Source of the DNA: Chiloscyllium plagiosum
Lineage: Eukaryota
Assembly: GCF_004010195.1 (NCBI RefSeq)
Contig: NC_057712.1
Location: forward strand, 14,951,684-15,015,683
Direction: 5' to 3'
Length of the DNA: 64,000 nucleotides
Below the pieces are notes generated by a model. It was not told where the DNA came from. It did not search any database and saw only the letters and a list, made by a program, of their open reading frames with translations. Shown here in pieces: positions 1 through 64,000 of the stretch. Numbering within the stretch: the first letter of the stretch is position 1; every line of letters starts with the position of its first letter. The translations under genes and the position numbers were made by a program.

Positions 1-740
1 CATCCCTGCTAAGGTATTGTACCATTGAACTTTGGCCAGCTCCTCCCTCATAACTCCTTTATTCAACAGAAATATTGTCACTACCCTCTCCCTCTCAAAT
101 TGCAGATTGTGGTGTATTGTATTATGGTCACTATTTCCCAATGGCTCCTTCACTTCGAGGTCCCTGACCAATTCTGGTTCGTTGCACAATACCAGATCCA
201 GAATTGCCTTCTCCCTGGTCAGCTCCAGCACCAGCTGTTCTAAGAATCCATCTCTGAGGCACTCCGCAAAGTCTCTTTCTTGAGGTCCAATACCATCTTG
301 ATTCTCCCAGTCTACCTGCATGTTGAAATCCCCCATAACAACTGTAGTAACATCTTTGCGACAGGCCAATTTCAGCTCCTGATTCAACTTACATCTGACA
401 TCCAGACTATTGTTTGGGGGCTTGTAAATAACTCTCAAGAGGGTCTTTTTACCCTTAGTATTTCGCAGCTCTATCCACACTCACTCTACATCCCCTGATT
501 CTAGGTCCCCCAGCGCAAGCGACTGAATATCATCCCTTACCAGCATGGCTACCCCACCCCCTCTGCCCGTCAGTCTGCCCTTACGATAGCACGTGTAGCC
601 TTGAATATTCATTTCCCAGGCTCTGTCCACAATATCGTATCTGCCAATTTCCAAAAGAGCCTCAAACTCATCCATCTTATTTCTAATGCTTTGTGCATTC
701 ATGTATAGTATTTTAAATTTATTACTGCCCTCACCCTTCC
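1..740 (-). mobile_element. CR1-clade LINE ORF2 fragment, APE endonuclease domain (runs off window start)
   Basis: Minus-strand translation NAQSIRNKMDE...YDIV...GYTCYRKGR..GRGGGVAMLV, then MGDFN, ILDLVL and GNSDHN APE motifs; interrupted by a stop. Confidence 0.9.
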
Positions 741-976
741 CATGACGAATGGCCCTGAAAGTTTCTGCCTGCAGTGTTGAACATCACTGCGGTACAATAT
801 GCTTCTCTCCTAGCTGTTCAAGTTAAGGTATGGCACAGCCTGATAAGCTAAAAGATTCACGTGATGGCATATTTGTGCATATGTGTTGAAGTTCTCAGCT
901 TGCAGAGACAACCAGCTGAAAGTTGTAACTTTCTGGGCTGAGGATGTTCCAGCATTTATTTCATTTGATTCGCTTT

Positions 977-1333
977 GGGGAAGTGATGGCCCAGTAGTAT
1001 TACCATGAAACTATTAGTCTGGAGACCCAGCGAGTGATCTGGAGACCTGGATTTGAATCTCACCACGGCAGATGGTGGAACTTGAATGAAAAAACGTCTC
1101 GAATTAAAAGATTAATGGTGACCATGAAGCCATTGTTGATTGTCAGGAAATCCCATCTGGTTCACTGATGTCCTTCAGGGAAGGAAACTGCCATCCTTAC
1201 CTGATCTGGCCTACATGTGACTCCACACCCACAGCAATGCGGTTGACTCTCAACTACCCCCTGTGCAATTAGGGATGGGCAATGACTGATGGCCAAGCCA
1301 GGGATGCACACATCTTGTGAATGAATAAAAAAA
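977..1333 (+). mobile_element. tRNA-derived SINE with LINE-derived tail
   Basis: A/B-box-like head (tggcccagtagt ... ggatttgaatctc), body cccatctggttcactgatgtccttcagggaagg, tail gcaattagggatgggcaat...gaatgaataaaaaa; paralogous copy at 31585-31900. Confidence 0.8.
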
Positions 1334-1544
1334 GTAACAAGCGTGAAACTTTCTTGAAGTGTTTTAAAAAGTCACCACTATCAAAATCATCACTCATTTG
1401 AACTTTTTTGTTTTCCTTTCTAAACATCAACCATCATCAGTAAAATGCCCATATAGTCAACTAGATATTTGCAAGCAAAGCTCATTATGAGCAATGTGAA
1501 CCATTGAAAGTGAAGGGTTTGGGGGTGAGGATAAGAGAAGTAGG

Positions 1545-1830
1545 TTCTTTTTTTTATTAACCTAACTTGTTTGGAGATGTTATTATACACTTCCGGAGTG
1601 GGTGGGACTTGAACCCAGGGCTCCTGGCACACAGGAGGGCTAGCAACACTACCACTGCACAACAAGAGGACCCATAGGTAGGTTCTTCTTTCTGTTCGAT
1701 TGAGCTTATTTTTCAAATCAACCTGTTCGGAGATGTTTTTACACACCTCTGGAGAAGAGTGACTTGAAGCCAGGCCTCTTGGCTTAGAGCTTGGGACACT
1801 GCCACTATACCAGAAGAGGACCCAGAAGTA
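1545..1830 (-). mobile_element. Two tandem copies of a short tRNA-derived SINE
   Basis: Two units of about 160 bp, each reading (minus) gggtcctctt..cagtgg(t/c)agtg...ctggg/cttcaagtc...aacatctc; related single copies near 6640-6770, 24385-24460, 26698-26790, 56660-56735 and 61945-62030. Confidence 0.7.
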
Positions 1831-1984
1831 GATTAGTCCTGGGGATGGGAATTAAAAGTTATCAGCTGTAGGTAATATTGTGGAATTCAGTAAGATTGGC
1901 CGCAGTTGTATTGAATGGTGAGAACAGGCTGAAGAGGGCTAATGGCCTGTGTCCCCCAACTCATTCCGATATTTGTATGCATTT

Positions 1985-2380
1985 ATAGAGTCATAGAGAT
2001 ATACAGCATGGAAACACATCCTTCGGTCCAATTCCTCCATGCTGACCAGATAATCTAAATTTATCAAGTCCCATTTGCTAGCACTTGGCCCTTATCCCTC
2101 TGAACCCTTCCAGATGCCTCTTAAATGTTGTAATTGTACCAGCCTCCACCATTTCCTCTGGCAGTTCATGCCATCACCCTCTGCATGAAAAAAATTGCTC
2201 TTTAGGTCCATTTTAAATCTTTCCCCTCTTACCCTAAACCTATGCCCTCTAGTTCTGGACTCCCACGCCCCAGGGAAAAGATCCTGTCTATTTACCCTAT
2301 CCATGCTCCTCATGATTTTATGAACCTCTATAACGTCAGCCCTCAGCCTCCAACGGTCAAGGGAAAATAGCCCAGCCTCT
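1985..2380 (-). mobile_element. CR1/HER1 LINE 3' end
   Basis: Minus ORF MRSMDRVNRQDLFPG..SRTRGHRFRVRGERFK (CR1 ORF2 C-terminus) and ctctatgactctat-type tail. Confidence 0.9.
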
Positions 2381-2542
2381 CCAGAGACTTGGAGGGAGAG
2401 GGAGAGAGCGACTGAAAGAGAGATGGGGAGGCAGAGATGGGAGGGAAGGGGAAAAGACAGACTGAGAGGGTCTTGTTAATTGCTTCTCTCTCTCTCTCTA
2501 CTGTTGCTGCTAGCTGCTCTCTGCTAATAATGGCTTCCTAAA

Positions 2543-2895
2543 GTCACAGAGAGCCTTACAGTCCTTCAGCATGGAGACAGGCCCTTTGGCCCAAATGAGT
2601 CCATACTGAACAAAATAGCGTGTCCATTCACGCTAACCCTATTTCCCTGCACTTGGCCTATATCCTTTTAAACCTTTCCTATCCATGTGTTTGTCTGAAT
2701 GCCTGTTAAATGTTATTAATGTACCCGCCTCAACCACTTCTGTTGGCACCTCGATTCCATATGCGTACCACCCTCTGTGTAAAAACTTTGCCCCTCAGGT
2801 TCCCTTTTATTCTTTCCCCTGTAACCTTAAACTGATACCCTCTAGTCCTCGAATCCCTAAACATGGGAGAAAGACTGAGGGCATTCCTATTCTCT
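2543..2895 (-). mobile_element. CR1 LINE 3' end (second subfamily)
   Basis: taccaccctctgtgtaaaaactttgcccctcagg...cctctagtcctcg, typical of the CR1 3' region, plus the UTR motif ggcccaaa/gggcc. Confidence 0.8.
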
Positions 2896-4544
2896 GAAGG
2901 CAGTTACCTTTAGCCCAAATCATGAACTCTAATCCTGATTTAATACTCCTGCTTGATCACTTCTGACAAAAAGCCTTGACTTGGATTTTTTAACGCCAAA
3001 TCCTTTAGACTAAAACAATTAACTGCTGACTGCTCCTGGCAAGTATCCAATAATAATCCGTAATTTTCTCTCCTGACAAAAGACTCATTTAGCTAGTGTC
3101 GACTTGGGAAGTTCTACTATCTGGCTAACAAGAAAGGCTCTGGGAAATGTTATATTTTTATTCCCTTCTTGCTGACCACACTTGGAACATTTAGATCCAG
3201 TTGTGTACCTGCAACAACACAACTAATTTCCTTAAATATTTGTTAACTCCTGATCAATGAAAAGTGAGCTTATAGCTTCCCTCCAACTTAACTTACGCCC
3301 AATATTTAACACTCTTGACCAGTGGGAGAAAGACTTTGGCTTCCCTACAACAACTCAACCTTAACCTATGCAGTTGAATTGCAAATGCTACACCATGCCA
3401 GCCTTGTAGCCATTACATTTCAATGTTGTGGCTTCTGTTTACTACTAATGCCAGACTCACTGTGAATGTAAATTCAAAATGTATATCAACTGGAACCTTA
3501 GTTTACTCCAGTGTTTTGATTTTCCCTTAAAGGAATTTGACACTTAAAAGAAATACCATCTTAAAAATTTATTTACGACATCTCAATAAGGTATGCATTT
3601 AAAGAGTTCTGATGCTAAACTTATATATAGTACGTAATTTAAAGCTTATTAATTATATAATGGGCTGAAATCAAGCATGTGTGGCTATTAACTGACCTTG
3701 TGGATTGGGAAATATATAGTAGGACATTTGCTAATGCCTGTAACGTTCTATTGCTCATTGGTATAAACATCATGACAAATAAGACCTAAATAACAGTAAG
3801 AAAATGTTAATAAAGGAGGAACAGAATGTTTTCGGGGCGTTCTGTAGATGGCTTATGGAGCATGGTTTTATTGGTATATCAAAGGTGATCTTATCATTGT
3901 TGTAACTGTACAGTCACTAAGAGTTTAGTGATGTGATCTTCAAATCGGAGTACAGCACATGGCTCATTTCCTCCTTATAGCTATCATTGCTAATTGCTCT
4001 CCCATTATTTGTTACTCAAGCACAAAATAAAGCTGCTGAAGTAATAATCGTTGAAAGACTTTAGAGACTTTTAATTGTAGAAATGATCCTTGCCATTGTA
4101 CTAATGCCCCAGCTCCATTTTCTTGTTTTGATCAACATGAGGACATAATCACATCTTGGATGTTGGGTATATTTACAAATGGGAATCTTCTGAGCAGCGA
4201 TTGTTCTGAGCATCTGTCTGATGCCACATTCTTACCGAATTCGCTGATCTTCAAACTTTTCCCTTTTAGGCGGCTGGCAAGCCCAGTTAGCATTCTGTCA
4301 TTTTCTGTTTTCTTTTTCAACTTTTCCAACATTTGTATTTATTTTTATTTCTTAGATCTCTTTTGATTTAGTTTACATTATCCTGTATATTTGCCCCCTG
4401 TCCTACAAAGTCACTGACACTTTCCTGAGTCAGAGAGATAGAGGCTGCGGTGGTATGTCAGCTCAGCCTGGTCATATTGTCATTGCCTTAGGAGGAGGCC
4501 AGGGATCAGAATCTTCCTGCAGAGGGACAGGAGAAGCACCTGAG

Positions 4545-5125
4545 GGGATAGTTTAGGCATCCAGGGTAGACATTTAGAACCGAGACGACCACTGTCCCTT
4601 TGCTCAAAAGATGGTGAACCTTGGAATTCTACCACAGAATGCTAGGTCACCACTCTGGGTGAAGAACTTTCTCCTCATTTCTGACCTAAAAGGTTTACCC
4701 CTTCTCTATAAACCATGACCCCTGGTCTGGACTTTACCACCATCAGGCAAATCCTTCCTGCATATAACTTGTTTAGTCCTGTTGGCATTTGATAGGTTTC
4801 TCTGAAAGCCCCTACTCATTCTTCTAAAGCCTAACTGACTCAATCTCTCCTCCTGCATCAAACCTGCCATCCCAGAAATTAATTTGGTAAAAACAAATTG
4901 CTGCACTCTCTCTATTGAAAGAGCATCCTTCCTCAGATAAGGAGAGCAAAACTGTGTACAATATTGCAGTTGTGGCCTCACCTGCATAATTGCAGCAAGA
5001 CTTAGTTGTTCCTTTTGCTATGAAAGCCAACATATAGTTTGCTCTCTATGCTTGCTGCACCTGCATGCTTACTTTCAGTGACCAGTAAATGGCCGAGCAG
5101 GCTTGAAGGGCCGAATGGCCTACTA
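4545..5125. mobile_element. CR1 3' fragments in mixed orientation
   Basis: Minus ORFs VRPQLQYCTQFCSPYLRKDALSIERVQ and MLAFIAKG (about 4640-5080), flanked by plus-strand CR1 3' pieces. Confidence 0.7.
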
Positions 5126-5144
5126 GTTTGTAACTTCCCATCTT

Positions 5145-5285
5145 TGTTCTGAAGAACACTGATTTCCAACTTGAAATGCTAACTCTGTTTTTTCTCTCTC
5201 CACAGATGTGGTTGGTCTTGCTGAGCTTCTTCAGCAGTCTCTGTGTTTGTTACAGATTTCCAGCATCTCCAATATTTTGATTTTA
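5145..5285 (+). mobile_element. Degenerate Penelope-derived terminal-repeat fragment
   Basis: ttctgaagaa...gaaatgctaactctg...ctccacagatg...gctgagcttcttcagca...gatttccagcatct resembles the right arm at 59693-59830. Confidence 0.6.
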
Positions 5286-5408
5286 GTTGCTGATGACATG
5301 TGAAGACATTGAATCTTTTTTAACACAGATTAAGTAGCATTAAATATGGATGCACTATTACTCTAACAGACATTTGGTACAAAATGATGCAGAGTTCCAT
5401 ATCAGTAT

Positions 5409-6112
5409 GGTGTAGGACCATTCGGTGCAGCCACTTTGGTGTGATCGATTCGGCGCGGCCGGTTTGGCGCAGCCCGTTTTGGCACAGACCCATTTAGGCG
5501 CGTAACTGTTTCAGCGCAGCTCATATTTATTCCTTTTCAGGCTTAGTTACAAGCATTAATGAAAACAATAAGAAGAAAAATAATATTTATTCTCTTCAGT
5601 AAAAATGTTAAAAAGAAAATAAAAATGAAAGGAATAAAGTAAATACGAAAAATCTGAAATATGACATTGATTCAAAATTATGGGCAATCCCTCGTAAATA
5701 CTCAATGTCATTTCTCTCACTAAATCTTCTTACAAGTATCTGTATTCTAGTGCCTGCTTCCCTGGATTTCTTCAAGTTCAATAGAATATCACTTTGATGG
5801 GTTATATTTTATTTTAATAATAACTACAAAGTACTGAATAACTACAAAGTACTGAATAACTACAAAACAGTTCTGTGCCTAAATGGGTCGCGCCAAACTG
5901 GCTGCGCCAAATCGCTCGCGCCTAAATGTGTCTGCGCCAAAATGGGTTGTGCCAAACCGGCTGCGACAAATCGCTTGCGCCAAAATAGGTCGTGCCAAAC
6001 CGGCTGCGCCATATTGCTCGCGCCTAGATGAGTCTGCGCCAAAATGGGTTGTGCCAAACTGGCCACGCCGTATCGCTCGCGACAAAGTGGCTGCGCCGAA
6101 TGGTCCCACTCC
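5409..6112. mobile_element. Non-autonomous Mutator-like (foldback-type) DNA transposon with TIRs made of 15-bp repeats
   Basis: Left end ggtgtaggaccattcggtgcagccacttt is the inverse of right end aaagtggctgcgccgaatggtcccactcc. Arms are built of about 15-bp ggcgcagcccgtttt-like units. The internal minus frame reads KKSREAGTRIQILVRRFSERNDIEYLRGIAHNF. Confidence 0.8.
5819..5866. repeat. Short tandem repeat of aataactacaaagtactg, about 2.6 copies
   Basis: Direct reading of the sequence. Confidence 0.9.
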
Positions 6113-6942
6113 GATCTGTGGTGCAATCCATTCTACCTAGTTTTAGCTGGATACCTTAATCGCTGGTGACAAGTTGTAAAAGGTGAAGAAATTGATGGCC
6201 TGCCAAGCTACATTAGATTCATTTGTGAGTCAAGGAAGTGAACTCTAATGCCAATTTATCAAGATCATGATTTATTGGATTCAACACTTTTTAGACACAC
6301 AGCAGAACTAAAAATGTTTCTGATTGTCACCTGATTTTGACCATTAAAATGGCTATTTGAATTGTTATGCATAGATGATTTTAAAAATCTTATATATGAA
6401 GCTTTATCACAGTTTTGGGACACCCAAAACATTCCATACTTTATGCATTACTTCTGAGTGTCAATTCTTGCTCAAAGGAGCAAGTGGGACAAGGGACAAT
6501 TGCCTTGGCCAAGAGGGGCAGCATCAGTTGTTTCCTGACCTGCAGTGTTCCTCTCCGTGCTGCCTTCAATGAGCGAAAATGCACCTCTCTGTTTCCTCCA
6601 TAAACTTCATTATGTTTCCAGCCTTGGCACAAAAATATTTAAAGTGACAGCTGGCACAATGCAACAATATGCCCTACATCTGAGCCAGGAGACCTGGATT
6701 CAAGTCTCACCCACTCCTGAGTATGCTATACATCTCTGTACGGCTTGATTAAAACTATCGATTGGGTGCCAGATTTGATTTTATTTCATGAAGTTCTTAG
6801 ATAACTTCTTAAATAAATTAGTAAAGGAAATAGTTGATTCCCCATTGTTCTGACTGTCGTGAAACTGCGTAGTTATTGCATTTGTTTTTTTAACTGTTCC
6901 TATGTTTATGAATCCAGTAACTTTGTGGCTATACCTTTCACG

Positions 6943-8157
6943 GCATAAACTCGAGACTGTGATTGGATATAAGAGCTGTAACTCTTCCAAGCTGCATGCA
7001 CATTCTGTTGCATGGCCTCCTGATGAAGAGGTTTATCCAATTTGGCAGTGCGTATATCCACCATGGAAAACTCTAGGTCATCACAACAACAGGACATACT
7101 GGCTCGATCACAGCCCTATAAGAGCATGGAAACAAAAACTACTTTGACAATACTGTATTTTGAGTAGAAACAGCATCTTATGTACCTGCAATAAAATGAC
7201 AGCAGGTGAAGCTGAATGTCAGTCGAGTCTGTAGACTGTTTTGACCTACAAAATGACAAGGATATTTACCTTTGTGTATGGAGAACTTTAACCACTCAAT
7301 TGAGGATACTTCAGGAAGTTTGCAACAATCATGTCAGCATGATGTTTGTTTGGTAATATCACCGCAGCCCCGAGTTATTATGTGTATGATTCATTCCTAG
7401 CAGGAATAAATATCAGATTCTATCTTGAGCAAAAATTTGAACAAGGCTTTATTCAGCAACATCAACATTTTTACTACTTTCCTCACAAGAAACCATGACA
7501 TATAACCACCAATGATGATCCCATTAGTAATTAGAACTACACCCTTGCATTGGTGATCCCTTCAAATTGCAGAAAGCTACAGATGGCTACATTTCCGATT
7601 TGAAACTTTTGGAAGATTTGAGTATTGCAAGGCTTTCAATTGTACACTGAATCTTAGTGATGTGGCCATACTGAGAGGTGGATATGCATGAAACGCATAC
7701 ATACATTTACATGACAACTTACCAGGATATATGAATAAACACAGGATTGTTTAGCAGTCTAAACTTTGTGACAAATGCCATTGACCTTATGCAGAGCAAT
7801 GTTAGTTAGTCTCAGCTTGCTAGCTTTCTGCAGGTGTTGAATGTTTCCATACTACTATAGGGCTGTGATCGAGACAGTCTCGCCAGTATGTCCTGTTGTT
7901 GTGATGCCCTAGAGTTTTCCATGGTGGATATACGCACTGGCAAATCCGGTAAACCTCTTCATCAGGAAGCTATGCAACAGAATGTGCATGCATGAGCTTG
8001 GGAGAGTTACAGCTCTTATATCCAATCACAGTCTCGAGTTTATGCTTTGCAAATGCTTTGCCTGCCATGTTCATGCCCTTTCACCTTAAACTTAAAAAGA
8101 ACTACTTTGACAATATTGTAATTTGAGTAGAAGCAGCATCTTATGTATCTGCAATAA
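6943..8157. repeat. Local inverted duplication (6943-7134 vs 7842-8045) plus direct repeat (7135-7196 vs about 8098-8157)
   Basis: gcataaactcgagactgtgattggatataagagctgtaactc... is found reverse-complemented at 7842-8045; actactttgacaata..gagtagaa.cagcatcttatgta is repeated directly. Confidence 0.9.
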
Positions 8158-8183
8158 CAGGATGATTTTAACCTCCAAGAATA

Positions 8184-8447
8184 TATGCACAGGAGAGACG
8201 TGCACAGCAGAGGGGTGCATAAGAGAGGGGTGCAGAGGAGAGAGGTGTACAGGAGAGAGGCGCACAGGAGAGAGGTGCACAGGGGAAAGGTGGACAGGGG
8301 AGGGGTGCACAGGAGAGAGGTGTACAGGAGAGGGGTGCACAGGAGAGAGGTGCACAGGGGAGAGGTGGACAGGGGAGGGGTGCACAGGAGAGAGGTGTAC
8401 AGGAGAGGGGTGCACAGGAAGGACATGCACAGGAAAGAGGTGGACAG
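8184..8447. repeat. 15-bp satellite GTGCACAGGAGAG(A/G)G, left segment
   Basis: Tandem 15-mers seen directly. Confidence 0.97.
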
Positions 8448-9838
8448 GAAGGAAGATGTGGTGGACATTTTGAACAATTTGAGGATAGACAAGTCCCCCG
8501 GGCCTGATGGGATATATCCTACGATTATGTGGGAAGCAAGAGAGGAAATTGCAGTACCGTTGGCAATGATCTTCTCGTCTTCACTGGCAACGGGGGTGGT
8601 ACCAGGGGACTGGAGAGTAGCGAATGTTGTGCCCCTGTTCAAAAAAGGGAATAGGGATAACCCCGGGAACTACAGGCCTGTTAGTCTTACTTCTGTGGTA
8701 GGCAAAGTAATGGAAAGGGTACTGAGGGATAGGACTTATGAGTATCTGGAAAGACACTGCTCGAATAGGGACAGCCAGCACGAATTTGTAGGTTTTGCCT
8801 TACGAGTCTTATTGAATTCTTTGAGGAGGTGACCAAACATGTGGATGAGGGTAGAGCAGTGGATGTAGTATACATGGATTTTAGTAAGGCATTTGATAAG
8901 GTTCCCCATGGTAGGCCTATGCGGAAAGTCAGGAGGCATGGGATAGAGGGAAATTTGCCCAACCCGTCTTGGAAACTGGTTTCTGCTGAGCACAGACGAG
9001 AGCATGATTTGAGGTGGGAACTTGACTGTCAGAAAAAGCTCCCAAGAAGCAGCTCCAAAGGAATTTTGAAGTCTGGCAGCACTGAGGGACTTGCATCTCA
9101 GCAAGTGCCTTCAGCTTTGAGCCAAGGGGGAAGTGGGTGGAAGTGTGGACAAGCCCCTGATCTCTCCTCGTGATGCTCTCTTGGGTGCAAAGCTCACCAC
9201 CTCTTCTTGAAAGTGGTCCCTTTGAAGACAGGTGCAGGCAGCAGCCGCTTGAGTTCCTCCTCTTCACCCCCCCCTCCATTAGCCCTCCCCACCATCACCA
9301 ACGACATCTGCCAACACGGATGAGGTTGGAGACGATGTGGTTTTGCCAAGAGGCTCCTTCACCTCATCCCAACAACAGTCTACTCACTCTCACTGGATGT
9401 CATTTCTCTGCTTTGCAGAGAAGATTTACCAGGATGTTGCCTGGAATGGAGAGGAAGTCGTACGAGGATAGGTTGAGAGTTCTCGGCCTTTTCTTGTTGG
9501 AACGGCGAAGGATGAGGGGTGACTTGATAGAGCTTTATAAGATGATCAGAGGAATAGGTAGAGTAGACAGTCAGAAACTTTTTCCCCGGGTACAACAGAG
9601 TGTTACAAGGGGACATAAATTTAAGGTGAAGGGTTGAAGGTATAGGGGAGATGTCAGGGATGGATTCTTTACCCGGAGAGTGGTGGGGCTTGGAATGCGC
9701 TGCCTGTGGGAGTGGTAGAGTCAGAATCTTTGGTGACCTTTAAGCGGCAATTGAATAGGTACATGGATGGGTGCTTAAGCTCGGACAAATGTTCGGCACA
9801 ACATTCTGTGCTGTATTGTTCTATGTTCTATGTTCTAA
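8448..9838 (+). mobile_element. 5'-truncated CR1 LINE inserted in the satellite; RT core replaced by foreign sequence (about 8959-9408)
   Basis: [11 protein letters not shown]...DWRVANVVPLFKKG...NYRPVSLTSVVGK...VYMDFSKAFDKVPH, then non-LINE sequence, then QRRFTRMLPGM...TRGHKFKV and a (tgttcta)n tail. Confidence 0.92.
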
Positions 9839-12727
9839 GAGAGTGGTGCACAGGAGAGGGGTGCACAGGAGAGAGGTGCACAAGACAGGGGTGCACAGCA
9901 GAGGGGTGCTAAGCAGAGGGGTGCACAGCAAAGGGGTGCACAGAGAGGGGTGCACAGGAGAGAGGTGTACAGGAGAGAGGTGCACAGGAGAGAGGTGCAC
10001 AGGAGACAGGTGCACAGGAGAGGGTGCACAGGAGAGGGGTGCACAGGAGCGAGGTGCATAGGAGAGAGGTGCACAGGAGAGAGGTGCACAGGAGAGAGTT
10101 GCACAGGAAGGACATGCACAGGAAAGAGGTGGACAAGAGAGTGGTGCACAGGTGAGAGGTGCACAGGAGACAGGTGCACAGTAGAAGGGTGCACAGGAGA
10201 GGGGTGCATAGGAGAGGGGTGCACAGGAGAGAGGTGCACAGGAGAGAGGTGCATAGGAAAGAGGTGCACAGGAGCGGGGTATGCAGGAGAGGGGTGCACA
10301 GGAGAGGGGTGCACAGGTGGGAGGTGCACAGGAAAGACGTGTACAGGAGCGGGGTGCACAGGAGCGGGGTGCACAGGAGAGGGGTGCACAGGAGAGAGGT
10401 GCACAGGAGAGGGGTGCACAGGAAAGACGTGTACAGGAGCGGGGTGCACAGGAGAGGGGTGCACAGGAGAGAGGTGCACAGGAGAGAGGTGCACAGGAGA
10501 GGGGTGCACAGCAGAGGGGTGCACAAGAGAGAGGTGCACAGGAGACGGGTGCACAGAAAAGGTGAGAACAGGAAAGAGGTGCACAGGAGAAGGGTGCACA
10601 GGAGAGAGGTGCACAGGAGAGGGGTGCACAGGAGAGAGGTGCAAAGGAAGGACATGCATAAGAGGGAGGTGCAGAGAACTGAGGTGCACAGGAGAGGGGT
10701 GCACAGAAAAGGTGTGCACAGGAGCGAGGTGCATAGGAGAGAGGTGCACAGGAGAGAGTTGCACAGGAAGGACATGCACAGGAAAGAGGTGGACAAGAGG
10801 TGGTGCACAGGTGAGAGGTGCACAGGAGACAGGTGCACAGTAGAAGGGTGCACAGGAGAGGGGTGCACAGCAGAGGGGTGCACAGGAGAGAGGTGCACAG
10901 GAGAGAGGTGCACAGGAGAGAGGTGCACAGGAGAGAGGTGCACAGGAGACAGGTGCACAGGAGAGAGGTGCAATGGTGGAGGTGGACAGGAGAGGGGTGC
11001 ACAGGAGAGGGTTGCACTGGAGAGGGGTGCACAGGAGCGAGGTGCACAGGAGAGAGGTGCACAGGAAGGATATGCACAGGAAAGAGGTGGACAGGAGAGA
11101 GGTGCACAGAAAAGGTGTGCACAGGAGCGAGATGCACAGGAGAGAAGTGCACAGGAAGGACATGCACAGGAAAGAGGTGGACAGGACAGAGGTGCACAGG
11201 AGAGCGGTGCACAGGAGAGAGGTGCACAGGAGAGAGGTGCACAGGAGAGGGGTGCACAGGAGAGGGGTGCACAGGAGAGAGGTGCACAGGAGTGATGTGC
11301 ACAGGAGAGGGGTGCACAGGAGAGAGGTGTATAGGATAGAGGTGCACAGGAGTGGGGTGCAGAGAGGTGTATAGGATAGAGGTGCACAGGAGTGGGGTGC
11401 ACAGGAGAGGGGTGCACAGGAGAGGGGTGCACAGGAGAGAGGTGCACAGGAGAGAGGTGCACAGGAGAGGGGTGCACAAGAAGGTGGCGTACAGGAGAGA
11501 GGTACACCGGAGATGGGTGCACAGGAAGGACATGCACAGGAAAGAGGTGGACAAGAGAGTGGTGCACAGGAGAGGGGTGCACAGGAGACAGGTGCACAGG
11601 AGAGGGGGGCACAGGAGAAGGGTGCACAGGAGAGGGGTGCACAGGAGAGAGGTGCAAAGGAAGGACATGCATAAGAGGGAGGTGCAGAGAAGTGAGGTGC
11701 ACAGGAGAGGGGTGCACAGAAAAGGTGTGCACAGGAGCGAGGTGCATAGGAGAGAGGTGCACAGGAGAGAGGTGCAATGGTGGAGGTGGACAGGAGAGGG
11801 GTGCACAGGAGAGGGGTGCACAGGAGNNNNNNNNNNNNNNNNNNNNNNNNNNNNNNNNNNNNNNNNNNNNNNNNNNNNNNNNNNNNNNNNNNNNNNNNNN
11901 NNNNNNNNNNNNNNNNNNNNNNNNNNNNNNNNNNNNNNNNNNNNNNNNNNNNNNNNNNNNNNNNNNNNNNNNNNNNNNNNNNNNNNNNNNNNNNNNNNNN
12001 NNNNNNNNNNNNNNNNNNNNNNNNNNNNTGCACAGGAAGGACATGCACAGGAAAGAGGTGGACAGGACAGAGGTGCACAGGAGAGCGGTGCACAGGAGAG
12101 AGGTGCACAGGAGAGAGTTGCACAGGAAAGAGGTGGACAAGAGAGTGGTGCACAGGTGAGAGGTGCACAGGAGACAGGTGCACAGTAGAGGGGTGCACAG
12201 GAGAGGGGTGCATAGGAGAGAAGTGCACAGGAGAGGGGTGCACAGGTGAGAGGTGCACAGGAAAGAGGTGTACAGGAGCAGGGTGTACAGGAGAGGGGTG
12301 CACAGGAGAGGGGTGCACAGGAGAGAGGTGCACAGGAGAGGGGTGCACAGGAGAGGGGTGCACAGCAGAGAGGTGCACAGGAGAGGGGTTCACAGTGCAG
12401 AGGTGCACAGGAGAGAGGTGCACAGGAGAGGGGTGCACAGGAGAGGGGTGCACAGGAGAGGGGTGCACAGGAGAGAGGTGCACAGGAGAGGGGTGAGCAA
12501 GAGTGAGGTGCACAGGAGAGGGGTGCACAGGAGAGGGGTGCACAGGAGAGGGATGCACAGGAGAGGGTTGCACAGGAGAGGGGTGCACAAGAAAGTGGCG
12601 TACAGGAGAGAAGTGCACCGGAGAGGAGTGCACAGGAGAGTGGTGCACAGGAGAGGGGTGCACAGGAAAGAGGTGCTCAGGAGAGGGGTGCACTGGAGAG
12701 AGGTGCACAGGAGAGGGGTGCACAAGA
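9839..12727. repeat. 15-bp satellite GTGCACAGGAGAG(A/G)G, main array with recurring variant blocks
   Basis: About 2.9 kb of 15-mers including the gap; recurring variant runs such as ggaaggacatgcacaggaaagaggtggaca. Confidence 0.98.
11827..12028. other. Assembly gap (N run) inside the satellite
   Basis: 202 N characters. Confidence 1.
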
Positions 12728-12864
12728 GTGATGCAAGTTAGACGGTTGTGTGCAGACAGGAGAAATGTAGGGAAAAGTCATGCAAGAGGGAAGTGCTTAA
12801 GAAGTAGGTATATATGGATCATCATCATGTTGTAGGCAATTTTGTAATAGGCTATCTCAATTTT

Positions 12865-13145
12865 TGTGCCCTAGCTGTTCACAATATATCAATCAGTTGG
12901 AGATGGGCATCATATGTAATATTTCCAAACTTGTGGATGATGCAAAGCTTAACAGAATTATGCATAATGATAAAGATGTCAAGCATTTTCTGAAGGAATT
13001 GGACGTAACTAATGATTGGGCAATAACGTGGCGTCTGGAATATAATGCGAGAAAATGTGAGGTTACCCACTTTGGTAGGAGAAACAGGTGTGACGTGTAT
13101 CTATTAAACAGCGAGAGGTCGAATAGTGTGGATGTTCAATATTAA
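12865..13145 (+). mobile_element. Old CR1 RT fragment
   Basis: YINQLEMGIICNISKLVDDAKL...YNARKCEVTHFGRRN resembles the CR1 consensus YINDL..SKFADDTK..KCEV.HFG. Confidence 0.8.
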
Positions 13146-14589
13146 ACTCTAATTATGACTTAATCTTGCCTCATTTTTGTTCAGGTAGATATTTTTCCAA
13201 GTAGTGGAGAGAAACTAGGTGGTGCCAGACACAAAAACCAGAGTAGCTTCCTGGCAGCCCCCACTGGGCATCTCCATCTTGGTCAGCAAACTCCATCATC
13301 TCAGGCACGCTCCATGGGCAGCTAAAAGTAAAGTGGGAGGGCGTGAGGGTGGAGGAGTTAACAGCTGTGATGGGCATGTTCTGGAAATCAGTTGCAGGGA
13401 TTAGAGACAGCATGCTGGGGTCCAGGTAATAATTGTGAGTGGGACAACTCAACTTACAATGATGGGAGGCACTAGAGTTGGGAGGGCACGGGGTCCTGTG
13501 AAAGGCGGGTACTTCAACAGTCACTATCACCCCGGCTTCAATGAGGCAACAACACATCACGAAGTTTGGCATAACCAACCAGGTCCTCAGATGGTAAAGT
13601 GCGGATGTGAAAAGTTAAATGAAAAGACTGTCTGGGAATGTCAGAGTCTCAGTGGTCCTGACAAGGAGTGCAAGGCAGAAAAGAAAATGAAAGTGAGATT
13701 GAGAGGCAGAGCCTGCAACCGACTCCATGAAGCAGCACCCGTATCATATTTCATCCTCATCCCAATTGCAATCACACAATCAAGATGAAAAATGGCTGCC
13801 TTCACGTCCAGAGTGGGTGGTATAAGGTGTTTTTTTGCTTCCTCTGAGGAAGTTGGTTCTATTTGTGAGTGATGTGAAATCCTTCAAGGAGTCATTACAT
13901 TAATCATACGCTCATACAGTACAGTTTAAAGATATCTGTTGTCACATGATCACTACCTCAAATATCAATCCTGGCCATGAGTAATCTTGACCATGTCATT
14001 GCAAATTGATCCCTGTAATGGCTGTGGGGCAGATGCAATGTCAGGTAAACAGGAAAAAATTCACTTAATTCTACAATTCACCAACACATTCCAAATCTAG
14101 GAACCGCCTATCTCACGACTTGGATCATACAAATGTTACATCTTTATCTTATCTGCAATGTTGCCTTTCTTGGGTATTGTGAGTGGGGGCGGGAGTGCAA
14201 AGAGGGATGGGGGTGGGGGGGTGTGTGTGGACGGAGAAGGTCTCATTTTTTTCTCCAACAATTACAATCTCCCTCTGTACATGTGCCACATTGCTGATGT
14301 AGAATACATCTGAATCAAGTTTGCTCTGTCAAAGGACCGTGTCGACACATCTGATGGTCCTCCTTGTCGGAGGTCCCCATGTCCCGGTGTTTTGTGGACA
14401 AAGGGTAATTGTATGTGTTGAGAGTGCTAACTGATCACATTTATGAGGAACTTGTGTCTCTGCACAATGAGCATTCATAGAAATTGATGCATCTGGAAGT
14501 CCAAGGCCAGGCTCGTGTGGACATGTTGCAGCCTTCTGTGTGTTCCCAGACAGAAGTTACCTTATGGTGAAAGTGCAGGAGACCCAAAC

Positions 14590-14900
14590 TTTTTGTCACT
14601 GATGGATTAATCCTCCAAATGAGTGAGAGGCAGTGGTGTCTTGAATAAGCATGTCCTGCTGGGACACTGAAAAACTCTTGACAACTACTGCAACAATGCA
14701 AGGCATCATAGTCTATACACAGGTCATGAGGTTCAGTGCACAGGCAATGTGACATGCTGTAACACTGGGGCAATTGAGGGACTCACAAGAGAAGAGGTTG
14801 CACTGCCTCCACCATTCGGGGGTTTGTTGCAGTATTTTACAGACAATGGGCACTCCATAATGCTTGGATTCTTTGCTCTGGACAAGTGGAATATTCAACA
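14590..14900 (+). mobile_element. PIF/Harbinger transposase fossil
   Basis: Degraded, frameshifted motifs in the expected order: LQMSERQWC, QGIIVYTQV (consensus QG.IDCTHV), KRLHCLHHSG/LQY...IMLGFFALD (consensus KMRFRCLDRSGGALQY...CCALHN). Confidence 0.6.
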
Positions 14901-15081
14901 AGGATATCTAGTGAACGGTGCGGATCTGTGAGAGGTAAAGCATTACATCACATAAGGAAATGAGAGCATTCATCAGCAGAAGTATCACCGCCAGTACCTC
15001 GCAGCACAGTGTTGTTGCCACTCAGTAAGCAGCATTCAATGGCACTGACTTGGGTGCATTGACTGTAAAATGTTTTGAGCA

Positions 15082-16200
15082 GGCAGTGGTTCTAGTGGCA
15101 TTGTATTGGTTCGATAATCCAGAGACACAGGTAATGTTCTAGGTGCCGTGGGTTTGAATCCCAAATACGGCAGATGGAGGAATATAAATCCAACAAAAAT
15201 CTGCAATTTAAAAAACGTCTAGTGAGGTCTATGAAACCAGTGTTATCATTATTAAAACACATCCAGTTAACTAATGCCACTGAGGGAAGGTGACTGTTAT
15301 CCTTACTTGGTCTAGAATAGAATCCCTATCAGGTGGGAACAAGCCAGTTGGCCCAACAAATCCACACGAACTCTCCAAAGAGTATCCCACCCGCTCCTCT
15401 ACCTAATACTTTACATTCCCCATGACTAATGCACCTAACCTACACATCCATGAACACTATGGGTAATATGCCATTGCCAATTCACCTAACGTACACATTT
15501 TTGGATTATAGGAGGAAACCCATGCAGACACAGGGAAATTGTACAAACTCTACTCGAATGGTTGCCTGAAGCTGGAATTGAACCTGGGTCCTTGGCCCTG
15601 TGAGGCAGCAGTGCTAACCACTGAGCCACTGTGCCACTCTGAGCTTCAATGTGGTTGACTCGAAATTATCCTCTGAAATGGGCTAGGAAACCATTCATTT
15701 ATATGAACAACTAGAAAGACTAAAGAAAAGAATGCAACTAGATGGACCCTGGCATCAACTCGAGCACTGAAAACAATAGTGTAACGGTGTCAAACAAAAC
15801 CCTGTCGATTCCATCAAGTACTCTTTACTAACATCTGGGCACAGTGCTAAAATTGGGAGTGCTATCTCACAGGCCAGTCAAGCAACAGCCTGATATAAAC
15901 ATGCCCATGGAAACATATCTTACAGGACAATGGCCTAGATACTACCATCACCATCCCTGACTCTGGCTTATTGCACTACTGATTATAATGCAGTTCCCAC
16001 CCTTGGCTGATGAATCAATACTCCTCGATGTTGATCAACACTTGAAGAAAGCACTGAAGTTGACAAGGGTTGGGGGACTCAATGTCCATGATCCATCGCT
16101 GCTTGGCAGCACCACCTCTAACTGAGCTAGTCGAGTCCGCAGGGACACGGACTGAGTCTGCAGCTGGTGGTGAAGCAACTTGCAACATTTGACCTGGTGC
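15082..16200 (+). mobile_element. 5' end of a LINE: tRNA-like head followed by degraded APE domain (interrupted by an HE1 SINE)
   Basis: Head matches the SINE at 977. After the HE1 it continues to FTNIW/LKLGVLSHRPVKQQPDI...ETYLT..TITIP and PPLADESILLDVDQHL...GGLNVH..LGSTT. Confidence 0.7.
15313..15637 (-). mobile_element. HE1-type V-SINE
   Basis: Reverse complement of gtggcacagtggctcagtggttagcactgctgcctcaca plus V-domain and CR1-like tail. Confidence 0.9.
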
Positions 16201-16208
16201 ATATCTGG

Positions 16209-16332
16209 GAGAAAGTGAGGACTGCAGATGGTGGAGATCAGAATTGAGAGGGCTTATGCCCGTAATGTTGATTATCCTGCTCCTCGGATGCTGCCTGACC
16301 TGCTGTGCTTTTCCAGCGCCACACTTTCGACT
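16209..16332. mobile_element. Penelope-derived short element with decayed hammerhead
   Basis: TSD ctggtgcatatctgg (16194-16208) / ctggtgcacacctgg (16333-16347); internal gagggcttatgcccgtaatgttgatt. Confidence 0.7.
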
Positions 16333-17341
16333 CTGGTGCACACCTGGACTTCAAATACGGTGTTGGCAACTTAAAACTGAGAAGTCTTGGAAGTAGTGAG
16401 CAATTCCACCCATTGGATATCACAAGACCATGCAAAAGCAGTGCCATAGAAGCATGGTGTTTATATAATGAAGTGAAAAGCATAAAATTCAACTGACTTC
16501 TACCAGGAAAAAGGATTGGTTGTTATTGAATCTATCCAATGCATCCCAAGTAGTTAGCTGCACCTAGTACCTACCATTACAATATCCTGCCACAGAGTGG
16601 TGTGCTGAGTATGGCCTACCATACAGCAGGGAAAATTACAGATGAAAGAAAATGAAGGCACTCATATCTTTGGATGAGGAGAACATTGTAGAGGTGAGTA
16701 GCATACAGGGTTAACTCTGACTATGTGACATGTTAATGAAACAGTCTATATCATGACAGGAAGTGATGTATTATCACATGATGTTGCTCATGTCAAAGTG
16801 AAGCAACTCTAATACAGTTCTTTAAAAACATGTTATTGCTACCCTCACTTCAACCAATTCTTTGGCTGGTCAGCAAGTTAAGAACATTAGAAATCCAAGA
16901 AGAGAAGAAGGAGGAGGAATGTGAAAATGGGGAGCCTATCACCAGCATAGCCACACTCATTGCTGCTAATATCCTTTAGAAGTTTCAATTAATGATAACA
17001 ACTGACACAAGTAAAAATGAAAGCCACCATCAAAAACAACATCCTTCTACCCTGCAGCACACTGTCACTTCCATCCCACACTAAATAATTCTTTAATCAG
17101 AATTCATCAATTACAAACTTATCCCATGTATCTCAGCTTGCAATTACATTCACCTGGAAGCAAATGAAAAGTTGAGTTAAATAATTGGTAATGGGACACT
17201 ATGTAGAGGTGCAAATGGTGCCAATCAATACCTTTTATCTGGTATTATAAAAGAAGGAAACTTAACGATATAACATTCTGTTGAACACACTTTTGTATCT
17301 TGGGTGCTTGTAAACTTTAACTTAGGCTTTTCTACCAGTTC

Positions 17342-17372
<31 letters not shown>
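17342..17372. repeat. (TA)n microsatellite
   Basis: Direct reading. Confidence 0.95.
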
Positions 17373-17373
<1 letters not shown>

Positions 17374-17877
17374 CATGTGGTTTCAACAGAAACAGAAACA
17401 GACTGCTGAGATCCCTGCCCTAGCTGCTGCAGTGCTTCTGATCGAGAGTCCCTGCAGATTGGAGCTTCTAAATGACCATGTCAAATATTGCTTCACTCAC
17501 TCCCTTGGTGGAGGAGTCTGTGCCATTAGGACATAGTACAGCATGATAGGTCACCTAGAGGTGCTTCATGTTCCCTTTTAATAAGTAACCATTGCCCATT
17601 CATAACAGAAATTAGATTAAAAAGCAATTATACTGCAGATTTGAATTCCAATTAAATCAGCAATGTCTTCTTGAATGGCAGAGCAAACTTAAGGGAATAA
17701 ATGATCTATTCCTGCTCCTTGTATGTTTGTATAATAACGTTCCTGAGACATGATACATTGTATGCATCGTACTTCGTAAACCCTAAGCCAACACAAGAGC
17801 ATTGCATAAATTTCCACAGAGGAGTCCCGTCTCTCCATTTATCTGCACCAACAATTAAATTGACTCCTCCTTCTAAT

Positions 17878-18582
17878 ACAGTCATAGAGATGGGCAGCAC
17901 GGAAACAGACCATTCGGTCCAACTCATCCATGCTGACCAGATATCCCAAACTAATCTAGTCCCATTTGCCAGGACTTGGCCCATATCCCTCTAAACCCTT
18001 CCTATTATGTATCCAGATGCCACTTAAATGTTGCAATTCTACTATCCTCTCTGGCAACTCATTCCATACACGCACCACCCTCTGCATGAAAAAGTTGCCC
18101 CTTAGGTATCTTTTATATCTTTCCCCTCTCACCCTAAACCTATGTCCTCTAGTTCTGGACTCTCCCCATCCCAGGGAAAAGACTTTGTCTATTTATCCTG
18201 ACCATGCCCCTCATAATTTATAAGCCTCTGTAAAGTCACCCCTCAGCCCCTGATGTTCCAGGGAAAATAACCCCAGCCTATTTAATCTCTCCCTATAGCT
18301 CAAATCCTCCAACCCTGGCAACATCCTTGTAAGTCTTTTCTAAACCCTTGCAAGTTTCACAACATCTTTCCGATAGGAAGGAGACCAGAATTGCACGCAA
18401 TATTCCAACAGTGGCCTAACCAATGTCCTGTACAGCCGCAACTTGACCTCCCAACTCCTGTACTCAATACTCTGACCAATAAAGGAAAGCATACCAAAGG
18501 CCTTCTTCACTATCTTATCAACCTGAAACTCCACTTTCAAGGAGCTATGAACCTGCACTCCAAGGTCTCTTTGTTCAGCAAC
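17878..18582 (-). mobile_element. CR1/HER1 LINE 3' portion
   Basis: Minus ORF QVHSSLKVEFQVDKIVKKAFGML...LYRTLVRPLLEYCVQFWSPSYRKDV. Confidence 0.93.
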
Positions 18583-19445
18583 ATTTCTCCTCTGCTGTTG
18601 TGGAGTATGTGCATGACTCGCAGTCTGTACCCGACCATTACATTACAATCACTCTTCTTCTCAATGTGACTCTTGAAATTTATCAGAGATTGGAGAGAAT
18701 TGTGATCCCTGACATGGATTTTCCATAACTGGATCTGTCACCAGTGTCTGCTTGTTTCATTTGTGAAATTGTGAGTCACCACAAGAGGGAACGCAACCAA
18801 TACCCCTAAGAGGCCAACTGCATGGCTGAACAGCCCATAGTAGTGGACCCTCTTAGCTTTCATCCTTGTGCATGTTCAACATTTTCATGATGTACAAGTG
18901 AAGGCCCTGGAAAGCAAAAACAGGGTATAGGAACACGTTGCAGCAAAGTAACATTCTTGGTAATGGTCTTATTCATTCTTACAGCCCAATCATTGATGAA
19001 GTTAAGTCAGCTCATGTGTTACCAGCCAACTGACTTTGATAATGCATCTTCAACTGAGACTGGCACTTATATCCCACGCTTCCTTCCCTGTAAGCTGCAC
19101 TGTTGCCCAAATCCATTTCTTACCTTCGTCCTTGTGTTTTGCACTCTCTGCTTCCAGCAATTCATGCGTAACATGAAGGTGTGTCTGATCATACTAACAA
19201 TGACAACTGTGAAATGATGTGTTGAAGCTTTGCATTGTTGTTATCCACTGTGTAAGAAAAGTTTAGAAGTGCAGACTTCCATATCTCACTCCAAGTACAG
19301 ATACAGCAAACCAATTGCTGCAAATATCATGTATCCAGTACATTCCAAGCTCGTAATAGGAAAAATGCAGTATCAACCAATTTTATGACCATGGGTTGTC
19401 GAAGGCCATTCATGAGCACAGGGTTTAATTCCACTCCTTCATTAT

Positions 19446-19624
19446 GTTTTTTTCTTGTTTTTTTTTCTTTTTAAAATATTTTTCTTACCCCCGCACTACC
19501 GCCTAACTGCAGTAGTGCTTATTTTTCCCCAGCACCCATGTCGTGTGTGTGCAGGTGTAGCACACAGTGAAGAACAACAGGTGTTTAAGTCTTTACTTGT
19601 ATTCCACCATCAGGAAGAAAGGAA
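19446..19624 (-). mobile_element. Poly(A)-tailed retroposon 3' end (L1/Tx1-like) with terminal stem-loop
   Basis: Perfect 14-bp TSD cactccttcattat (19432-19445 / 19625-19638); T-rich run equals poly(A) on minus; hairpin gcactaccgc-ctaact-gcagtagtgc. Confidence 0.75.
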
Positions 19625-20277
19625 CACTCCTTCATTATATTGGGCAACTTATTATTAAGTCAAAACCAGCAAACCATTTCCACTCTTTAACATTCCCAAG
19701 AGGATATAGCAATCACAAGGGTTGCATCGCTGGAAACCATGTGGAATGATTATCCCATCCATTCATGTGTGAAATCATACAATTGAATGAATTATAATGT
19801 TCTCCCGTATGCCCAGACGGTGGCAATGATGGCAAAAGTGTCCTGCAGTGATAACAAACTGAACAAAGAATTCTCAATTACTATGTCCCTATTCTCGAGA
19901 GTTCATGTTCTTTTTAAATATATATTGCGCTATCCACTGATTTTACTGGAAATGTAGATGTAAAAGGCTGATTTTCACTTTCTATTTGTAAGTCATTTTC
20001 TATTGAAATTAATGGCCAGAAGAAAATATTTTCAGAAATGCGCTGCACAACATACAGTTTCTGCTGACCTCAATCTCCTTTCTCACTGTGGTTGATGTTG
20101 ATTTGAAAGATAATCATTTGTTTAATTTCAACATTGTGTAATATTGTTATGTGGGTGACATCAGATTATCTGTCAGTCATGCATGTCAATGAAAGTCAGG
20201 AGAAGTTGCATTATGACAGTCGATCCAAGATCACCCATTTCATTTCATTATCCAAAACACAATTATCCCGCATATGT

Positions 20278-20479
20278 AAAAGCTGAAAGAACTGCAGATG
20301 CTATAATTCAGAAATAAAAACAGAAGTTGCAAGAAAAGCTCATCAGGTCTGGCAGCATCTGTGAAGAGAAATCAGAGTTTTGAGGAAGGGTCACCGGACT
20401 AGTATTGGAAACACTGATCTCTCTTCACAGATGCTGCCAGATCTGCTGCGCTTTTTCAGCAACTTCTGTTTTTGTTCCT
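20278..20479. mobile_element. Palindromic Penelope-derived element
   Basis: Inverted arms (aaacagaagttgc..ggtctggcagcatctgtgaagag / ctcttcacagatgctgccaga..gcaacttctgttt); perfect 10-bp TSD ccgcatatgt (20268-20277 / 20480-20489). Confidence 0.8.
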
Positions 20480-21954
20480 CCGCATATGTTGTGGGCTACA
20501 TTTTTGAGTCATCGAGCTTCATTGACATTTAAACTGTAGGAGATGAAATCATTCTACAAAACTGGGAACTGCAAAATACTTGAGTCCAACAATACATGGC
20601 CCCATTTAAAAGTATGCAAACCAGTTTAATAGTTCTATTTAACATATTAGCAGACTTTAAAAATTATATAATCTGCTTACCACCATGTCTACAAACACAA
20701 ACCATAACATGCAAACACTATCCGGGTTACATTTTGCAATTGGCCTAAGTAGTTAGTGATGAATTATGCAAAATTTAAAGAGTAGTGACCACATTGAAGT
20801 AAGATGCAAACTGTTATTAGCAAAGAAAGGGAATTTCTTTGTTCGATTAATCGAATTCCGGATAAGCAAATGCTCGAATTCAATCGATAATCAATTTCAA
20901 CAAAGTCTCATTGAAATCCAGGGTTTGAGTTTGAAAGAGTTAAACATATTACCTCTTCACTAATGATACAGTTAAGCCTGCTACAGAAATCAGTATATCA
21001 AACCTTGCTTTGAAGTGGAGTGTATTTGAATGCAGCTCAAAGATAACACTACAAATATTGCACAAATTTTGGCTAATTTTCATTTTTGAAAATACTTCTG
21101 ATTGATAACATTCTTTAAAATCTCTTGGTCAGATTTCTGCTCATTACTAAGATTCATAAAAACACTCCACTTTTAATTATTTCATTGATATATAAACATG
21201 CATTCTTTTGTGCCACTCAAAGCTGCATTTGACCTTCAGGTGTTTAGTGCTCTCACAGATGAGCTTAATGACTTCATTTTCCATCAAAGAGCAATCTTTA
21301 CAGAAACTGGCCACAAAGACTCAGCTAATTATATTCCAAAGCAAATCTTTCAAAATCACATTTCAAAGAGCAATATCTCCTCAAGCTGGCACAAATTTTA
21401 ATTGCTTGATTAAACATCCTTTGATGTTGTCATGGGTACCATTGTTGTAGATCCAGCAGATCTCATTATTTGGACATGTGTCTTATAATTTCGAGAAAAG
21501 TAATGCCGTCTCCTGACAATTTATTTTAGCCCCATTTTACCTACTAAAATGCATTTATTATTGAAATGAGATACTCAGATAAGAGATGAGCTCTTAGGCT
21601 CTGTTCTATAAACTGTCCTTTCTTTTATATCTTTACTATATAATTCAGAGTTTTACATGGTTCTTTAAAGTTCTACTTTCAATTCTTCTGAACAAACTAA
21701 TGACCACACAATTTTGTGCTTATGCAATTATGAGATCAATGAGAAGTTACATTTAGCTCATGTGTTGTGAGGACTCATTTAAAACCTTCAAAATCTTACC
21801 AAAATCATCATCTTAATTGGTATTTTTATTCTATTGTGAAACACCAAAGGAGTGAACTTCCAAATAGTTCTTCAGCTCTTTCATTATAGCTTTGTTGGAA
21901 AAGTTGTTGCACCATTTTTCCTTGGGTTTCCATATTTCTTCAGACAAAGTTATG

Positions 21955-22130
21955 CAGAAGAACCTTAATTACCCGGCATTCAATTATTCGAATATCGGAT
22001 TATCTGGCATGATCGCAAAGTCCTGATGCTTGGCTAACTATGTTATCCGGCATTGGATTATCTGGAACTCGATTAACCGAACAAAATACTAACCACCAAC
22101 CATGTCCTTCGGGTAATCGAGGTTCCTCTG
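21955..22130. mobile_element. Tc1/mariner (Tigger/pogo-type) MITE
   Basis: TIRs cagaagaaccttaattacccg / cgggtaatcgaggttcctctg, TA on the right flank, internal gattatccg repeats. Confidence 0.8.
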
Positions 22131-22157
22131 TAATGGGGACGCAGTAGTGTCCTTATG

Positions 22158-22250
22158 GAACCAAAAGAGGAAATGCTGGAAAATCTCAGCATGTCTGGCA
22201 GCATCTGTAAGGAGAGAAAAGAGCTGACGTTTCGAGTCTAACTGACCCTA
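22158..22250 (-). mobile_element. Penelope-derived terminal-repeat fragment with half hammerhead
   Basis: Minus strand gggtc-agtta-gactc-GAAACGTC-agctc...cagatgctgccagac; the CUGANGA half is missing. Confidence 0.65.
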
Positions 22251-23010
22251 ACTGCTGAGCAACTGGGCGAATGGGAGAAGTCTCCTGAGAAGGAGGATGA
22301 GGGCAATGGGGAGGAGGAAGCTTTCCTTCCACATGATAGAGGTCAGCTACAACAGGCATTGCAAACCCAAGGACTTCATTCTCACCCAGTGCCTGGAGAT
22401 GGGGGTTGGGTGCAAAGGCAATTCTGTAATGGGAAGTGGTTATTGATCATCATGCTATCTTTTAATTAGCATTGGGAGGACAACCTGCAACCTCAAATGG
22501 TGCTACATACGCTCACACTTGATGATTGTAAATAAAAGCTCATCTTTGGAACTGCCCATATATTTGCTTGCCTGTGACAGTCTGCCATTGCTCAATAATA
22601 ACATGCTGGTCTGCACTGAGCAATGGAGACAGAGTAGTCATGACTTAGAGGGGTCAGATGAGACCATAACCAAGGACAGGTAAGCTGTGTGTGTGGCCTG
22701 GGGGTTAAACTGGGGCAAAAAAGTGAAGCTGTTTATGCCTGGTAGTTTCAACTATGTGCCACAACAGTGTGTGCTTGGGCTGTTGTCTTATTACATTGCC
22801 AAGTGAAGGACAAAAGTGTTAGCCAGGAATTTGGCTGAGGTTTAAAGATGGCACTGGCACCAGGAATGTCAGTCTATTCTGGGATATCTGGTGAGTGGCG
22901 AGTTTTTCTGGCTAGGGTGAGATGGTAGAATGAGGTTAGCATTAAAGAGAAAGAGAGCCATAGAGGTGGGCTAAGTAGCTAATGAGATGAGCTTTGGACC
23001 AGAGTGGCCT

Positions 23011-23347
23011 GGGCAGAACAGTGGCTCAGTGGTTAACACTGCTGTCTCACAGCGCCAGGGACCCAGGTTTGAATCCAGCCTTTGGGTGACTGCCTGTGTG
23101 GAGTTTGCACATTCTCCCTGTGTCTGTGTGAATTTCCTCTAGATGCTCTACTTTCCTCCTGTAGTCCAAAGATGTGCACGTTAAGTGGATTGGCCATGCT
23201 AAATTGCTCATAGTTGTTTCAAGGGATATGCAAGCTAGGTGGATTAGCCATGGGAAATGCAGGGTTACAGGAAAGGGTGGAATGCTCTTCAGAGGGGCAG
23301 TTTGGCTTTGATGGGCCAAATGACCTGCTTTCAGAGGGATTCTATGA
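23011..23347 (+). mobile_element. HE1-type V-SINE
   Basis: gtggctcagtggttaacactgctgtctcacagcgccagggaccc...tgtgtggagtttgcacattctcc, tail gattctatga. Confidence 0.93.
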
Positions 23348-23889
23348 GAGAAACCCTCTGTGCAACTTACACGTAACCAAAGCATCGTAAAATTCATCCC
23401 AACATCTTGACCAATATTGACCACTAATACTAAGGAGACAGATTTGCTGTTACCAGGGTATTCTTATGCAGATTGGCTACAATGTTTTCTCCCTTACATG
23501 TAACTTCAGAAGTCAAAAACTGTAAACACTTTCCTGTCAAGCTTCTTCCATTTCCTTATTTTTATTCATAACGTACACAGAAAGAGAGGGATTTTTTTCA
23601 AGAAATCAACTTGCTCAGTGCAAAATTTTATTGTCATATTTTAATGCTAATGGAAATTTTGTTTGAAGCTAGTTTCTTAACATAAAGCAAGAAAAATTGC
23701 TGCGCTGGGAAAAATGTTAAAAAGACTTTAAAAAATCTACCTTGATATGGTGTCTTCCATAGAGATGGTGTTTCGTTGATCAAATCACTGATAATCGAGG
23801 CAAAATCATGCAAACTGCATGACTACACTGTAAGTCATCCGAATATAGATATTTTCTAATCAATCTGTAAAGAACGTAACACAACAATA

Positions 23890-24368
23890 AACAGGATCAC
23901 AGGTTGGTCCATTTGGACCTGCTCTACTCCAATAAGATCTTGCCTGATCTAACATTCCTCATATCTACTTAACCCTTGATTGCTCGACTAATCAAGGATC
24001 TACCTCAGCCTTAAATACACACAAGGACTCAGCCCGCAGAGCTCTCTGTAGAAAGGATTTCCAAAGACTCACCACCCTCTGAGAGAAGAAACTCTTCCTC
24101 ATCTTAGTCTTAAATCGACACCCCCTTAATTCTGGGACTACACCGTCTATGCCTGGACTCTCCTATAAGAGGAAATATTGTCTCAGAATTTATCCTGTCA
24201 AGCCCCTTAAGAATCTTCTATGGTTCAATGAGATCACCTCTCAAACTGCTAAACTCGAATGAGTACAGTCCCTTTTGTTCATAAGACAATCCCTCTCTAC
24301 CAGGGATCATCCCAGTGAGCCTTCTCTGAACTGCCTCCAATGAAATGTTATATTTCCTTGAATAAGTG
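23890..24368 (-). mobile_element. CR1 LINE 3' end
   Basis: caccaccctctgagagaagaaactcttcctcatcttagtcttaaat...cttctctgaactgcctccaa, the CR1 ORF2 C-terminus on minus. Confidence 0.8.
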
Positions 24369-24674
24369 ATGTCATTACATACCTGTAAAGTAGGTAGGCT
24401 TTGAACCCAGGTCCTCTAGCTCAGAGGTAGAAACATGATCAGTACACCACAAGAGCCCTGAGTCATGTAGTTATGTAAATAGACAAACATCTGATGAGCT
24501 TTCTGGGACTGAGTTGTGGCAAAAAAATCACAAGACTACAACTGTCTAAAATTAATCCTTTTTTTAAAAGCAACTGTTAACGTTGTTACCTACATCAGCA
24601 TGATTTCTCCTGTTGGGTCATTTTCGTGAAAAATACTTGTGATTATAAGATAAGAAATATAATTTCATACTTAC

Positions 24675-24726
24675 ATGTACTTTCCATTAAAATTAACAAC
24701 AGAACAAGGCAAAGGTTGGAAGCCAT
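24675..24726 (-). CDS. Candidate first coding exon encoding a signal peptide (MASNLCLVLLLILMEST, phase 1)
   Basis: ATG at 24726, hydrophobic core LCLVLLLIL, consensus donor GTAAGT immediately after, in non-repetitive sequence. No downstream exon could be confirmed. Confidence 0.4.
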
Positions 24727-25664
24727 AAAAACGGTCAGGCTCAAAGTTGAATGATTTTCTAGTTTTGAAAGTTTAACAAAAATTCTTCTGCCCCTGTGAT
24801 TGAATCTTCTCACTCCACGTCCACTTGACAGCTTTTTGGAGAACACTTAAGAATGACAAACTCAACAGACGTTGATAGCACGTTGGGACATTTCCTCCTC
24901 ACCAATTGAGTTTTGAGTGAAAACCCAGCCTCAAATTACTGAGATTAAAACTGTCTGCAAGGGCTCCTGTGTGAAGTGCTTTTTTTTGACAATATCAAAT
25001 CTGCTCCTGGCGGGTGTAAGCTGCAGTTCAGACTGCCAATAATTTTCCATTAAACGGAAAGTGACTAAAACGTCAGAAGAATAACGTAGAGAATGAACAT
25101 TTATATATTTGTGTTGTGGGATAAGTTTAAAGCAGTCTGTGGTAATTCGAGATATACCCAGCATGTTGTATCCAAGAATGGTAAATGTTCAGTAGAAAAG
25201 CAATCCACTAGCACTGACATTACTCACTTCAATCAGCGTAAATCAATCTTCAAGCCCTACCTCGTTCTAGTGGTGATTATTGTACTGTGTTGCACTCCCA
25301 GGAAATAGTAAAGAAAAAGTACAGCACCACAGACTGTGAATTGCTACCAAAATCAATATCAACAGTGATAAATATGCATGGGCAATGACAAAGCAAAAAT
25401 AAAATAAATTAAGAAGGACAGGTTTTTCTCTCAACTGAATATTGGTACTGTAACACAATCGAAAGTTAGCAAATATCCGCAATAAGCTGAAAAAGAACAT
25501 AAAAATCTTTTAAAGGAGATCAATGGTACTGCAAATGGTATTTTTCTGGAAAAGATGAAAAGGGCCCAAGTCCTTAGCCACTAGCAATGCATTTCAAATA
25601 TGTTGGCCAGCTTGGGCAGAGCAAAGAAGATGGATTAGCCCAGATGACTGCAATAATGAATACT

Positions 25665-25970
25665 AAGAAAGAACTTGCATTTATAAAGCATTTTTTATAA
25701 CCACAGGAAATCTCAAAACGCTCCACATTCAATACAATACTTATAAAGATTAATCACTGCTGTAGCGGAGAGTTACAGGGAAGTCAATTTATGGAAAACA
25801 AGATCCAAGATACGCCAATATGACAAATGACTGGATCATCCATTTTGTGGTGTTATTTGAGCGATTACCTCTGGCCAGGTTATCTATCTGACCTTTAGAA
25901 TTGAATTTGACATCTTTCATCACCTGAGAAGACAAACTAATTCTCAGGTTAACATCTCACTTGAAAGACC
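25665..25970 (-). mobile_element. Degraded Deu-domain SINE (SacSINE1/AmnSINE1-like)
   Basis: aagaaagaacttgcatttataaagca... tail and ggccagg...cacctgag...ttaacatctcacttgaaagac body on the reverse strand. Confidence 0.6.
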
Positions 25971-27300
25971 TTGAGGTGGGAGGACATATTTTCCAACCTA
26001 AAAATGGTGAGTTGGGGACAGTAAATTAAAAACACAGAATAATTTGAAGCAAGATACAACTTGGCTCTGACAGGCATGGAAATTGCCGATTCATTTTAGC
26101 GTTCACGTAAAGTTGTATGATTTTCTAGGGGTTAGGAAAACATGCCATAGGAAAGGAAGTAAAACTGGAGTGCTCTTGTGGAGCCAGTTCCACTGACAAA
26201 CTTTGAGCAGAAATCACTTGTCAACATAGAGAATTTAGAGGTCCTTCTGAGGAATTTAGAGGTTTTCAAATAGATACCAGCAAGACAGGTTTTAACAACA
26301 GATGGGATGAGAGAGACAGTTGTCTTCTACAACAGAGCAGCTGAGTTACGGAGAGCAATGCCAGGTGACAAGGTATGTCCAAGAGGTAAACAGGAGAGAG
26401 AGGTGTAGAGGAGAGAGGCGACTAAGAGAGGGAAAGGTTTTTACCAGATGTGCACTGTAGATGTTTGGCTTCCTTAACCTTTTGAAAAAGCAGCATGCTG
26501 AGATTTTCATCTTAGAAGATGGCAGATATTTGCAGATTCCTACAAGAACAGCTAATCCCTGATGAATTTTGTTCTGTGAATTTCTCAGAAATGATCTTTA
26601 ATTCATTTACATCTGGTTCCTTCCAAGATGCTGCCAAAGAGACTTTAAGGGTGTCTCAGTCCATGGCACTTATCTATCCATATAATTATCTGACTCAGGG
26701 CTCTTGTGGTGAACCTTATATCTGAGCCAGGAAACCTGGGTTCAAGTCCTACCAACTTCATCGGTGTCCAGTAAGATCTCTGAACATTACTTAAGGATTT
26801 ATATAATTTCATTGGAAGCAGTTCGGAACGGTTCATTTGATGATCCCTGGTATGGAGAGATTGTCATATGAGCAAATGTTAAACAGGTTGAGATTCTACT
26901 CACTGGAAGATGAATGAAGATTGAGAGGTGATCTCATTGAATCAAAACATTGAAATTAATAAGTTTCTGATTGCTCGTCAGAGCTGGGAGTTTTGTAAGC
27001 ATTCACTGTGGTGATAATGAACATATCTATGTCTTTGGCTGTCTTCCTACAGTACAAGCCATCAATTATATAATGTGAAAATTCTGGGATGATTACACAA
27101 CCAGATATTATAACTATAAGGGATATTCATCCATTAATGCACAGCTGAGATACAAATAATAATAAATGCTATCATAAACTTCCAAAATAAGACAGTCCAA
27201 AATGCTCTAGCCTTTTAGTCCAAGAAACAGACTTAATTCCACTACAATAAGGGCCACATAACGAGCTATTATGCCAAAAGCAAGCCATTAGATTGTTGAA

Positions 27301-27418
27301 CAAAAACAGATGTTGCTGGAAAAGCTAAGCAGGTCGGACAGCATCTGTGAAGAGAAATCAGAATTAAAGTTTCAGGTCCATTGACCCTTCCTCAGCATCT
27401 ACAGTTCTTTCGGTTTTT
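27301..27418 (-). mobile_element. Penelope-derived short element with hammerhead remnant
   Basis: TSD attagattgttgaa (27287-27300) / attagattcttgaa (27419-27432); minus strand CTGAGGA-agggtc-aatg-gacct-GAAA-cttt. Confidence 0.75.
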
Positions 27419-27603
27419 ATTAGATTCTTGAAGATGAGCTTGAGCTACCTCGATAGATCTGGAGGAGCTCTCTATACTCATTAGTGTCTCCAGGATGATA
27501 GTTGTGTTCTGCACCTTGAGCAAAGCTGTACAACAGAGACAATTGTAGGGAGAGAAGGGTAAAAGGGAGAAGAATAAAGAAGGGGAGGAATATAATAATC
27601 AGA

Positions 27604-27858
27604 GTTAAAAATCACACAACACCAGATTTTATTTCAACAGGTTTATTAGGAAGCACCAGCTTTTGGAGCGCTGCTGGTTGTGGAGTATAAGATCGTAGAA
27701 CACAGAATTTATGGTAATAGATCTTATACACCACAACCAATTGATGAAGGAGCAGCATTCTGAAAGCTAATGCTTTCAAATAAACCTCTTGGACTATAAC
27801 CTGGTGTTGTGTGATTTTTAACTTTGTATACCCCAGTGTAACACTGGCACCTACAAAT
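27604..27858. mobile_element. Palindromic Penelope-derived element, second family, hammerhead remnant with AGCT palindrome
   Basis: Arms gttaaaaatcacacaacaccag / ctggtgttgtgtgatttttaac; tTGATGA-aggagc-agc-attct-GAAAGCTa at 27741-27769; TSD tataataatcaga / tatgatgatcaga. Confidence 0.75.
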
Positions 27859-28884
27859 TATGATGATCAGATATACATTGCTGGAGCAGCTGTATATGTG
27901 TTGGTCTGGTTCCTCAAAGTGTGGAAGATCCAGTTGATTATTCCAACCAAGACAAATAAATATTGAAAAACAACTCCAGAGCCAATGCATGTCTTCATTG
28001 CTTTGCAATAAACTATTCTTAAATCATGCATGCGTCTTTTCTACATTCATCCAATATGTTCTGTCATGCCTTTCTCATGAAGTAAGTTGGATACTTGGGA
28101 TGTAATAGTGGTCTAACTGTGAACAATGTGGTAGTCTGTACAGTTTATGCCATTTAATTTAACAAAAACATTGATGAAATAAAATTTTATCAAATACATA
28201 TGTGCACACCTTTGGGGAATTAGAATTGCTTTATCTTATACCTTCAATAACTAGCACATACTGCATTCGGTATGGTTTCATTAAGGTAGATCTCAGATTA
28301 CTACACTCACTGTTGAGGTGCCTATGGCCAATGGCCTCTGGATTTTGATGCCTTTGAGGAGTCCACCAGAGACCAATCACTAGCTCCTGTGCAGGGGCAG
28401 ATTCAGCCTTGAAAGATGGGGCATCATGTCAGTTACTGACTAGCACATTAAGTGGAGCTTTCTGCCCTTTATCCTTTCATTGCTTTCAATTTCCATGGCA
28501 ACTGTCACATTACTCCTACTGCCTCAGTCAAGCTTATTAAAGGTCAGGGATGAGTTAAAGGCCATGGTTAAAGCATTTTAAGGAATTTATCATTTTGCTT
28601 CAATGATAGACATGCTAGCCTCCAATACCTGAATGCTAATCATCTTCATTGTCATGTGATATGAGTGCTTGAAATGCCACAGAGGCAGCCAATCACTTTC
28701 CATATTAGACATTCTTGTGACTAGCTGTGCCACCAATCTACCAGCATTTGAGTTGTACTTGTCCAACAACTCCATTTTCAGATTGTTTGTCAGTGTGTCA
28801 GCTCGATTTGGAAATGATTGATATATACACACACAAGCACACACACACATGTGCATCTGCTCCTGCCTATTGGAAAGGCATGGT

Positions 28885-29105
28885 GGTGGAGGTGTTAGCT
28901 TAGATGACTATTTTGCAGTGCAGAGTGACAACAATGGCATGGGCTCAATTCCCATACCAGCTGAGGTTACCATGAAGAACCTTCCACCTCAACCTCTCCC
29001 CTCACTAGAGGTGTAGTGACCCTCGGGTTAAAACCACCACCACCAGTGATTTCTCTTTAATGAAAGAGCAGCCCTATGGTCTGGTAAAACTGTGGCAGCT
29101 TTATC
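28885..29105 (+). mobile_element. tRNA-derived SINE (family also at 47128-47330)
   Basis: B-box-like gggctcaattccc, body gctgaggttaccatgaag...accctcgggttaaaaccaccacca...gagcagccctatg shared with the 47128-47330 copy. Confidence 0.7.
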
Positions 29106-29776
29106 TTGGCTTGGGAACATCAAGAAGATCAATTTACTGTGGACACAAAAAAAGCAAGTATTTGTACTGATGCATGGTTCTACATCCTGAAGACATCCTC
29201 TTAGAAGAAACCATTCTCATCCATCTCCAACATCACTTGACATTTGTGTGGAAGACCCAGAAAACAAAAGAATAGTCTAAAAACTAGATTTGGCAGATCA
29301 ACAATCCTGACAATCATCAAATTCAGCATTCTCATAGTTCAGGTATTGACAAAATAAAGTCAGTATGTGTCAGACAAGGTCTTAATTCTGTTGGCAGGCA
29401 GCTATGAGTTCCTAGTTCTTCTATATTTGACAGATCCAGATGTGTTACACATGTACAGTGTCTTCCTCTGCAGCTGTGAATTGTGCAATGTATGGGTACT
29501 CTTCTTCAAACCTCTTCCTTTACATTTTATACTCTCCATTAAAAAAAAACTCTTAGTGGGGCTTTGGAATGTTGGTTTAGGTTTTTTTTTATATAACTCA
29601 CATTTCAGGAGTGGGACTTGAACACATTAACATTTGACTCAGAAACATGAATGAGCCAAGTTAACACTAAATTGTGATGGCATCACAATAGCGATGAAGT
29701 GAAGCTTTAATTAAAAAATGTATTTTTCAATAAAGTATCAAGTTTGGGCACAAGTTTTTATTCTGCACAAATGCTA

Positions 29777-30070
29777 TTGAATTGAATTGAGTTGAACTGA
29801 ATTTATTGCCACGTGTACCGATGCACAGTGAAAAGCTTTGTCTTGCGAATAATATAGGCACATCACAGAGTTAAGTAGCATTGATAAGTAAATTATAGGT
29901 AAACAGTAGCAAAAACACTGGTACAGGCGAATGTTAAGAGTTTGAGAGTCCATTCAGTATTCTAACAACAGTCAAGTAGAAACTGTAACAAAACTGGCTG
30001 GTGCGTGTGTTCAGGCTTCTGTACCTTCTCCTTGTTGGTAGAGATTGTAGAAAAACATTGCTAGGTGGGA
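29777..30070 (-). mobile_element. Rex1/Babar-like LINE 3' end
   Basis: Minus frame PSNVFLQSLPTRRRYRSLNTRTSQFCYSFYLTVVRILN; (caatt)n-type tail with aataaa. Confidence 0.75.
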
Positions 30071-31009
30071 TTATTTTGTATCTCTAATCTAGCAGCACAT
30101 ATTTCTGACATTCCAGAGATCCTAGGGTTCTTTACTGAAGGTCAATATTTTGCATCTCCATCTAAAATCCTGTTGAAGCTTTTCTCGCATGTTTTGCCTT
30201 TACACCTTCATGTTGACTGATGGAAATATACCTGTATGAAATACATGTTCTGTGCTCCTTACACAAAAGCAAAGGGTTTCAATTCATAGATCAGTGTAGT
30301 CAGAGTGATACACTACACCTGTTTGCACCTGTTAATACCAGACTTCGACCAGATGAAAATCAACCTTGTAGTCTATTGTTGTCTAACTAAATACCTAACC
30401 ATTCAGAAATCTCTTAGCCATTTCTGGACTCTCTCTTTAGTGACCCACTCTACTTGGCTTTCGTGGAGGAAGAAGAGGAGGAAGAGTCAAAGGAGAAGCA
30501 GAAGGGTGTGACAAGCATATGCATATTATTCAGCACCAAATGGTTACCAATTGCCAAAATGTATTCACTGTCTTATTAATGCCAGTACCCCATTAGGCGA
30601 CAGCAGTTGTCCAAAGGAGATCATCTGGGACATAGTTCACAGAGAATCATAGAACGCAATTACAGACATGAGGTATCAGATCGTCCAATATGTGTTGACT
30701 CTTCCAAAAAGTAATCACATTAGCTCCAATCTCAGAATTTCAAGAAGTTTTTTCTTGAAGGTTGCTACTAAATCTGCATTCACTATTTTATTAGGCAGAA
30801 ATTTTCAATTTCTGATAGCTCATTACGAACAATATGATTTTCTGCCGATTGTTGGTATACCAGCTCTGAGATGTCTCTCAGTCTGGTAGCAGCAGTCATA
30901 ATTGCATTCACCCTGTTACACAGAATCTGTTCAGGAAACATCAGGTGATACTCCAACATCATTTTCAAGGGCAGGTGAACATATTGCAGGGGTCAGATTT
31001 GCCTCCTTT

Positions 31010-31365
31010 GAAAGATTTAAGATCCTGAGGGAACTTGGCCAGTTGGATATAGAAAGGATGTTTCCTTTTCTGACAGAATCTAGAACTAGGGATCACAGTT
31101 TTAAAAAATCCCATTTAAACAGGAATGAGGACTTTTTCCCCTCTTGAAGGATTGTCACACTTTGGAATTCCCATCTTCAAAAGGCAGTGGGATGCAGAAA
31201 AATTAAAGATTTTTAAGGCAGAGGTAAATAGATTATTGATTACCGATGGGTTGAAAGATTTTCTGGGAATGCAGGAAGGTGGAGTTGAGGTAACCATCAG
31301 GTCAGCCATGCTCTTACTGAATGGGAGAGCAGATGTGAAGGACCAAGTAGCCTCCTTTATTTTCT
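31010..31365 (+). mobile_element. CR1 LINE 3' end
   Basis: FKILRELGQLDIERMFPFLTESRTRDHSFK, then the CR1 3' UTR. Confidence 0.8.
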
Positions 31366-31584
31366 TGTTTGTATTTTCGTTCAAAAAGCCTCCCGTGCAG
31401 CAATAATACCCTCTGGGCAGCTGTAACAAGCTTAGGTGGGAACTTTGAAGGTTCAGTGGAAGGAAACCTCACAGTAATTGGTCAGTAGCTCCTACAGGTC
31501 CCACAGGCTCAGCAGCTGTCATTGCTGGGACTGTAAGCAGACCCGTGAATAAGACATCATGGAGAGGGAAGGTGAGGGCTTCGT

Positions 31585-31900
31585 GATATTATCACTAATA
31601 TTATTTTAGAAACTCAGGTAATACTTTGGGGAACCAAGCTCAAATCCTGCCACAGTAGAATTTGAATTCAATAAAAATCTGAAAATTAAGCATCTAATGA
31701 TGACCATGAAACCATCGTCAATTGTCATGAGATTAAAAAAAAGGTTCAATAATGTCATTAAAGGAAAGAAACTGCTGTTCTTACCTGGACTGGTCTACAT
31801 GTGACTCTAGAACCTCAACAATGTGATGGACTCTTAATTTCCCTCTGACCTCCACAATTAGGGATGGGCAATAAATGCTGGCCTACATCTCATGAATACA
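31585..31900 (+). mobile_element. tRNA-derived SINE, same family as 977-1333
   Basis: cttacctggactggtctacatgtgactc...caattagggatgggcaataaatgctggcc. Confidence 0.8.
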
Positions 31901-31904
31901 TGCA

Positions 31905-32210
31905 AAATATCCAGAGTTTTTTTCCAGAGGTGAAATGTCTAAAACTAAGGAGTGGGGGGAAAGTGAGGGGGGAAAGTTCAGGGACATATGAGGAGCAAGT
32001 TTTTTTAGGCAGAGATTGGCAGGAGTGTGGAATGTGCTGCTGGGGGGGAGACAGATACATTGGGATGTTCAAGGGACTTTTAGATAAGCACATGAATATG
32101 CAAGGAATGGAGGGATATTGACCATATACAGGCAGAAGGTATTAGTTTAATTTGCCTCATGTTCAGCACAACATCGAAGGGCCCATTCCTGTGCTGTACA
32201 GTTCTATGCA
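31905..32210 (+). mobile_element. CR1 LINE 3' end
   Basis: FFPEV...FKGLLDKHMNMQGMEGY and tail gtgctgtacagttctatg. Confidence 0.75.
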
Positions 32211-32257
32211 ATATTTTCTATCCTGTTCCCCAAAAGAAAATGTCAGTAAAACCCAGG

Positions 32258-32630
32258 ATTTGATTTGACTTATTATTGCTACTTATACTGAGATATAGTG
32301 AAAAGTGTTGTTTGACATGCTCTATAGGCAGATCATACCATATAAGGTGCCTCAGGGAAACAAAGCAGAGTGCAGAATACTGTGCTACTGTAATGAAGAT
32401 GCAGAGAGAGAGATTAACATTAATATTTAAGAGGACTGTTCACAAGTCTGATAACAATGGGGAAGAAGCTGTTCTTGAATCTGTTTGTTCTTGTATTCAA
32501 ACCTTTGTATTATCCGCCAGAAGGAAGAGAGTGGAAGAGTGTATAATCGGGGTGGGAGGGATCGTTTATTATGTTGGTCACTTTCTTGAGGCAGTGGGAA
32601 GTACAGATGGAGTCAGTGGATGGGAAGTTG
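32258..32630 (-). mobile_element. Rex1/Babar-like LINE 3' end (second subfamily)
   Basis: Minus frame YTLFHSLPSGG*YKGLNTRTNRFKNSFFPIVIRLVN; (caaat)n tail. Confidence 0.7.
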
Positions 32631-35129
32631 GTGTTCTGCGTTCAGAACACTCTGTAGGTCTCTCTGTGAATGAAGCAACCTGGTCAGACTCATCCTGAAT
32701 GCCTCAAAATGGAACTCCTGTATAACCCATACATTCACTTCCAAGTATGACTTCTTTTTTAACTAGCCTTTCCCTCTGGGTCATGTATATACTGAGTCTT
32801 TGGGCTGACACTGAGGGAAGACATACCAGAGGGTTTGGAGTCTTGCAGGTTAGAGGGAAAGACAAACATAGAGGCTTTTATCTTAAGGAGCAAGTACCCC
32901 AATATGCAGAGCCATTTCTCAGATAGTACCTCACCTTTTTGGTCATGTTTTTTGTTTACTAGAATTGGTGAAACAGCTGCCTCTACACACTCATCTGCCT
33001 CCAACTGGCCAGTTCTACAATGACAGTGGAGTGCCCTTGCTTATGATCTTGAGTGCCCCTTACTTGAGCAGTGAAGCACCTTCCCTAACCTAAGGCTTAT
33101 TAAAGAGAAATGGTCAGGGATGGATGGCAAAGTGGTGTTCTAAAAGCCATATGTTACATACCCAACCAAAAGCATACCACACAAGGATCCATAAATTCCT
33201 GTGCCTAAACTCACAGCTTGTTGACGGGTGGTAGATGGCCTTTCCATCAGCACTTCCATCTTCATCCTGTTCCACAAGGATACAAGGGCCAATATGATAG
33301 TCGATGGGATTCTCTGGAATGGCAGGATTTCTTAAGTTTCAATAGAGCATTCATGGTCTCCCAATGGCTTTGCTGGTTTACACACAGGAAATGTGCTTAC
33401 TCAGTTAAGGTCTCATATGCATATGACCAGCAGCAACAAACCAACTGTGTGAATATTTGGTTGTCTGAACGTTGCTGTGCCTCACTCAGAACACTCACAA
33501 TGCTAGCAGCCTTTCAAGGCCAAAGTCAAATATCAATCTACCTTGCTAGTGACAAGAACAGTGTGATCCAACCGTAGCCAAGGAAATCTGGGAAATGCTC
33601 CAAGAATCTACCACAGTGAAGTGAGGGCCATTCTTCCACCTACTCACTGAATAAACCAAGAAATGATCAAATCCTGTTTCATGTCTGTCAGTCAGCAGCT
33701 CAGAGAGCTGAGGCACATTTGAGCATTATGTTCAATTTCCCTTTCCTCTCATTTCCCTTATTTCCTCACTGTTTCTGATTATCCCCTGTAATTGTTCATA
33801 ATTCATTGAACTTTATTTCCGCACACATTTTCTCTCCTACCAGCGTCCTGGTATTCTGATCTACAGGTGAAGACATAGAAGATATCTCACAGAAGAAAAT
33901 TAGTTTAAATAACCTATTTCCATTCAGGTGGTAACGAAGTGTCCCACGGGCATGACACAGGCAGGGAAGGTAATTGGGATTAGGCACAGGATGTGAACTT
34001 GCTGTCATAAATATGTGGCAGCGAGCAAAATAAAAACGAGCTGTCATGAAGAACACTTAGGATCTGGCACAGACATTGTGGCAATGAGAAGGATGGGGAC
34101 ATGCCAATGCATTGAATGAACACCATAGCCAGGGAGACCCCAGTTAGAATTGGGAGCTAAAGATGCAGATAATTAGATGTGGTACGTCTTGGTGTTGAAC
34201 TATGCAAGTAAGCTAGTCACATTACTCACACAGAAAAGGAAACTAACTGAAGGAGAAAAGAGGCAGGACTGACACCGCAATGTGTGTTCGTCAAATATTT
34301 GCTACTTTAATCACCAGGGACTCTCAGTTTATCAAGGAAACAAACAACCAACAATGTTGCTTCAAGTTGCAATATCAGATTTCGACCATGTGTCTCTTGG
34401 AATAATAATTACAATACACACAACTCTGTTCTGCTCTTCAATTAATGATTGGTAAATCTCACTTTTCAGATAGAATATTACAGCACGAACAGGTCTTTTA
34501 TGTCTATGCAGTATTTCGTTAAAACAATCCAAAACTAATCATACAGTTGTACTTTCTCCCTATGGCCTTGTATCTTTTTCAGCTGCAAATAATTATCTGC
34601 TCTTCTCTTTAACAATTCAATGGTCAATGCCTCAATTACTCCCTGTGGCAGAGCATTCGCTCATCGAGCAAAGAAATTCTCTCTTCACTCTCTTAATAGG
34701 CAGAAAATCACAAGCTATGGGCCTGTGATTTCCTTCTCTGTGCTGTCTGGGAGCACCTAATCAGGGAAGCAGCCTCTTTATGTGCACATTTGTCTTTGAA
34801 AGGACATAAATGCACTACAGCAGCGTTGGTGAGAGCAACAAGCTGAATTCACTGGAGAAAGGAAAAACAAGAGCAGTCGTTTTCAAACATGTCTGCTTTA
34901 GAAATCCATGATCCCATGGCAGCCCTGGGTTTTTCTGTGCATGAATGCTTCTCAAGAATCTTTGTCAAGTTATGAGACTCCTTCAATCTCTTATCATTTT
35001 GCTAAATATGAATATCTATTTCAATCTAAGAAAAGGTCATCTCTGGGGAGTAATGAGTTAACAGCATCAGTTTGATGCAATGAAGATATGAGATCACTTG
35101 AAGACAGGCATATAGAGAGCGAGCTCATG

Positions 35130-36070
35130 AAAAAATATATGAATGAGGCACAGAAGTCGGTAACTCAGCTTCAAAACAGTCTCAAAACTGTTCTGCTATT
35201 CAATAAGAGCACAGCTGATCTGTTTGTACTTAAAAGTTCACATTCTCAACTTCACCCCCAATACCTTTTGCTTCTTCTGCCTAAGAAAATTGTGTAACTC
35301 TCTGAGAGAAAGACATTTTTTTCTTGCCTTTGGCCAAAAGGTTGAACCCTAATTTTTAAACAGCGCCTCATACTCGTGAACTCACCCACCGGAGGCAGCA
35401 TCCTTTCCACAACCATCTTCTCAAGACCATTCAGGATCATATATGTTTCCGTTCAATCACCACACACTCTTCCAGACTCCAGTGAAAGCGAAATCTATCC
35501 TCCAACTTTTCTCAAAAGTCAACACACTCGTTCCTGGTAACAATGGAGCAAACCTCTTCTGAATCACTCTAAATACCTTTACATCCTTTAAAAAATAAGG
35601 TGACTGAAACTATACACAGTTTTTTTTAAGAAGTGTTCTCACCTGTACAAGTGGAGTATAACACTATTAATTTTAGTCCATTTCTCTCATGGTAAAGGAT
35701 ATAATTCCATTAGTCTTCATAATTATTTGCTCTACTTGTGTTCCATCACTATGTGGATCCTGGATTCACACACCTAGATCTCTCTACATCTAAGAATTTT
35801 GCAATCATTCTCCATTTAAATCATTTTCTCCTTTTTTGTGTGTCTACTGTCAAAATGAACAATTTTGTAGTTTCCTCCACATTAGGAATTAGATCACCCA
35901 GGCTCAACCCTGTTCCACTATTCAATAAGACCAGAGGTGCTCTGTTTTTGTTTCAAAGTTCATATTCTCAACTTCACCCCAAATACCTTTTGATTCTGTT
36001 GCCAAACAAAATTGTGCAACCCTCTGAGAGAAAGACATTTTTTCTCACCTCTAGCCTAAAGGTTGGCCCA
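35130..36070 (-). mobile_element. Old CR1 3' region with locally duplicated 3' piece
   Basis: Minus MILNGLEKMVVERMLPPVGE..RRCLKIR; segment 35180-35348 is repeated at 35903-36069. Confidence 0.7.
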
Positions 36071-38957
36071 GTCAGATATTTGCGCACTCACTATTGTGAT
36101 CTGTCACTGGGAAACAACTCCACAACTGCTTGTGGTTTCGGATTGGATAACCAAATTGTTAAGCTCCTGGGTGATGGGGAACAAATTGTCCTCCCTTCTG
36201 TACTCACCCAATAAGAAGTACGTCCAAAAACGAATAGGTTAAAAAATCTATGTGAGTCAGTCTCTGAGTCATTCATGAAGCACAGGTAACCAGACACTGG
36301 AGCTTTTACATTGAAAGTAACGGTAATATTGACACTGATTGTTGAACAGTTGATTTTGAGATCATTGGCTTTGAAAGTAAATTGAAATTCCTTTGTCCTG
36401 GCTCATGTTGACAGTGACTGGCTGACAGCATGAAGCGTGAGAGGGAACTATTTCCTTTTCTTTATCTACAGTGCAAAGCTGCTTTAATGGCTGTTATCAA
36501 AGCTGTGGCCTTCACAGTACACTAACCCACATCCAACGATGTCTGACCATCAACACATACCATTGATGCTTGCTTATGACCTTGTTTTGCATACATCCCT
36601 GGAAGGGTAAAGAACAAACATGTTGCAGGAGATGACATTCTGCTGATAGAGAGTTTTACACAGTCTGCTTCTTATTATCAATTCCTTCTCAATCTTTCAT
36701 TTTGAAGTTGCCCTGGATCTGTACATGGCATTCCATGTTCCCTTACAGGGTTCTGTTCAACAGTCATTAAATTTACTTTGCCAATCATTTTTTGACTGTA
36801 GCACTCCTCTTTTAAAGAACATACATTTAAAGTAAATGTTTGATACACCCCAAAAGTCAATCAGCAATGTGATGTGTGATCATAACATTTACTCAGCCTA
36901 TCTGTATCCTATCTAAGCTCATGTAGAACCCTTACTGTACAAGGAGGAAGCCAATAAAAAGGGTCTTTGTTGAATCATTTAAAAGATAAATAGTCAACAA
37001 TCATTCTAACAAACATGGTGGTAGCAGGTGGAAGCTAAAGGTAGTGAAAGCGAACCCAAAAGCACCAAGCACTTAGAAAAGGTGATAAAGGGAGTTAACT
37101 GCTAACGTTCTTTAACAGCAGATTTACATAGAAGAATTACAACATTTCACCACCTCAGGGCACAGTCAATGTGTACACGAGAGTGGTATCAGAGTCCGAG
37201 AACTGGAAAAACAACATCAGCAGAGCGGCAGAGCTTTGAGCAAGCTTAGTTTAGTTCTCCAAAGGAGCAATCGCTACCACTTACAGAGTACCAAGGCGGA
37301 AGGCCTACTACAGGCACTGACAGCTGGAGGAAAGTGTTCAGTCAGGTATAAAACACCTCAGAGCTAAATAACAAGGACCAGAAAGAGTAGATTACTACTT
37401 TGCAATCTGTTCTGGCCTCATGATCTGTCATAACGACAGTGTTGGGCTATTTACCTTTAACAGGTTATTTGAACTTGTTGAGGCAAGACTGTACTAAAGT
37501 CAGCTCACATACCATAAGATCTAGGCATGGGTAACGTTGCCCCGAAAGATTCAATAGACTTTTGTGACAGCTCCTGGTATCAATATATCTGATAATAACC
37601 AGCACTGTTGTGTCTGTACCAGTACTGAACAACTTTGGTTATAAACTGTAACATCCTAAGGCACATCATGCTGCAAGTGGCCACTTTAAATGGAACCAGA
37701 GGCCTTTACAGCATCAGGTCACATACCATAATACAGTGATGATATTATGTCTGTTCAAGGTATGCATTGTACCAGTTTTGAGACACAACACAACATTCAT
37801 TGTGAGTAATGAGAATCATTACAGATGATGTGTTGTCCAGAGATCTGATGGATTAAACTTCAACTTCTGATGAAAAAGTCCTGCAAGCCTTCCTTACATA
37901 TTTTAGTATTTGTGATAATCTGAATCATTGAGTGGGCTAACTTTATCAGAGGCAGAAGGCAGGGAGTCCATTGATTCCTTAATCAATGACCTTTACAAAT
38001 CAGCAAGAAAATGTGTATATGGTTACCTAAAGAATGAACCAGCAATGTGTTGCTTAGTTGTCATGGTGATAGAGGAAGCCTTGTCTAGTTAATTGCCTTC
38101 AAAGGAGGGACTCCCTCTCATGAAGGCAGGCAAACTGAGATCCAGAAGCAAAATGGCATGATTGTTTGCAGGGAGGCTGAGACTCCAGCTGAGGCTGAGA
38201 AAGAAACCAAGTGAGTCTGTGCAATTCATTGACCCAAAAGCAAGAAGCACACTGAAGTAGAAAGCTGTCAGAAGGATAAAACTATCAGTTTGAAAAGCTT
38301 CAGCTGTGGAGAGGTGCAGCCACCAAAACATGATCATTGCCTAGCAACGCGGAGCTGAAATCCACAATGGACAATCATAAACATCGTCACTCTCATAGCT
38401 GTTGTCATTCTAAAACTATCCTCATTGGAAGCAGGGGACAACAAAGTTTGAAACACAACAAGGTCCAACAAATAAGAGAAGCACATCCTCAGAAGCTAGA
38501 TTTCTGAGGAGAAATCAATAACCTTGTCACGAAATACTGGTCAGTAAATCTAAATGTAGAAGGACATGCAACTGAGTTTGAGCTAGATATCGAAGCAGTG
38601 CTGTTGTTAGCATACTAACTGAGCAGATTAAGTTAAAACCTCCTTTAATCAAACTGCAAATTCCAGGAGGAAAATATTTTAAAGTAAAGGGTCAGATCAT
38701 TGCAAGAGTAAATTATAAAGAGGGCGAAGTATGTTATACATTACACAGCCTTCACTTCCGAGTAGGAAACCATGCTTGAGATTAAAGTTGCTCTACAGGG
38801 TTCACTCAGTTGCTGAAGAGAAAGCAATGCACAATTTAAAGAGTAATTTTCTAAGATTTTATTATCAGATTTAGGTAATTTTTTTGTAAAAATGAGCGTC
38901 ATATTACATTACAAACTCAATTTGGAGGGCAGAATTGGATAAAGTGAGGGCAGAATT

Positions 38958-39515
38958 TTATTTTTCTTCATTCATAGGGTTGGGGTATTGCTGGTCAGGC
39001 CAGTACTTATTGCCAACCTCTAGTTGCCTTTGAGAAGGTGATGCTGAATTCGTTTCTTGAACCATCACAGTCCATTTAGTGTAGGCACATCCACAATGCC
39101 ATGAGGGAGTCCCCAGGATTTTGACCCAGGGCCACTGAAGGAATGGTGATATCACAGAATCATTGAATCCCGACAGTGTGGAAAACAGACCCTTCAGCCC
39201 AACAAGTCCACATTGACCCTCTGACGAGTAACTCACCTAGACCCATTCCCCTACCCTACTACTCTACATTTTACCCCTGACTAATACACCTAATCTACAA
39301 ATCCCTGAACACTATGGGCAATTTAGCATGGCCAATTTACCTAATCTGCACATCTTTAGATTGTGGGAGGAAACCGCAGCACTCGGAGGAAACACATGCA
39401 GACACGGAAGAATGTGCAAACCCCACACAGGCAGTCGCCGAGGCTGGAATTGATTTATTTCCAAGTCAGGAAGGGGAACTTGGAGGGAAACTTCCAGGTG
39501 CTGGTGTTCACACAT
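38958..39515 (-). mobile_element. LINE 3' fragment (family of 57020-58085) with nested 5'-truncated HE1 SINE (about 39152-39453)
   Basis: Tail ttcattcat..ctggtcaggccagtacttattgcc on minus; gaaggaatggtgatat and atttccaagtcagg rejoin across the HE1. Confidence 0.8.
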
Positions 39516-39945
39516 TGTAAAACTGCCTCAGAGACTAACCCACTTGACATTTTGGGAGTAGACAGGGTGAGAAATGTTAACTAATGGAAACAAAAACTTG
39601 GAGCAGATTCGGAATAATGGGTTAGCCACATGGGTCTAAGAGATCATGAGGTAATGATGATGAAAAATCACAGTAGCAGGAGAGAGAGAGAGAAAAAAAA
39701 AGCCTGGAGGAGATATTCTGAATTCATGTAGAACTCTGTGTAAGTCTGTAATTGAAATGGAAGGCCCTTGATGAATAAAGATAGAAGCAGAGAACTTTGA
39801 TAAATAATCAGGCCTAATGAGAAGTGGAGATACTCTCCTCTGGTTCCCCCTTCCAACACCAAGGAGTATGAATCTCTGACTAATCTATGGTCTATACTGC
39901 AAGCCAAAAGAAAACTCAAATAAAGTGCTACAACGTATTATTAAC

Positions 39946-40173
39946 GTTTGTGTGAAGATTTGTAGCTCGGGTGCTCGTTGTTGTGGTTCTGTTCGCCGAG
40001 CTGGAAGTTTTTGTTGCAAACGTCCCCTGACTAGGCGACATCATCAGTGCTTGGGAGCCTCCTGCGAAGCGCTTCTTTGATGTTTCCTCCGGTGTTTATA
40101 GTGGTCTGTCCCTGCCGCTTCCGGTTGTCAGTTTCAGCTGTCCGCTGTAGTGGTTGGTATATTGGTATTATTG
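39946..40173 (-). mobile_element. Penelope-like element 3' end with damaged hammerhead
   Basis: Perfect 11-bp TSD gtattattaac (39935-39945 / 40174-40184); minus PIYQPLQRTAETDNRKRQ; gca-CTGATGA-tgtcgcc-tagtca-ggggac-[GAAA missing]-gtt-tgc. Confidence 0.75.
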
Positions 40174-41271
40174 GTATTATTAACCTACAGTACTGCTCCA
40201 AGCTGTTGATACCCACAAATACACTCATCTATTTTTTGTGATGGTCTCAGCCTCTTCCAGGTCTGACTTTTAAGTCAGCCACACAGCCCTTAATATGGTT
40301 TTGTATACTCCTGGCAGAGCTTCACCCCACTCACACACTTCATTTCAACACCTCCCCTCACCCATGCCCAACCCCTGCCCCACCTTATCCAATTTTGCAT
40401 TTATATTTGGATTCATGTTAAGTGCTATTATATTTTCTGAAACATTTAGTTCAGTCATGGTTTGAACTCCTTACTGTTATTAGGGCTATTAGGTGTTTGG
40501 ACTGCAAGTGCACAACCATGACCAATCAAATGTTAGGGAAGGAGGCTTAAGATTAAAATTTCATGCTCAACAACGATCTTATGATCTGATTGAAAGTAGT
40601 AAGCTGTCTAAATCTTTACAAATCATTGCCACATCTGAGCTATTTAATCCTAATTTTAACAAACAGATTTTTGACAGATTTTTTTTTATTAAAGTTTTAA
40701 TATTAATAAAGATTACAGAAACTCAGAAAACTCTAAAAATAGCATTTGAAAGTCCTGCTTATGTCACTGATGACCACCTTAATTAGAAATAGACCTGTAA
40801 AATTGCAGTAAAGTTTTTGTATTCTGTATAATAGTTTTGAGAATTCTATAATTACTTTAAGAATATGATACATGAGCCAGTAAAAGGGCAGTCCTGGAGT
40901 TAATTAAGAAAGAAAGCAATTATGCACAGCTGTCACTTATTGATAACAGTTTGCTTTTCTGCGATGTGGAATTATATAATACCGTGAAGACATACAATTT
41001 AAATCAGCACAGTGTATATGGATACATTTTTATTGGAAGCATTGATGTTTAACTGATGCGATATGCCTTAGAGTTAATGAGCCTATTCTCAATTATTCAA
41101 AATCATATTTTTAATAATACCTACACTCACAGCAATTTGATTTCTGCAATAATTTGTTCCATCAACCCGTTATCTTTTCGAAAATCAACTCATTATTTTC
41201 CTTGAAGTGAACAAAAAGGCAAACCAAGAAACAGAAATCGTTGCTATGTTATCCTCAGAGTCACAAAATCT

Positions 41272-41610
41272 GGGGTGATGGTAGTTCAGTAGTTAGCACT
41301 GCTGCTTCACAGTGCTAGGGACTTGGGTTTGATTCCAGCCACAGGCAACTGTCTTTACAGTTTGGACATTCCCCCCGTGTCTGCGTGGCTTTCCTTCAGG
41401 TGCTCAGGTTTCCTCCCACAGTCCAAAGATGTGCAGGTCAGGTGGATTGGCTGTGCTAAACTGCCCATAGGGATGTGTAGGTTAGAAGGATTAGCCATGG
41501 CAAATGCAGGGTTATAGGGTAGAGGAGTAGATCTGGGCGGGATGTCACTCAAGCTTGCACTTGATGGTCCAAATGGCCTGCTTCCACACTGTAGAGGCTC
41601 CATGAATCTT
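41272..41610 (+). mobile_element. HE1-type V-SINE
   Basis: gttagcactgctgcttcacagtgctaggg...tgtctgcgtggctttccttcaggtgctcaggtttcctcccacagtccaaagatgtgcagg. Confidence 0.9.
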
Positions 41611-41659
41611 TGAATTATATCTTACATTTATTTATTCAAGTATACTTTCAACAAAACCT

Positions 41660-42360
41660 TTCTTTTTGGGATTATGGCCAATGCAGTCAATGTTTATTGT
41701 CCATCTCCAGTATTCCTTGAAAGGATGGTGACGGGTTGTCTTCTTGAACCGCGGCAGGCCATTGTGAGGAAGACATTTTCAGAGTGCTGTTAGATAGGGA
41801 GCTGCAAAACTTTGACTAAGTGATAGAGAATGAATACTAGAACATGTCCAGGTCAGGATGCCATGTAATTTTAGGCTTCACCAGCTGGCCAGGATTCATT
41901 GCTCTGGAGAAGGTGGTGAGCTGCCTTCTTGAAGTTCACAGTCTATTTGGTGTAGGTACACTAGCACTCCTATTAGGGAGGGAGTTCCAAGACTTTGACC
42001 AAACAGCAGCAAAGGAACGGCGATATATTTCCAAGTCAGAATGGTGAGCGTCTTAAATGGGGAACTTCAGATGGTGTGTTCCCATGTATGTAATGTCTTT
42101 GTCCTTCCAGATAATAGTGGTCATGATTTGGAAACTGCTTTCTAGGGACCTTGGTGAATTTCTGCATGGCATCATGTAGGTGATACATACTGCTGCTTTT
42201 GTATCTCAGTAGTGAAGGGAGTGGATGGTTGTGGATGTGGTGCAATCAAGTGAACCGCTTTGTTCTTGATGGAGTCAAATTTGTTGAATGTTGTTGGAGC
42301 TGCACTTATCCAGGTAATTTGGGAGTATTCCATCACAGTCCTGGCTCACCACTGTAGATA
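41660..42360 (-). mobile_element. LINE 3' fragments (family of 57020-58085)
   Basis: ctggagaaggtggtgagctgccttcttgaa...ttgaatgttgttggagctgcacttatccagg, the reverse of the 57700-58000 region. Confidence 0.75.
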
Positions 42361-42498
42361 GTGAAATATGAATACATCGTTAATATCTGGAATAAAAAGC
42401 TAGCTTAATGATGGCCATTGTTAATGGTGTAAAAGTCCATCTGACTCACTAATGTCCTTTAGTGAGGGGACAGAGCGTGTTGACAGATGAGATGGTTG

Positions 42499-42777
42499 CT
42501 GAAAATGTGTTGCTGGAAAAGCGCAGCAGGTCAGGCAGCATCCAGGGAGCAGGAGAATCAACATTTTGGGCATAAGCCCTTCTTCAAGGACCGCAATTTC
42601 CCCCCGACGTGGTCGACGATGCCCTCCACCACATCTCTTCCACTTCCCGCTCCTCCGCCCTTGAGCCCCGCCCCTCCAACCGCCACCAGGACAGAACCCC
42701 ACTGGTCCTCACCTACCACCCCACCAATCTCCATGTACAGCGCATCATCCGCCGTCATTTTCTTTATTAAACTCTGC
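42499..42777. mobile_element. Penelope fragment: inverted terminal repeat with decayed hammerhead plus ORF remnant
   Basis: Perfect 16-bp TSD acagatgagatggttg (42483-42498 / 42778-42793); plus strand (one frameshift) FKDRNFP/DVVDDALHHISSTSRSSALEPRPSNRHQDRTPLVLTYHPTNLHVQRIIRRHF; minus tTGAAGA-agggc-ttat-gccc-aaaatgtt. Confidence 0.8.
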
Positions 42778-44149
42778 ACAGATGAGATGGTTGGAAAACT
42801 AAAAATTGATTGAATGAAAGAATAAATAATTAAACTACAAAGGGAATGTTTGCAAAATAGGGAGCGCTTTATGATTTTAGCAACACCCTGTTTTCACTTA
42901 GGACAGCAGAGACTATGGTTAATGGATCTGCTGTTGACACTTGCAACTCCTGTAGTTCATCTTCTTTTTCTCTTTTCTTGCATCATTGTTATTTCTTCCT
43001 TTCTTGCACAGTAATCCTTTTTGTTAGTGTTAACACCTCTCCTAGGAGTTTCCTAAAGGTTGAGATTATAATGATAGTGAGAGTTGCATTGATCTTGTTT
43101 GAAAATGTTGTAGTCGTGGTTGATTTGCTCAACAATGATATTACAACTCAACAGCTCTCAATGGTACACAGCATTTCATACTTACCAGTTTTGAGCACCT
43201 AGTCATGATGTTAATACATTGTATTTAGCATTATGATCGTGTTGAACAACACAATATTTGACATGAATTAGGGACTTGGTCTCCCATAAGGATTGTATGG
43301 GTAGTCAATCTGACTAATACCGTCATGGACAGATGCATTTGTGACTTTCAATTGATGAGTTGATAAGGAAGATGTTTTTGCATTACTTAGTGGAGATTCA
43401 GTCTAAAAGCTGTGTCTTACAGTATAGAAGGAGGTTATTTACCCCATTATTTCACCCAGTTCTCCAACTGAACATGATGACTTAGTGACATTCTCCAGCC
43501 TTTTCCCCTTATCCTTGCACTTGGTTATTTTAATACAAATGATCCATTGCTACCTTGAATGCCTCAATTCAATTTGGCCTGGTCTAGTATTATGGTACCC
43601 AAAGCCTGACTTGGTGAGAGATAATGGTGTCCCCCATCAATTTATTTGCAACAGAGGAGATGCTAGAAGGACATCTGCCTGCAGTCCATTTAAGGCTTGT
43701 GAATGGACAATTAATAACCTGCCTACCCCCCCTGAGATAAGTGGCAGTGGGAGAGGCCTGCATCCAATATGAAGTCCCACAGGTTTAACCCTGCTGATTG
43801 CTAGTTAATGAACTTGTTGCGGAGTGCAGGGAATACTTCCTTCCCTCATCCCTGAGACCATCGGCTTTGCTTGCCAATGTCAATTCTCTTTCCATGTCCT
43901 GTCCAACATATTTTTCCCCTCCAGCCCCCTTCCTGGGGCCTAACAATCAAACTGTAGAGAGATCCCAGACTTGCCTGGTTTTCAGGACACCCTTCCTTCT
44001 CTCTGATCACCTGCAAACCTGACAGTGACCATTGGTCTGAACTCAGACTGACTGGGGAGATCTATGAGGCAGGTAAAGTGGCAGGTAAGAGTGGGTAAAT
44101 GTATCCTAACTAACCTTGACCAGTTTGCAGTCACCTCGTTTCAACTGAA

Positions 44150-44940
44150 GAGTGTTATACTGTGAGATAGACAAAAGGCGACAAGAGTCAGAGAAGGCCC
44201 AACACAACTGTTATTGAACACTTTAACATGGAAAAACAATATTTATCAGACTCTACTATTGTACTTTAATTAAACTCTATCAAACTCTATCATTCTCTTC
44301 AGTAAATACACCAGCTATCTACTTCTGACATGCACTTTCAAAGATCTAGGACACTCTGTCCACAGGTGTTTACCAGTGTATTCAAACCAGTGTATTGCCC
44401 GAAAGATTAGTAATACCCATTCAATAAGACTAAGACCTGCTGATCCTCAGTCTTTGAGGGTTAGCTTATGTTTCAGGATCTGCAGTCGTCGATTTGGGCT
44501 TCTCCTCTTTTCCAGTGGTGGTTCTGGACTTTGGGTTGGGCCAGTCTGATGACGCTCACCACAAGATATTGTGTAGCTCGGTTGCCAATTGGGGTTGCTC
44601 TCTAGGGACATCATTGAAGGAAGTGAAAATGGAAGAGAGAGCTGGAGCTCCAGATTGACCCTTCTTGAAGATTTGGTGGTCTGTGTCTGATATTAGCATC
44701 AGGCAGGGGCAGGAAGATCTGGTAAGGTGACTCCTATTCGGAGGTTGCAGAACCTGGTTTTGAACCTTCAACTTTCAAGTGCTGTCCCTGTCACGTGTCC
44801 GGCCTCCTGCTGAGCTGGGTCTCACTGAGTCTGCGTAGCATTCCTCTAACAAAGTAGGTTCACTGGAGGAGGTGTCAGCAATGGTTCATTCTGAAACAAT
44901 GTGACCATGAGCACCTAGGTAGGCAGTTTCTGGCCTGTCT
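44150..44940 (-). mobile_element. Possible degraded Gypsy LTR-retrotransposon 3' end (integrase tail and LTR)
   Basis: Weak minus motifs KVQNQVLQPPNRSHL (consensus RRNR.HL) and RRSPNRR (consensus RRS.R). Confidence 0.3.
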
Positions 44941-45574
44941 GGTTAATGGGAAGTTAATTGTCTGATGCCTGTTTTGGGTCCAGTGATCCTTCCTCAGATC
45001 TGCTGGTATCCAGGAAAAAGGTGTTTTTTTTTTGAGGAGGGACTAAAGAGTAAATGCAAAAACCTGGAGTGACAGGGAAATTAATGACAAGAACAAAGAT
45101 TGAAATGGAAATCCTGTCAGAGAGGGGACCCAAACTTCTTCAATGTGGACAGGCCTGGAAGAGATATAATAGTGCACTAAATAAAAACTGAAATACCAAG
45201 TTAGGATTTTGTACTCATCGAGAATGTTAATTTGTTTTACTTTCCTTGATGAAACATTCTGAAATGAGCATTTACGTGAATAAAAAGTTCATCAGGTTTG
45301 CTTCGGTTTTCTGAAACTGATAAATACAAGCTGATAAATGTAGATACAGTTTCTTGTTCATCTGGCTTGTTAGCCTGTTTATTTTAAATGGCTAATTTTA
45401 CAACAGTGGTGGGGGGGGGAATGGAGTTTAAAATGAACACGTTGAGCATTTATGCACTGGCCCTCCTAGATACTTCTACAAAAAAAGTAATTTTGTTTGA
45501 GCAGGCTGGTCAGCAATTAAAATAGAAGCATAATTAAGTCACGTGACACCCCCAAGATATGACCATTAACTAGC

Positions 45575-45925
45575 CCGAGCTTCCAAGTCTTCCTCCACGC
45601 TAAACACAAAAGAGAAATATTCATTGAGAACGTCACCCACCTCCTGTGGTTCTACACATACATGTTCACTTTGGTCCTTGTGGGGTCCTGTTCTCTCTCT
45701 AGTTATTCATGGTTCTTTAATATACTTGAAGAATCATTTTGGATTCATCCTAATTTTCTCAGCCAAGGCTATCTCATTCCCCCTTTTCACTCTCCAGATT
45801 TCCTTCTTTAGTAAACTCCTGTATCCCCTACATACCTCTAGGGATTCCCTTGATCCCAGCTGCCTGTACCTGAGCCATAACAACTTCATTTTTCTGGTCA
45901 AAGCCTCCATATCTCTTGTCAGTTA
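45575..45925 (-). mobile_element. CR1 ORF2 internal fragment (linker between APE and RT)
   Basis: Minus strand EIWRVKRGNEIALAEKIRMNPK*FFKYIK...ERTGP..DQ. Confidence 0.7.
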
Positions 45926-46772
45926 ATAATACTTGCATGAACCAATTGCGAAATACAAATATTGAAATGATTTCTCAAAATTGCCAGAGCTAAAATTAAA
46001 ATGAAATCAAAACTACAAGCTGTCAGCCTACAGACTCAGAAGGACCAGAAAACACTTATCCTGGGTTCTGAATATAACATCATCAATCAGAATAAACTTC
46101 AATGGATCTCAAAGTGCTCCTTCTTTGAAACCAGTGTTAACGATAAATCTGAGCTGTGAAACACAATAAGCCAGATAGATACATTGCAGCTCCAGCTTCT
46201 TTGAACACTTTGCATAATCACAAATGAAAGTGTCTCAATATGGAGAAAACAAGCACAGTGATCCATATTAGTTGTTTTTATTGTCTGAATGGATTGCAAA
46301 TCCTGTCTTACAAGATCAACAACTGAACCTCTATTCCCAGGAGCTGGTGTTAATATCATCCTGAAAGTTAACTGAGACAGCCAAGATGAAAATGAAATCC
46401 AGAATTGATGATATTTACAGAAAAACAGCCATAAATTCTGAAGTGTGGATACAATTGAATGGGGGTGCTTTTACAAATTTCTGCTCCCAGATGGACCATA
46501 TCCTCTGGGAGCCGTTGCCAGGAACTTGAGACCGGTGGGATCCCTGGGATTTTTCACTCAAGGTAAGAACCTGAACCAGTGACACACAAAGCTCCTTAAC
46601 TGCCAGCTTCAGCCAGATTTTTATAAAACTGCACGCCGCCAATCTAATGCAGTGGCTGGCATACCGTGGGAAAATCATGGGCAATGCACCTAACATTCGC
46701 AGATGAACTCTCATTAAATGGAGGGATCAGATTGTGATCCAAGAAAGTCTTAACTGATTTAAAAGTAACCAC

Positions 46773-47000
46773 TGTCACAATGGGGTTAGCACTGCTGCCT
46801 CATAGATTCAGGGACCCAGATTTGATTCCAGCCTCGGGAGACTGACTGTGTGGAGTTTGCACATTCTCCCAGTGTCCGCGTGGGATTCCTCTGGGTGTTC
46901 CGGTTTCCTCCCAGCAGGTTAGGTGGATTGGCCATGCTAAATTGCCCCATAGTGTCCAAGGATGTGCAGGCTAAGTGGGTTAGCCATGGTAAACGTAGGA
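46773..47000 (+). mobile_element. HE1-type V-SINE, 3' truncated
   Basis: gttagcactgctgcctcata...tgtgtggagtttgcacattctcccagtgtccgcgtggg. Confidence 0.88.
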
Positions 47001-47127
47001 CTCTCTAATTCACTGGTATTAATAGCCTGTATTTAAAAGCATCACCAATAAGTTCCTTATGCTTACATTGCACCATTGATGTGAGAGTTATATTATATTC
47101 ATTTAAAGGATTATTAAGTATTCCATT

Positions 47128-47330
47128 AAAGCTCAGTTGACCAGTCAGCTGATTTTGTGATGGAGTGTGATGCCAATAGTATGGGTTCAATTCCCACACT
47201 GGCTGAGGTCACCTTGAAGAATTCTCCTTCTCAACTGTGACCTTGCCTGAGGCATGATGACCCTCAGGTTAAATCACCACCAGTTGTCTCTCTCTAATGA
47301 GAGAGCAGCCCTATGTCTGCTAACATTTAT
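47128..47330 (+). mobile_element. tRNA-derived SINE (family of 28885-29105)
   Basis: agctcagttg...gggttcaattccc...accctcaggttaaatcaccaccag...gagagcagccctatg. Confidence 0.7.
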
Positions 47331-48227
47331 ATTATTTAATTCAAGTCTTTAACAACTTCACATGAGATGGCTTTGCCTAGAACCAAGAGTCTGAAGAATT
47401 TAGCATTTAGATTTCTAAATCATCAATGTTCAATTCTGTACATAATTTGATTTGTACCCATAACGTTTGTGTTTGAGAAGTTGTAGTGTATAGATTTGGT
47501 ATGACTGAAAATTTTTATTTTGTTCCTGCTAGCACATTCATATTTCACAGAAAAGATCTGTAGAATAACCATACACGCACCTGACTTCTTGACTTTTTTT
47601 GGTTTACCTTCAAATAATTTATAAAGCAAGAATAAGTCAGTCAACAAAAAAAAAGGTAATTCCTTTCTCTTTCTCAATGACTTGAATTCATGATGATTCT
47701 TCTCATTTGTAGGTCATATAAAGATTTATTTTGAATTGGAAACCATTGAAGTGCCCAGGAAAAGCAAAACAAGTGAGTTACTTAGTTTCAATTTCTGGTG
47801 GGACTTGGCAGTAAATCAGTAATTTGACTTCAGTGAAATAAACACCATCAATGAAAGGTAGTGCCTCAGTCGTGACAGAAATCAATATGTGAAGTTTGTT
47901 GGAAGAGTTTTCAAAAACAAAGGTGCCAATAAGTAATTGTCTGCTGCAAAGTGGGAGAGCGGTAGTGCGAATCAATAACGTGGATGGAATCACTGCTACT
48001 AATTCAGCAGAAAACATTAAAGAGGTAAATACAAAACTGCCTTTTCTCAGAAATTACACTGTATGGACAAGACACTGTGAGAGGTGCACAGGTGAGTTCA
48101 TGATATGTGCTCTCAGTAGTCAGAATTATTCGGCAGATACAAAAGTTTATAAGCATGCTTCATACAACATAACTAAAACAGCAAAGGTCATTGACTACTT
48201 TAAATTTTCATTTTGTACTGTAGATAT

Positions 48228-48648
48228 AGAGAGGCATAGAGTAATAGAGATGTACAGCATGGAAACAGACCTTCATGTCCAACTCTTCCTGCTGACTTGG
48301 TACCTTAAATTAATCCAGTCCCATTTGCCAGTGCTTTGCCCAAATCCCTCTAAACACTTCCTATTCATATACACATCTAAATGCCTTTTAAATATTTGTA
48401 ATTGCACCAGCCTCCATGATTTCCTCTGGCAGCTCATTCCATAAACATACGACTCTCTGTGTGAAAATTGCCCCTTCAGTTTCTTGTAAATCTTTTCCCT
48501 CTTGCCCCAAACCTATGCCCTCTAGTTCTGGACTCTCTCACCTCAGAGAAATGAAGTTGATATTTACCCTATCCATACCACTCATAATTTTATAAACCTC
48601 TGTAAGGTCACCTCTTAGGTCCAGGGAAAACAACTGCAGGCTATTCAT
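48228..48648 (-). mobile_element. CR1/HER1 LINE 3' end
   Basis: Same sequence family as 1985-2380 and 63362-64000. Confidence 0.9.
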
Positions 48649-49902
48649 GAGGGAATCTTAAACAAATACTCTCCGACTCCCTCAGCAATAGATCTAGTCA
48701 GAGAAATGCCATGTGTTTTTCAGCATCTCAATCAAAAGCTATATCTTAAAGATATAATATGTCACAACTAATAATTATGTGTTAGAATTTTGAAAACATG
48801 AGGGTTTACAAATCCAATGAGCTTCATGCAAATTCATAAACAGAATACAAATAAAACTTCAGACAAAAGTAGATATAATTCTGTGAATTGGTTCTTTTAA
48901 TAAGGCAAGTAACCAAGTTTGACCAGGTCCTTCATTGTATCGTAACTTGTCATGAGAAACAATCTGAAGCTCTATTAGGTAACAGTATTGATCAATAATG
49001 TGGCAATAATTTGCAATTCTAACCATAACCTATTGCACTTATACAACATATCAATACAAGAGAATTATGATGCGGGCAATACTCCACTAAACCATTCTGC
49101 TGAGCAAACCAAACCAAGTGAAAGCAGTCTTTGGAATTCCAACCCCCAGAGATGTCTCTGCCTTGTAATGCAAAAGCTGATTCCAATGAATTGAGCAGAT
49201 GACCAATCTTAGGACAAATTTCTTTGTATATGGGTCAGCCCACATTGTTGTAGAGTTTGACAAAACACAGAAGACATCCTGGCCATCACCCATTTCACTC
49301 AGATCAATTTTCAGCTGTCTTGAAAAATCTTGTCACTGGATCAGCGTAGTCATGAAGAGTGAGGTTGATGAACTGCAACTCCCCCCTCACTATAATCCAA
49401 CTGACACACATATCATATTTACCATCTTTTGACCACGTTATCTAACCGTCACATGTTCTGTGGCAATGGGTGTGTGATACAACTGTAGGTGTGAAGCTGC
49501 ACTCATAATTCTGTATACAGGCAACTCAGGATGTAGCTTAGCTTCTCACTGAAAGTAAACAGATGTGAAACTTAGCAGCCCCGTGAATAACAGAGCATCC
49601 TTTTTAAAAACCTACAGCTCACCTCAATGCTATGAGGAAGAGGCTAGAAAACTTGCCCCATGTATTGTTTGCTTCACCTCCCCTGGCCAGCAGGCTAGAC
49701 CCAGCAGGAAATCCAGCAACAGTCATAAGTCAAGCTCAAAAACAGAACCAAGGTAGCATTGGGCACACTGGTGTGTGGAACATTCACAGCCTCATGATCC
49801 ATGCCATTTCTGACAGACATGGGAAAAGATCTGTTCTTGTGTTCATGGAAAAGAAGAACAGTGTGAAACTTGTCCTGACATGACCCATCTCATCACTGAG
49901 TT

Positions 49903-50790
49903 GACCATAAGACCATAAGTTATCAAAGTAGAATTAGGCCATTTGGCCCATTGAATCTGCTCTGCCAATCAATAATGACCAACATGTTTCTCAACCACAA
50001 TATCTTGCCTTCTCTGCATAACTTTTGATCCCTTTACTAATCATGTACCTATCTATTGCTGTGTTAAAGTCACTCAATTACTTGACCCCACACTCTTCTG
50101 TGACAATGAGTTCCACAGAGACGCCACCATCTAGCTGAAGGAATTGCTCCTCGTTGCAGTTCTAAAAGGTTGTCCCTTTTCACTCTGAGGCTGTGCGCTT
50201 AGGTCCTAGTCTTTCCTAATAATGGAAACATCTTCTGCGGGTCCAATCTATCCAGGTGTCAGTATTCTGCAAGTTTCAGTCAGATCCCCCCTCATCCCTC
50301 TAAACTCCATTGAATACAGACCCAAAGTCCTCAACTGCTTCTCAAATAACAAATCTTTCATTCCAGGATCATTTTTGCAAACCTCCTCTGAACACGGTCC
50401 AAGGCCAGCACATCCTTCCTTAGATACAGGGCCGAAAACTACTCACAACATTCTAATTGCAGTCTGACCAGAACCTTATACAGCCTCAGCAGTACATTTC
50501 TTCTCTTGTATTCTCACCCTCTCGAAACAAATGCTAACGTTGCATTTGTCTTTCTAACTGCCACATGAACCTCAATGTTAACCTTAAGAGAATCCTGAAT
50601 TATGACTTCCAAGTCCCTTTGTGTTTCAGATTTCCAAAGCCTGTCCCTAATTGGAAAGCAGTCTACGCCTGTATTCTTCCTCCCAAAGTGCATAACCCCA
50701 CACTTTCCCACGTTGTACTCCATTTGCCACCTCTTTGCTCACTCTCCTAGCCTGTCCAAATCCTTCTGCAGCCTCCCCACTTCCTCAACA
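49903..50790 (-). mobile_element. CR1 LINE 3' portion (cttatggt-tail subfamily)
   Basis: Minus MEYNVGKCGVMHFGRKN...QRDLEVIIQDSLKV; tail gaccataagaccataag on plus. Confidence 0.9.
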
Positions 50791-53324
50791 CTGAAACACA
50801 GTCTGCAGGGCTGGATGTTTGAGATAGCAAACTTGGACAGAAGTCTGAAATTTGACAGGAGTGCTACAGTGTTCTAATAAGGACAGCACTTATTATAAGA
50901 CAGTCATTGTTAATGAATTACATGAAGTATCCATTTGGTAACCCTGGCCATCTACAACACATTTGTTGTATAAGACAATGGATCTCAACGGGTTAATATT
51001 TGTATTATATTGGCTTCACTCACTCCTACTGCTATGCATAGTCTCCATTGAGACAACAGATTCAATTCTAGCTTCTGAAGGGAGTAGATGTATCTGTATC
51101 AGCTCCCCGTGACCCTAGTAATTATACCTGAACAAACATATTGCTATCATGTAAATAATGTCATGCTCTTGTTATCTAGGAATAGTAATTATTCCATATA
51201 TACTGTACAGTGGTGTATCTCCACCACTAATTACTAGGTGGGCCCAAGAGATCAGAAAACAAAGGAGTATTAACAGGAAACCATCTCAAACAACCCTTGC
51301 CCAGAACCACATACTGGTAGCGGTGGTCACCAATGGTCACTATGGGAAACATCAGAAATTTTATCATAAACCCCAGCCTATTTGGTAAATTCTTATGTAA
51401 GGAATTGAGGCTGAGAGATTGTTGGTAAGGATCAGTTTTTAAATTGCTTCACGAAACACTAAGACAAGCCGTAAGGGTGAAATATCAAGTACTTCATACA
51501 GAATTTAGCAGCTGAGAGTTACCTCACAAACCCATTCAATAGTTGGTTCTTTTTAGCAGAAGGCAATGAGCAAATGTCAAAATGATTTGAAAAAATCTGA
51601 GATCCACACTCTGAATTTTAGTGCATAGTTATTTTCTGCATTCCTATCTGGGAGTTTAACACCCGGAGGCAAATAAATAGCCACATAGTTGGATGTTTCT
51701 GAGATGGGGGAGCATCAGAGCTGTGCATGTCAGAGGATCCCTCTACAATCATACCCTTCCTTTTTCATCTCTCCATCTAGCCTCCAAAACCCACACACCT
51801 CACTCCTCCTTAGGGTGTCCATTCTCTCCACACCCAAAAATGTGTCTGTCCAGGATCTACGTTGACACTTTCAGACCTAGCGGCACCTAATTCTTGATTC
51901 TATGAATTAACCAGTAACATTTGATGTGGATCCTTGATTTGTTAAGATACCAATTGCTGGTAATACTGGATAGGTCCAATCACAGAATAGAACTTTGCTT
52001 GACAGGTCATGCTTAATCTTCCAGTTGGTTGCCACGGTGTTTAGTCATTGGACATAAAGAACATTTATAGGCTCATGTTTAAGAAATGAACATAAACACA
52101 TAAAGCTATTTATGTAAGAGAGTTTAGAGAAGTTTTAGCATAAGCAGCAAAACAAAGTTTCAACATGTTTCACAAAGTTATTCTTTTACAGATATTTAAT
52201 CCCAGATAAATATTTCTTCCATTTCAACTATTTAATTTTACTGAACTGACTTCGCTCAGTTCTCTTCTTCGAGACACACAGTTTTGTGACTTCTTTCCGA
52301 GTCTGCTGATGAGAATCTTTTTAAATTCTGATGGCCTCGGCATCTTTTCAGTTCTAACAACTTGAAAACCGTGACACAAACGCTTACAGCTTGGAGACTT
52401 CACAAAACAGAAACCCTTCAGGAGGGGGAACTGTCCCCTTCTGAACTGAAATTCTGATTCTTCTGATTTGAAGTCAAAAGCTAAACTGATGGCATCTGAT
52501 CCTTTGTAAACTCAGCAGTATAAACACTTCATCCACCAACAGCACAGATATCCTGCCAGGCATTTGACTGGATCATAGACTTTTTAGAAGTAATGCTTTT
52601 AGGTCACAGTTCCAAATGAATTTCTGACCTTTTATATAAAAAGAAACTTCACAAAACCATTACCACACATCAGCATCTATTTTAAAATTCCAAATCCCAA
52701 GATAAAGATAAGAATACAATATACACCTTTTCTCTCAGCCATAGAGCATAACATCAAGGTGGTGCAACCTATATTAAAATTGTCTGTAACATGCTTTTCT
52801 AAAGATGCAGATGGCTGTTAGAAATATGTCTTCAGAAGACAACGCAAGAATGCTTCATCATTACTTCCAGTATGGCATCACTCAGAAATAAGAGAAAAGG
52901 TATGATTTTAAAATATATAATATTTAGGAGGACAGTGCAACCATTGATTAAAGTATTCTAATGTTGAATCACAGTAAAAAGTGCAACCAATGCTAACAGG
53001 TATGGTTGTAGTGCACAGACACAATGTTAGAAATTCCAATGAAGCTTTTGGATGCAGAGCAGGACTTCCACCATCCCTTTACCCTATCACTGACCCTGTT
53101 CCAAAGCTTGCAGATGGAGTCTTCCGGATGTTGCTGTAAAAGAGACAGCAATCAGAGCACTACCACATAGATGGAGTGAGTGGGTATGGAAAGGTATGGT
53201 GCTATAGTCCGATAGGAAGTGAAAGTCTTTGATGTAGATGAGAAATGAGCAACTGTAAAAGAGATTTTGCTTCCCAGTTACACAAAGCAGTAAAAGCTAG
53301 TAACGAACTTTGTTGGCTACACCT

Positions 53325-53407
53325 TGGATGCTGCCTGACCTGCTGTGCTTTTCCAGCACCACTCTAATCTTGACTCTGATCTCCAGCATCTGCAGTCCTC
53401 ACTTTCG
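53325..53407 (+). mobile_element. Penelope-derived terminal-repeat fragment (family of 16209/42499)
   Basis: ggatgctgcctgacctgctgtgcttttccagcacc...tctccagcatctgcagtcctcacttt, flanked by ctacacc on both sides. Confidence 0.7.
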
Positions 53408-53489
53408 CCTACACCCCATGTATGTGTCAATGCCCTCGGTCACCATTGACCATGAATAGAATAATAAATAGTGGGACAGAAGGAGGTCA

Positions 53490-53995
53490 AAAGTTCGGCA
53501 CTTGGCAGCAAGTAACTCACCTCCGTGATTGCCCAGTGCCTGATGCAAGACACAGTTGAGCATTTAATAGAATATTCTCCACTTGCTTGAATGGATGCAG
53601 CTCAAACAATAATTAAAGCTTGACACCATTCATGTCAAAACAGCTCGATTGACTGACACCCGATCCATCACCTGTAACATTCACTCCCTGCACTACTGAA
53701 GCATAGGGGAGCAGTGATACCATCTACAAGATCACCTACAGTAAGTTACCCAGACTACTTTGACAGCACCATCTAAATCTATAACCTCTCCCACTTAAAA
53801 GGACAAGGGCACCACCTGAAAGTTCCCTTCCAAGCCACAGTCCATCCTGACTTGGATCTATTGACTTCCCTTTATTTTTGCTGGAGCAAAATCTTGGAGA
53901 TCACACTCTCAACACTGTTAAGAAGTATCTACCACCCCAAGCATTGCACCAGTTCAAAAAGGCACTTCAAGAGCAATTAGGAATGTGCAGTAAAC
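53490..53995 (+). mobile_element. LINE 3' portion (family of 57020-58085)
   Basis: gaatattctccacttgcttgaatggatgcagctc...gcttgacaccattc...gagcaattagg tail. Confidence 0.75.
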
Positions 53996-54189
53996 AGAAT
54001 ATAAGCTCCCAACACCAATGATAGGTGCTATAGCCTGCATGTGCAGTGGTGACCTATGTGACACCAGTCCGTCCTGACACGACCTCTAATGCTTGTATGT
54101 ATCTACACCTACTTGAGTAATTTCAGTGTTAATGCATGGACAATGACTGCTTCAGATGTATCCATTCCAAGAGTGATAGCAGGTGTGAT

Positions 54190-55240
54190 TAATGGTTCCA
54201 GGGGTGAGAAACGTCAGGTATCAGTATACTGAGGAACCTCAATTATCTGAAAATTGGATTATCCAAAGGAGATCTCGAGGCCCTGATAGAAACATTATAT
54301 CAAAGACATGTTTCCAGTAGTGATCACGTCATTTGTTTACAGTAATTAAACAGGCACCGTCTCCAAATGATTGACCTCCTACCCTCTCTCTCCCCCCACA
54401 CTTTCCCTGGAGTTCCAGACTAGTGTGCATCCTAAACCCCCCACCTCCCCAGATAATCTGACCAACATTGTCCTGTACAGGGCAGAGGTGGAACCTGTCA
54501 AAATGTTGCAGTAAAAGGTTGGGTGTGTGGCTCTGGCTGTGTGTGTGTGTGTGTGTGTGTGCGCGCTATTTGGAGACTTACCCCACAAAGGCAGCAGCAG
54601 CAGCAGTCTTATTACTGTTGTCCAATCCGGCTGCCCCGGAGAGGAGACGGGGGCAGTGCTGGTCGGGGTGGGGGCCGGCTCGCTCGCTGTGTGCTGCTGC
54701 TAGTCTCCTGAACGGGGAACAGACTTTAAAAACGTCTGTTTTTAAAGGAGGAAAGGCATTTAATCGATTAACTGAATAATCAATTATCCAAACAAAATAG
54801 TGTCCAACCATCTCGTTCGGATAATCGAGGTTCCCCTATAAATTGAAGAAGCTGGAACTGTTCTTGGAGAGAAAGAGGCTAACAGTAAATTTGATGGAGG
54901 TTTTCAAAATCATGAGTGGGCTAGATAGAGTAGATGGGGAGAAGCTGTTCCTGCTTGTAAAGGAACAAGAAGAAAAGGGGTAAAGCTGTAAAGTGTTGCA
55001 AAACAAACAAAGGGGGGATGTGAGAAAAAAGCATTACTAACAAGTAAAAATTGTTAGAATGTGGAATGCACTGCCTGGAAATATTGTGGAGGCAGGCTCA
55101 ATTGAGTCATTCAAGAGAGCATTAGATAATTATTTGGATGGAAATAGTGCACAAAGGTATGGGGAAAAGCAGAAGATTGACACGAGGTAATGATATTCCA
55201 ATGAAGAGCCAACGCAGGCAGGATGGGCCAAATGGCCTCA
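54190..55240 (+). mobile_element. CR1 3' end interrupted by a Tigger-type element
   Basis: aatggttccaggggtgagaaac before and gaagctggaactgttc...tttgatggaggttttcaaaatcatg...tggaatgcactgcctg after the insertion. Confidence 0.75.
54229..54838. mobile_element. Non-autonomous Tc1/mariner (Tigger/pogo-type) element with internal (GT)n
   Basis: TA|ctgaggaacctcaattatctgaa ... ttcggataatcgaggttccccta|TA; same TIR family as 21955-22130. Confidence 0.82.
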
Positions 55241-57019
55241 TGAACATGAGTGCACAGACAACCCAGAGGGGCAACAAAAGGTAGGAATCAGTAATCCTTG
55301 AAAATAGATGTACTGGTTCTCCATTTCAAAGTACACAGAATGAGTTGGACCAATATATTTCATTCTCCTGTTTTCTTACTTTTTTTTCCCCGCACGCAGT
55401 AAAAAAAGGTTTCAGTAGTTGTAGCGTCATAAATCTTCTTTCCGGAACTTTTCAAAATATTTTTGAAAGCATTTTAGAAGCAGAAATATTTATGTTTTAA
55501 GTTTTCATGGTGTATAAAATCAATATGCACAGTCTTTGTAATGAACAAAGCATTCAATTTACAAAGTTATTGATCATTCTGCAAATGCTTATTGTTGTAT
55601 TCACAGCATAACTGTGTTGTGTTCCAATCAATTATTGCAAATCATGAAAAAAACGAGCAGAAAGGGCTCAAAATCAACACAAGGAACTTATAAACATTAA
55701 TAACAATATTAATCAGTTCTCCATATCCGATATGCCATTTTCATTCGTTTTGATTTTAATCCTCCAGCATCCTTAAACTAATTAACAACCCAATCAGGTA
55801 TAAAGTTTGTGAAGGTAAAATGATTGGATATCCTGAATATCTAAATTAATTTCACCTAAAAGTGTTAGGAAATTACATTTTTAGCAAGGTTTAAAATTGG
55901 ATTATATAATGCTAGCAGTGACTCACGGTGCTCTTTTCAGGAAAAGTTTACCTTTCATGTTCTTTGGAGAATGTAATTATGCTCCAATACAAGGGGGGTA
56001 ATTGGACTTTGGTTGGGGTAGAACATGATAATCTAAAGCACTTAAAACCAGTCAGAAGTCATCCAAAAAGCAATCTAGAAAAGCAAGCTGAGCTTGTCAG
56101 ATCCCTCTGGGAAAAGGATAACTAGAGATGGCTTTTAAGACATATACAGATAGAAGTTCAAATGCAATGGGGTGGAAAGTAAATGTCACAGTGCTGTTAA
56201 AAGTAAGTCATCTTTATTGATGTGTTTTCAGATTTACTTCACCTAAATTTCATTCATAATGAAACAAATATAAAAATTAAAAATTTCATAAGGGTGCATT
56301 AAATACATATTTTGTGGGACAAATCAGCATTGGCATTGAAAGGCTAAAGTTAGTTATAGTTCCACTAGACTTGAAATTGTAGTTGCAGTAATTTAGTGTT
56401 TCTGGGAAGACCAATAGAGGGTACTTCCAAAGGCCTGTATTGAATATGAATTCAGAATTGATAAGAGGAAATCACTTGTGAATGGCAATAATTGAAACAA
56501 ATGCCTCAATATCACATGCTGACACTAGTTGTATTTCATATGTGAAACCTGCATTGGCTATCATAAAATATATATGCTGCTTTAAGAAGTGCTTGCTATT
56601 GGTGCCAAATGATTGTGCTCAAATTTTATTTAAAAAAACCTGTTAAGGTATGTTAGAATACATATCTATAGTTGGTTGGACTTGAAACTAGAACTGCTAG
56701 GCCAGAGGTAGGGATATTACCACTAACCACAACACCCGAGAAGTTGTACTCATACACTTCTATAAGTGAATAGTTTGATTTGACAGTAGATGGCATCTGT
56801 TTGTGCTGCAAATATTGTTTTAAATATATGTACACAACTATCAAAGAAATATTTTCACACAGTGGAAGTTGTACTGTGGGTCAGGAATTACGTTAAATAA
56901 AAGTCAATGAAGAAAAAAACAAACAGAAGAGTTTCTCAGGTAACTGCTGACAAGTGAAGGCTTTCATTGGACTTGTGACCCAGTTATCAATATGTCAATC
57001 ACATCAGTATTGCTTGAGT

Positions 57020-58085
57020 CAATTCATCATATGGACAAAAAAGCTGAACTCCACAAGTGAAGTGAGAGTGACGGCCCTTGACATCAAGGCGGCGTTTAAC
57101 TGAGTGTGTGGCATCAAGGAGCCTGAGCAAAACTGAGGTCAGTGGGAATCAGAAAGAAAGGTTGGAGTCAGATGTGGCACAGAGGGAGGTGGCTGTGACA
57201 GTTGGAAGTCAGTGATTTCAGCTCCAGGACATGCCTGCAAGAGTTCCTAAGAGTAGTGCCCTAGGCCCAGCTGCTTCATCAATGACCATCACTGTGTCAG
57301 AAGAACAAAAGTTGGAATATTTACTGATGATTGCAGTGTTCGGGATCATTTATGACTTCTCAGATACAGAAGCAAACCATGTCCAAATGCTGGAAGAGCT
57401 GAGCAATTTCCAATTGGGCTAAAAAGTAACAAGTAACATTCACGCCACACAAATGCCAGGCTATGACCATCTCCCATAAGAGATAATTAACCACTGCCTA
57501 TAATATTCAGTGGCATGACCATCACTGAATACCCCACCATCAACAATCTGGGGATTACTGTTGATCAGAAACTGAACTGGACCGGCCATACAAATACAGT
57601 GGCTGCAAGAGCAGGTCTGAGGCTAGGAATGCTGCAGCGTATAACTCAACTCCTGATTCCTTAAAGCCAGTTCACCATGTATTAGGCACAGGTCAGCAAT
57701 GTGATACAATACTCCGCAGCTGTTTGGATGAATGCAGCTTCAACAATATACAAGAGGCTTAACACCATCCAAAGCAGCCTACTTGATTGTTTGTGGATGG
57801 GGTACCAATTAGTCACTCCACCACTGACACTCAGTAACAGCAGTCTCTACTATCTGCAAGACACATTGCAGAAATTCACCAGGAATCCTTAGACAGCACA
57901 TTTCAAACACATGACCAATTCCACCTACAAGGACAGTATATACGTGGGAACATCACCATCTGCAAGCTTCCCTCCTAGCTACTCACACCCTGCCTGGGAT
58001 ATATATCATTGTTTCTTCACCAAAGATGGACAGTAAATGGTGGACCAGCCAGTGACGCCCACATCTCATGAGTGAATAAGAAAAG
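57020..58085 (+). mobile_element. LINE 3' half with degraded RT (CR1/L2-group, ALDIKAAF-type)
   Basis: WTKKLNSTSEVRVTALDIKAAFN, RVPKSSALGP (consensus GVPQGSVLGP), later YSAAVWMNAAST..KRLNTIQ; tail cagccagtgacgcccacatctcatgagtgaataag. Confidence 0.8.
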
Positions 58086-58684
58086 CAGACATTTGAGGGC
58101 TAACTACTGACCAGAAGTTTATTGAGATTTGACAGGTTGATCTTCATGTCTCCAGATTGCAAAGGACCAGACATACGCAGCAAGTCATGCACTGAGACCC
58201 TGTGGAGGTCCTAACCTGCTGACTGAAAAGGTCTCTTACATTGAGTCAAAGTTGGAGATTTTGGGACTGACCTGATTTAGTTACCCAGACAGTTGCCTAA
58301 AAAAAATACAAAATTCATATTCCAAGTCCTGCATCACTATACAGCTGACACTGCTCTGACTCATTCCCCAACTACCGTCCTGACTCCCTGACTATGCCCT
58401 GATGCTACAACACCTCCTTGATCTAACCTGACTAGTCTGTAACGCAGATACATTTCAACTCAACCAGCTACTCTACCATTTACACACCTCATACACTTCT
58501 GCACTTATCATTTTTCACATCTGCCTCCAGTCACATCTACTACCCGAACCGACTCAGTGTCCTATCTATACTGAGAAGTTTTGGGACTTTTAAATACTTA
58601 CTTAACAGCATGTAATAGCTCGTGCCGTGAGAAAAGGGCATGGTTTCTGTATAGATACTCTTTGCTGGTCTCTCCAAGATCTTG

Positions 58685-59040
58685 CCACGTTGGCTCAGTG
58701 GTTGGCACTGCTGCCTCACGGTGGCAGGGACCCGAGTTTGATTCCAGCATTGGGTGACTGTCTCTGTGCAGTTTGCACATTCTCCCCGTGTCTGCGTGGT
58801 TTCTTCTGGGTGTTCTGGTTTCCTCCCACAATCCAAAGATGTGCAGATTAGGTGAATTGGCCATGATAAGTTGCCCTTAGTTTTCAGGGATGTATAGGCT
58901 AGGTGCATTAGTCAGGGGAAATGTAGACTAATAGGTGTAAGGGAATGGGTCTGGGTGGGATACTCTTTGGAGGGTCCATGTAGACTTGTTGGGCCAAATA
59001 GCCTGTTTCCACACTGTAGGGATTCTAATTCTAATTCTAA
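58685..59040 (+). mobile_element. HE1-type V-SINE, near full length
   Basis: tggctcagtggttggcactgctgcctcacgg...V-domain...ccacactgtagggattctaattctaattct. Confidence 0.93.
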
Positions 59041-59567
59041 AAACATGTGCTGAGGGAGTTTTTGAAGATCTTCAATTAAATTAGAATCAGAATTAGAGAG
59101 AGGAGCACAGAGATACAGGAGCACAGTGAAAAGTATACAAAGTCACTGTTTCTGGTGCCATCTTACATATAAAGATGCCTGGGTACATAATCTTAATAAT
59201 GAATTTGCGCTACAAAAAGCACAATGTGAGAACAGAGTAGAGACTGAGTCTTCAATAATGGGAAGCTCATATATACCTTACCAAGTTTCTCCACCATCAC
59301 CATGACTCCGGTCTGGTGTGTGATAGAATAATTACCACTCACTTGCATAGATGAACTAGTATCAATACTCAAGGAGTTTTAAGCATCTTGAGAAAAGATT
59401 AATTGACTGATATTCCTGCCACAAGAATCAATGTCACCTTTCCACTTCCACCTCGGTCACCAAGGTTACTTGGATTTCCAAAAGGCATTTGATAAGGTGC
59501 CACATCAAAGGTGGCAGAAAATAAAAGCTCATGGTGTCTGTGGGAAACTTACTGTCATGGACAGGAA

Positions 59568-59836
59568 TGAGAACTGAAATTGCTGGAAAAGCTCAGTGGG
59601 TCTGGCAGCATCTATGGAGAGAAATCAGCATTAACATTTTGGGTCCAGTGACCCTTCCTCAGAAGATCTGAGAAGTCGCTGAGGGTCACAGAAGAGTTCT
59701 GAGGAAGGGTCGCTGGATCCGAAACGTTAACTCTGATTTCTTCCCACAGATGCTGACAGACCTGCTGCGATTTTACAGCAATTCCTGTTTTCGTTTCTGA
59801 TTTCCAGCATCTGCAGTTTTGTTTGGTTTTTATTTA
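59568..59836. mobile_element. Palindromic Penelope-derived element inserted in a CR1 RT fragment
   Basis: Inverted arms of about 95 bp; TSD-like tcatggacaggaa (59555-59567) / tcatggatagaa (59837-59848); upstream LDFQKAFDKVPH CR1 remnant. Confidence 0.85.
59693..59734 (+). ncRNA. Minimal type-I hammerhead ribozyme (Penelope-associated, palindromic helix III)
   Basis: AGAGUU-CUGAGGA-a-GGGUC-gcug-GAUCC-GAA-ACGU-U-AACUCU: 6-bp helix I, intact core, 5-bp helix II, ACGU palindrome, GUU cleavage triplet. Confidence 0.8.
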
Positions 59837-60471
59837 TCATGGATAGAACATTGCATGGGGAAAAGGAAGATCTAAGAGGCATATATTTAAAACTAAAAAT
59901 AATCAACTCATTTTTTGCTCTTGGAAACAAAACTGCTTAAAATGGTTGTATTAGCTTCTGTGGTTTTATGTGACTCACATTAAGATTTTATGTAACCAAG
60001 TGAAAGATAACAGCAAGAAAGATAAACGAGACAGCAGATGATAAACCAACTCTTCAACAGTTGACAGAAAACAAGAGAAATTAATATGGGATAAAAGCAT
60101 ACACTTACTGACTCAGGAAGATTTGTCAAAGGATTCACTGACAAATTATTGCATGATATAGCTACCGTAGGTAATAATTTGTAAGCTGCCCCTTTATAAT
60201 TGATTTCACCACAAATGGTAAATAATGAGTGCTATTCAAGCAATACAGGCAATTTTCCAAATAAACATGAGATGACTGTACTTAAATGTTGTTATAACCA
60301 TTTGGACTGGACTTCAGTTAATGCCAAAATAACCATTAATGGAATAATATCTTATAGGGAGTTGTATTTTTAGGTCAAATGCAGAATTACATTAGCTATC
60401 AGTTCAGGACTGATAGGTTGGTAAACACAGAATGCATTCAAAACCGAAGGTTTTCTCAAGCTGTTCACTGT

Positions 60472-61925
60472 AGATCTTTCAGTAAAGCCTTTGATAAGGT
60501 TCCACATGGTAGGCTGTTGGAGAAAATGCAGAGGCATGGAATTGAGGGTGATTTAGTAGTTTGGATTAGAAACTGGCTTTCTGAAAGAAGGCAGCGAGTG
60601 GTGGTTGATGAAAAATATTTAGCCTGGAGTCCAGTTACTAGTGGTGTGCCACAAGGATCTGTTTTGGGACCACTGCTGTTTGTCATTTTTATAAATGACT
60701 TAGACGCAGGCACAGGTGGATGGATTAGTAAATTTGCAGATGACACTAAAGTTGGAGGAGTAGTGGACAGTTTGGAAGAATGTTACAGGTTGCAGGGGGA
60801 CTTGGATAAAATGCAGAATTGGGCTGGGAGGTGGCAAATGGAGTTCAATGCAGCTAAATGGGAGGTGATGTACTTTGGGAAGAAAACAGGAAGGCAGAGT
60901 ACTGGGTCAATTGAAAGATTCTTGGTAGTGTGGATGTGCAGAGGGATCTTGGAGACCATTTACATAGATCCCTGAAAGTTGCCACCCAGGTGGATAGTGC
61001 TGTTAAGAAGGCATACAGTGTGTTAGGTTTCATTCGTAGAGGGATTAAGTTCCGGAGCCACAATATCATGCTGCAACTATACAAAATGCTGGTGCAGCCA
61101 CACTTAGAATATTGTTTACAGTTCTGGTCCCCATATTTTGCGAAGGATGTGGAAGAATTGGAAAAGGCGCAGAGGAGATTTACCTCATAAGGGAAGGTCT
61201 TGGGTCAGTTCTCATTGCAAAGAAGAAGGCTAAGAGGGGATTTGATAGAGACATACAAGATGATCAGAGGATTAGATTAGATTCCCTACAATGTGGTAAC
61301 AGGCCGTTCAGCCCAACCAGTCCACACTGACCCTCCGACCCATTTCCCTCTGACTAATGCACCTGACACTATGGACAATTTAGCATGGCCAATTAACAGG
61401 CCGTTCAGCCCAACCAGTCCACACCGACCCTCCGACCCATTTCCCTCTGACTAATGCACCTGACACTATGGACAATTTACCATGGCCAATTCACCTGACC
61501 TGCACATCTTTGGACTATGGGAGGAAACCCACGCAGACACGGGGAGATTGCACAAACTCCACCCAAGGCTGGAATTGAACCTGGGACCATGGTGCTGTGA
61601 GGCAGCAGTGCTAACCACTGAGCCACCGTGCTGCCTTTTTTCCGAGGATGATGACATCAGCTTGTACGAGGGGGCATTACTACAAATTGAGGGGTGATAG
61701 ATTTAAGACAGATGTCAGAGGCAGGTTCTTTACTCAGGTAAGGGTGTGGAATGCCCTACCTGCTAATGTAGTCAACTCAGCCACATTAGGGAGACTTAAA
61801 CAATCCTTAGATAAGCACGTGGCTAATTTTGGGATAGTGTAGGGGGACGAGTTGAGAATAGTTCACAGGTCGGCGCAACATCAAGGGCCGAAGGGCCTGT
61901 TCTGCAATGTGTTGTTCTATGTTCT
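60472..61925 (+). mobile_element. 5'-truncated CR1 LINE with RT domain and 3' tail
   Basis: FSKAFDKVPHGRLL...GVPQGSVLGPLLFVIFINDL...KFADDTK...LEYCLQFWSP; tail gttctatgttcta. Confidence 0.95.
61277..61635 (-). mobile_element. HE1-type V-SINE nested in CR1, with internal tandem duplication
   Basis: Reverse HE1 head ggcagcacggtggctcagtgg; aacaggccgttcagcccaacc...catggccaatt occurs twice in tandem. Confidence 0.92.
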
Positions 61926-62139
61926 ACATTCATATCGCTCTGTGCTAAGACACATCTCTGGAACAGGTGCAACTGGAACCTGGGCCTTCTGTCTAGGAGA
62001 TAGGTACATTATCACTGTGCCACAAGAGTTCAGCTTGTGCTATAATTAGAGTTTGCAAGGCCATGGAATATTTGAGCAAAAAACTACCAAACTTTTATAG
62101 ATGTAATCGATAAATATACAAGGGTTTATTTCCATCTGA

Positions 62140-62530
62140 AGGGTCAGCTTCGGTTCAGTTGATGGTATTCCTGCTTCTGGATAAGAAGTTGTGAGCTCAA
62201 GCCCCATTCTAGAACTTCAGAACAATAAATCAACAATTAACTCTAATACAGTGCTGAGGACATGCTGGGAAAACATTTCTTCTCTCAGATGAGATTTACC
62301 AGGTGGTGTAGCGCTATCACACAGAAGAGCGGGGTCACTGTCACTGTTGTCCTGGCCAATATTTATCCTTCGATAAACATCGTAAAGTGGGAACTTAATG
62401 TGTATGAATTGGCTACTGTTGTATATTACATATATATAATTTTAAAAGTCAATTACTTTCTCACTTCCAAAGCAGTTTGGGATGTTAAGAAAGGTGGACA
62501 TGTAAAAGTTGATAATTCTGCCTATTTTCT
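62140..62530 (+). mobile_element. Deu-domain SINE (SacSINE1/AmnSINE1-like), degraded
   Basis: tRNA-like head, then cagtgctgagg...cagatgagat...gaagagcgggg...tgtcctggccaatatttatcc...aattggct...aaagcagtttggga. Confidence 0.65.
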
Positions 62531-62974
62531 CACTACTTGAGTAGATAATCCAACAAATTTCTCTGCCAAACATAACTATTAGCACAATTTAAAATACTCA
62601 CATATGATTACATTGGATATATGACACAGAAACTACCCAACCAGTCCACCAATGCTTACACTGCACTCAAGCCTCCGTCAATCTTTCCTCATTTAGATCT
62701 CTTTTTGCAGAATATATTTCTTCAATCCAGCCTGCTTGTCTGACTTCCTCTTGGATTCACTAACACTATTCACTTCAATCAATCTTTGTGAATTGCTCTA
62801 TGTATTGGAAGCAATTCAGGGAAAGCCTACTGGACTGTTGCATGGAATGGGAGGGGGTGGGATTGGGAAGTGTGGGGTGGGGGTAGCGAGTGAGCAGAGG
62901 GACGGTGTGGAATTGTTTTATAAGGGACAAGTTAGACAGCCTAAGCTTGTACCCACTGGAATTTGGAAGAGTCC

Positions 62975-63280
62975 GAGCTGTCAATTGAAACATATAAGAT
63001 CCTGAGGAACTTGGAAGGGTGGAAAGAATATTCTCTCTTCCAGAAGGACCCTGGAACTAGGGATCAGGGTTTAACAACTAAGATGTCACCCACTGGAGGC
63101 AGAGACAAGGGGTTTATTTTCTCCCAGAAAAACATAAGCCTTTGGAACTCTCTTCCTCAAAAGGAGGTAGAAACGGAGTATTTGAATACTTTGAAGGCAG
63201 AGGTAGATAAATTCTTGTTAAGCAAGGGATCAGAAGGGATCAGGACAGGCAGGAATGTAGAGTAATCAGACCATTCATTA
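62975..63280 (+). mobile_element. CR1 LINE 3' end
   Basis: IETYKILRNL...SLWNSLPQKEVE..LNTLKAEVDKFL. Confidence 0.8.
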
Positions 63281-63361
63281 TTTTTATTCATTTGTGGGAT
63301 GTGGACATCAGTGGCTAGCCAGCATTTATTGCCTGTCCCAGCATTCATTGCCAACCCTGGT

Positions 63362-64000
63362 TATAGAGTCATTGAGTCAGAGATGTACTACACGGAAACA
63401 GACCCTTCGGTGTTACTCATCCATACTGACCAGATATCCTAACCTAATCTAGTCCCATTTGCCAGCAGTTGACCCATATCCCCCTAAACTCTTCCTATTC
63501 ATGTACCCATCCAGATGCCTTTTAAATGTTGTAATTGTACCAGCCTCCACCACTTCCTCTGACAGGTCATTCCATACACACACCACCCTCTGCATGAAAA
63601 AAGCTGCCCGTTAAGTTCCTTTTAAATCATTCTCCTCTCAGCTTAACTCTATGCCCTCTAGTTTTGGACTTGCCTACACTAGAACAAAGACCTTGTTTAT
63701 TTATCCTATCCATGCCCCTCATGATTTTATAAGCCTCAGCCTATTCAGTCTCTCCCTATAGCTCAAACTCTCCAACTCTGGCAACATCCTTGTAAATCTT
63801 TCCTGAAACCTTTCAAGTTTAACAACATCTATCTTATAGCAGGGAGACCAGATTAAACACAGTACACCAATAGTGGCCTAACCAATGTCCTGAAGAGCTG
63901 CAACATGACATTCCAACTTCTATACTCAATGCAATGATCAATGAAGGCAAGTGTACCAATTGCCTTCTTCACTATCCTATCTACCTATGACTCCACTTTC
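63362..64000 (-). mobile_element. CR1/HER1 LINE 3' portion (runs off window end)
   Basis: Same family as 17878-18582. Confidence 0.92.

Follow-up and report, generated by a model that had tools for sequence, protein, structure and literature searches.

Pieces of Penelope-like elements in the window

Ten pieces of Penelope-like elements (PLEs) lie between positions 16194 and 59848 of the 64-kb stretch of DNA analysed here (the window), in agreement with the estimate of an initial annotation, and an older piece lies outside the coordinates which that annotation covered (Table 1). A twelfth match, at 54523, consisted only of a CA repeat and was dropped. The pieces belong to four families, A to D, whose positions are counted from C3 of the hammerhead as +1; the reference of family A was limited to 700 nt, because sequence further upstream in it was mixed with family B. 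By their 3′ ends the arms fall into two classes, long-tail and short-tail.

Table 1. PLE pieces in the window, with their position relative to the family references.
Feature	Position	Strand	Family position	Remarks
Old family-A-like long-tail arm	5173-5284	+		
Family B insert	16194-16347	mixed		head-to-head stub and arm; 15-bp TSD, 2 mismatches; core incomplete
16194 insert, inverted long-tail stub	16208-16242	-	+91 to +125	
16194 insert, short-tail arm	16249-16335	+	+8 to +94	
Family A insert	20268-20489	mixed		two arms; perfect 10-bp TSD
20268 insert, long-tail arm	20277-20379	-	+31 to +134	
20268 insert, short-tail arm	20376-20479	+	-3 to +100	core damaged
Older family-A-like lone short-tail arm	22159-22257	-		decayed core; no TSD found
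Family A insert	27287-27432	mixed		arm and stub; 14-bp TSD, 1 mismatch
27287 insert, short-tail arm	27299-27395	-	+1 to +97	one palindrome change
27287 insert, long-tail stub	27393-27421	+	+107 to +136	
Family C insert	27591-27871	mixed		two arms; 13-bp TSD, 2 mismatches
27591 insert, short-tail arm	27600-27720	-	-44 to +86	core deleted
27591 insert, long-tail arm	27720-27863	+	-20 to +123	C3 changed
Family D lone long-tail arm	39935-40184	-		perfect 11-bp TSD
39935 insert, arm proper	39943-40165	-	-117 to +110	97% to family reference; includes last ORF codons
Family B insert	42483-42793	mixed		arm and ORF piece, joined via 9-10 nt overlap; perfect 16-bp TSD
42483 insert, short-tail arm	42498-42586	-	+2 to +90	
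42483 insert, ORF piece	42578-42760	+	-945 to -762	region after RT core
Family A fragment	44971-45018	-	-20 to +27	no TSD
Family B long-tail arm	53322-53410	+	starts +41	without ribozyme; weak 9-bp end repeat only
Family A insert	59555-59846	mixed		two arms and 30-nt linker; 10-bp TSD, 1 mismatch
59555 insert, short-tail arm	59572-59664	-	-1 to +91	
59555 insert, long-tail arm	59695-59836	+	-3 to +138	
Sole intact minimal hammerhead core	59699-59728	+		exact core match; predicted cut after 59728

All seven target site duplications (TSDs) proposed earlier were found in place, with 0, 0, 0, 1, 2, 2 and 2 mismatches, and the one at 59555/59837 is real but better described as 10 bp with one mismatch than as about 12 bp. 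Six of the seven TSD-bounded inserts consist of two segments joined head to head, which had been missed; five of these six are made of two pLTR arms and one of a pLTR arm and an ORF piece.

The initial annotation had described four families sharing a CUGANGA-hairpin-GAAA-palindrome architecture. The families stand, and all four references hold an intact core of CUGANGA, extra base, helix II, GAAA and ACGU or AGCU, with the extra base 9/10.1, G10.1-C11.1 and the palindromic 15.2-16.2. The copies in the window, however, are mostly decayed, and an exact core is left in a single one, the long-tail arm of the 59555 insert. The helix II once read as ggagc/attct goes back to GGAGC/GCTCC by decay, the family D copy has a 5-nt deletion and has lost GAAA, and the 16194 insert is without the CUGA part. 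Among arms sampled more widely (see below), 77 of the 234 that span the motif retain the core. An Rfam scan gave no match at E<=1, the motif falling below the family models, and energy-minimum folds of monomers and dimers did not cleanly yield the hammerhead or the palindrome-dimer fold.

Contiguity with coding sequence

All four families continue into RT/GIY-YIG coding sequence in their own genome, and ORF-linked loci were found for each of them. In family B, a 749-aa frame ends about 180 nt before the ribozyme and matches RVT_1 at E 1.2e-8 and, slightly below the cut-off of 22.6 bits, GIY-YIG at 21.5 bits (E 2.9e-4). One family B locus (L210) is a full pLTR-ORF-pLTR unit of 3.43 kb, in which a direct repeat of 458 nt (92%), seen in family B only, flanks the ORF on both sides, 3.43 kb apart; the pLTR of this unit takes in the first ORF codons. 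Family D has a 420-aa frame with RVT_1 (E 7.8e-9) and a YKIPC..HYIG motif, reading into the ribozyme. Frames of 585-620 aa with the motifs present lie upstream of the family C arm, where Pfam matches are weak (RVT_1 only at E 1.2e-5, in one of two frames). The family A ORF is recognised by homology only, its frames being broken; in 18 of 20 loci, chosen by their upstream DNA, this homology is followed by a same-strand A arm from its start.

A CX2-5CxxC linker between RT and EN is given as a mark of the Neptune and Nematis clades in the accessible part of PMC8557442. It was found in 14 of 20 family A loci, in one of family B (L207) and, by eye, in two of family C (L139 and L263), while the pattern missed both other C loci; it is absent in family D. 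On the presence or absence of this linker alone, A-C are labelled Neptune-type and D Poseidon-type. Given the ORF contiguity, which supports the proposed derivation from Penelope, the short hammerhead repeats are very probably 5′-truncated end-pieces of four ORF-bearing PLE families of the same genome.

Abundance and pairing of arms

A census of 1,220,889 called bases of unselected DNA of the same genome found 298 insertions, about 15.6 per 64 kb, with 505 matching segments against 0 in shuffled sequence. The class is indeed abundant, as had been supposed: about 7% of the sampled bases match the four families, and a plain scaling-up of the 298 in 1.22 Mb puts the whole genome at about 0.87 million inserts. 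The median insert is 141 bp long, 236 of the 298 are at most 300 bp, and 56 hold ORF sequence.

Head-to-head pairs number 105. In all four families taken together, 66 of 73 classifiable pairs join one long-tail to one short-tail arm (p 2e-13); the other seven are long+long or short+short, and 32 pairs stayed unclassed. The outer ends of the arms are unequal by 35-45 nt. TSDs were detected at 35 of the 66 long+short pairs against 1 of 198 random positions, so that they are not due to chance, and at 17 of 21 young pairs; they are 10-17 bp long and 68% AT. Single arms make up 173 inserts, with a hidden partner stub at only 4 of 146, so that many events produced a lone arm or have lost its partner. 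Of 667 variant sites, the arms of the same insert have 201 (30%) in common, whereas 500 cross-insert shuffles gave 11% on average and 15% at most; the sharing could also reflect a common subfamily or later gene conversion. Among the 66 pairs there are 60 junction types; overlapping junctions recur, -2/-2 with an 11-nt overlap four times and +15/-4 three times.

Pile-up of 5′ ends at the ribozyme edge

In families A-C, 141 of 210 arms at risk end at -10 to +2, just upstream of the hammerhead core, and in the next 13 nt only 7 of 69 do so. An adjacent inverted arm or a TSD fixes 74 of these piled ends; 15 more are artefacts that stem from other subfamilies, 49 lack confirmation and 3 are masked. 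The pile-up is a feature apart from random truncation. It had been proposed that fixed ends would mark a non-autonomous family and random ends truncated elements; this dichotomy fails, since the same non-random 5′ ends occur in ORF-bearing copies (10 of 16 ORF-N-terminus copies at risk end at this spot). Arms that pass the edge are about as frequent among N-terminus copies (6 of 16) as among arms overall (69 of 210, p 0.78), and a position-specific barrier thus fits as well as an RNA start.

Run-off at an RNA start is the likeliest, though still tentative, reading of the pile-up: the transcript would begin about 1-4 nt before the core and be primed at its upstream pLTR unit. TCAGTT (family A) and TCATTC (family B), which we take to be initiator-like, sit at the spot. 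Against this reading, the accessible parts of PMC2377424 and PMC4209133 place the start site of D. virilis Penelope some 120 nt before the ribozyme, made up of 46 nt and a 75-nt intron that ends at helix I, and young family D, in which the ribozyme is present, has 0 of 8 arms piled. Old D-like copies are piled in 8 of 18 cases, probably by upstream divergence, and were left out of the support. That the RT stalls, or that cDNA anneals, at the ribozyme is an unlikely origin of the ends, and trimming of the RNA back to a protein-protected ribozyme a slightly more doubtful one.

Several other causes were rejected. Joining microhomology is not the sole cause, for single arms pile too (59 of 95, against 82 of 115 paired arms). 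The ribozyme cut site does not supply the 5′ end, since only 26 of 323 arms end at +29 to +41. A splice acceptor ahead of the ribozyme in family A, where a branch-like CTGAC and a CAG occur, was dismissed, as only 2 of 138 piled arms, both of family B, match further upstream, and among the joints listed for RNA reads there was no GT-AG joint into the ribozyme. A check of the 5′ ends for an untemplated G, a possible cap mark, was confounded by subfamily variants.

In about 2% of one poly(A) single-cell run, 2117 reads fell on a B copy, on both strands; 93% continue into unlike sequence, and 150 have heterogeneous loose ends at -3. They look like host transcripts through genomic copies, which cannot reveal start or cut, and in this library, ill-suited to the purpose, there was no site where many molecules begin or end, cut site included. 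A second RNA run gave 0 reads.

Proposed formation of head-to-head inserts

In the PLE of the anole, both strands are cut and extended, two internal RT starts define the tail, and uncut RNA is used (PMC11167929). In the families described here, the enzyme of the element would likely copy only the ribozyme-bearing end of the RNA and leave short pieces. The GIY-YIG/RT protein would likely nick both target strands 10-17 bp apart, two internal start sites on the RNA, separated by 35-45 nt, would each prime one cDNA, and the two cDNAs would then be joined head to head. That both arms are separately primed seems rather probable. The inserts could be explained in this way without cleavage by the ribozyme, whose activity is putative. 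This account as a whole, origin and insertion mechanism together, is held with high confidence.

A more specific scheme is possible, but distinctly tentative. The mRNA of Neptune-type PLEs would start 1-4 nt before the core, and a dimeric protein would usually prime both strands at the two tail sites near that 5′ end, giving mostly 90-130-nt head-to-head run-off products. If this is true, several hundred thousand scars would map the start site and two-ended priming genome-wide; if the promoter is internal, every scar would bring with it the start site, the ribozyme and the RT-entry site, and might be copied in its turn.

It is also conceivable, though on balance unlikely, that a single cDNA gives rise to PLE-derived pairs by priming itself or folding back at palindromes, possibly on an antisense template, with endonuclease resolution setting the short end. 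The frequent overlap of junctions at quasi-palindromes near the ribozyme edge and the variants shared within inserts speak for it, and the accessible texts propose self-priming (PMC3846280) and EN-mediated tail resolution (PMC8557442). However, in 34 of 66 pairs it is the short arm that reaches further 5′, with sequence missing from the long arm, so that copying of the long arm is excluded for those pairs. Moreover, the arms of the 16194 and 27287 inserts have no overlap at all, the partner of the tail arm ends within the ORF in the 42483 insert, as it does in 8 of 30 N-terminus copies, and single arms pile at the spot of paired ones.

The initial annotation had also considered a retrozyme-like class, and it is improbable that the short forms are SINE- or retrozyme-like non-autonomous elements, transcribed from an internal promoter or as circular RNA and re-inserted in trans by PLE proteins. 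Sharp common 5′ ends, two fixed 3′ ends, the shortness of most inserts and the scarcity of ORF sequence would suit such a class, as would the internal LINE-like promoter of D. virilis Penelope (PMC2377424) and the trans-mobilisation of pLTR-bounded cargo in a rotifer (PMC3846280), as far as the accessible texts describe them. Yet N-terminus copies have the same 5′ ends, junctions vary, the ends lie away from the cut site with uncut ribozyme inside the copies, and same-strand ribozyme pairs occur in only 5 of 338 clusters, none a regular array and none in the window. Nor did a nearest-neighbour test, which compares only about 80-88 nt and so has limited power, separate a short-only lineage from ORF-linked arms (family B, 65 short and 70 long, p 0.945; C, 28 and 49, p 0.19; A, 49 and 17, p 0.09, with query-biased sampling). 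Inverted arms plus TSDs might suggest MITEs, DNA transposon derivatives whose long terminal inverted repeats would make the palindromes. This reading has practically no chance of being correct and is refuted by contiguity with RT/GIY-YIG ORFs in all families, besides outer ends that differ by 35-45 nt, TSDs of varying length, sizes that are not uniform and junctions that differ between inserts.

Relation to known elements

This kind of element has been described before and is here merely very abundant: the minimal hammerhead, the inverted 5′-truncated copy and the one-sided tail all match published PLE traits. In the accessible parts of Craig et al. 2021 (PMC8557442) and Arkhipova et al. 2013 (PMC3846280), the insertion unit of EN+ PLEs (Penelope/Poseidon, Neptune) comprises 5′ truncation, an adjacent inverted copy, a one-sided tail of 30-40 bp and a TSD. 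Head-to-head arms with the tail on one arm, TSDs, an ORF of RT and C-terminal GIY-YIG and a pLTR including the first ORF codons are common to both. The inserts described here differ in being much shorter on average and very dense, in having longer TSDs than the rotifer examples (8-10 bp) and in the piling of 5′ ends at the ribozyme edge, which those parts do not mention for published units.

The published minimal hammerheads of PLEs likewise have the extra base 9/10.1, G10.1-C11.1, an ACGU or AGCU palindrome replacing helix III and a short helix I. Most of them occur singly, dispersed and linked to truncated PLEs; some form opposite-strand pairs 100-700 bp apart. In our families, helix II is 4-6 bp and the motif is a predicted ribozyme. 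The published examples are from fish, coelacanth, frog and reptile, with no cartilaginous fish named in the accessible text. In the open literature, outside supplements and Repbase/Dfam, hammerhead-bearing PLEs in sharks appear only as a review mention and in one sampled chondrichthyan; these families may have descriptions in subscription papers, Repbase/Dfam or supplements. The term "twin priming" for Penelope/Neptune was not found in open texts outside supplements, and in the accessible open texts, again outside supplements and Repbase/Dfam, the 5′ pile-up at the ribozyme is not stated.

The Poseidon element PAc of Anolis carolinensis (Frangieh et al. 2024, PMC11167929) has the same two internal 3′ end classes that make the tail, AT-rich targets, uncut ribozyme inside insertions and a tail inside the ORF start. 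PAc represents one Poseidon studied in vitro, whereas the pairing counted here is that of inserts in a genome, from three families of Neptune type and one of Poseidon type, and, unlike in PAc, the start sites of A-C do not lie in an obviously AC-rich loop. PLE integration is still poorly understood, and this genome gives a very large natural sample of a known architecture. That long and short arms pair almost strictly is in vivo support, from a second clade, for the two-start-site mechanism of the lizard element, and the 5′ pile-up bears on the position of the RNA start and on the role, if any, of the ribozyme.

Palindromes of this type are prone to mis-annotation as MITEs or retrozymes. Animal non-LTR retrozymes, reported in the one chondrichthyan sampled, are also non-coding and pLTR-related with a type I hammerhead; according to the accessible part of that study, they form tandem arrays with a ribozyme per unit (Li, Clavereau and Pollet, bioRxiv 10.64898/2026.07.22.740005), whereas the inserts here are single or inverted, with variable junctions.

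Penelope-like origin of the inserts

The hammerhead-bearing inserts are members of the Penelope-like elements (PLEs), since every defining PLE feature testable here is present. When the window, at positions 14951684-15015683 of its contig in a 3.56-Gb assembly, was mapped against four family references (A to D), ten pieces were located within 16194-59848, where the initial annotation had put about ten, and one further PLE piece at 5173, outside this interval. All seven target site duplications (TSDs) that the annotation had claimed were found in their places, with 0-2 mismatches each. Its hammerhead claim holds for the families, whose references have an intact minimal core, but not for most copies: the core is kept in 77 of 234 motif-spanning arms (ribozyme/tail segments of single inserts) of a wider sample and at one place in the window, and an Rfam scan gave no match at E ≤ 1. 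With C3 of the core taken as +1, cleavage is predicted after +28 (B), +29 (C), +30 (A) and +34 (D).

The suspected Penelope origin was borne out for all four families, each being linked to PLE ORF sequence in its own genome. The family B insert at 42483 has a plus-strand portion with 98% identity to ORF-bearing copies. Elsewhere in the genome, at locus L207, the B ribozyme and tail are preceded by a 749-aa frame that matches RVT_1 and, near the threshold, GIY-YIG. L210 is a complete unit in which 3.43 kb separate the direct pLTRs and the tail overlaps the probable first codons of the ORF. Family D copies have a GIY-YIG-type frame upstream with its stop codon inside the ribozyme, and RVT_1 is also present at one locus (L259). 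Family C has long frames that contain RT, linker and endonuclease motifs and are separated from the downstream ribozyme by about 660 nt. For the older family A, 20 loci were chosen on the basis of their upstream DNA, and 18 of them showed ORF homology followed by an A arm from its start. The CX2-5CxxC linker, a mark of Neptune/Nematis according to the available part of PMC8557442, is carried by A, B and C and absent in D; judged by this linker, A, B and C would match Neptune/Nematis.

A retrozyme-like class had been offered as the alternative. However, the tests for retrozymes and for a separate lineage were both negative, and in sequence comparison the short arms intermingle with the ORF-linked ones. 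Tests for MITE identity were also negative. A 2014 study (PMC4209133, available part) already described minimal hammerheads in pLTRs, along with single motifs in dispersed positions and pairs on opposite strands, and an inverted copy with a one-sided tail, as found here, is described for PLEs in the available parts of PMC8557442 and PMC3846280. The inserts belong to this already described kind; their abundance is unusual.

Two 3′ ends and their pairing

A content-blind census of 1,220,889 called bases (the window, its 200-kb flanks and twenty 50-kb blocks) gave 298 inserts that contain part of the ribozyme or tail (15.6 per 64 kb), compared with none in a shuffled copy. They have a median length of 141 bp; 236 do not exceed 300 bp, and 56 include ORF sequence. 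In every family there are two classes of 3′ end, long and short, 35-45 nt apart. Both ends could be classed in 73 of the 105 same-family head-to-head pairs, and 66 of these were long+short (5 short+short, 2 long+long). Tail-to-tail pairs (3) and same-strand ribozyme neighbours (5) were few. A TSD of 10-17 bp was present at 35 of the 66 long+short pairs and at 17 of the 21 young pairs among them, but at 1 of 198 controls. The two arms of one insert diverge by 11.5%, compared with 18.0% to other inserts. The short arm reaches further 5′ in 34 of the 66 pairs and the long arm in 15, with 17 equal.

Many young B copies (loci L308-L337) have 3′ ends inside the ORF N-terminus (+400 to +860), which suggests more internal priming sites. 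A two-arm family C insert has shared flanks across many unplaced small contigs (L134, L135, L140, L144), and is thus a passenger amplified within a larger repeat.

A common 5′ stop before the core

In families A-C, 141 of the 210 arms reaching that far stop at -10..+2, compared with 7 of 69 over the 13 nt that follow and 26 of 323 around the cut site (p 1e-17). An inverted arm lies next to 66 of these 141 ends, a TSD next to 8 and unique, unconfirmed flanks next to 49; 3 are masked, and 15 were rejected as artefacts running on into upstream sequence of another subfamily. The excess persists with the 74 confirmed ends alone (p 1e-9), and is similar for single and paired and for long and short arms. 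Thirty B copies were also selected by ORF N-terminal DNA only: of the 16 at risk, 10 end within -10..+2 and six extend further upstream, and eight copies pair with an inverted tail arm, their own 3′ ends lying inside the ORF. Thus, the upstream pLTR unit of an ORF-bearing RNA is copied, and the resulting ends match those of the short inserts.

Run-off at the RNA start is our first choice as the cause. A reverse transcriptase moving 3′ to 5′ should meet the ribozyme fold at its 3′ side, the N-terminus copies end at the same spot, and A and B have hexamers at the stop site which we take to resemble the initiator consensus. Against an RNA start, pass rates are equal at both kinds of unit, the pile-up is absent from young D copies (0/8; p 1e-4 versus young A-C), and the D. 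virilis start site lies about 120 nt further upstream (available parts of PMC2377424 and PMC4209133). The family D reference has a TATAAA box at about -54, counted from the core; no accumulation of young D 5′ ends is seen 25-30 nt downstream of it.

Proposed insertion mechanism

The protein of the anole element PAc, a predicted dimer, acts at AT-rich DNA, where it cuts both strands and extends them, and reverse transcription of the uncut RNA begins at two internal sites bounding the tail (PMC11167929). The census fits this mechanism: a staggered cut would yield the TSD, one cDNA per start site would yield the long+short pair, and the cDNAs would be joined at their 5′-side ends, often via short overlaps. 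Such overlaps are often present at arm junctions of census pairs. An older model, in which the inverted pair arises via self-priming (PMC3846280, available part), accounts for these overlaps, but leaves unexplained the pairs without arm overlap and those whose short arm extends further upstream. We infer separate priming of the two arms. The long+short rule as counted and the 5′ pile-up, the points of interest here, were not found in the available parts of the literature searched.

Other repeats in the window

Ribozyme-region features and other repeats, by window position
Feature	Position	Remarks
Intact minimal hammerhead core	59699-59728	only one in window
30-nt linker between arms	59665-59694	resembles rearranged ribozyme-region pieces
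200-bp inverted duplication	6943-7194; 7842-8157	89%; CTGATGA inside
LINE-type RT fragments	60358-60975; 8769-9637	motifs DFSKAFDKV, GVPQGSVLGP, FADD
Dispersed 200-350-bp repeat, 7 copies	15313-15636; 23012-23345; 39152-39450; 41280-41613; 46784-46999; 58683-59033; 61280-61635	
15-bp tandem array, large	8186-8455; 9836-12736	about 82% between units; N gap 11827-12028

The CTGATGA of the inverted duplication is without a hammerhead fold. The RT fragments are presumably CR1/L2-like, and we take the seven-copy family to be probably a SINE. The short block of the 15-bp array lies inside a LINE-like RT frame (8158-9637).

Follow-up and report, generated by a model that had tools for sequence, protein, structure and literature searches.

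We examined a minimal type I hammerhead at positions 59693-59734 (+ strand) of a 64,000-nt stretch of Chiloscyllium plagiosum DNA, hereafter the window. All of its core positions are intact. Helix I pairs AGAGUU with AACUCU (59693-98 / 59729-34) and is followed by the C3-A9 box CUGAGGA (59699-705), in agreement with the required CUGANGA, by one extra unpaired A (59706) and by helix II (59707-11 / 59716-20), which contains one G-U pair, is closed by a GCUG loop and has G59707-C59720 as its G10.1-C11.1 pair. The GAAA box (59721-24) leads into CGUU (59725-28), that is C15.2, G16.2, U16.1 and U17, with the required bases at U16.1 and H17, and cleavage is predicted after U17 at 59728. We number the element from C3 = 0 (59699), which places the cut between +29 and +30. 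There is no helix III stem, and positions 15.2-16.2 are palindromic, being CG in this copy and GC in a second family described below. A sequence-only reading had reported an intact minimal hammerhead here, and every part that it named was found in its place.

Taken in isolation, the 42-mer folds as a hammerhead at -11.9 kcal/mol, but no better than its own shuffles (z -1.05; 30 of 200 equally good), an observation that by itself would fit a chance match or an assembly artefact. The core pattern occurs once in the window against 0.03 matches expected, and 3 of 100 shuffles reach one. The structural descriptor search that the sequence-only reading had called for returned 32 distinct matches in 501 kb and 0, 0 and 0 in three shuffles, the 501 kb being the window plus loci that are motif-enriched through their selection. 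A scan of the window at Rfam gathering thresholds gave 0 matches, hammerhead families included. Across the 3.56 Gb genome a general minimal-hammerhead pattern has 32,769 matches, whereas its reversed control has 21; at this density of ~1 per 110 kb, one match in 64 kb is expected. We give chance or artefact practically no weight: it is refuted by the membership of the motif in a repeat family, and contig 7 of run X1, which may be the assembly's own sample, covers 59638-59738 with 0 differences.

An inverted insertion around the motif

The setting of the motif includes a feature absent from the sequence-only reading, an inverted repeat of 103 nt and 81% identity (59562-59664 / 59697-59799); the segment 59530-59840 folds into a single hairpin (z -13.6). 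Positions 59562-59836 are a head-to-head inverted insertion with a 10-bp target duplication and with the motif in the right arm. This arm (59695-59836, + strand, ~90% identity to the family profile) is a short copy of the pLTR of a Penelope-like element (PLE) that starts at -4 from C3, and the motif is the start of this ~140-bp pLTR piece of an old PLE. Only the right arm carries the 3' 'tail' of ~35 nt (59800-59836, + strand), a feature of PLEs described in passages of PMC8557442 (Craig et al., 2021) and PMC11167929 (Frangieh et al., 2024). The left arm (59562-59664, - strand, ~91% identity to the profile) is an inverted, tail-less copy starting at -2, and its mirror hammerhead (59628-59664, - strand) is defective, with G12 changed to A, C15.2 changed to U so that the palindrome is lost, and a helix I of 2 bp. 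The junction spacer between the arms (59665-59694, no strand assigned) includes an 8-nt element piece, AGGGTCAC, and two junction-derived bases (59693-59694, + strand) extend helix I from the 4 bp of the family (AGUU/AACU) to 6 bp; the bases typical of the family, C at -5 (49/69) and T at -6 (38/69), do not pair in helix I.

The target duplication reads TCATGGACAG on the left (59555-59564, + strand, overlapping the arm end by 3 nt) and TCATGGATAG on the right (59837-59846, + strand). The insertion was received by an older LINE RT fragment (59467-59564, + strand), recognised in translation, which matches the RVT_1-positive ORF of 60358-60972 at 81%; we take this fragment, which has 1233 candidates in the genome, to be CR1-like. 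The sequence CATGGATAG is present once at the target place in the related LINE copies L161, L162 and L166 (3 of 9 fetched), while the remaining fetched copies differ there or end before it. Because a single duplication flanks both arms and related LINE copies carry CATGGATAG once, both arms belong to one insertion event. Downstream, at 60358-61900, a LINE RT fragment (RVT_1 E 2e-20) is broken by an opposite-strand SINE, within which 61297-61491 is a 97-bp tandem duplication.

We then compared this unit with its relatives, using 90 of 658 copies whose sole selection criterion was 43 nt of exact identity 3' of the ribozyme (nine C4 places among the 100 listed were left out, and two places share one locus). 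Their 3' ends lie either around +97 or within the tail at about +123 to +128, where the profile ends, and 35 of the 90 have an inverted partner on their upstream side. Leaving aside three long copies gives 87 units, 55 of them single. Target duplications scoring at least 8, mostly of 10-15 bp, were found in 21/87 units against 4/300 mismatched-flank controls, and most units have no detectable duplication. Among the 32 inverted units the tail is on one arm in 24, on both in 1 and on neither in 7 (p=0.0017). A second inverted unit of the same family lies at 20270-20490 of the window, with a tailed left arm (minus strand) and a tail-less right arm joined directly via helix I microhomology (20374); GCATATGT repeats flank it, and its core is defective. 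At 27299-27395 (-) there is a family copy with a decayed core and a ~30-nt inverted tail fragment directly upstream. Further decayed PLE end pieces, of the query and related families, occur at 22159-22249 (-), 5173-5282 (+), 53327-53399 (+), 42510-42542 (-), 16280-16317 (+) and 44971-45001 (-).

The combination of a pLTR hammerhead, a tail at one end, an inverted 5'-truncated partner and a variable target duplication fits the unit known for endonuclease-positive (EN+) PLEs, which in passages of PMC8557442 and PMC3846280 (Arkhipova et al., 2013) consists of a 5'-truncated copy, an adjacent inverted copy and a 30-40 bp tail at one end. Shared with those units are the head-to-head arms, the tail on one arm and target duplications of 8-10 bp; unlike them, this unit consists of two arms of ~100-140 bp with no ORF, and the 5' ends of copies fall sharply at the ribozyme. 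As far as passages of PMC4209133 describe them (Cervera and De la Pena, 2014), PLE minimal hammerheads resemble the motif in being type I, with no real helix III and a palindromic 15.2-16.2, in the unpaired base between A9 and 10.1, the G10.1-C11.1 pair and the short helix I, and in occurring as thousands of dispersed copies with close opposite-strand pairs. Differences are a helix II of 5 bp here versus 7-8 in Schistosoma and a spacing of opposite-strand pairs of ~30 bp here versus 100-700 bp. Cartilaginous fish are unmentioned in these passages; the supplements of that paper list further motifs, among which there may be shark families. The earlier assignment of the motif to the PLE-type minimal hammerheads with a palindromic helix III is thus borne out on both counts. 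We also considered a non-LTR retrozyme. Parts of PMC7761336 and bioRxiv 10.64898/2026.07.22.740005 describe retrozymes as likewise non-coding, PLE-derived and equipped with a type I hammerhead, but built of direct repeats in tandem, each unit having its own ribozyme, whereas here the pair is inverted and one ribozyme is dead. We rejected this candidate: there is no tandem array at the motif, and the partner copy is inverted and defective.

The parent element and the decay of its copies

Genome-wide, the family has 4774 candidates (40 scored), 170 places that match the intact-core pattern exactly and 658 exact matches to its 3' sequence (43 nt, 3' of the ribozyme). Longer copies extend upstream into a decayed ORF with the RT motif YIDD and a CX2-5CxxC linker. 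In the ORF remnants of L092-L100, RT is followed by a C-terminal GIY-YIG endonuclease (EN) with a CxxC Cys pair before YIG, and the linker reads PCNRRQCNTC in L096 and PCNCRRCNTC in L099. Such a linker between RT and EN is given as a Neptune/Nematis feature in passages of PMC8557442. Atlas look-alikes of the remnants were a GIY-YIG cluster (0.97; family on 13-22% of members) and an RVT_1/HTH_animal cluster (0.96; families on 11-26% of members); Pfam searches of 5 ORF remnants gave no significant match (lowest E 0.17, for RVT_1), and neither did a PDB search of the remnants. Judged by these sequence features, the parent is an EN+ PLE with a linker of Neptune/Nematis type. The family is old, as its long copies share 73-78% identity with the query copy.

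The copies themselves appear to be unprotected. Of the 90 sampled, 69 span the motif; the core boxes are kept in 28, together with the palindrome in 8 and with both helices as well in 3. Substitutions among the 69 affect 24% at G12, 46% at 15.2 and 48% at 16.2, mostly by CpG decay. An apparent signal of selection on the 3' core of dispersed copies (15/272 substituted, versus 84/823 in downstream DNA, p=0.02) was gone after base-type matching, with 15/272 core A/T substituted versus 32/481 downstream A/T (p=0.64). On this comparison of substitutions, the family copies decay neutrally. The sequence-only reading had made covariation or conservation of the helices across genomic copies a check on its proposal. 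Between PLE families of this genome, covariation is seen in both helices and in the palindrome; within the family, the core is kept no better than adjacent DNA. In 11 hand-picked representatives, with pairs counted by anchored positions and no statistic attached, helix II varies at pair 2 (G-C/A-U), pair 3 (G-C/A-U) and pair 4 (U-A/C-G/G-C), helix I varies at pair 1 (U-A/C-G) and pair 2 (U-A/C-G/A-U), and the palindrome is ACGU or AGCU; some representatives (L205, L206, L207, L196, L198) have broken pairs. Covariation between families combined with neutral decay of copies indicates that selection acted on the ribozymes of the parents and not on the dispersed copies.

Selection could nevertheless have kept this particular copy, either as an exapted ribozyme or as a structured RNA within a transcript of the host. 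In favour of this, both of its CpGs have survived, as they have in few other copies (~3/69 retain the whole motif). However, its arm is ~10% diverged, as its relatives are, and at least 170 copies share the exact intact core, so that some survivors are expected. No host exon was found in the 82 of 90 ORFs of at least 70 aa scanned in window positions 30000-64000, where the scan gave one RT match and one sub-threshold zf-MYST match, and we consider maintenance by selection highly improbable. The zf-MYST Pfam match (45046-45288, - strand, E 0.0046) adjoins a PLE end piece and is probably a remnant or chance.

Probable masking of the core in transcripts of the locus

The sequence-only reading had gone on to propose that the RNA could cleave itself after 59728 when transcribed, probably through dimerisation. 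When folding is modelled at equilibrium, with protein, Mg2+ and tertiary contacts left out of account, the hammerhead fold has a probability of 0.21 in the isolated 42-mer, 0.05 in the construct proposed in that reading (59680-59760) and 0.18-0.21 in an RNA starting at 59655 or 59665, but it falls to 1e-10 with a start at 59645 and to 9e-25 with the whole left arm. The antisense arm pairs with the core in a duplex of -56.8 kcal/mol, a penalty of 34 kcal/mol for the ribozyme. In any + strand RNA that starts upstream of ~59650 the antisense arm is made first and so pairs with the core, and for the same reason kinetics should favour masking too. A transcript starting within 59655-59693 would, by the model, free the motif. 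This copy has no TATA box, the TATA of the family lying at -35, upstream of the arm. Self-cleavage of the transcribed copy is accordingly disfavoured by the antisense-arm penalty, by the missing TATA box and by a core kept no better than neighbouring DNA; the modelling makes cleavage at this locus unlikely and the copy probably masked.

We next weighed cleavage in vivo of a dimer, formed with itself or with other family RNAs. The intact core and 6-bp helix I would permit this, a helix-I-swapped dimer of the 42-mer is modelled at -22.2 kcal/mol versus -11.9 kcal/mol per monomer, and the genome offers many potential partner RNAs. The low dimer cleavage reported for a Schistosoma minimal hammerhead in passages of PMC4209133 speaks for this route. 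Activity of minimal hammerheads as published there is weak, with no cleavage of the monomer. Against it, the upstream antisense arm costs its 34 kcal/mol, the copy lacks a TATA box, the dimer of lowest modelled energy is a non-active duplex at -25.8 kcal/mol and the ACGU duplex contributes only -1.7 kcal/mol. We judge dimer cleavage of this copy in vivo to be improbable. An isolated 59680-59760 transcript might cleave weakly as a dimer, yet it would not test the locus. In the portions of PMC11167929 consulted, an Anolis PLE ribozyme cleaved only with protein added and was dispensable for insertion, and RNA-seq gave no ends at its cleavage position. Nothing about expression follows from two single-cell poly(A) runs of a single sample: about 2% of X5 gave 95 mapped reads, 93 of them only partially mapped, with none in the unique flanks and no pile of ends, and X6 gave 0.

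The 42-mer is very probably the minimal hammerhead of an old EN+ PLE, preserved by chance in a dead-on-arrival insertion, masked by its hairpin and with no ribozyme role. Read-through RNA of the locus would form a hairpin of ~110 bp that buries the core, leaving no cleavage and no ribozyme role. A single copy matters little, being one of tens of thousands.

Where the parent RNA may have begun

The statistics of the family do bear on the role of hammerheads in EN+ PLEs, which passages of PMC8557442 and PMC7761336 call unclear: copies start at the first helix, one TATA-length below a TATA box, with no excess at the cut site. We took 5' ends as alignment drop-offs, accurate to a few bases. In the family of this copy (family A, n=90), 47 ends fall in -9 to +1 with the mode at -2, 10 at +19 to +23, 2 in +27 to +33 and 12 beyond -100. 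A second, younger family was sampled as 70 copies of 7,428 exact 48-nt 3' matches; here 33 ends fall in -12 to +1 with the mode at -8 (6 copies), 7 at +18 to +24, 0 at +26 to +32 and 9 beyond -60. There is thus no excess of 5' ends at the cut site in either family (2/90 versus ~3.9 expected; 0/70 versus ~2), numbers that do not establish a depletion. This younger, very abundant PLE family (genome-wide; L174-L293) has the palindrome AGCU and a TATAAA at -38. Its TATAAA lies at -38 to -40 in 3 of 4 references, ~30 nt above the 5'-end peak. Family A has CATATAAA at -35 (TATAAA at -33), the sole TATA-like word in the 334 nt upstream, retained in strict form in 11/19 long-copy rows, and further down TCAGTT at -6, which we take to be initiator-like.

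TATA boxes are most effective at -31/-30 from the start (PMC1779604, in part), and passages on PLEs describe a pLTR promoter for D. virilis Penelope (PMC2377424) and TATA plus an Inr-like sequence, suggestive of such a promoter, in the pLTR of Pen2a_Av (PMC3846280/PMC8557442). The positions found here suggest that transcription begins on the 5' strand of helix I and that uncut RNA is copied to its end. If the RNA starts at helix I, then short copies, that at 59693-59734 included, lack a TATA box. A circular template would leave no end at the cut site, so the missing excess there is compatible with circles. Our search, which covered few subscription papers and no supplements, found no publication linking the start of PLE RNA to helix I.

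The pile-up of 5' ends need not reflect an RNA start: the CAG at -5 to -3 could act as a 3' splice site, or the cDNA could fold back on helix I. The family A mode at -2 comes right after a pyrimidine tract and CAG, and passages of PMC4209133 place the end of a D. virilis intron at the 5' boundary of helix I. Some junctions use helix I microhomology (L026; window 20374), and the small clusters at +19 to +23 (10/90) and +18 to +24 (7/70) show that RT can stop at structure. However, the second family has no AG there and yet peaks at -8, 30 nt below its TATAAA at -38; copies starting at -2 have, by eye, no common upstream exon sequence; and family A has no TATA-like word in its 334 upstream nt other than that at -35/-33. 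A splice acceptor could account for family A but not for the second family, and we regard splicing or fold-back as a possible but doubtful source of the pile-up.

On balance we lean towards reading the thousands of short copies as a fossil map of PLE RNA 5' ends in two unrelated families, with the start in helix I ~30 nt below TATA. On this reading the ribozyme would work as an off-switch, in the control of translation or in circularisation, and linear template ends would not be its product; in each inverted unit, the two RT start sites would have primed one arm apiece. The parent would have been transcribed from a TATA promoter in the pLTR with its start on the 5' strand of helix I; RT would have been primed internally at one of two sites (~+97, ~+130) on uncut RNA and run off at its 5' terminus; the cut DNA strands would both have been extended, presumably one from each priming site, and the two cDNAs joined head to head. 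Passages of PMC3846280 offer self-priming on an antisense template as an alternative origin of inverted arms. Parts of PMC11167929 describe for Poseidon PAc of Anolis two internal RT start sites that define the tail, cutting and extension of both strands, and unprocessed RNA as the main template, all likenesses to this scheme; PAc, however, is active, of the Poseidon clade and has an ORF that starts in stem II, whereas this family is extinct and has a Zn-finger linker. If the RNA does start in helix I, then the hammerhead would fold before any other part of the transcript. Cleavage in the 5' pLTR would remove a capped leader of ~35 nt, and cleavage at the 3' pLTR would separate the RT priming sites from the ORF. 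The positions of the 5' ends give exact and cheap predictions for CAGE and cleavage-end sequencing in this genome, which has a young and abundant family.

We note some further features. In full-5'-end copies of family A (-7 to +38), helix I may by eye reach 7 bp over a CU bulge (AUCAGUU with AACU-CU-GAU), and loop II, ACUG, is by eye complementary to CAGU at -5 to -2. Elsewhere in the window, 5872-6086 is a GC-rich tandem repeat of 28/43/59/102 bp with recurring GCGCCAAA words, and 8186-12728 contains long tandem arrays of a 15-bp unit (~GAGAGAGGTGCACAG, up to 133 copies), whose strong strand skew produces long spurious ORFs.
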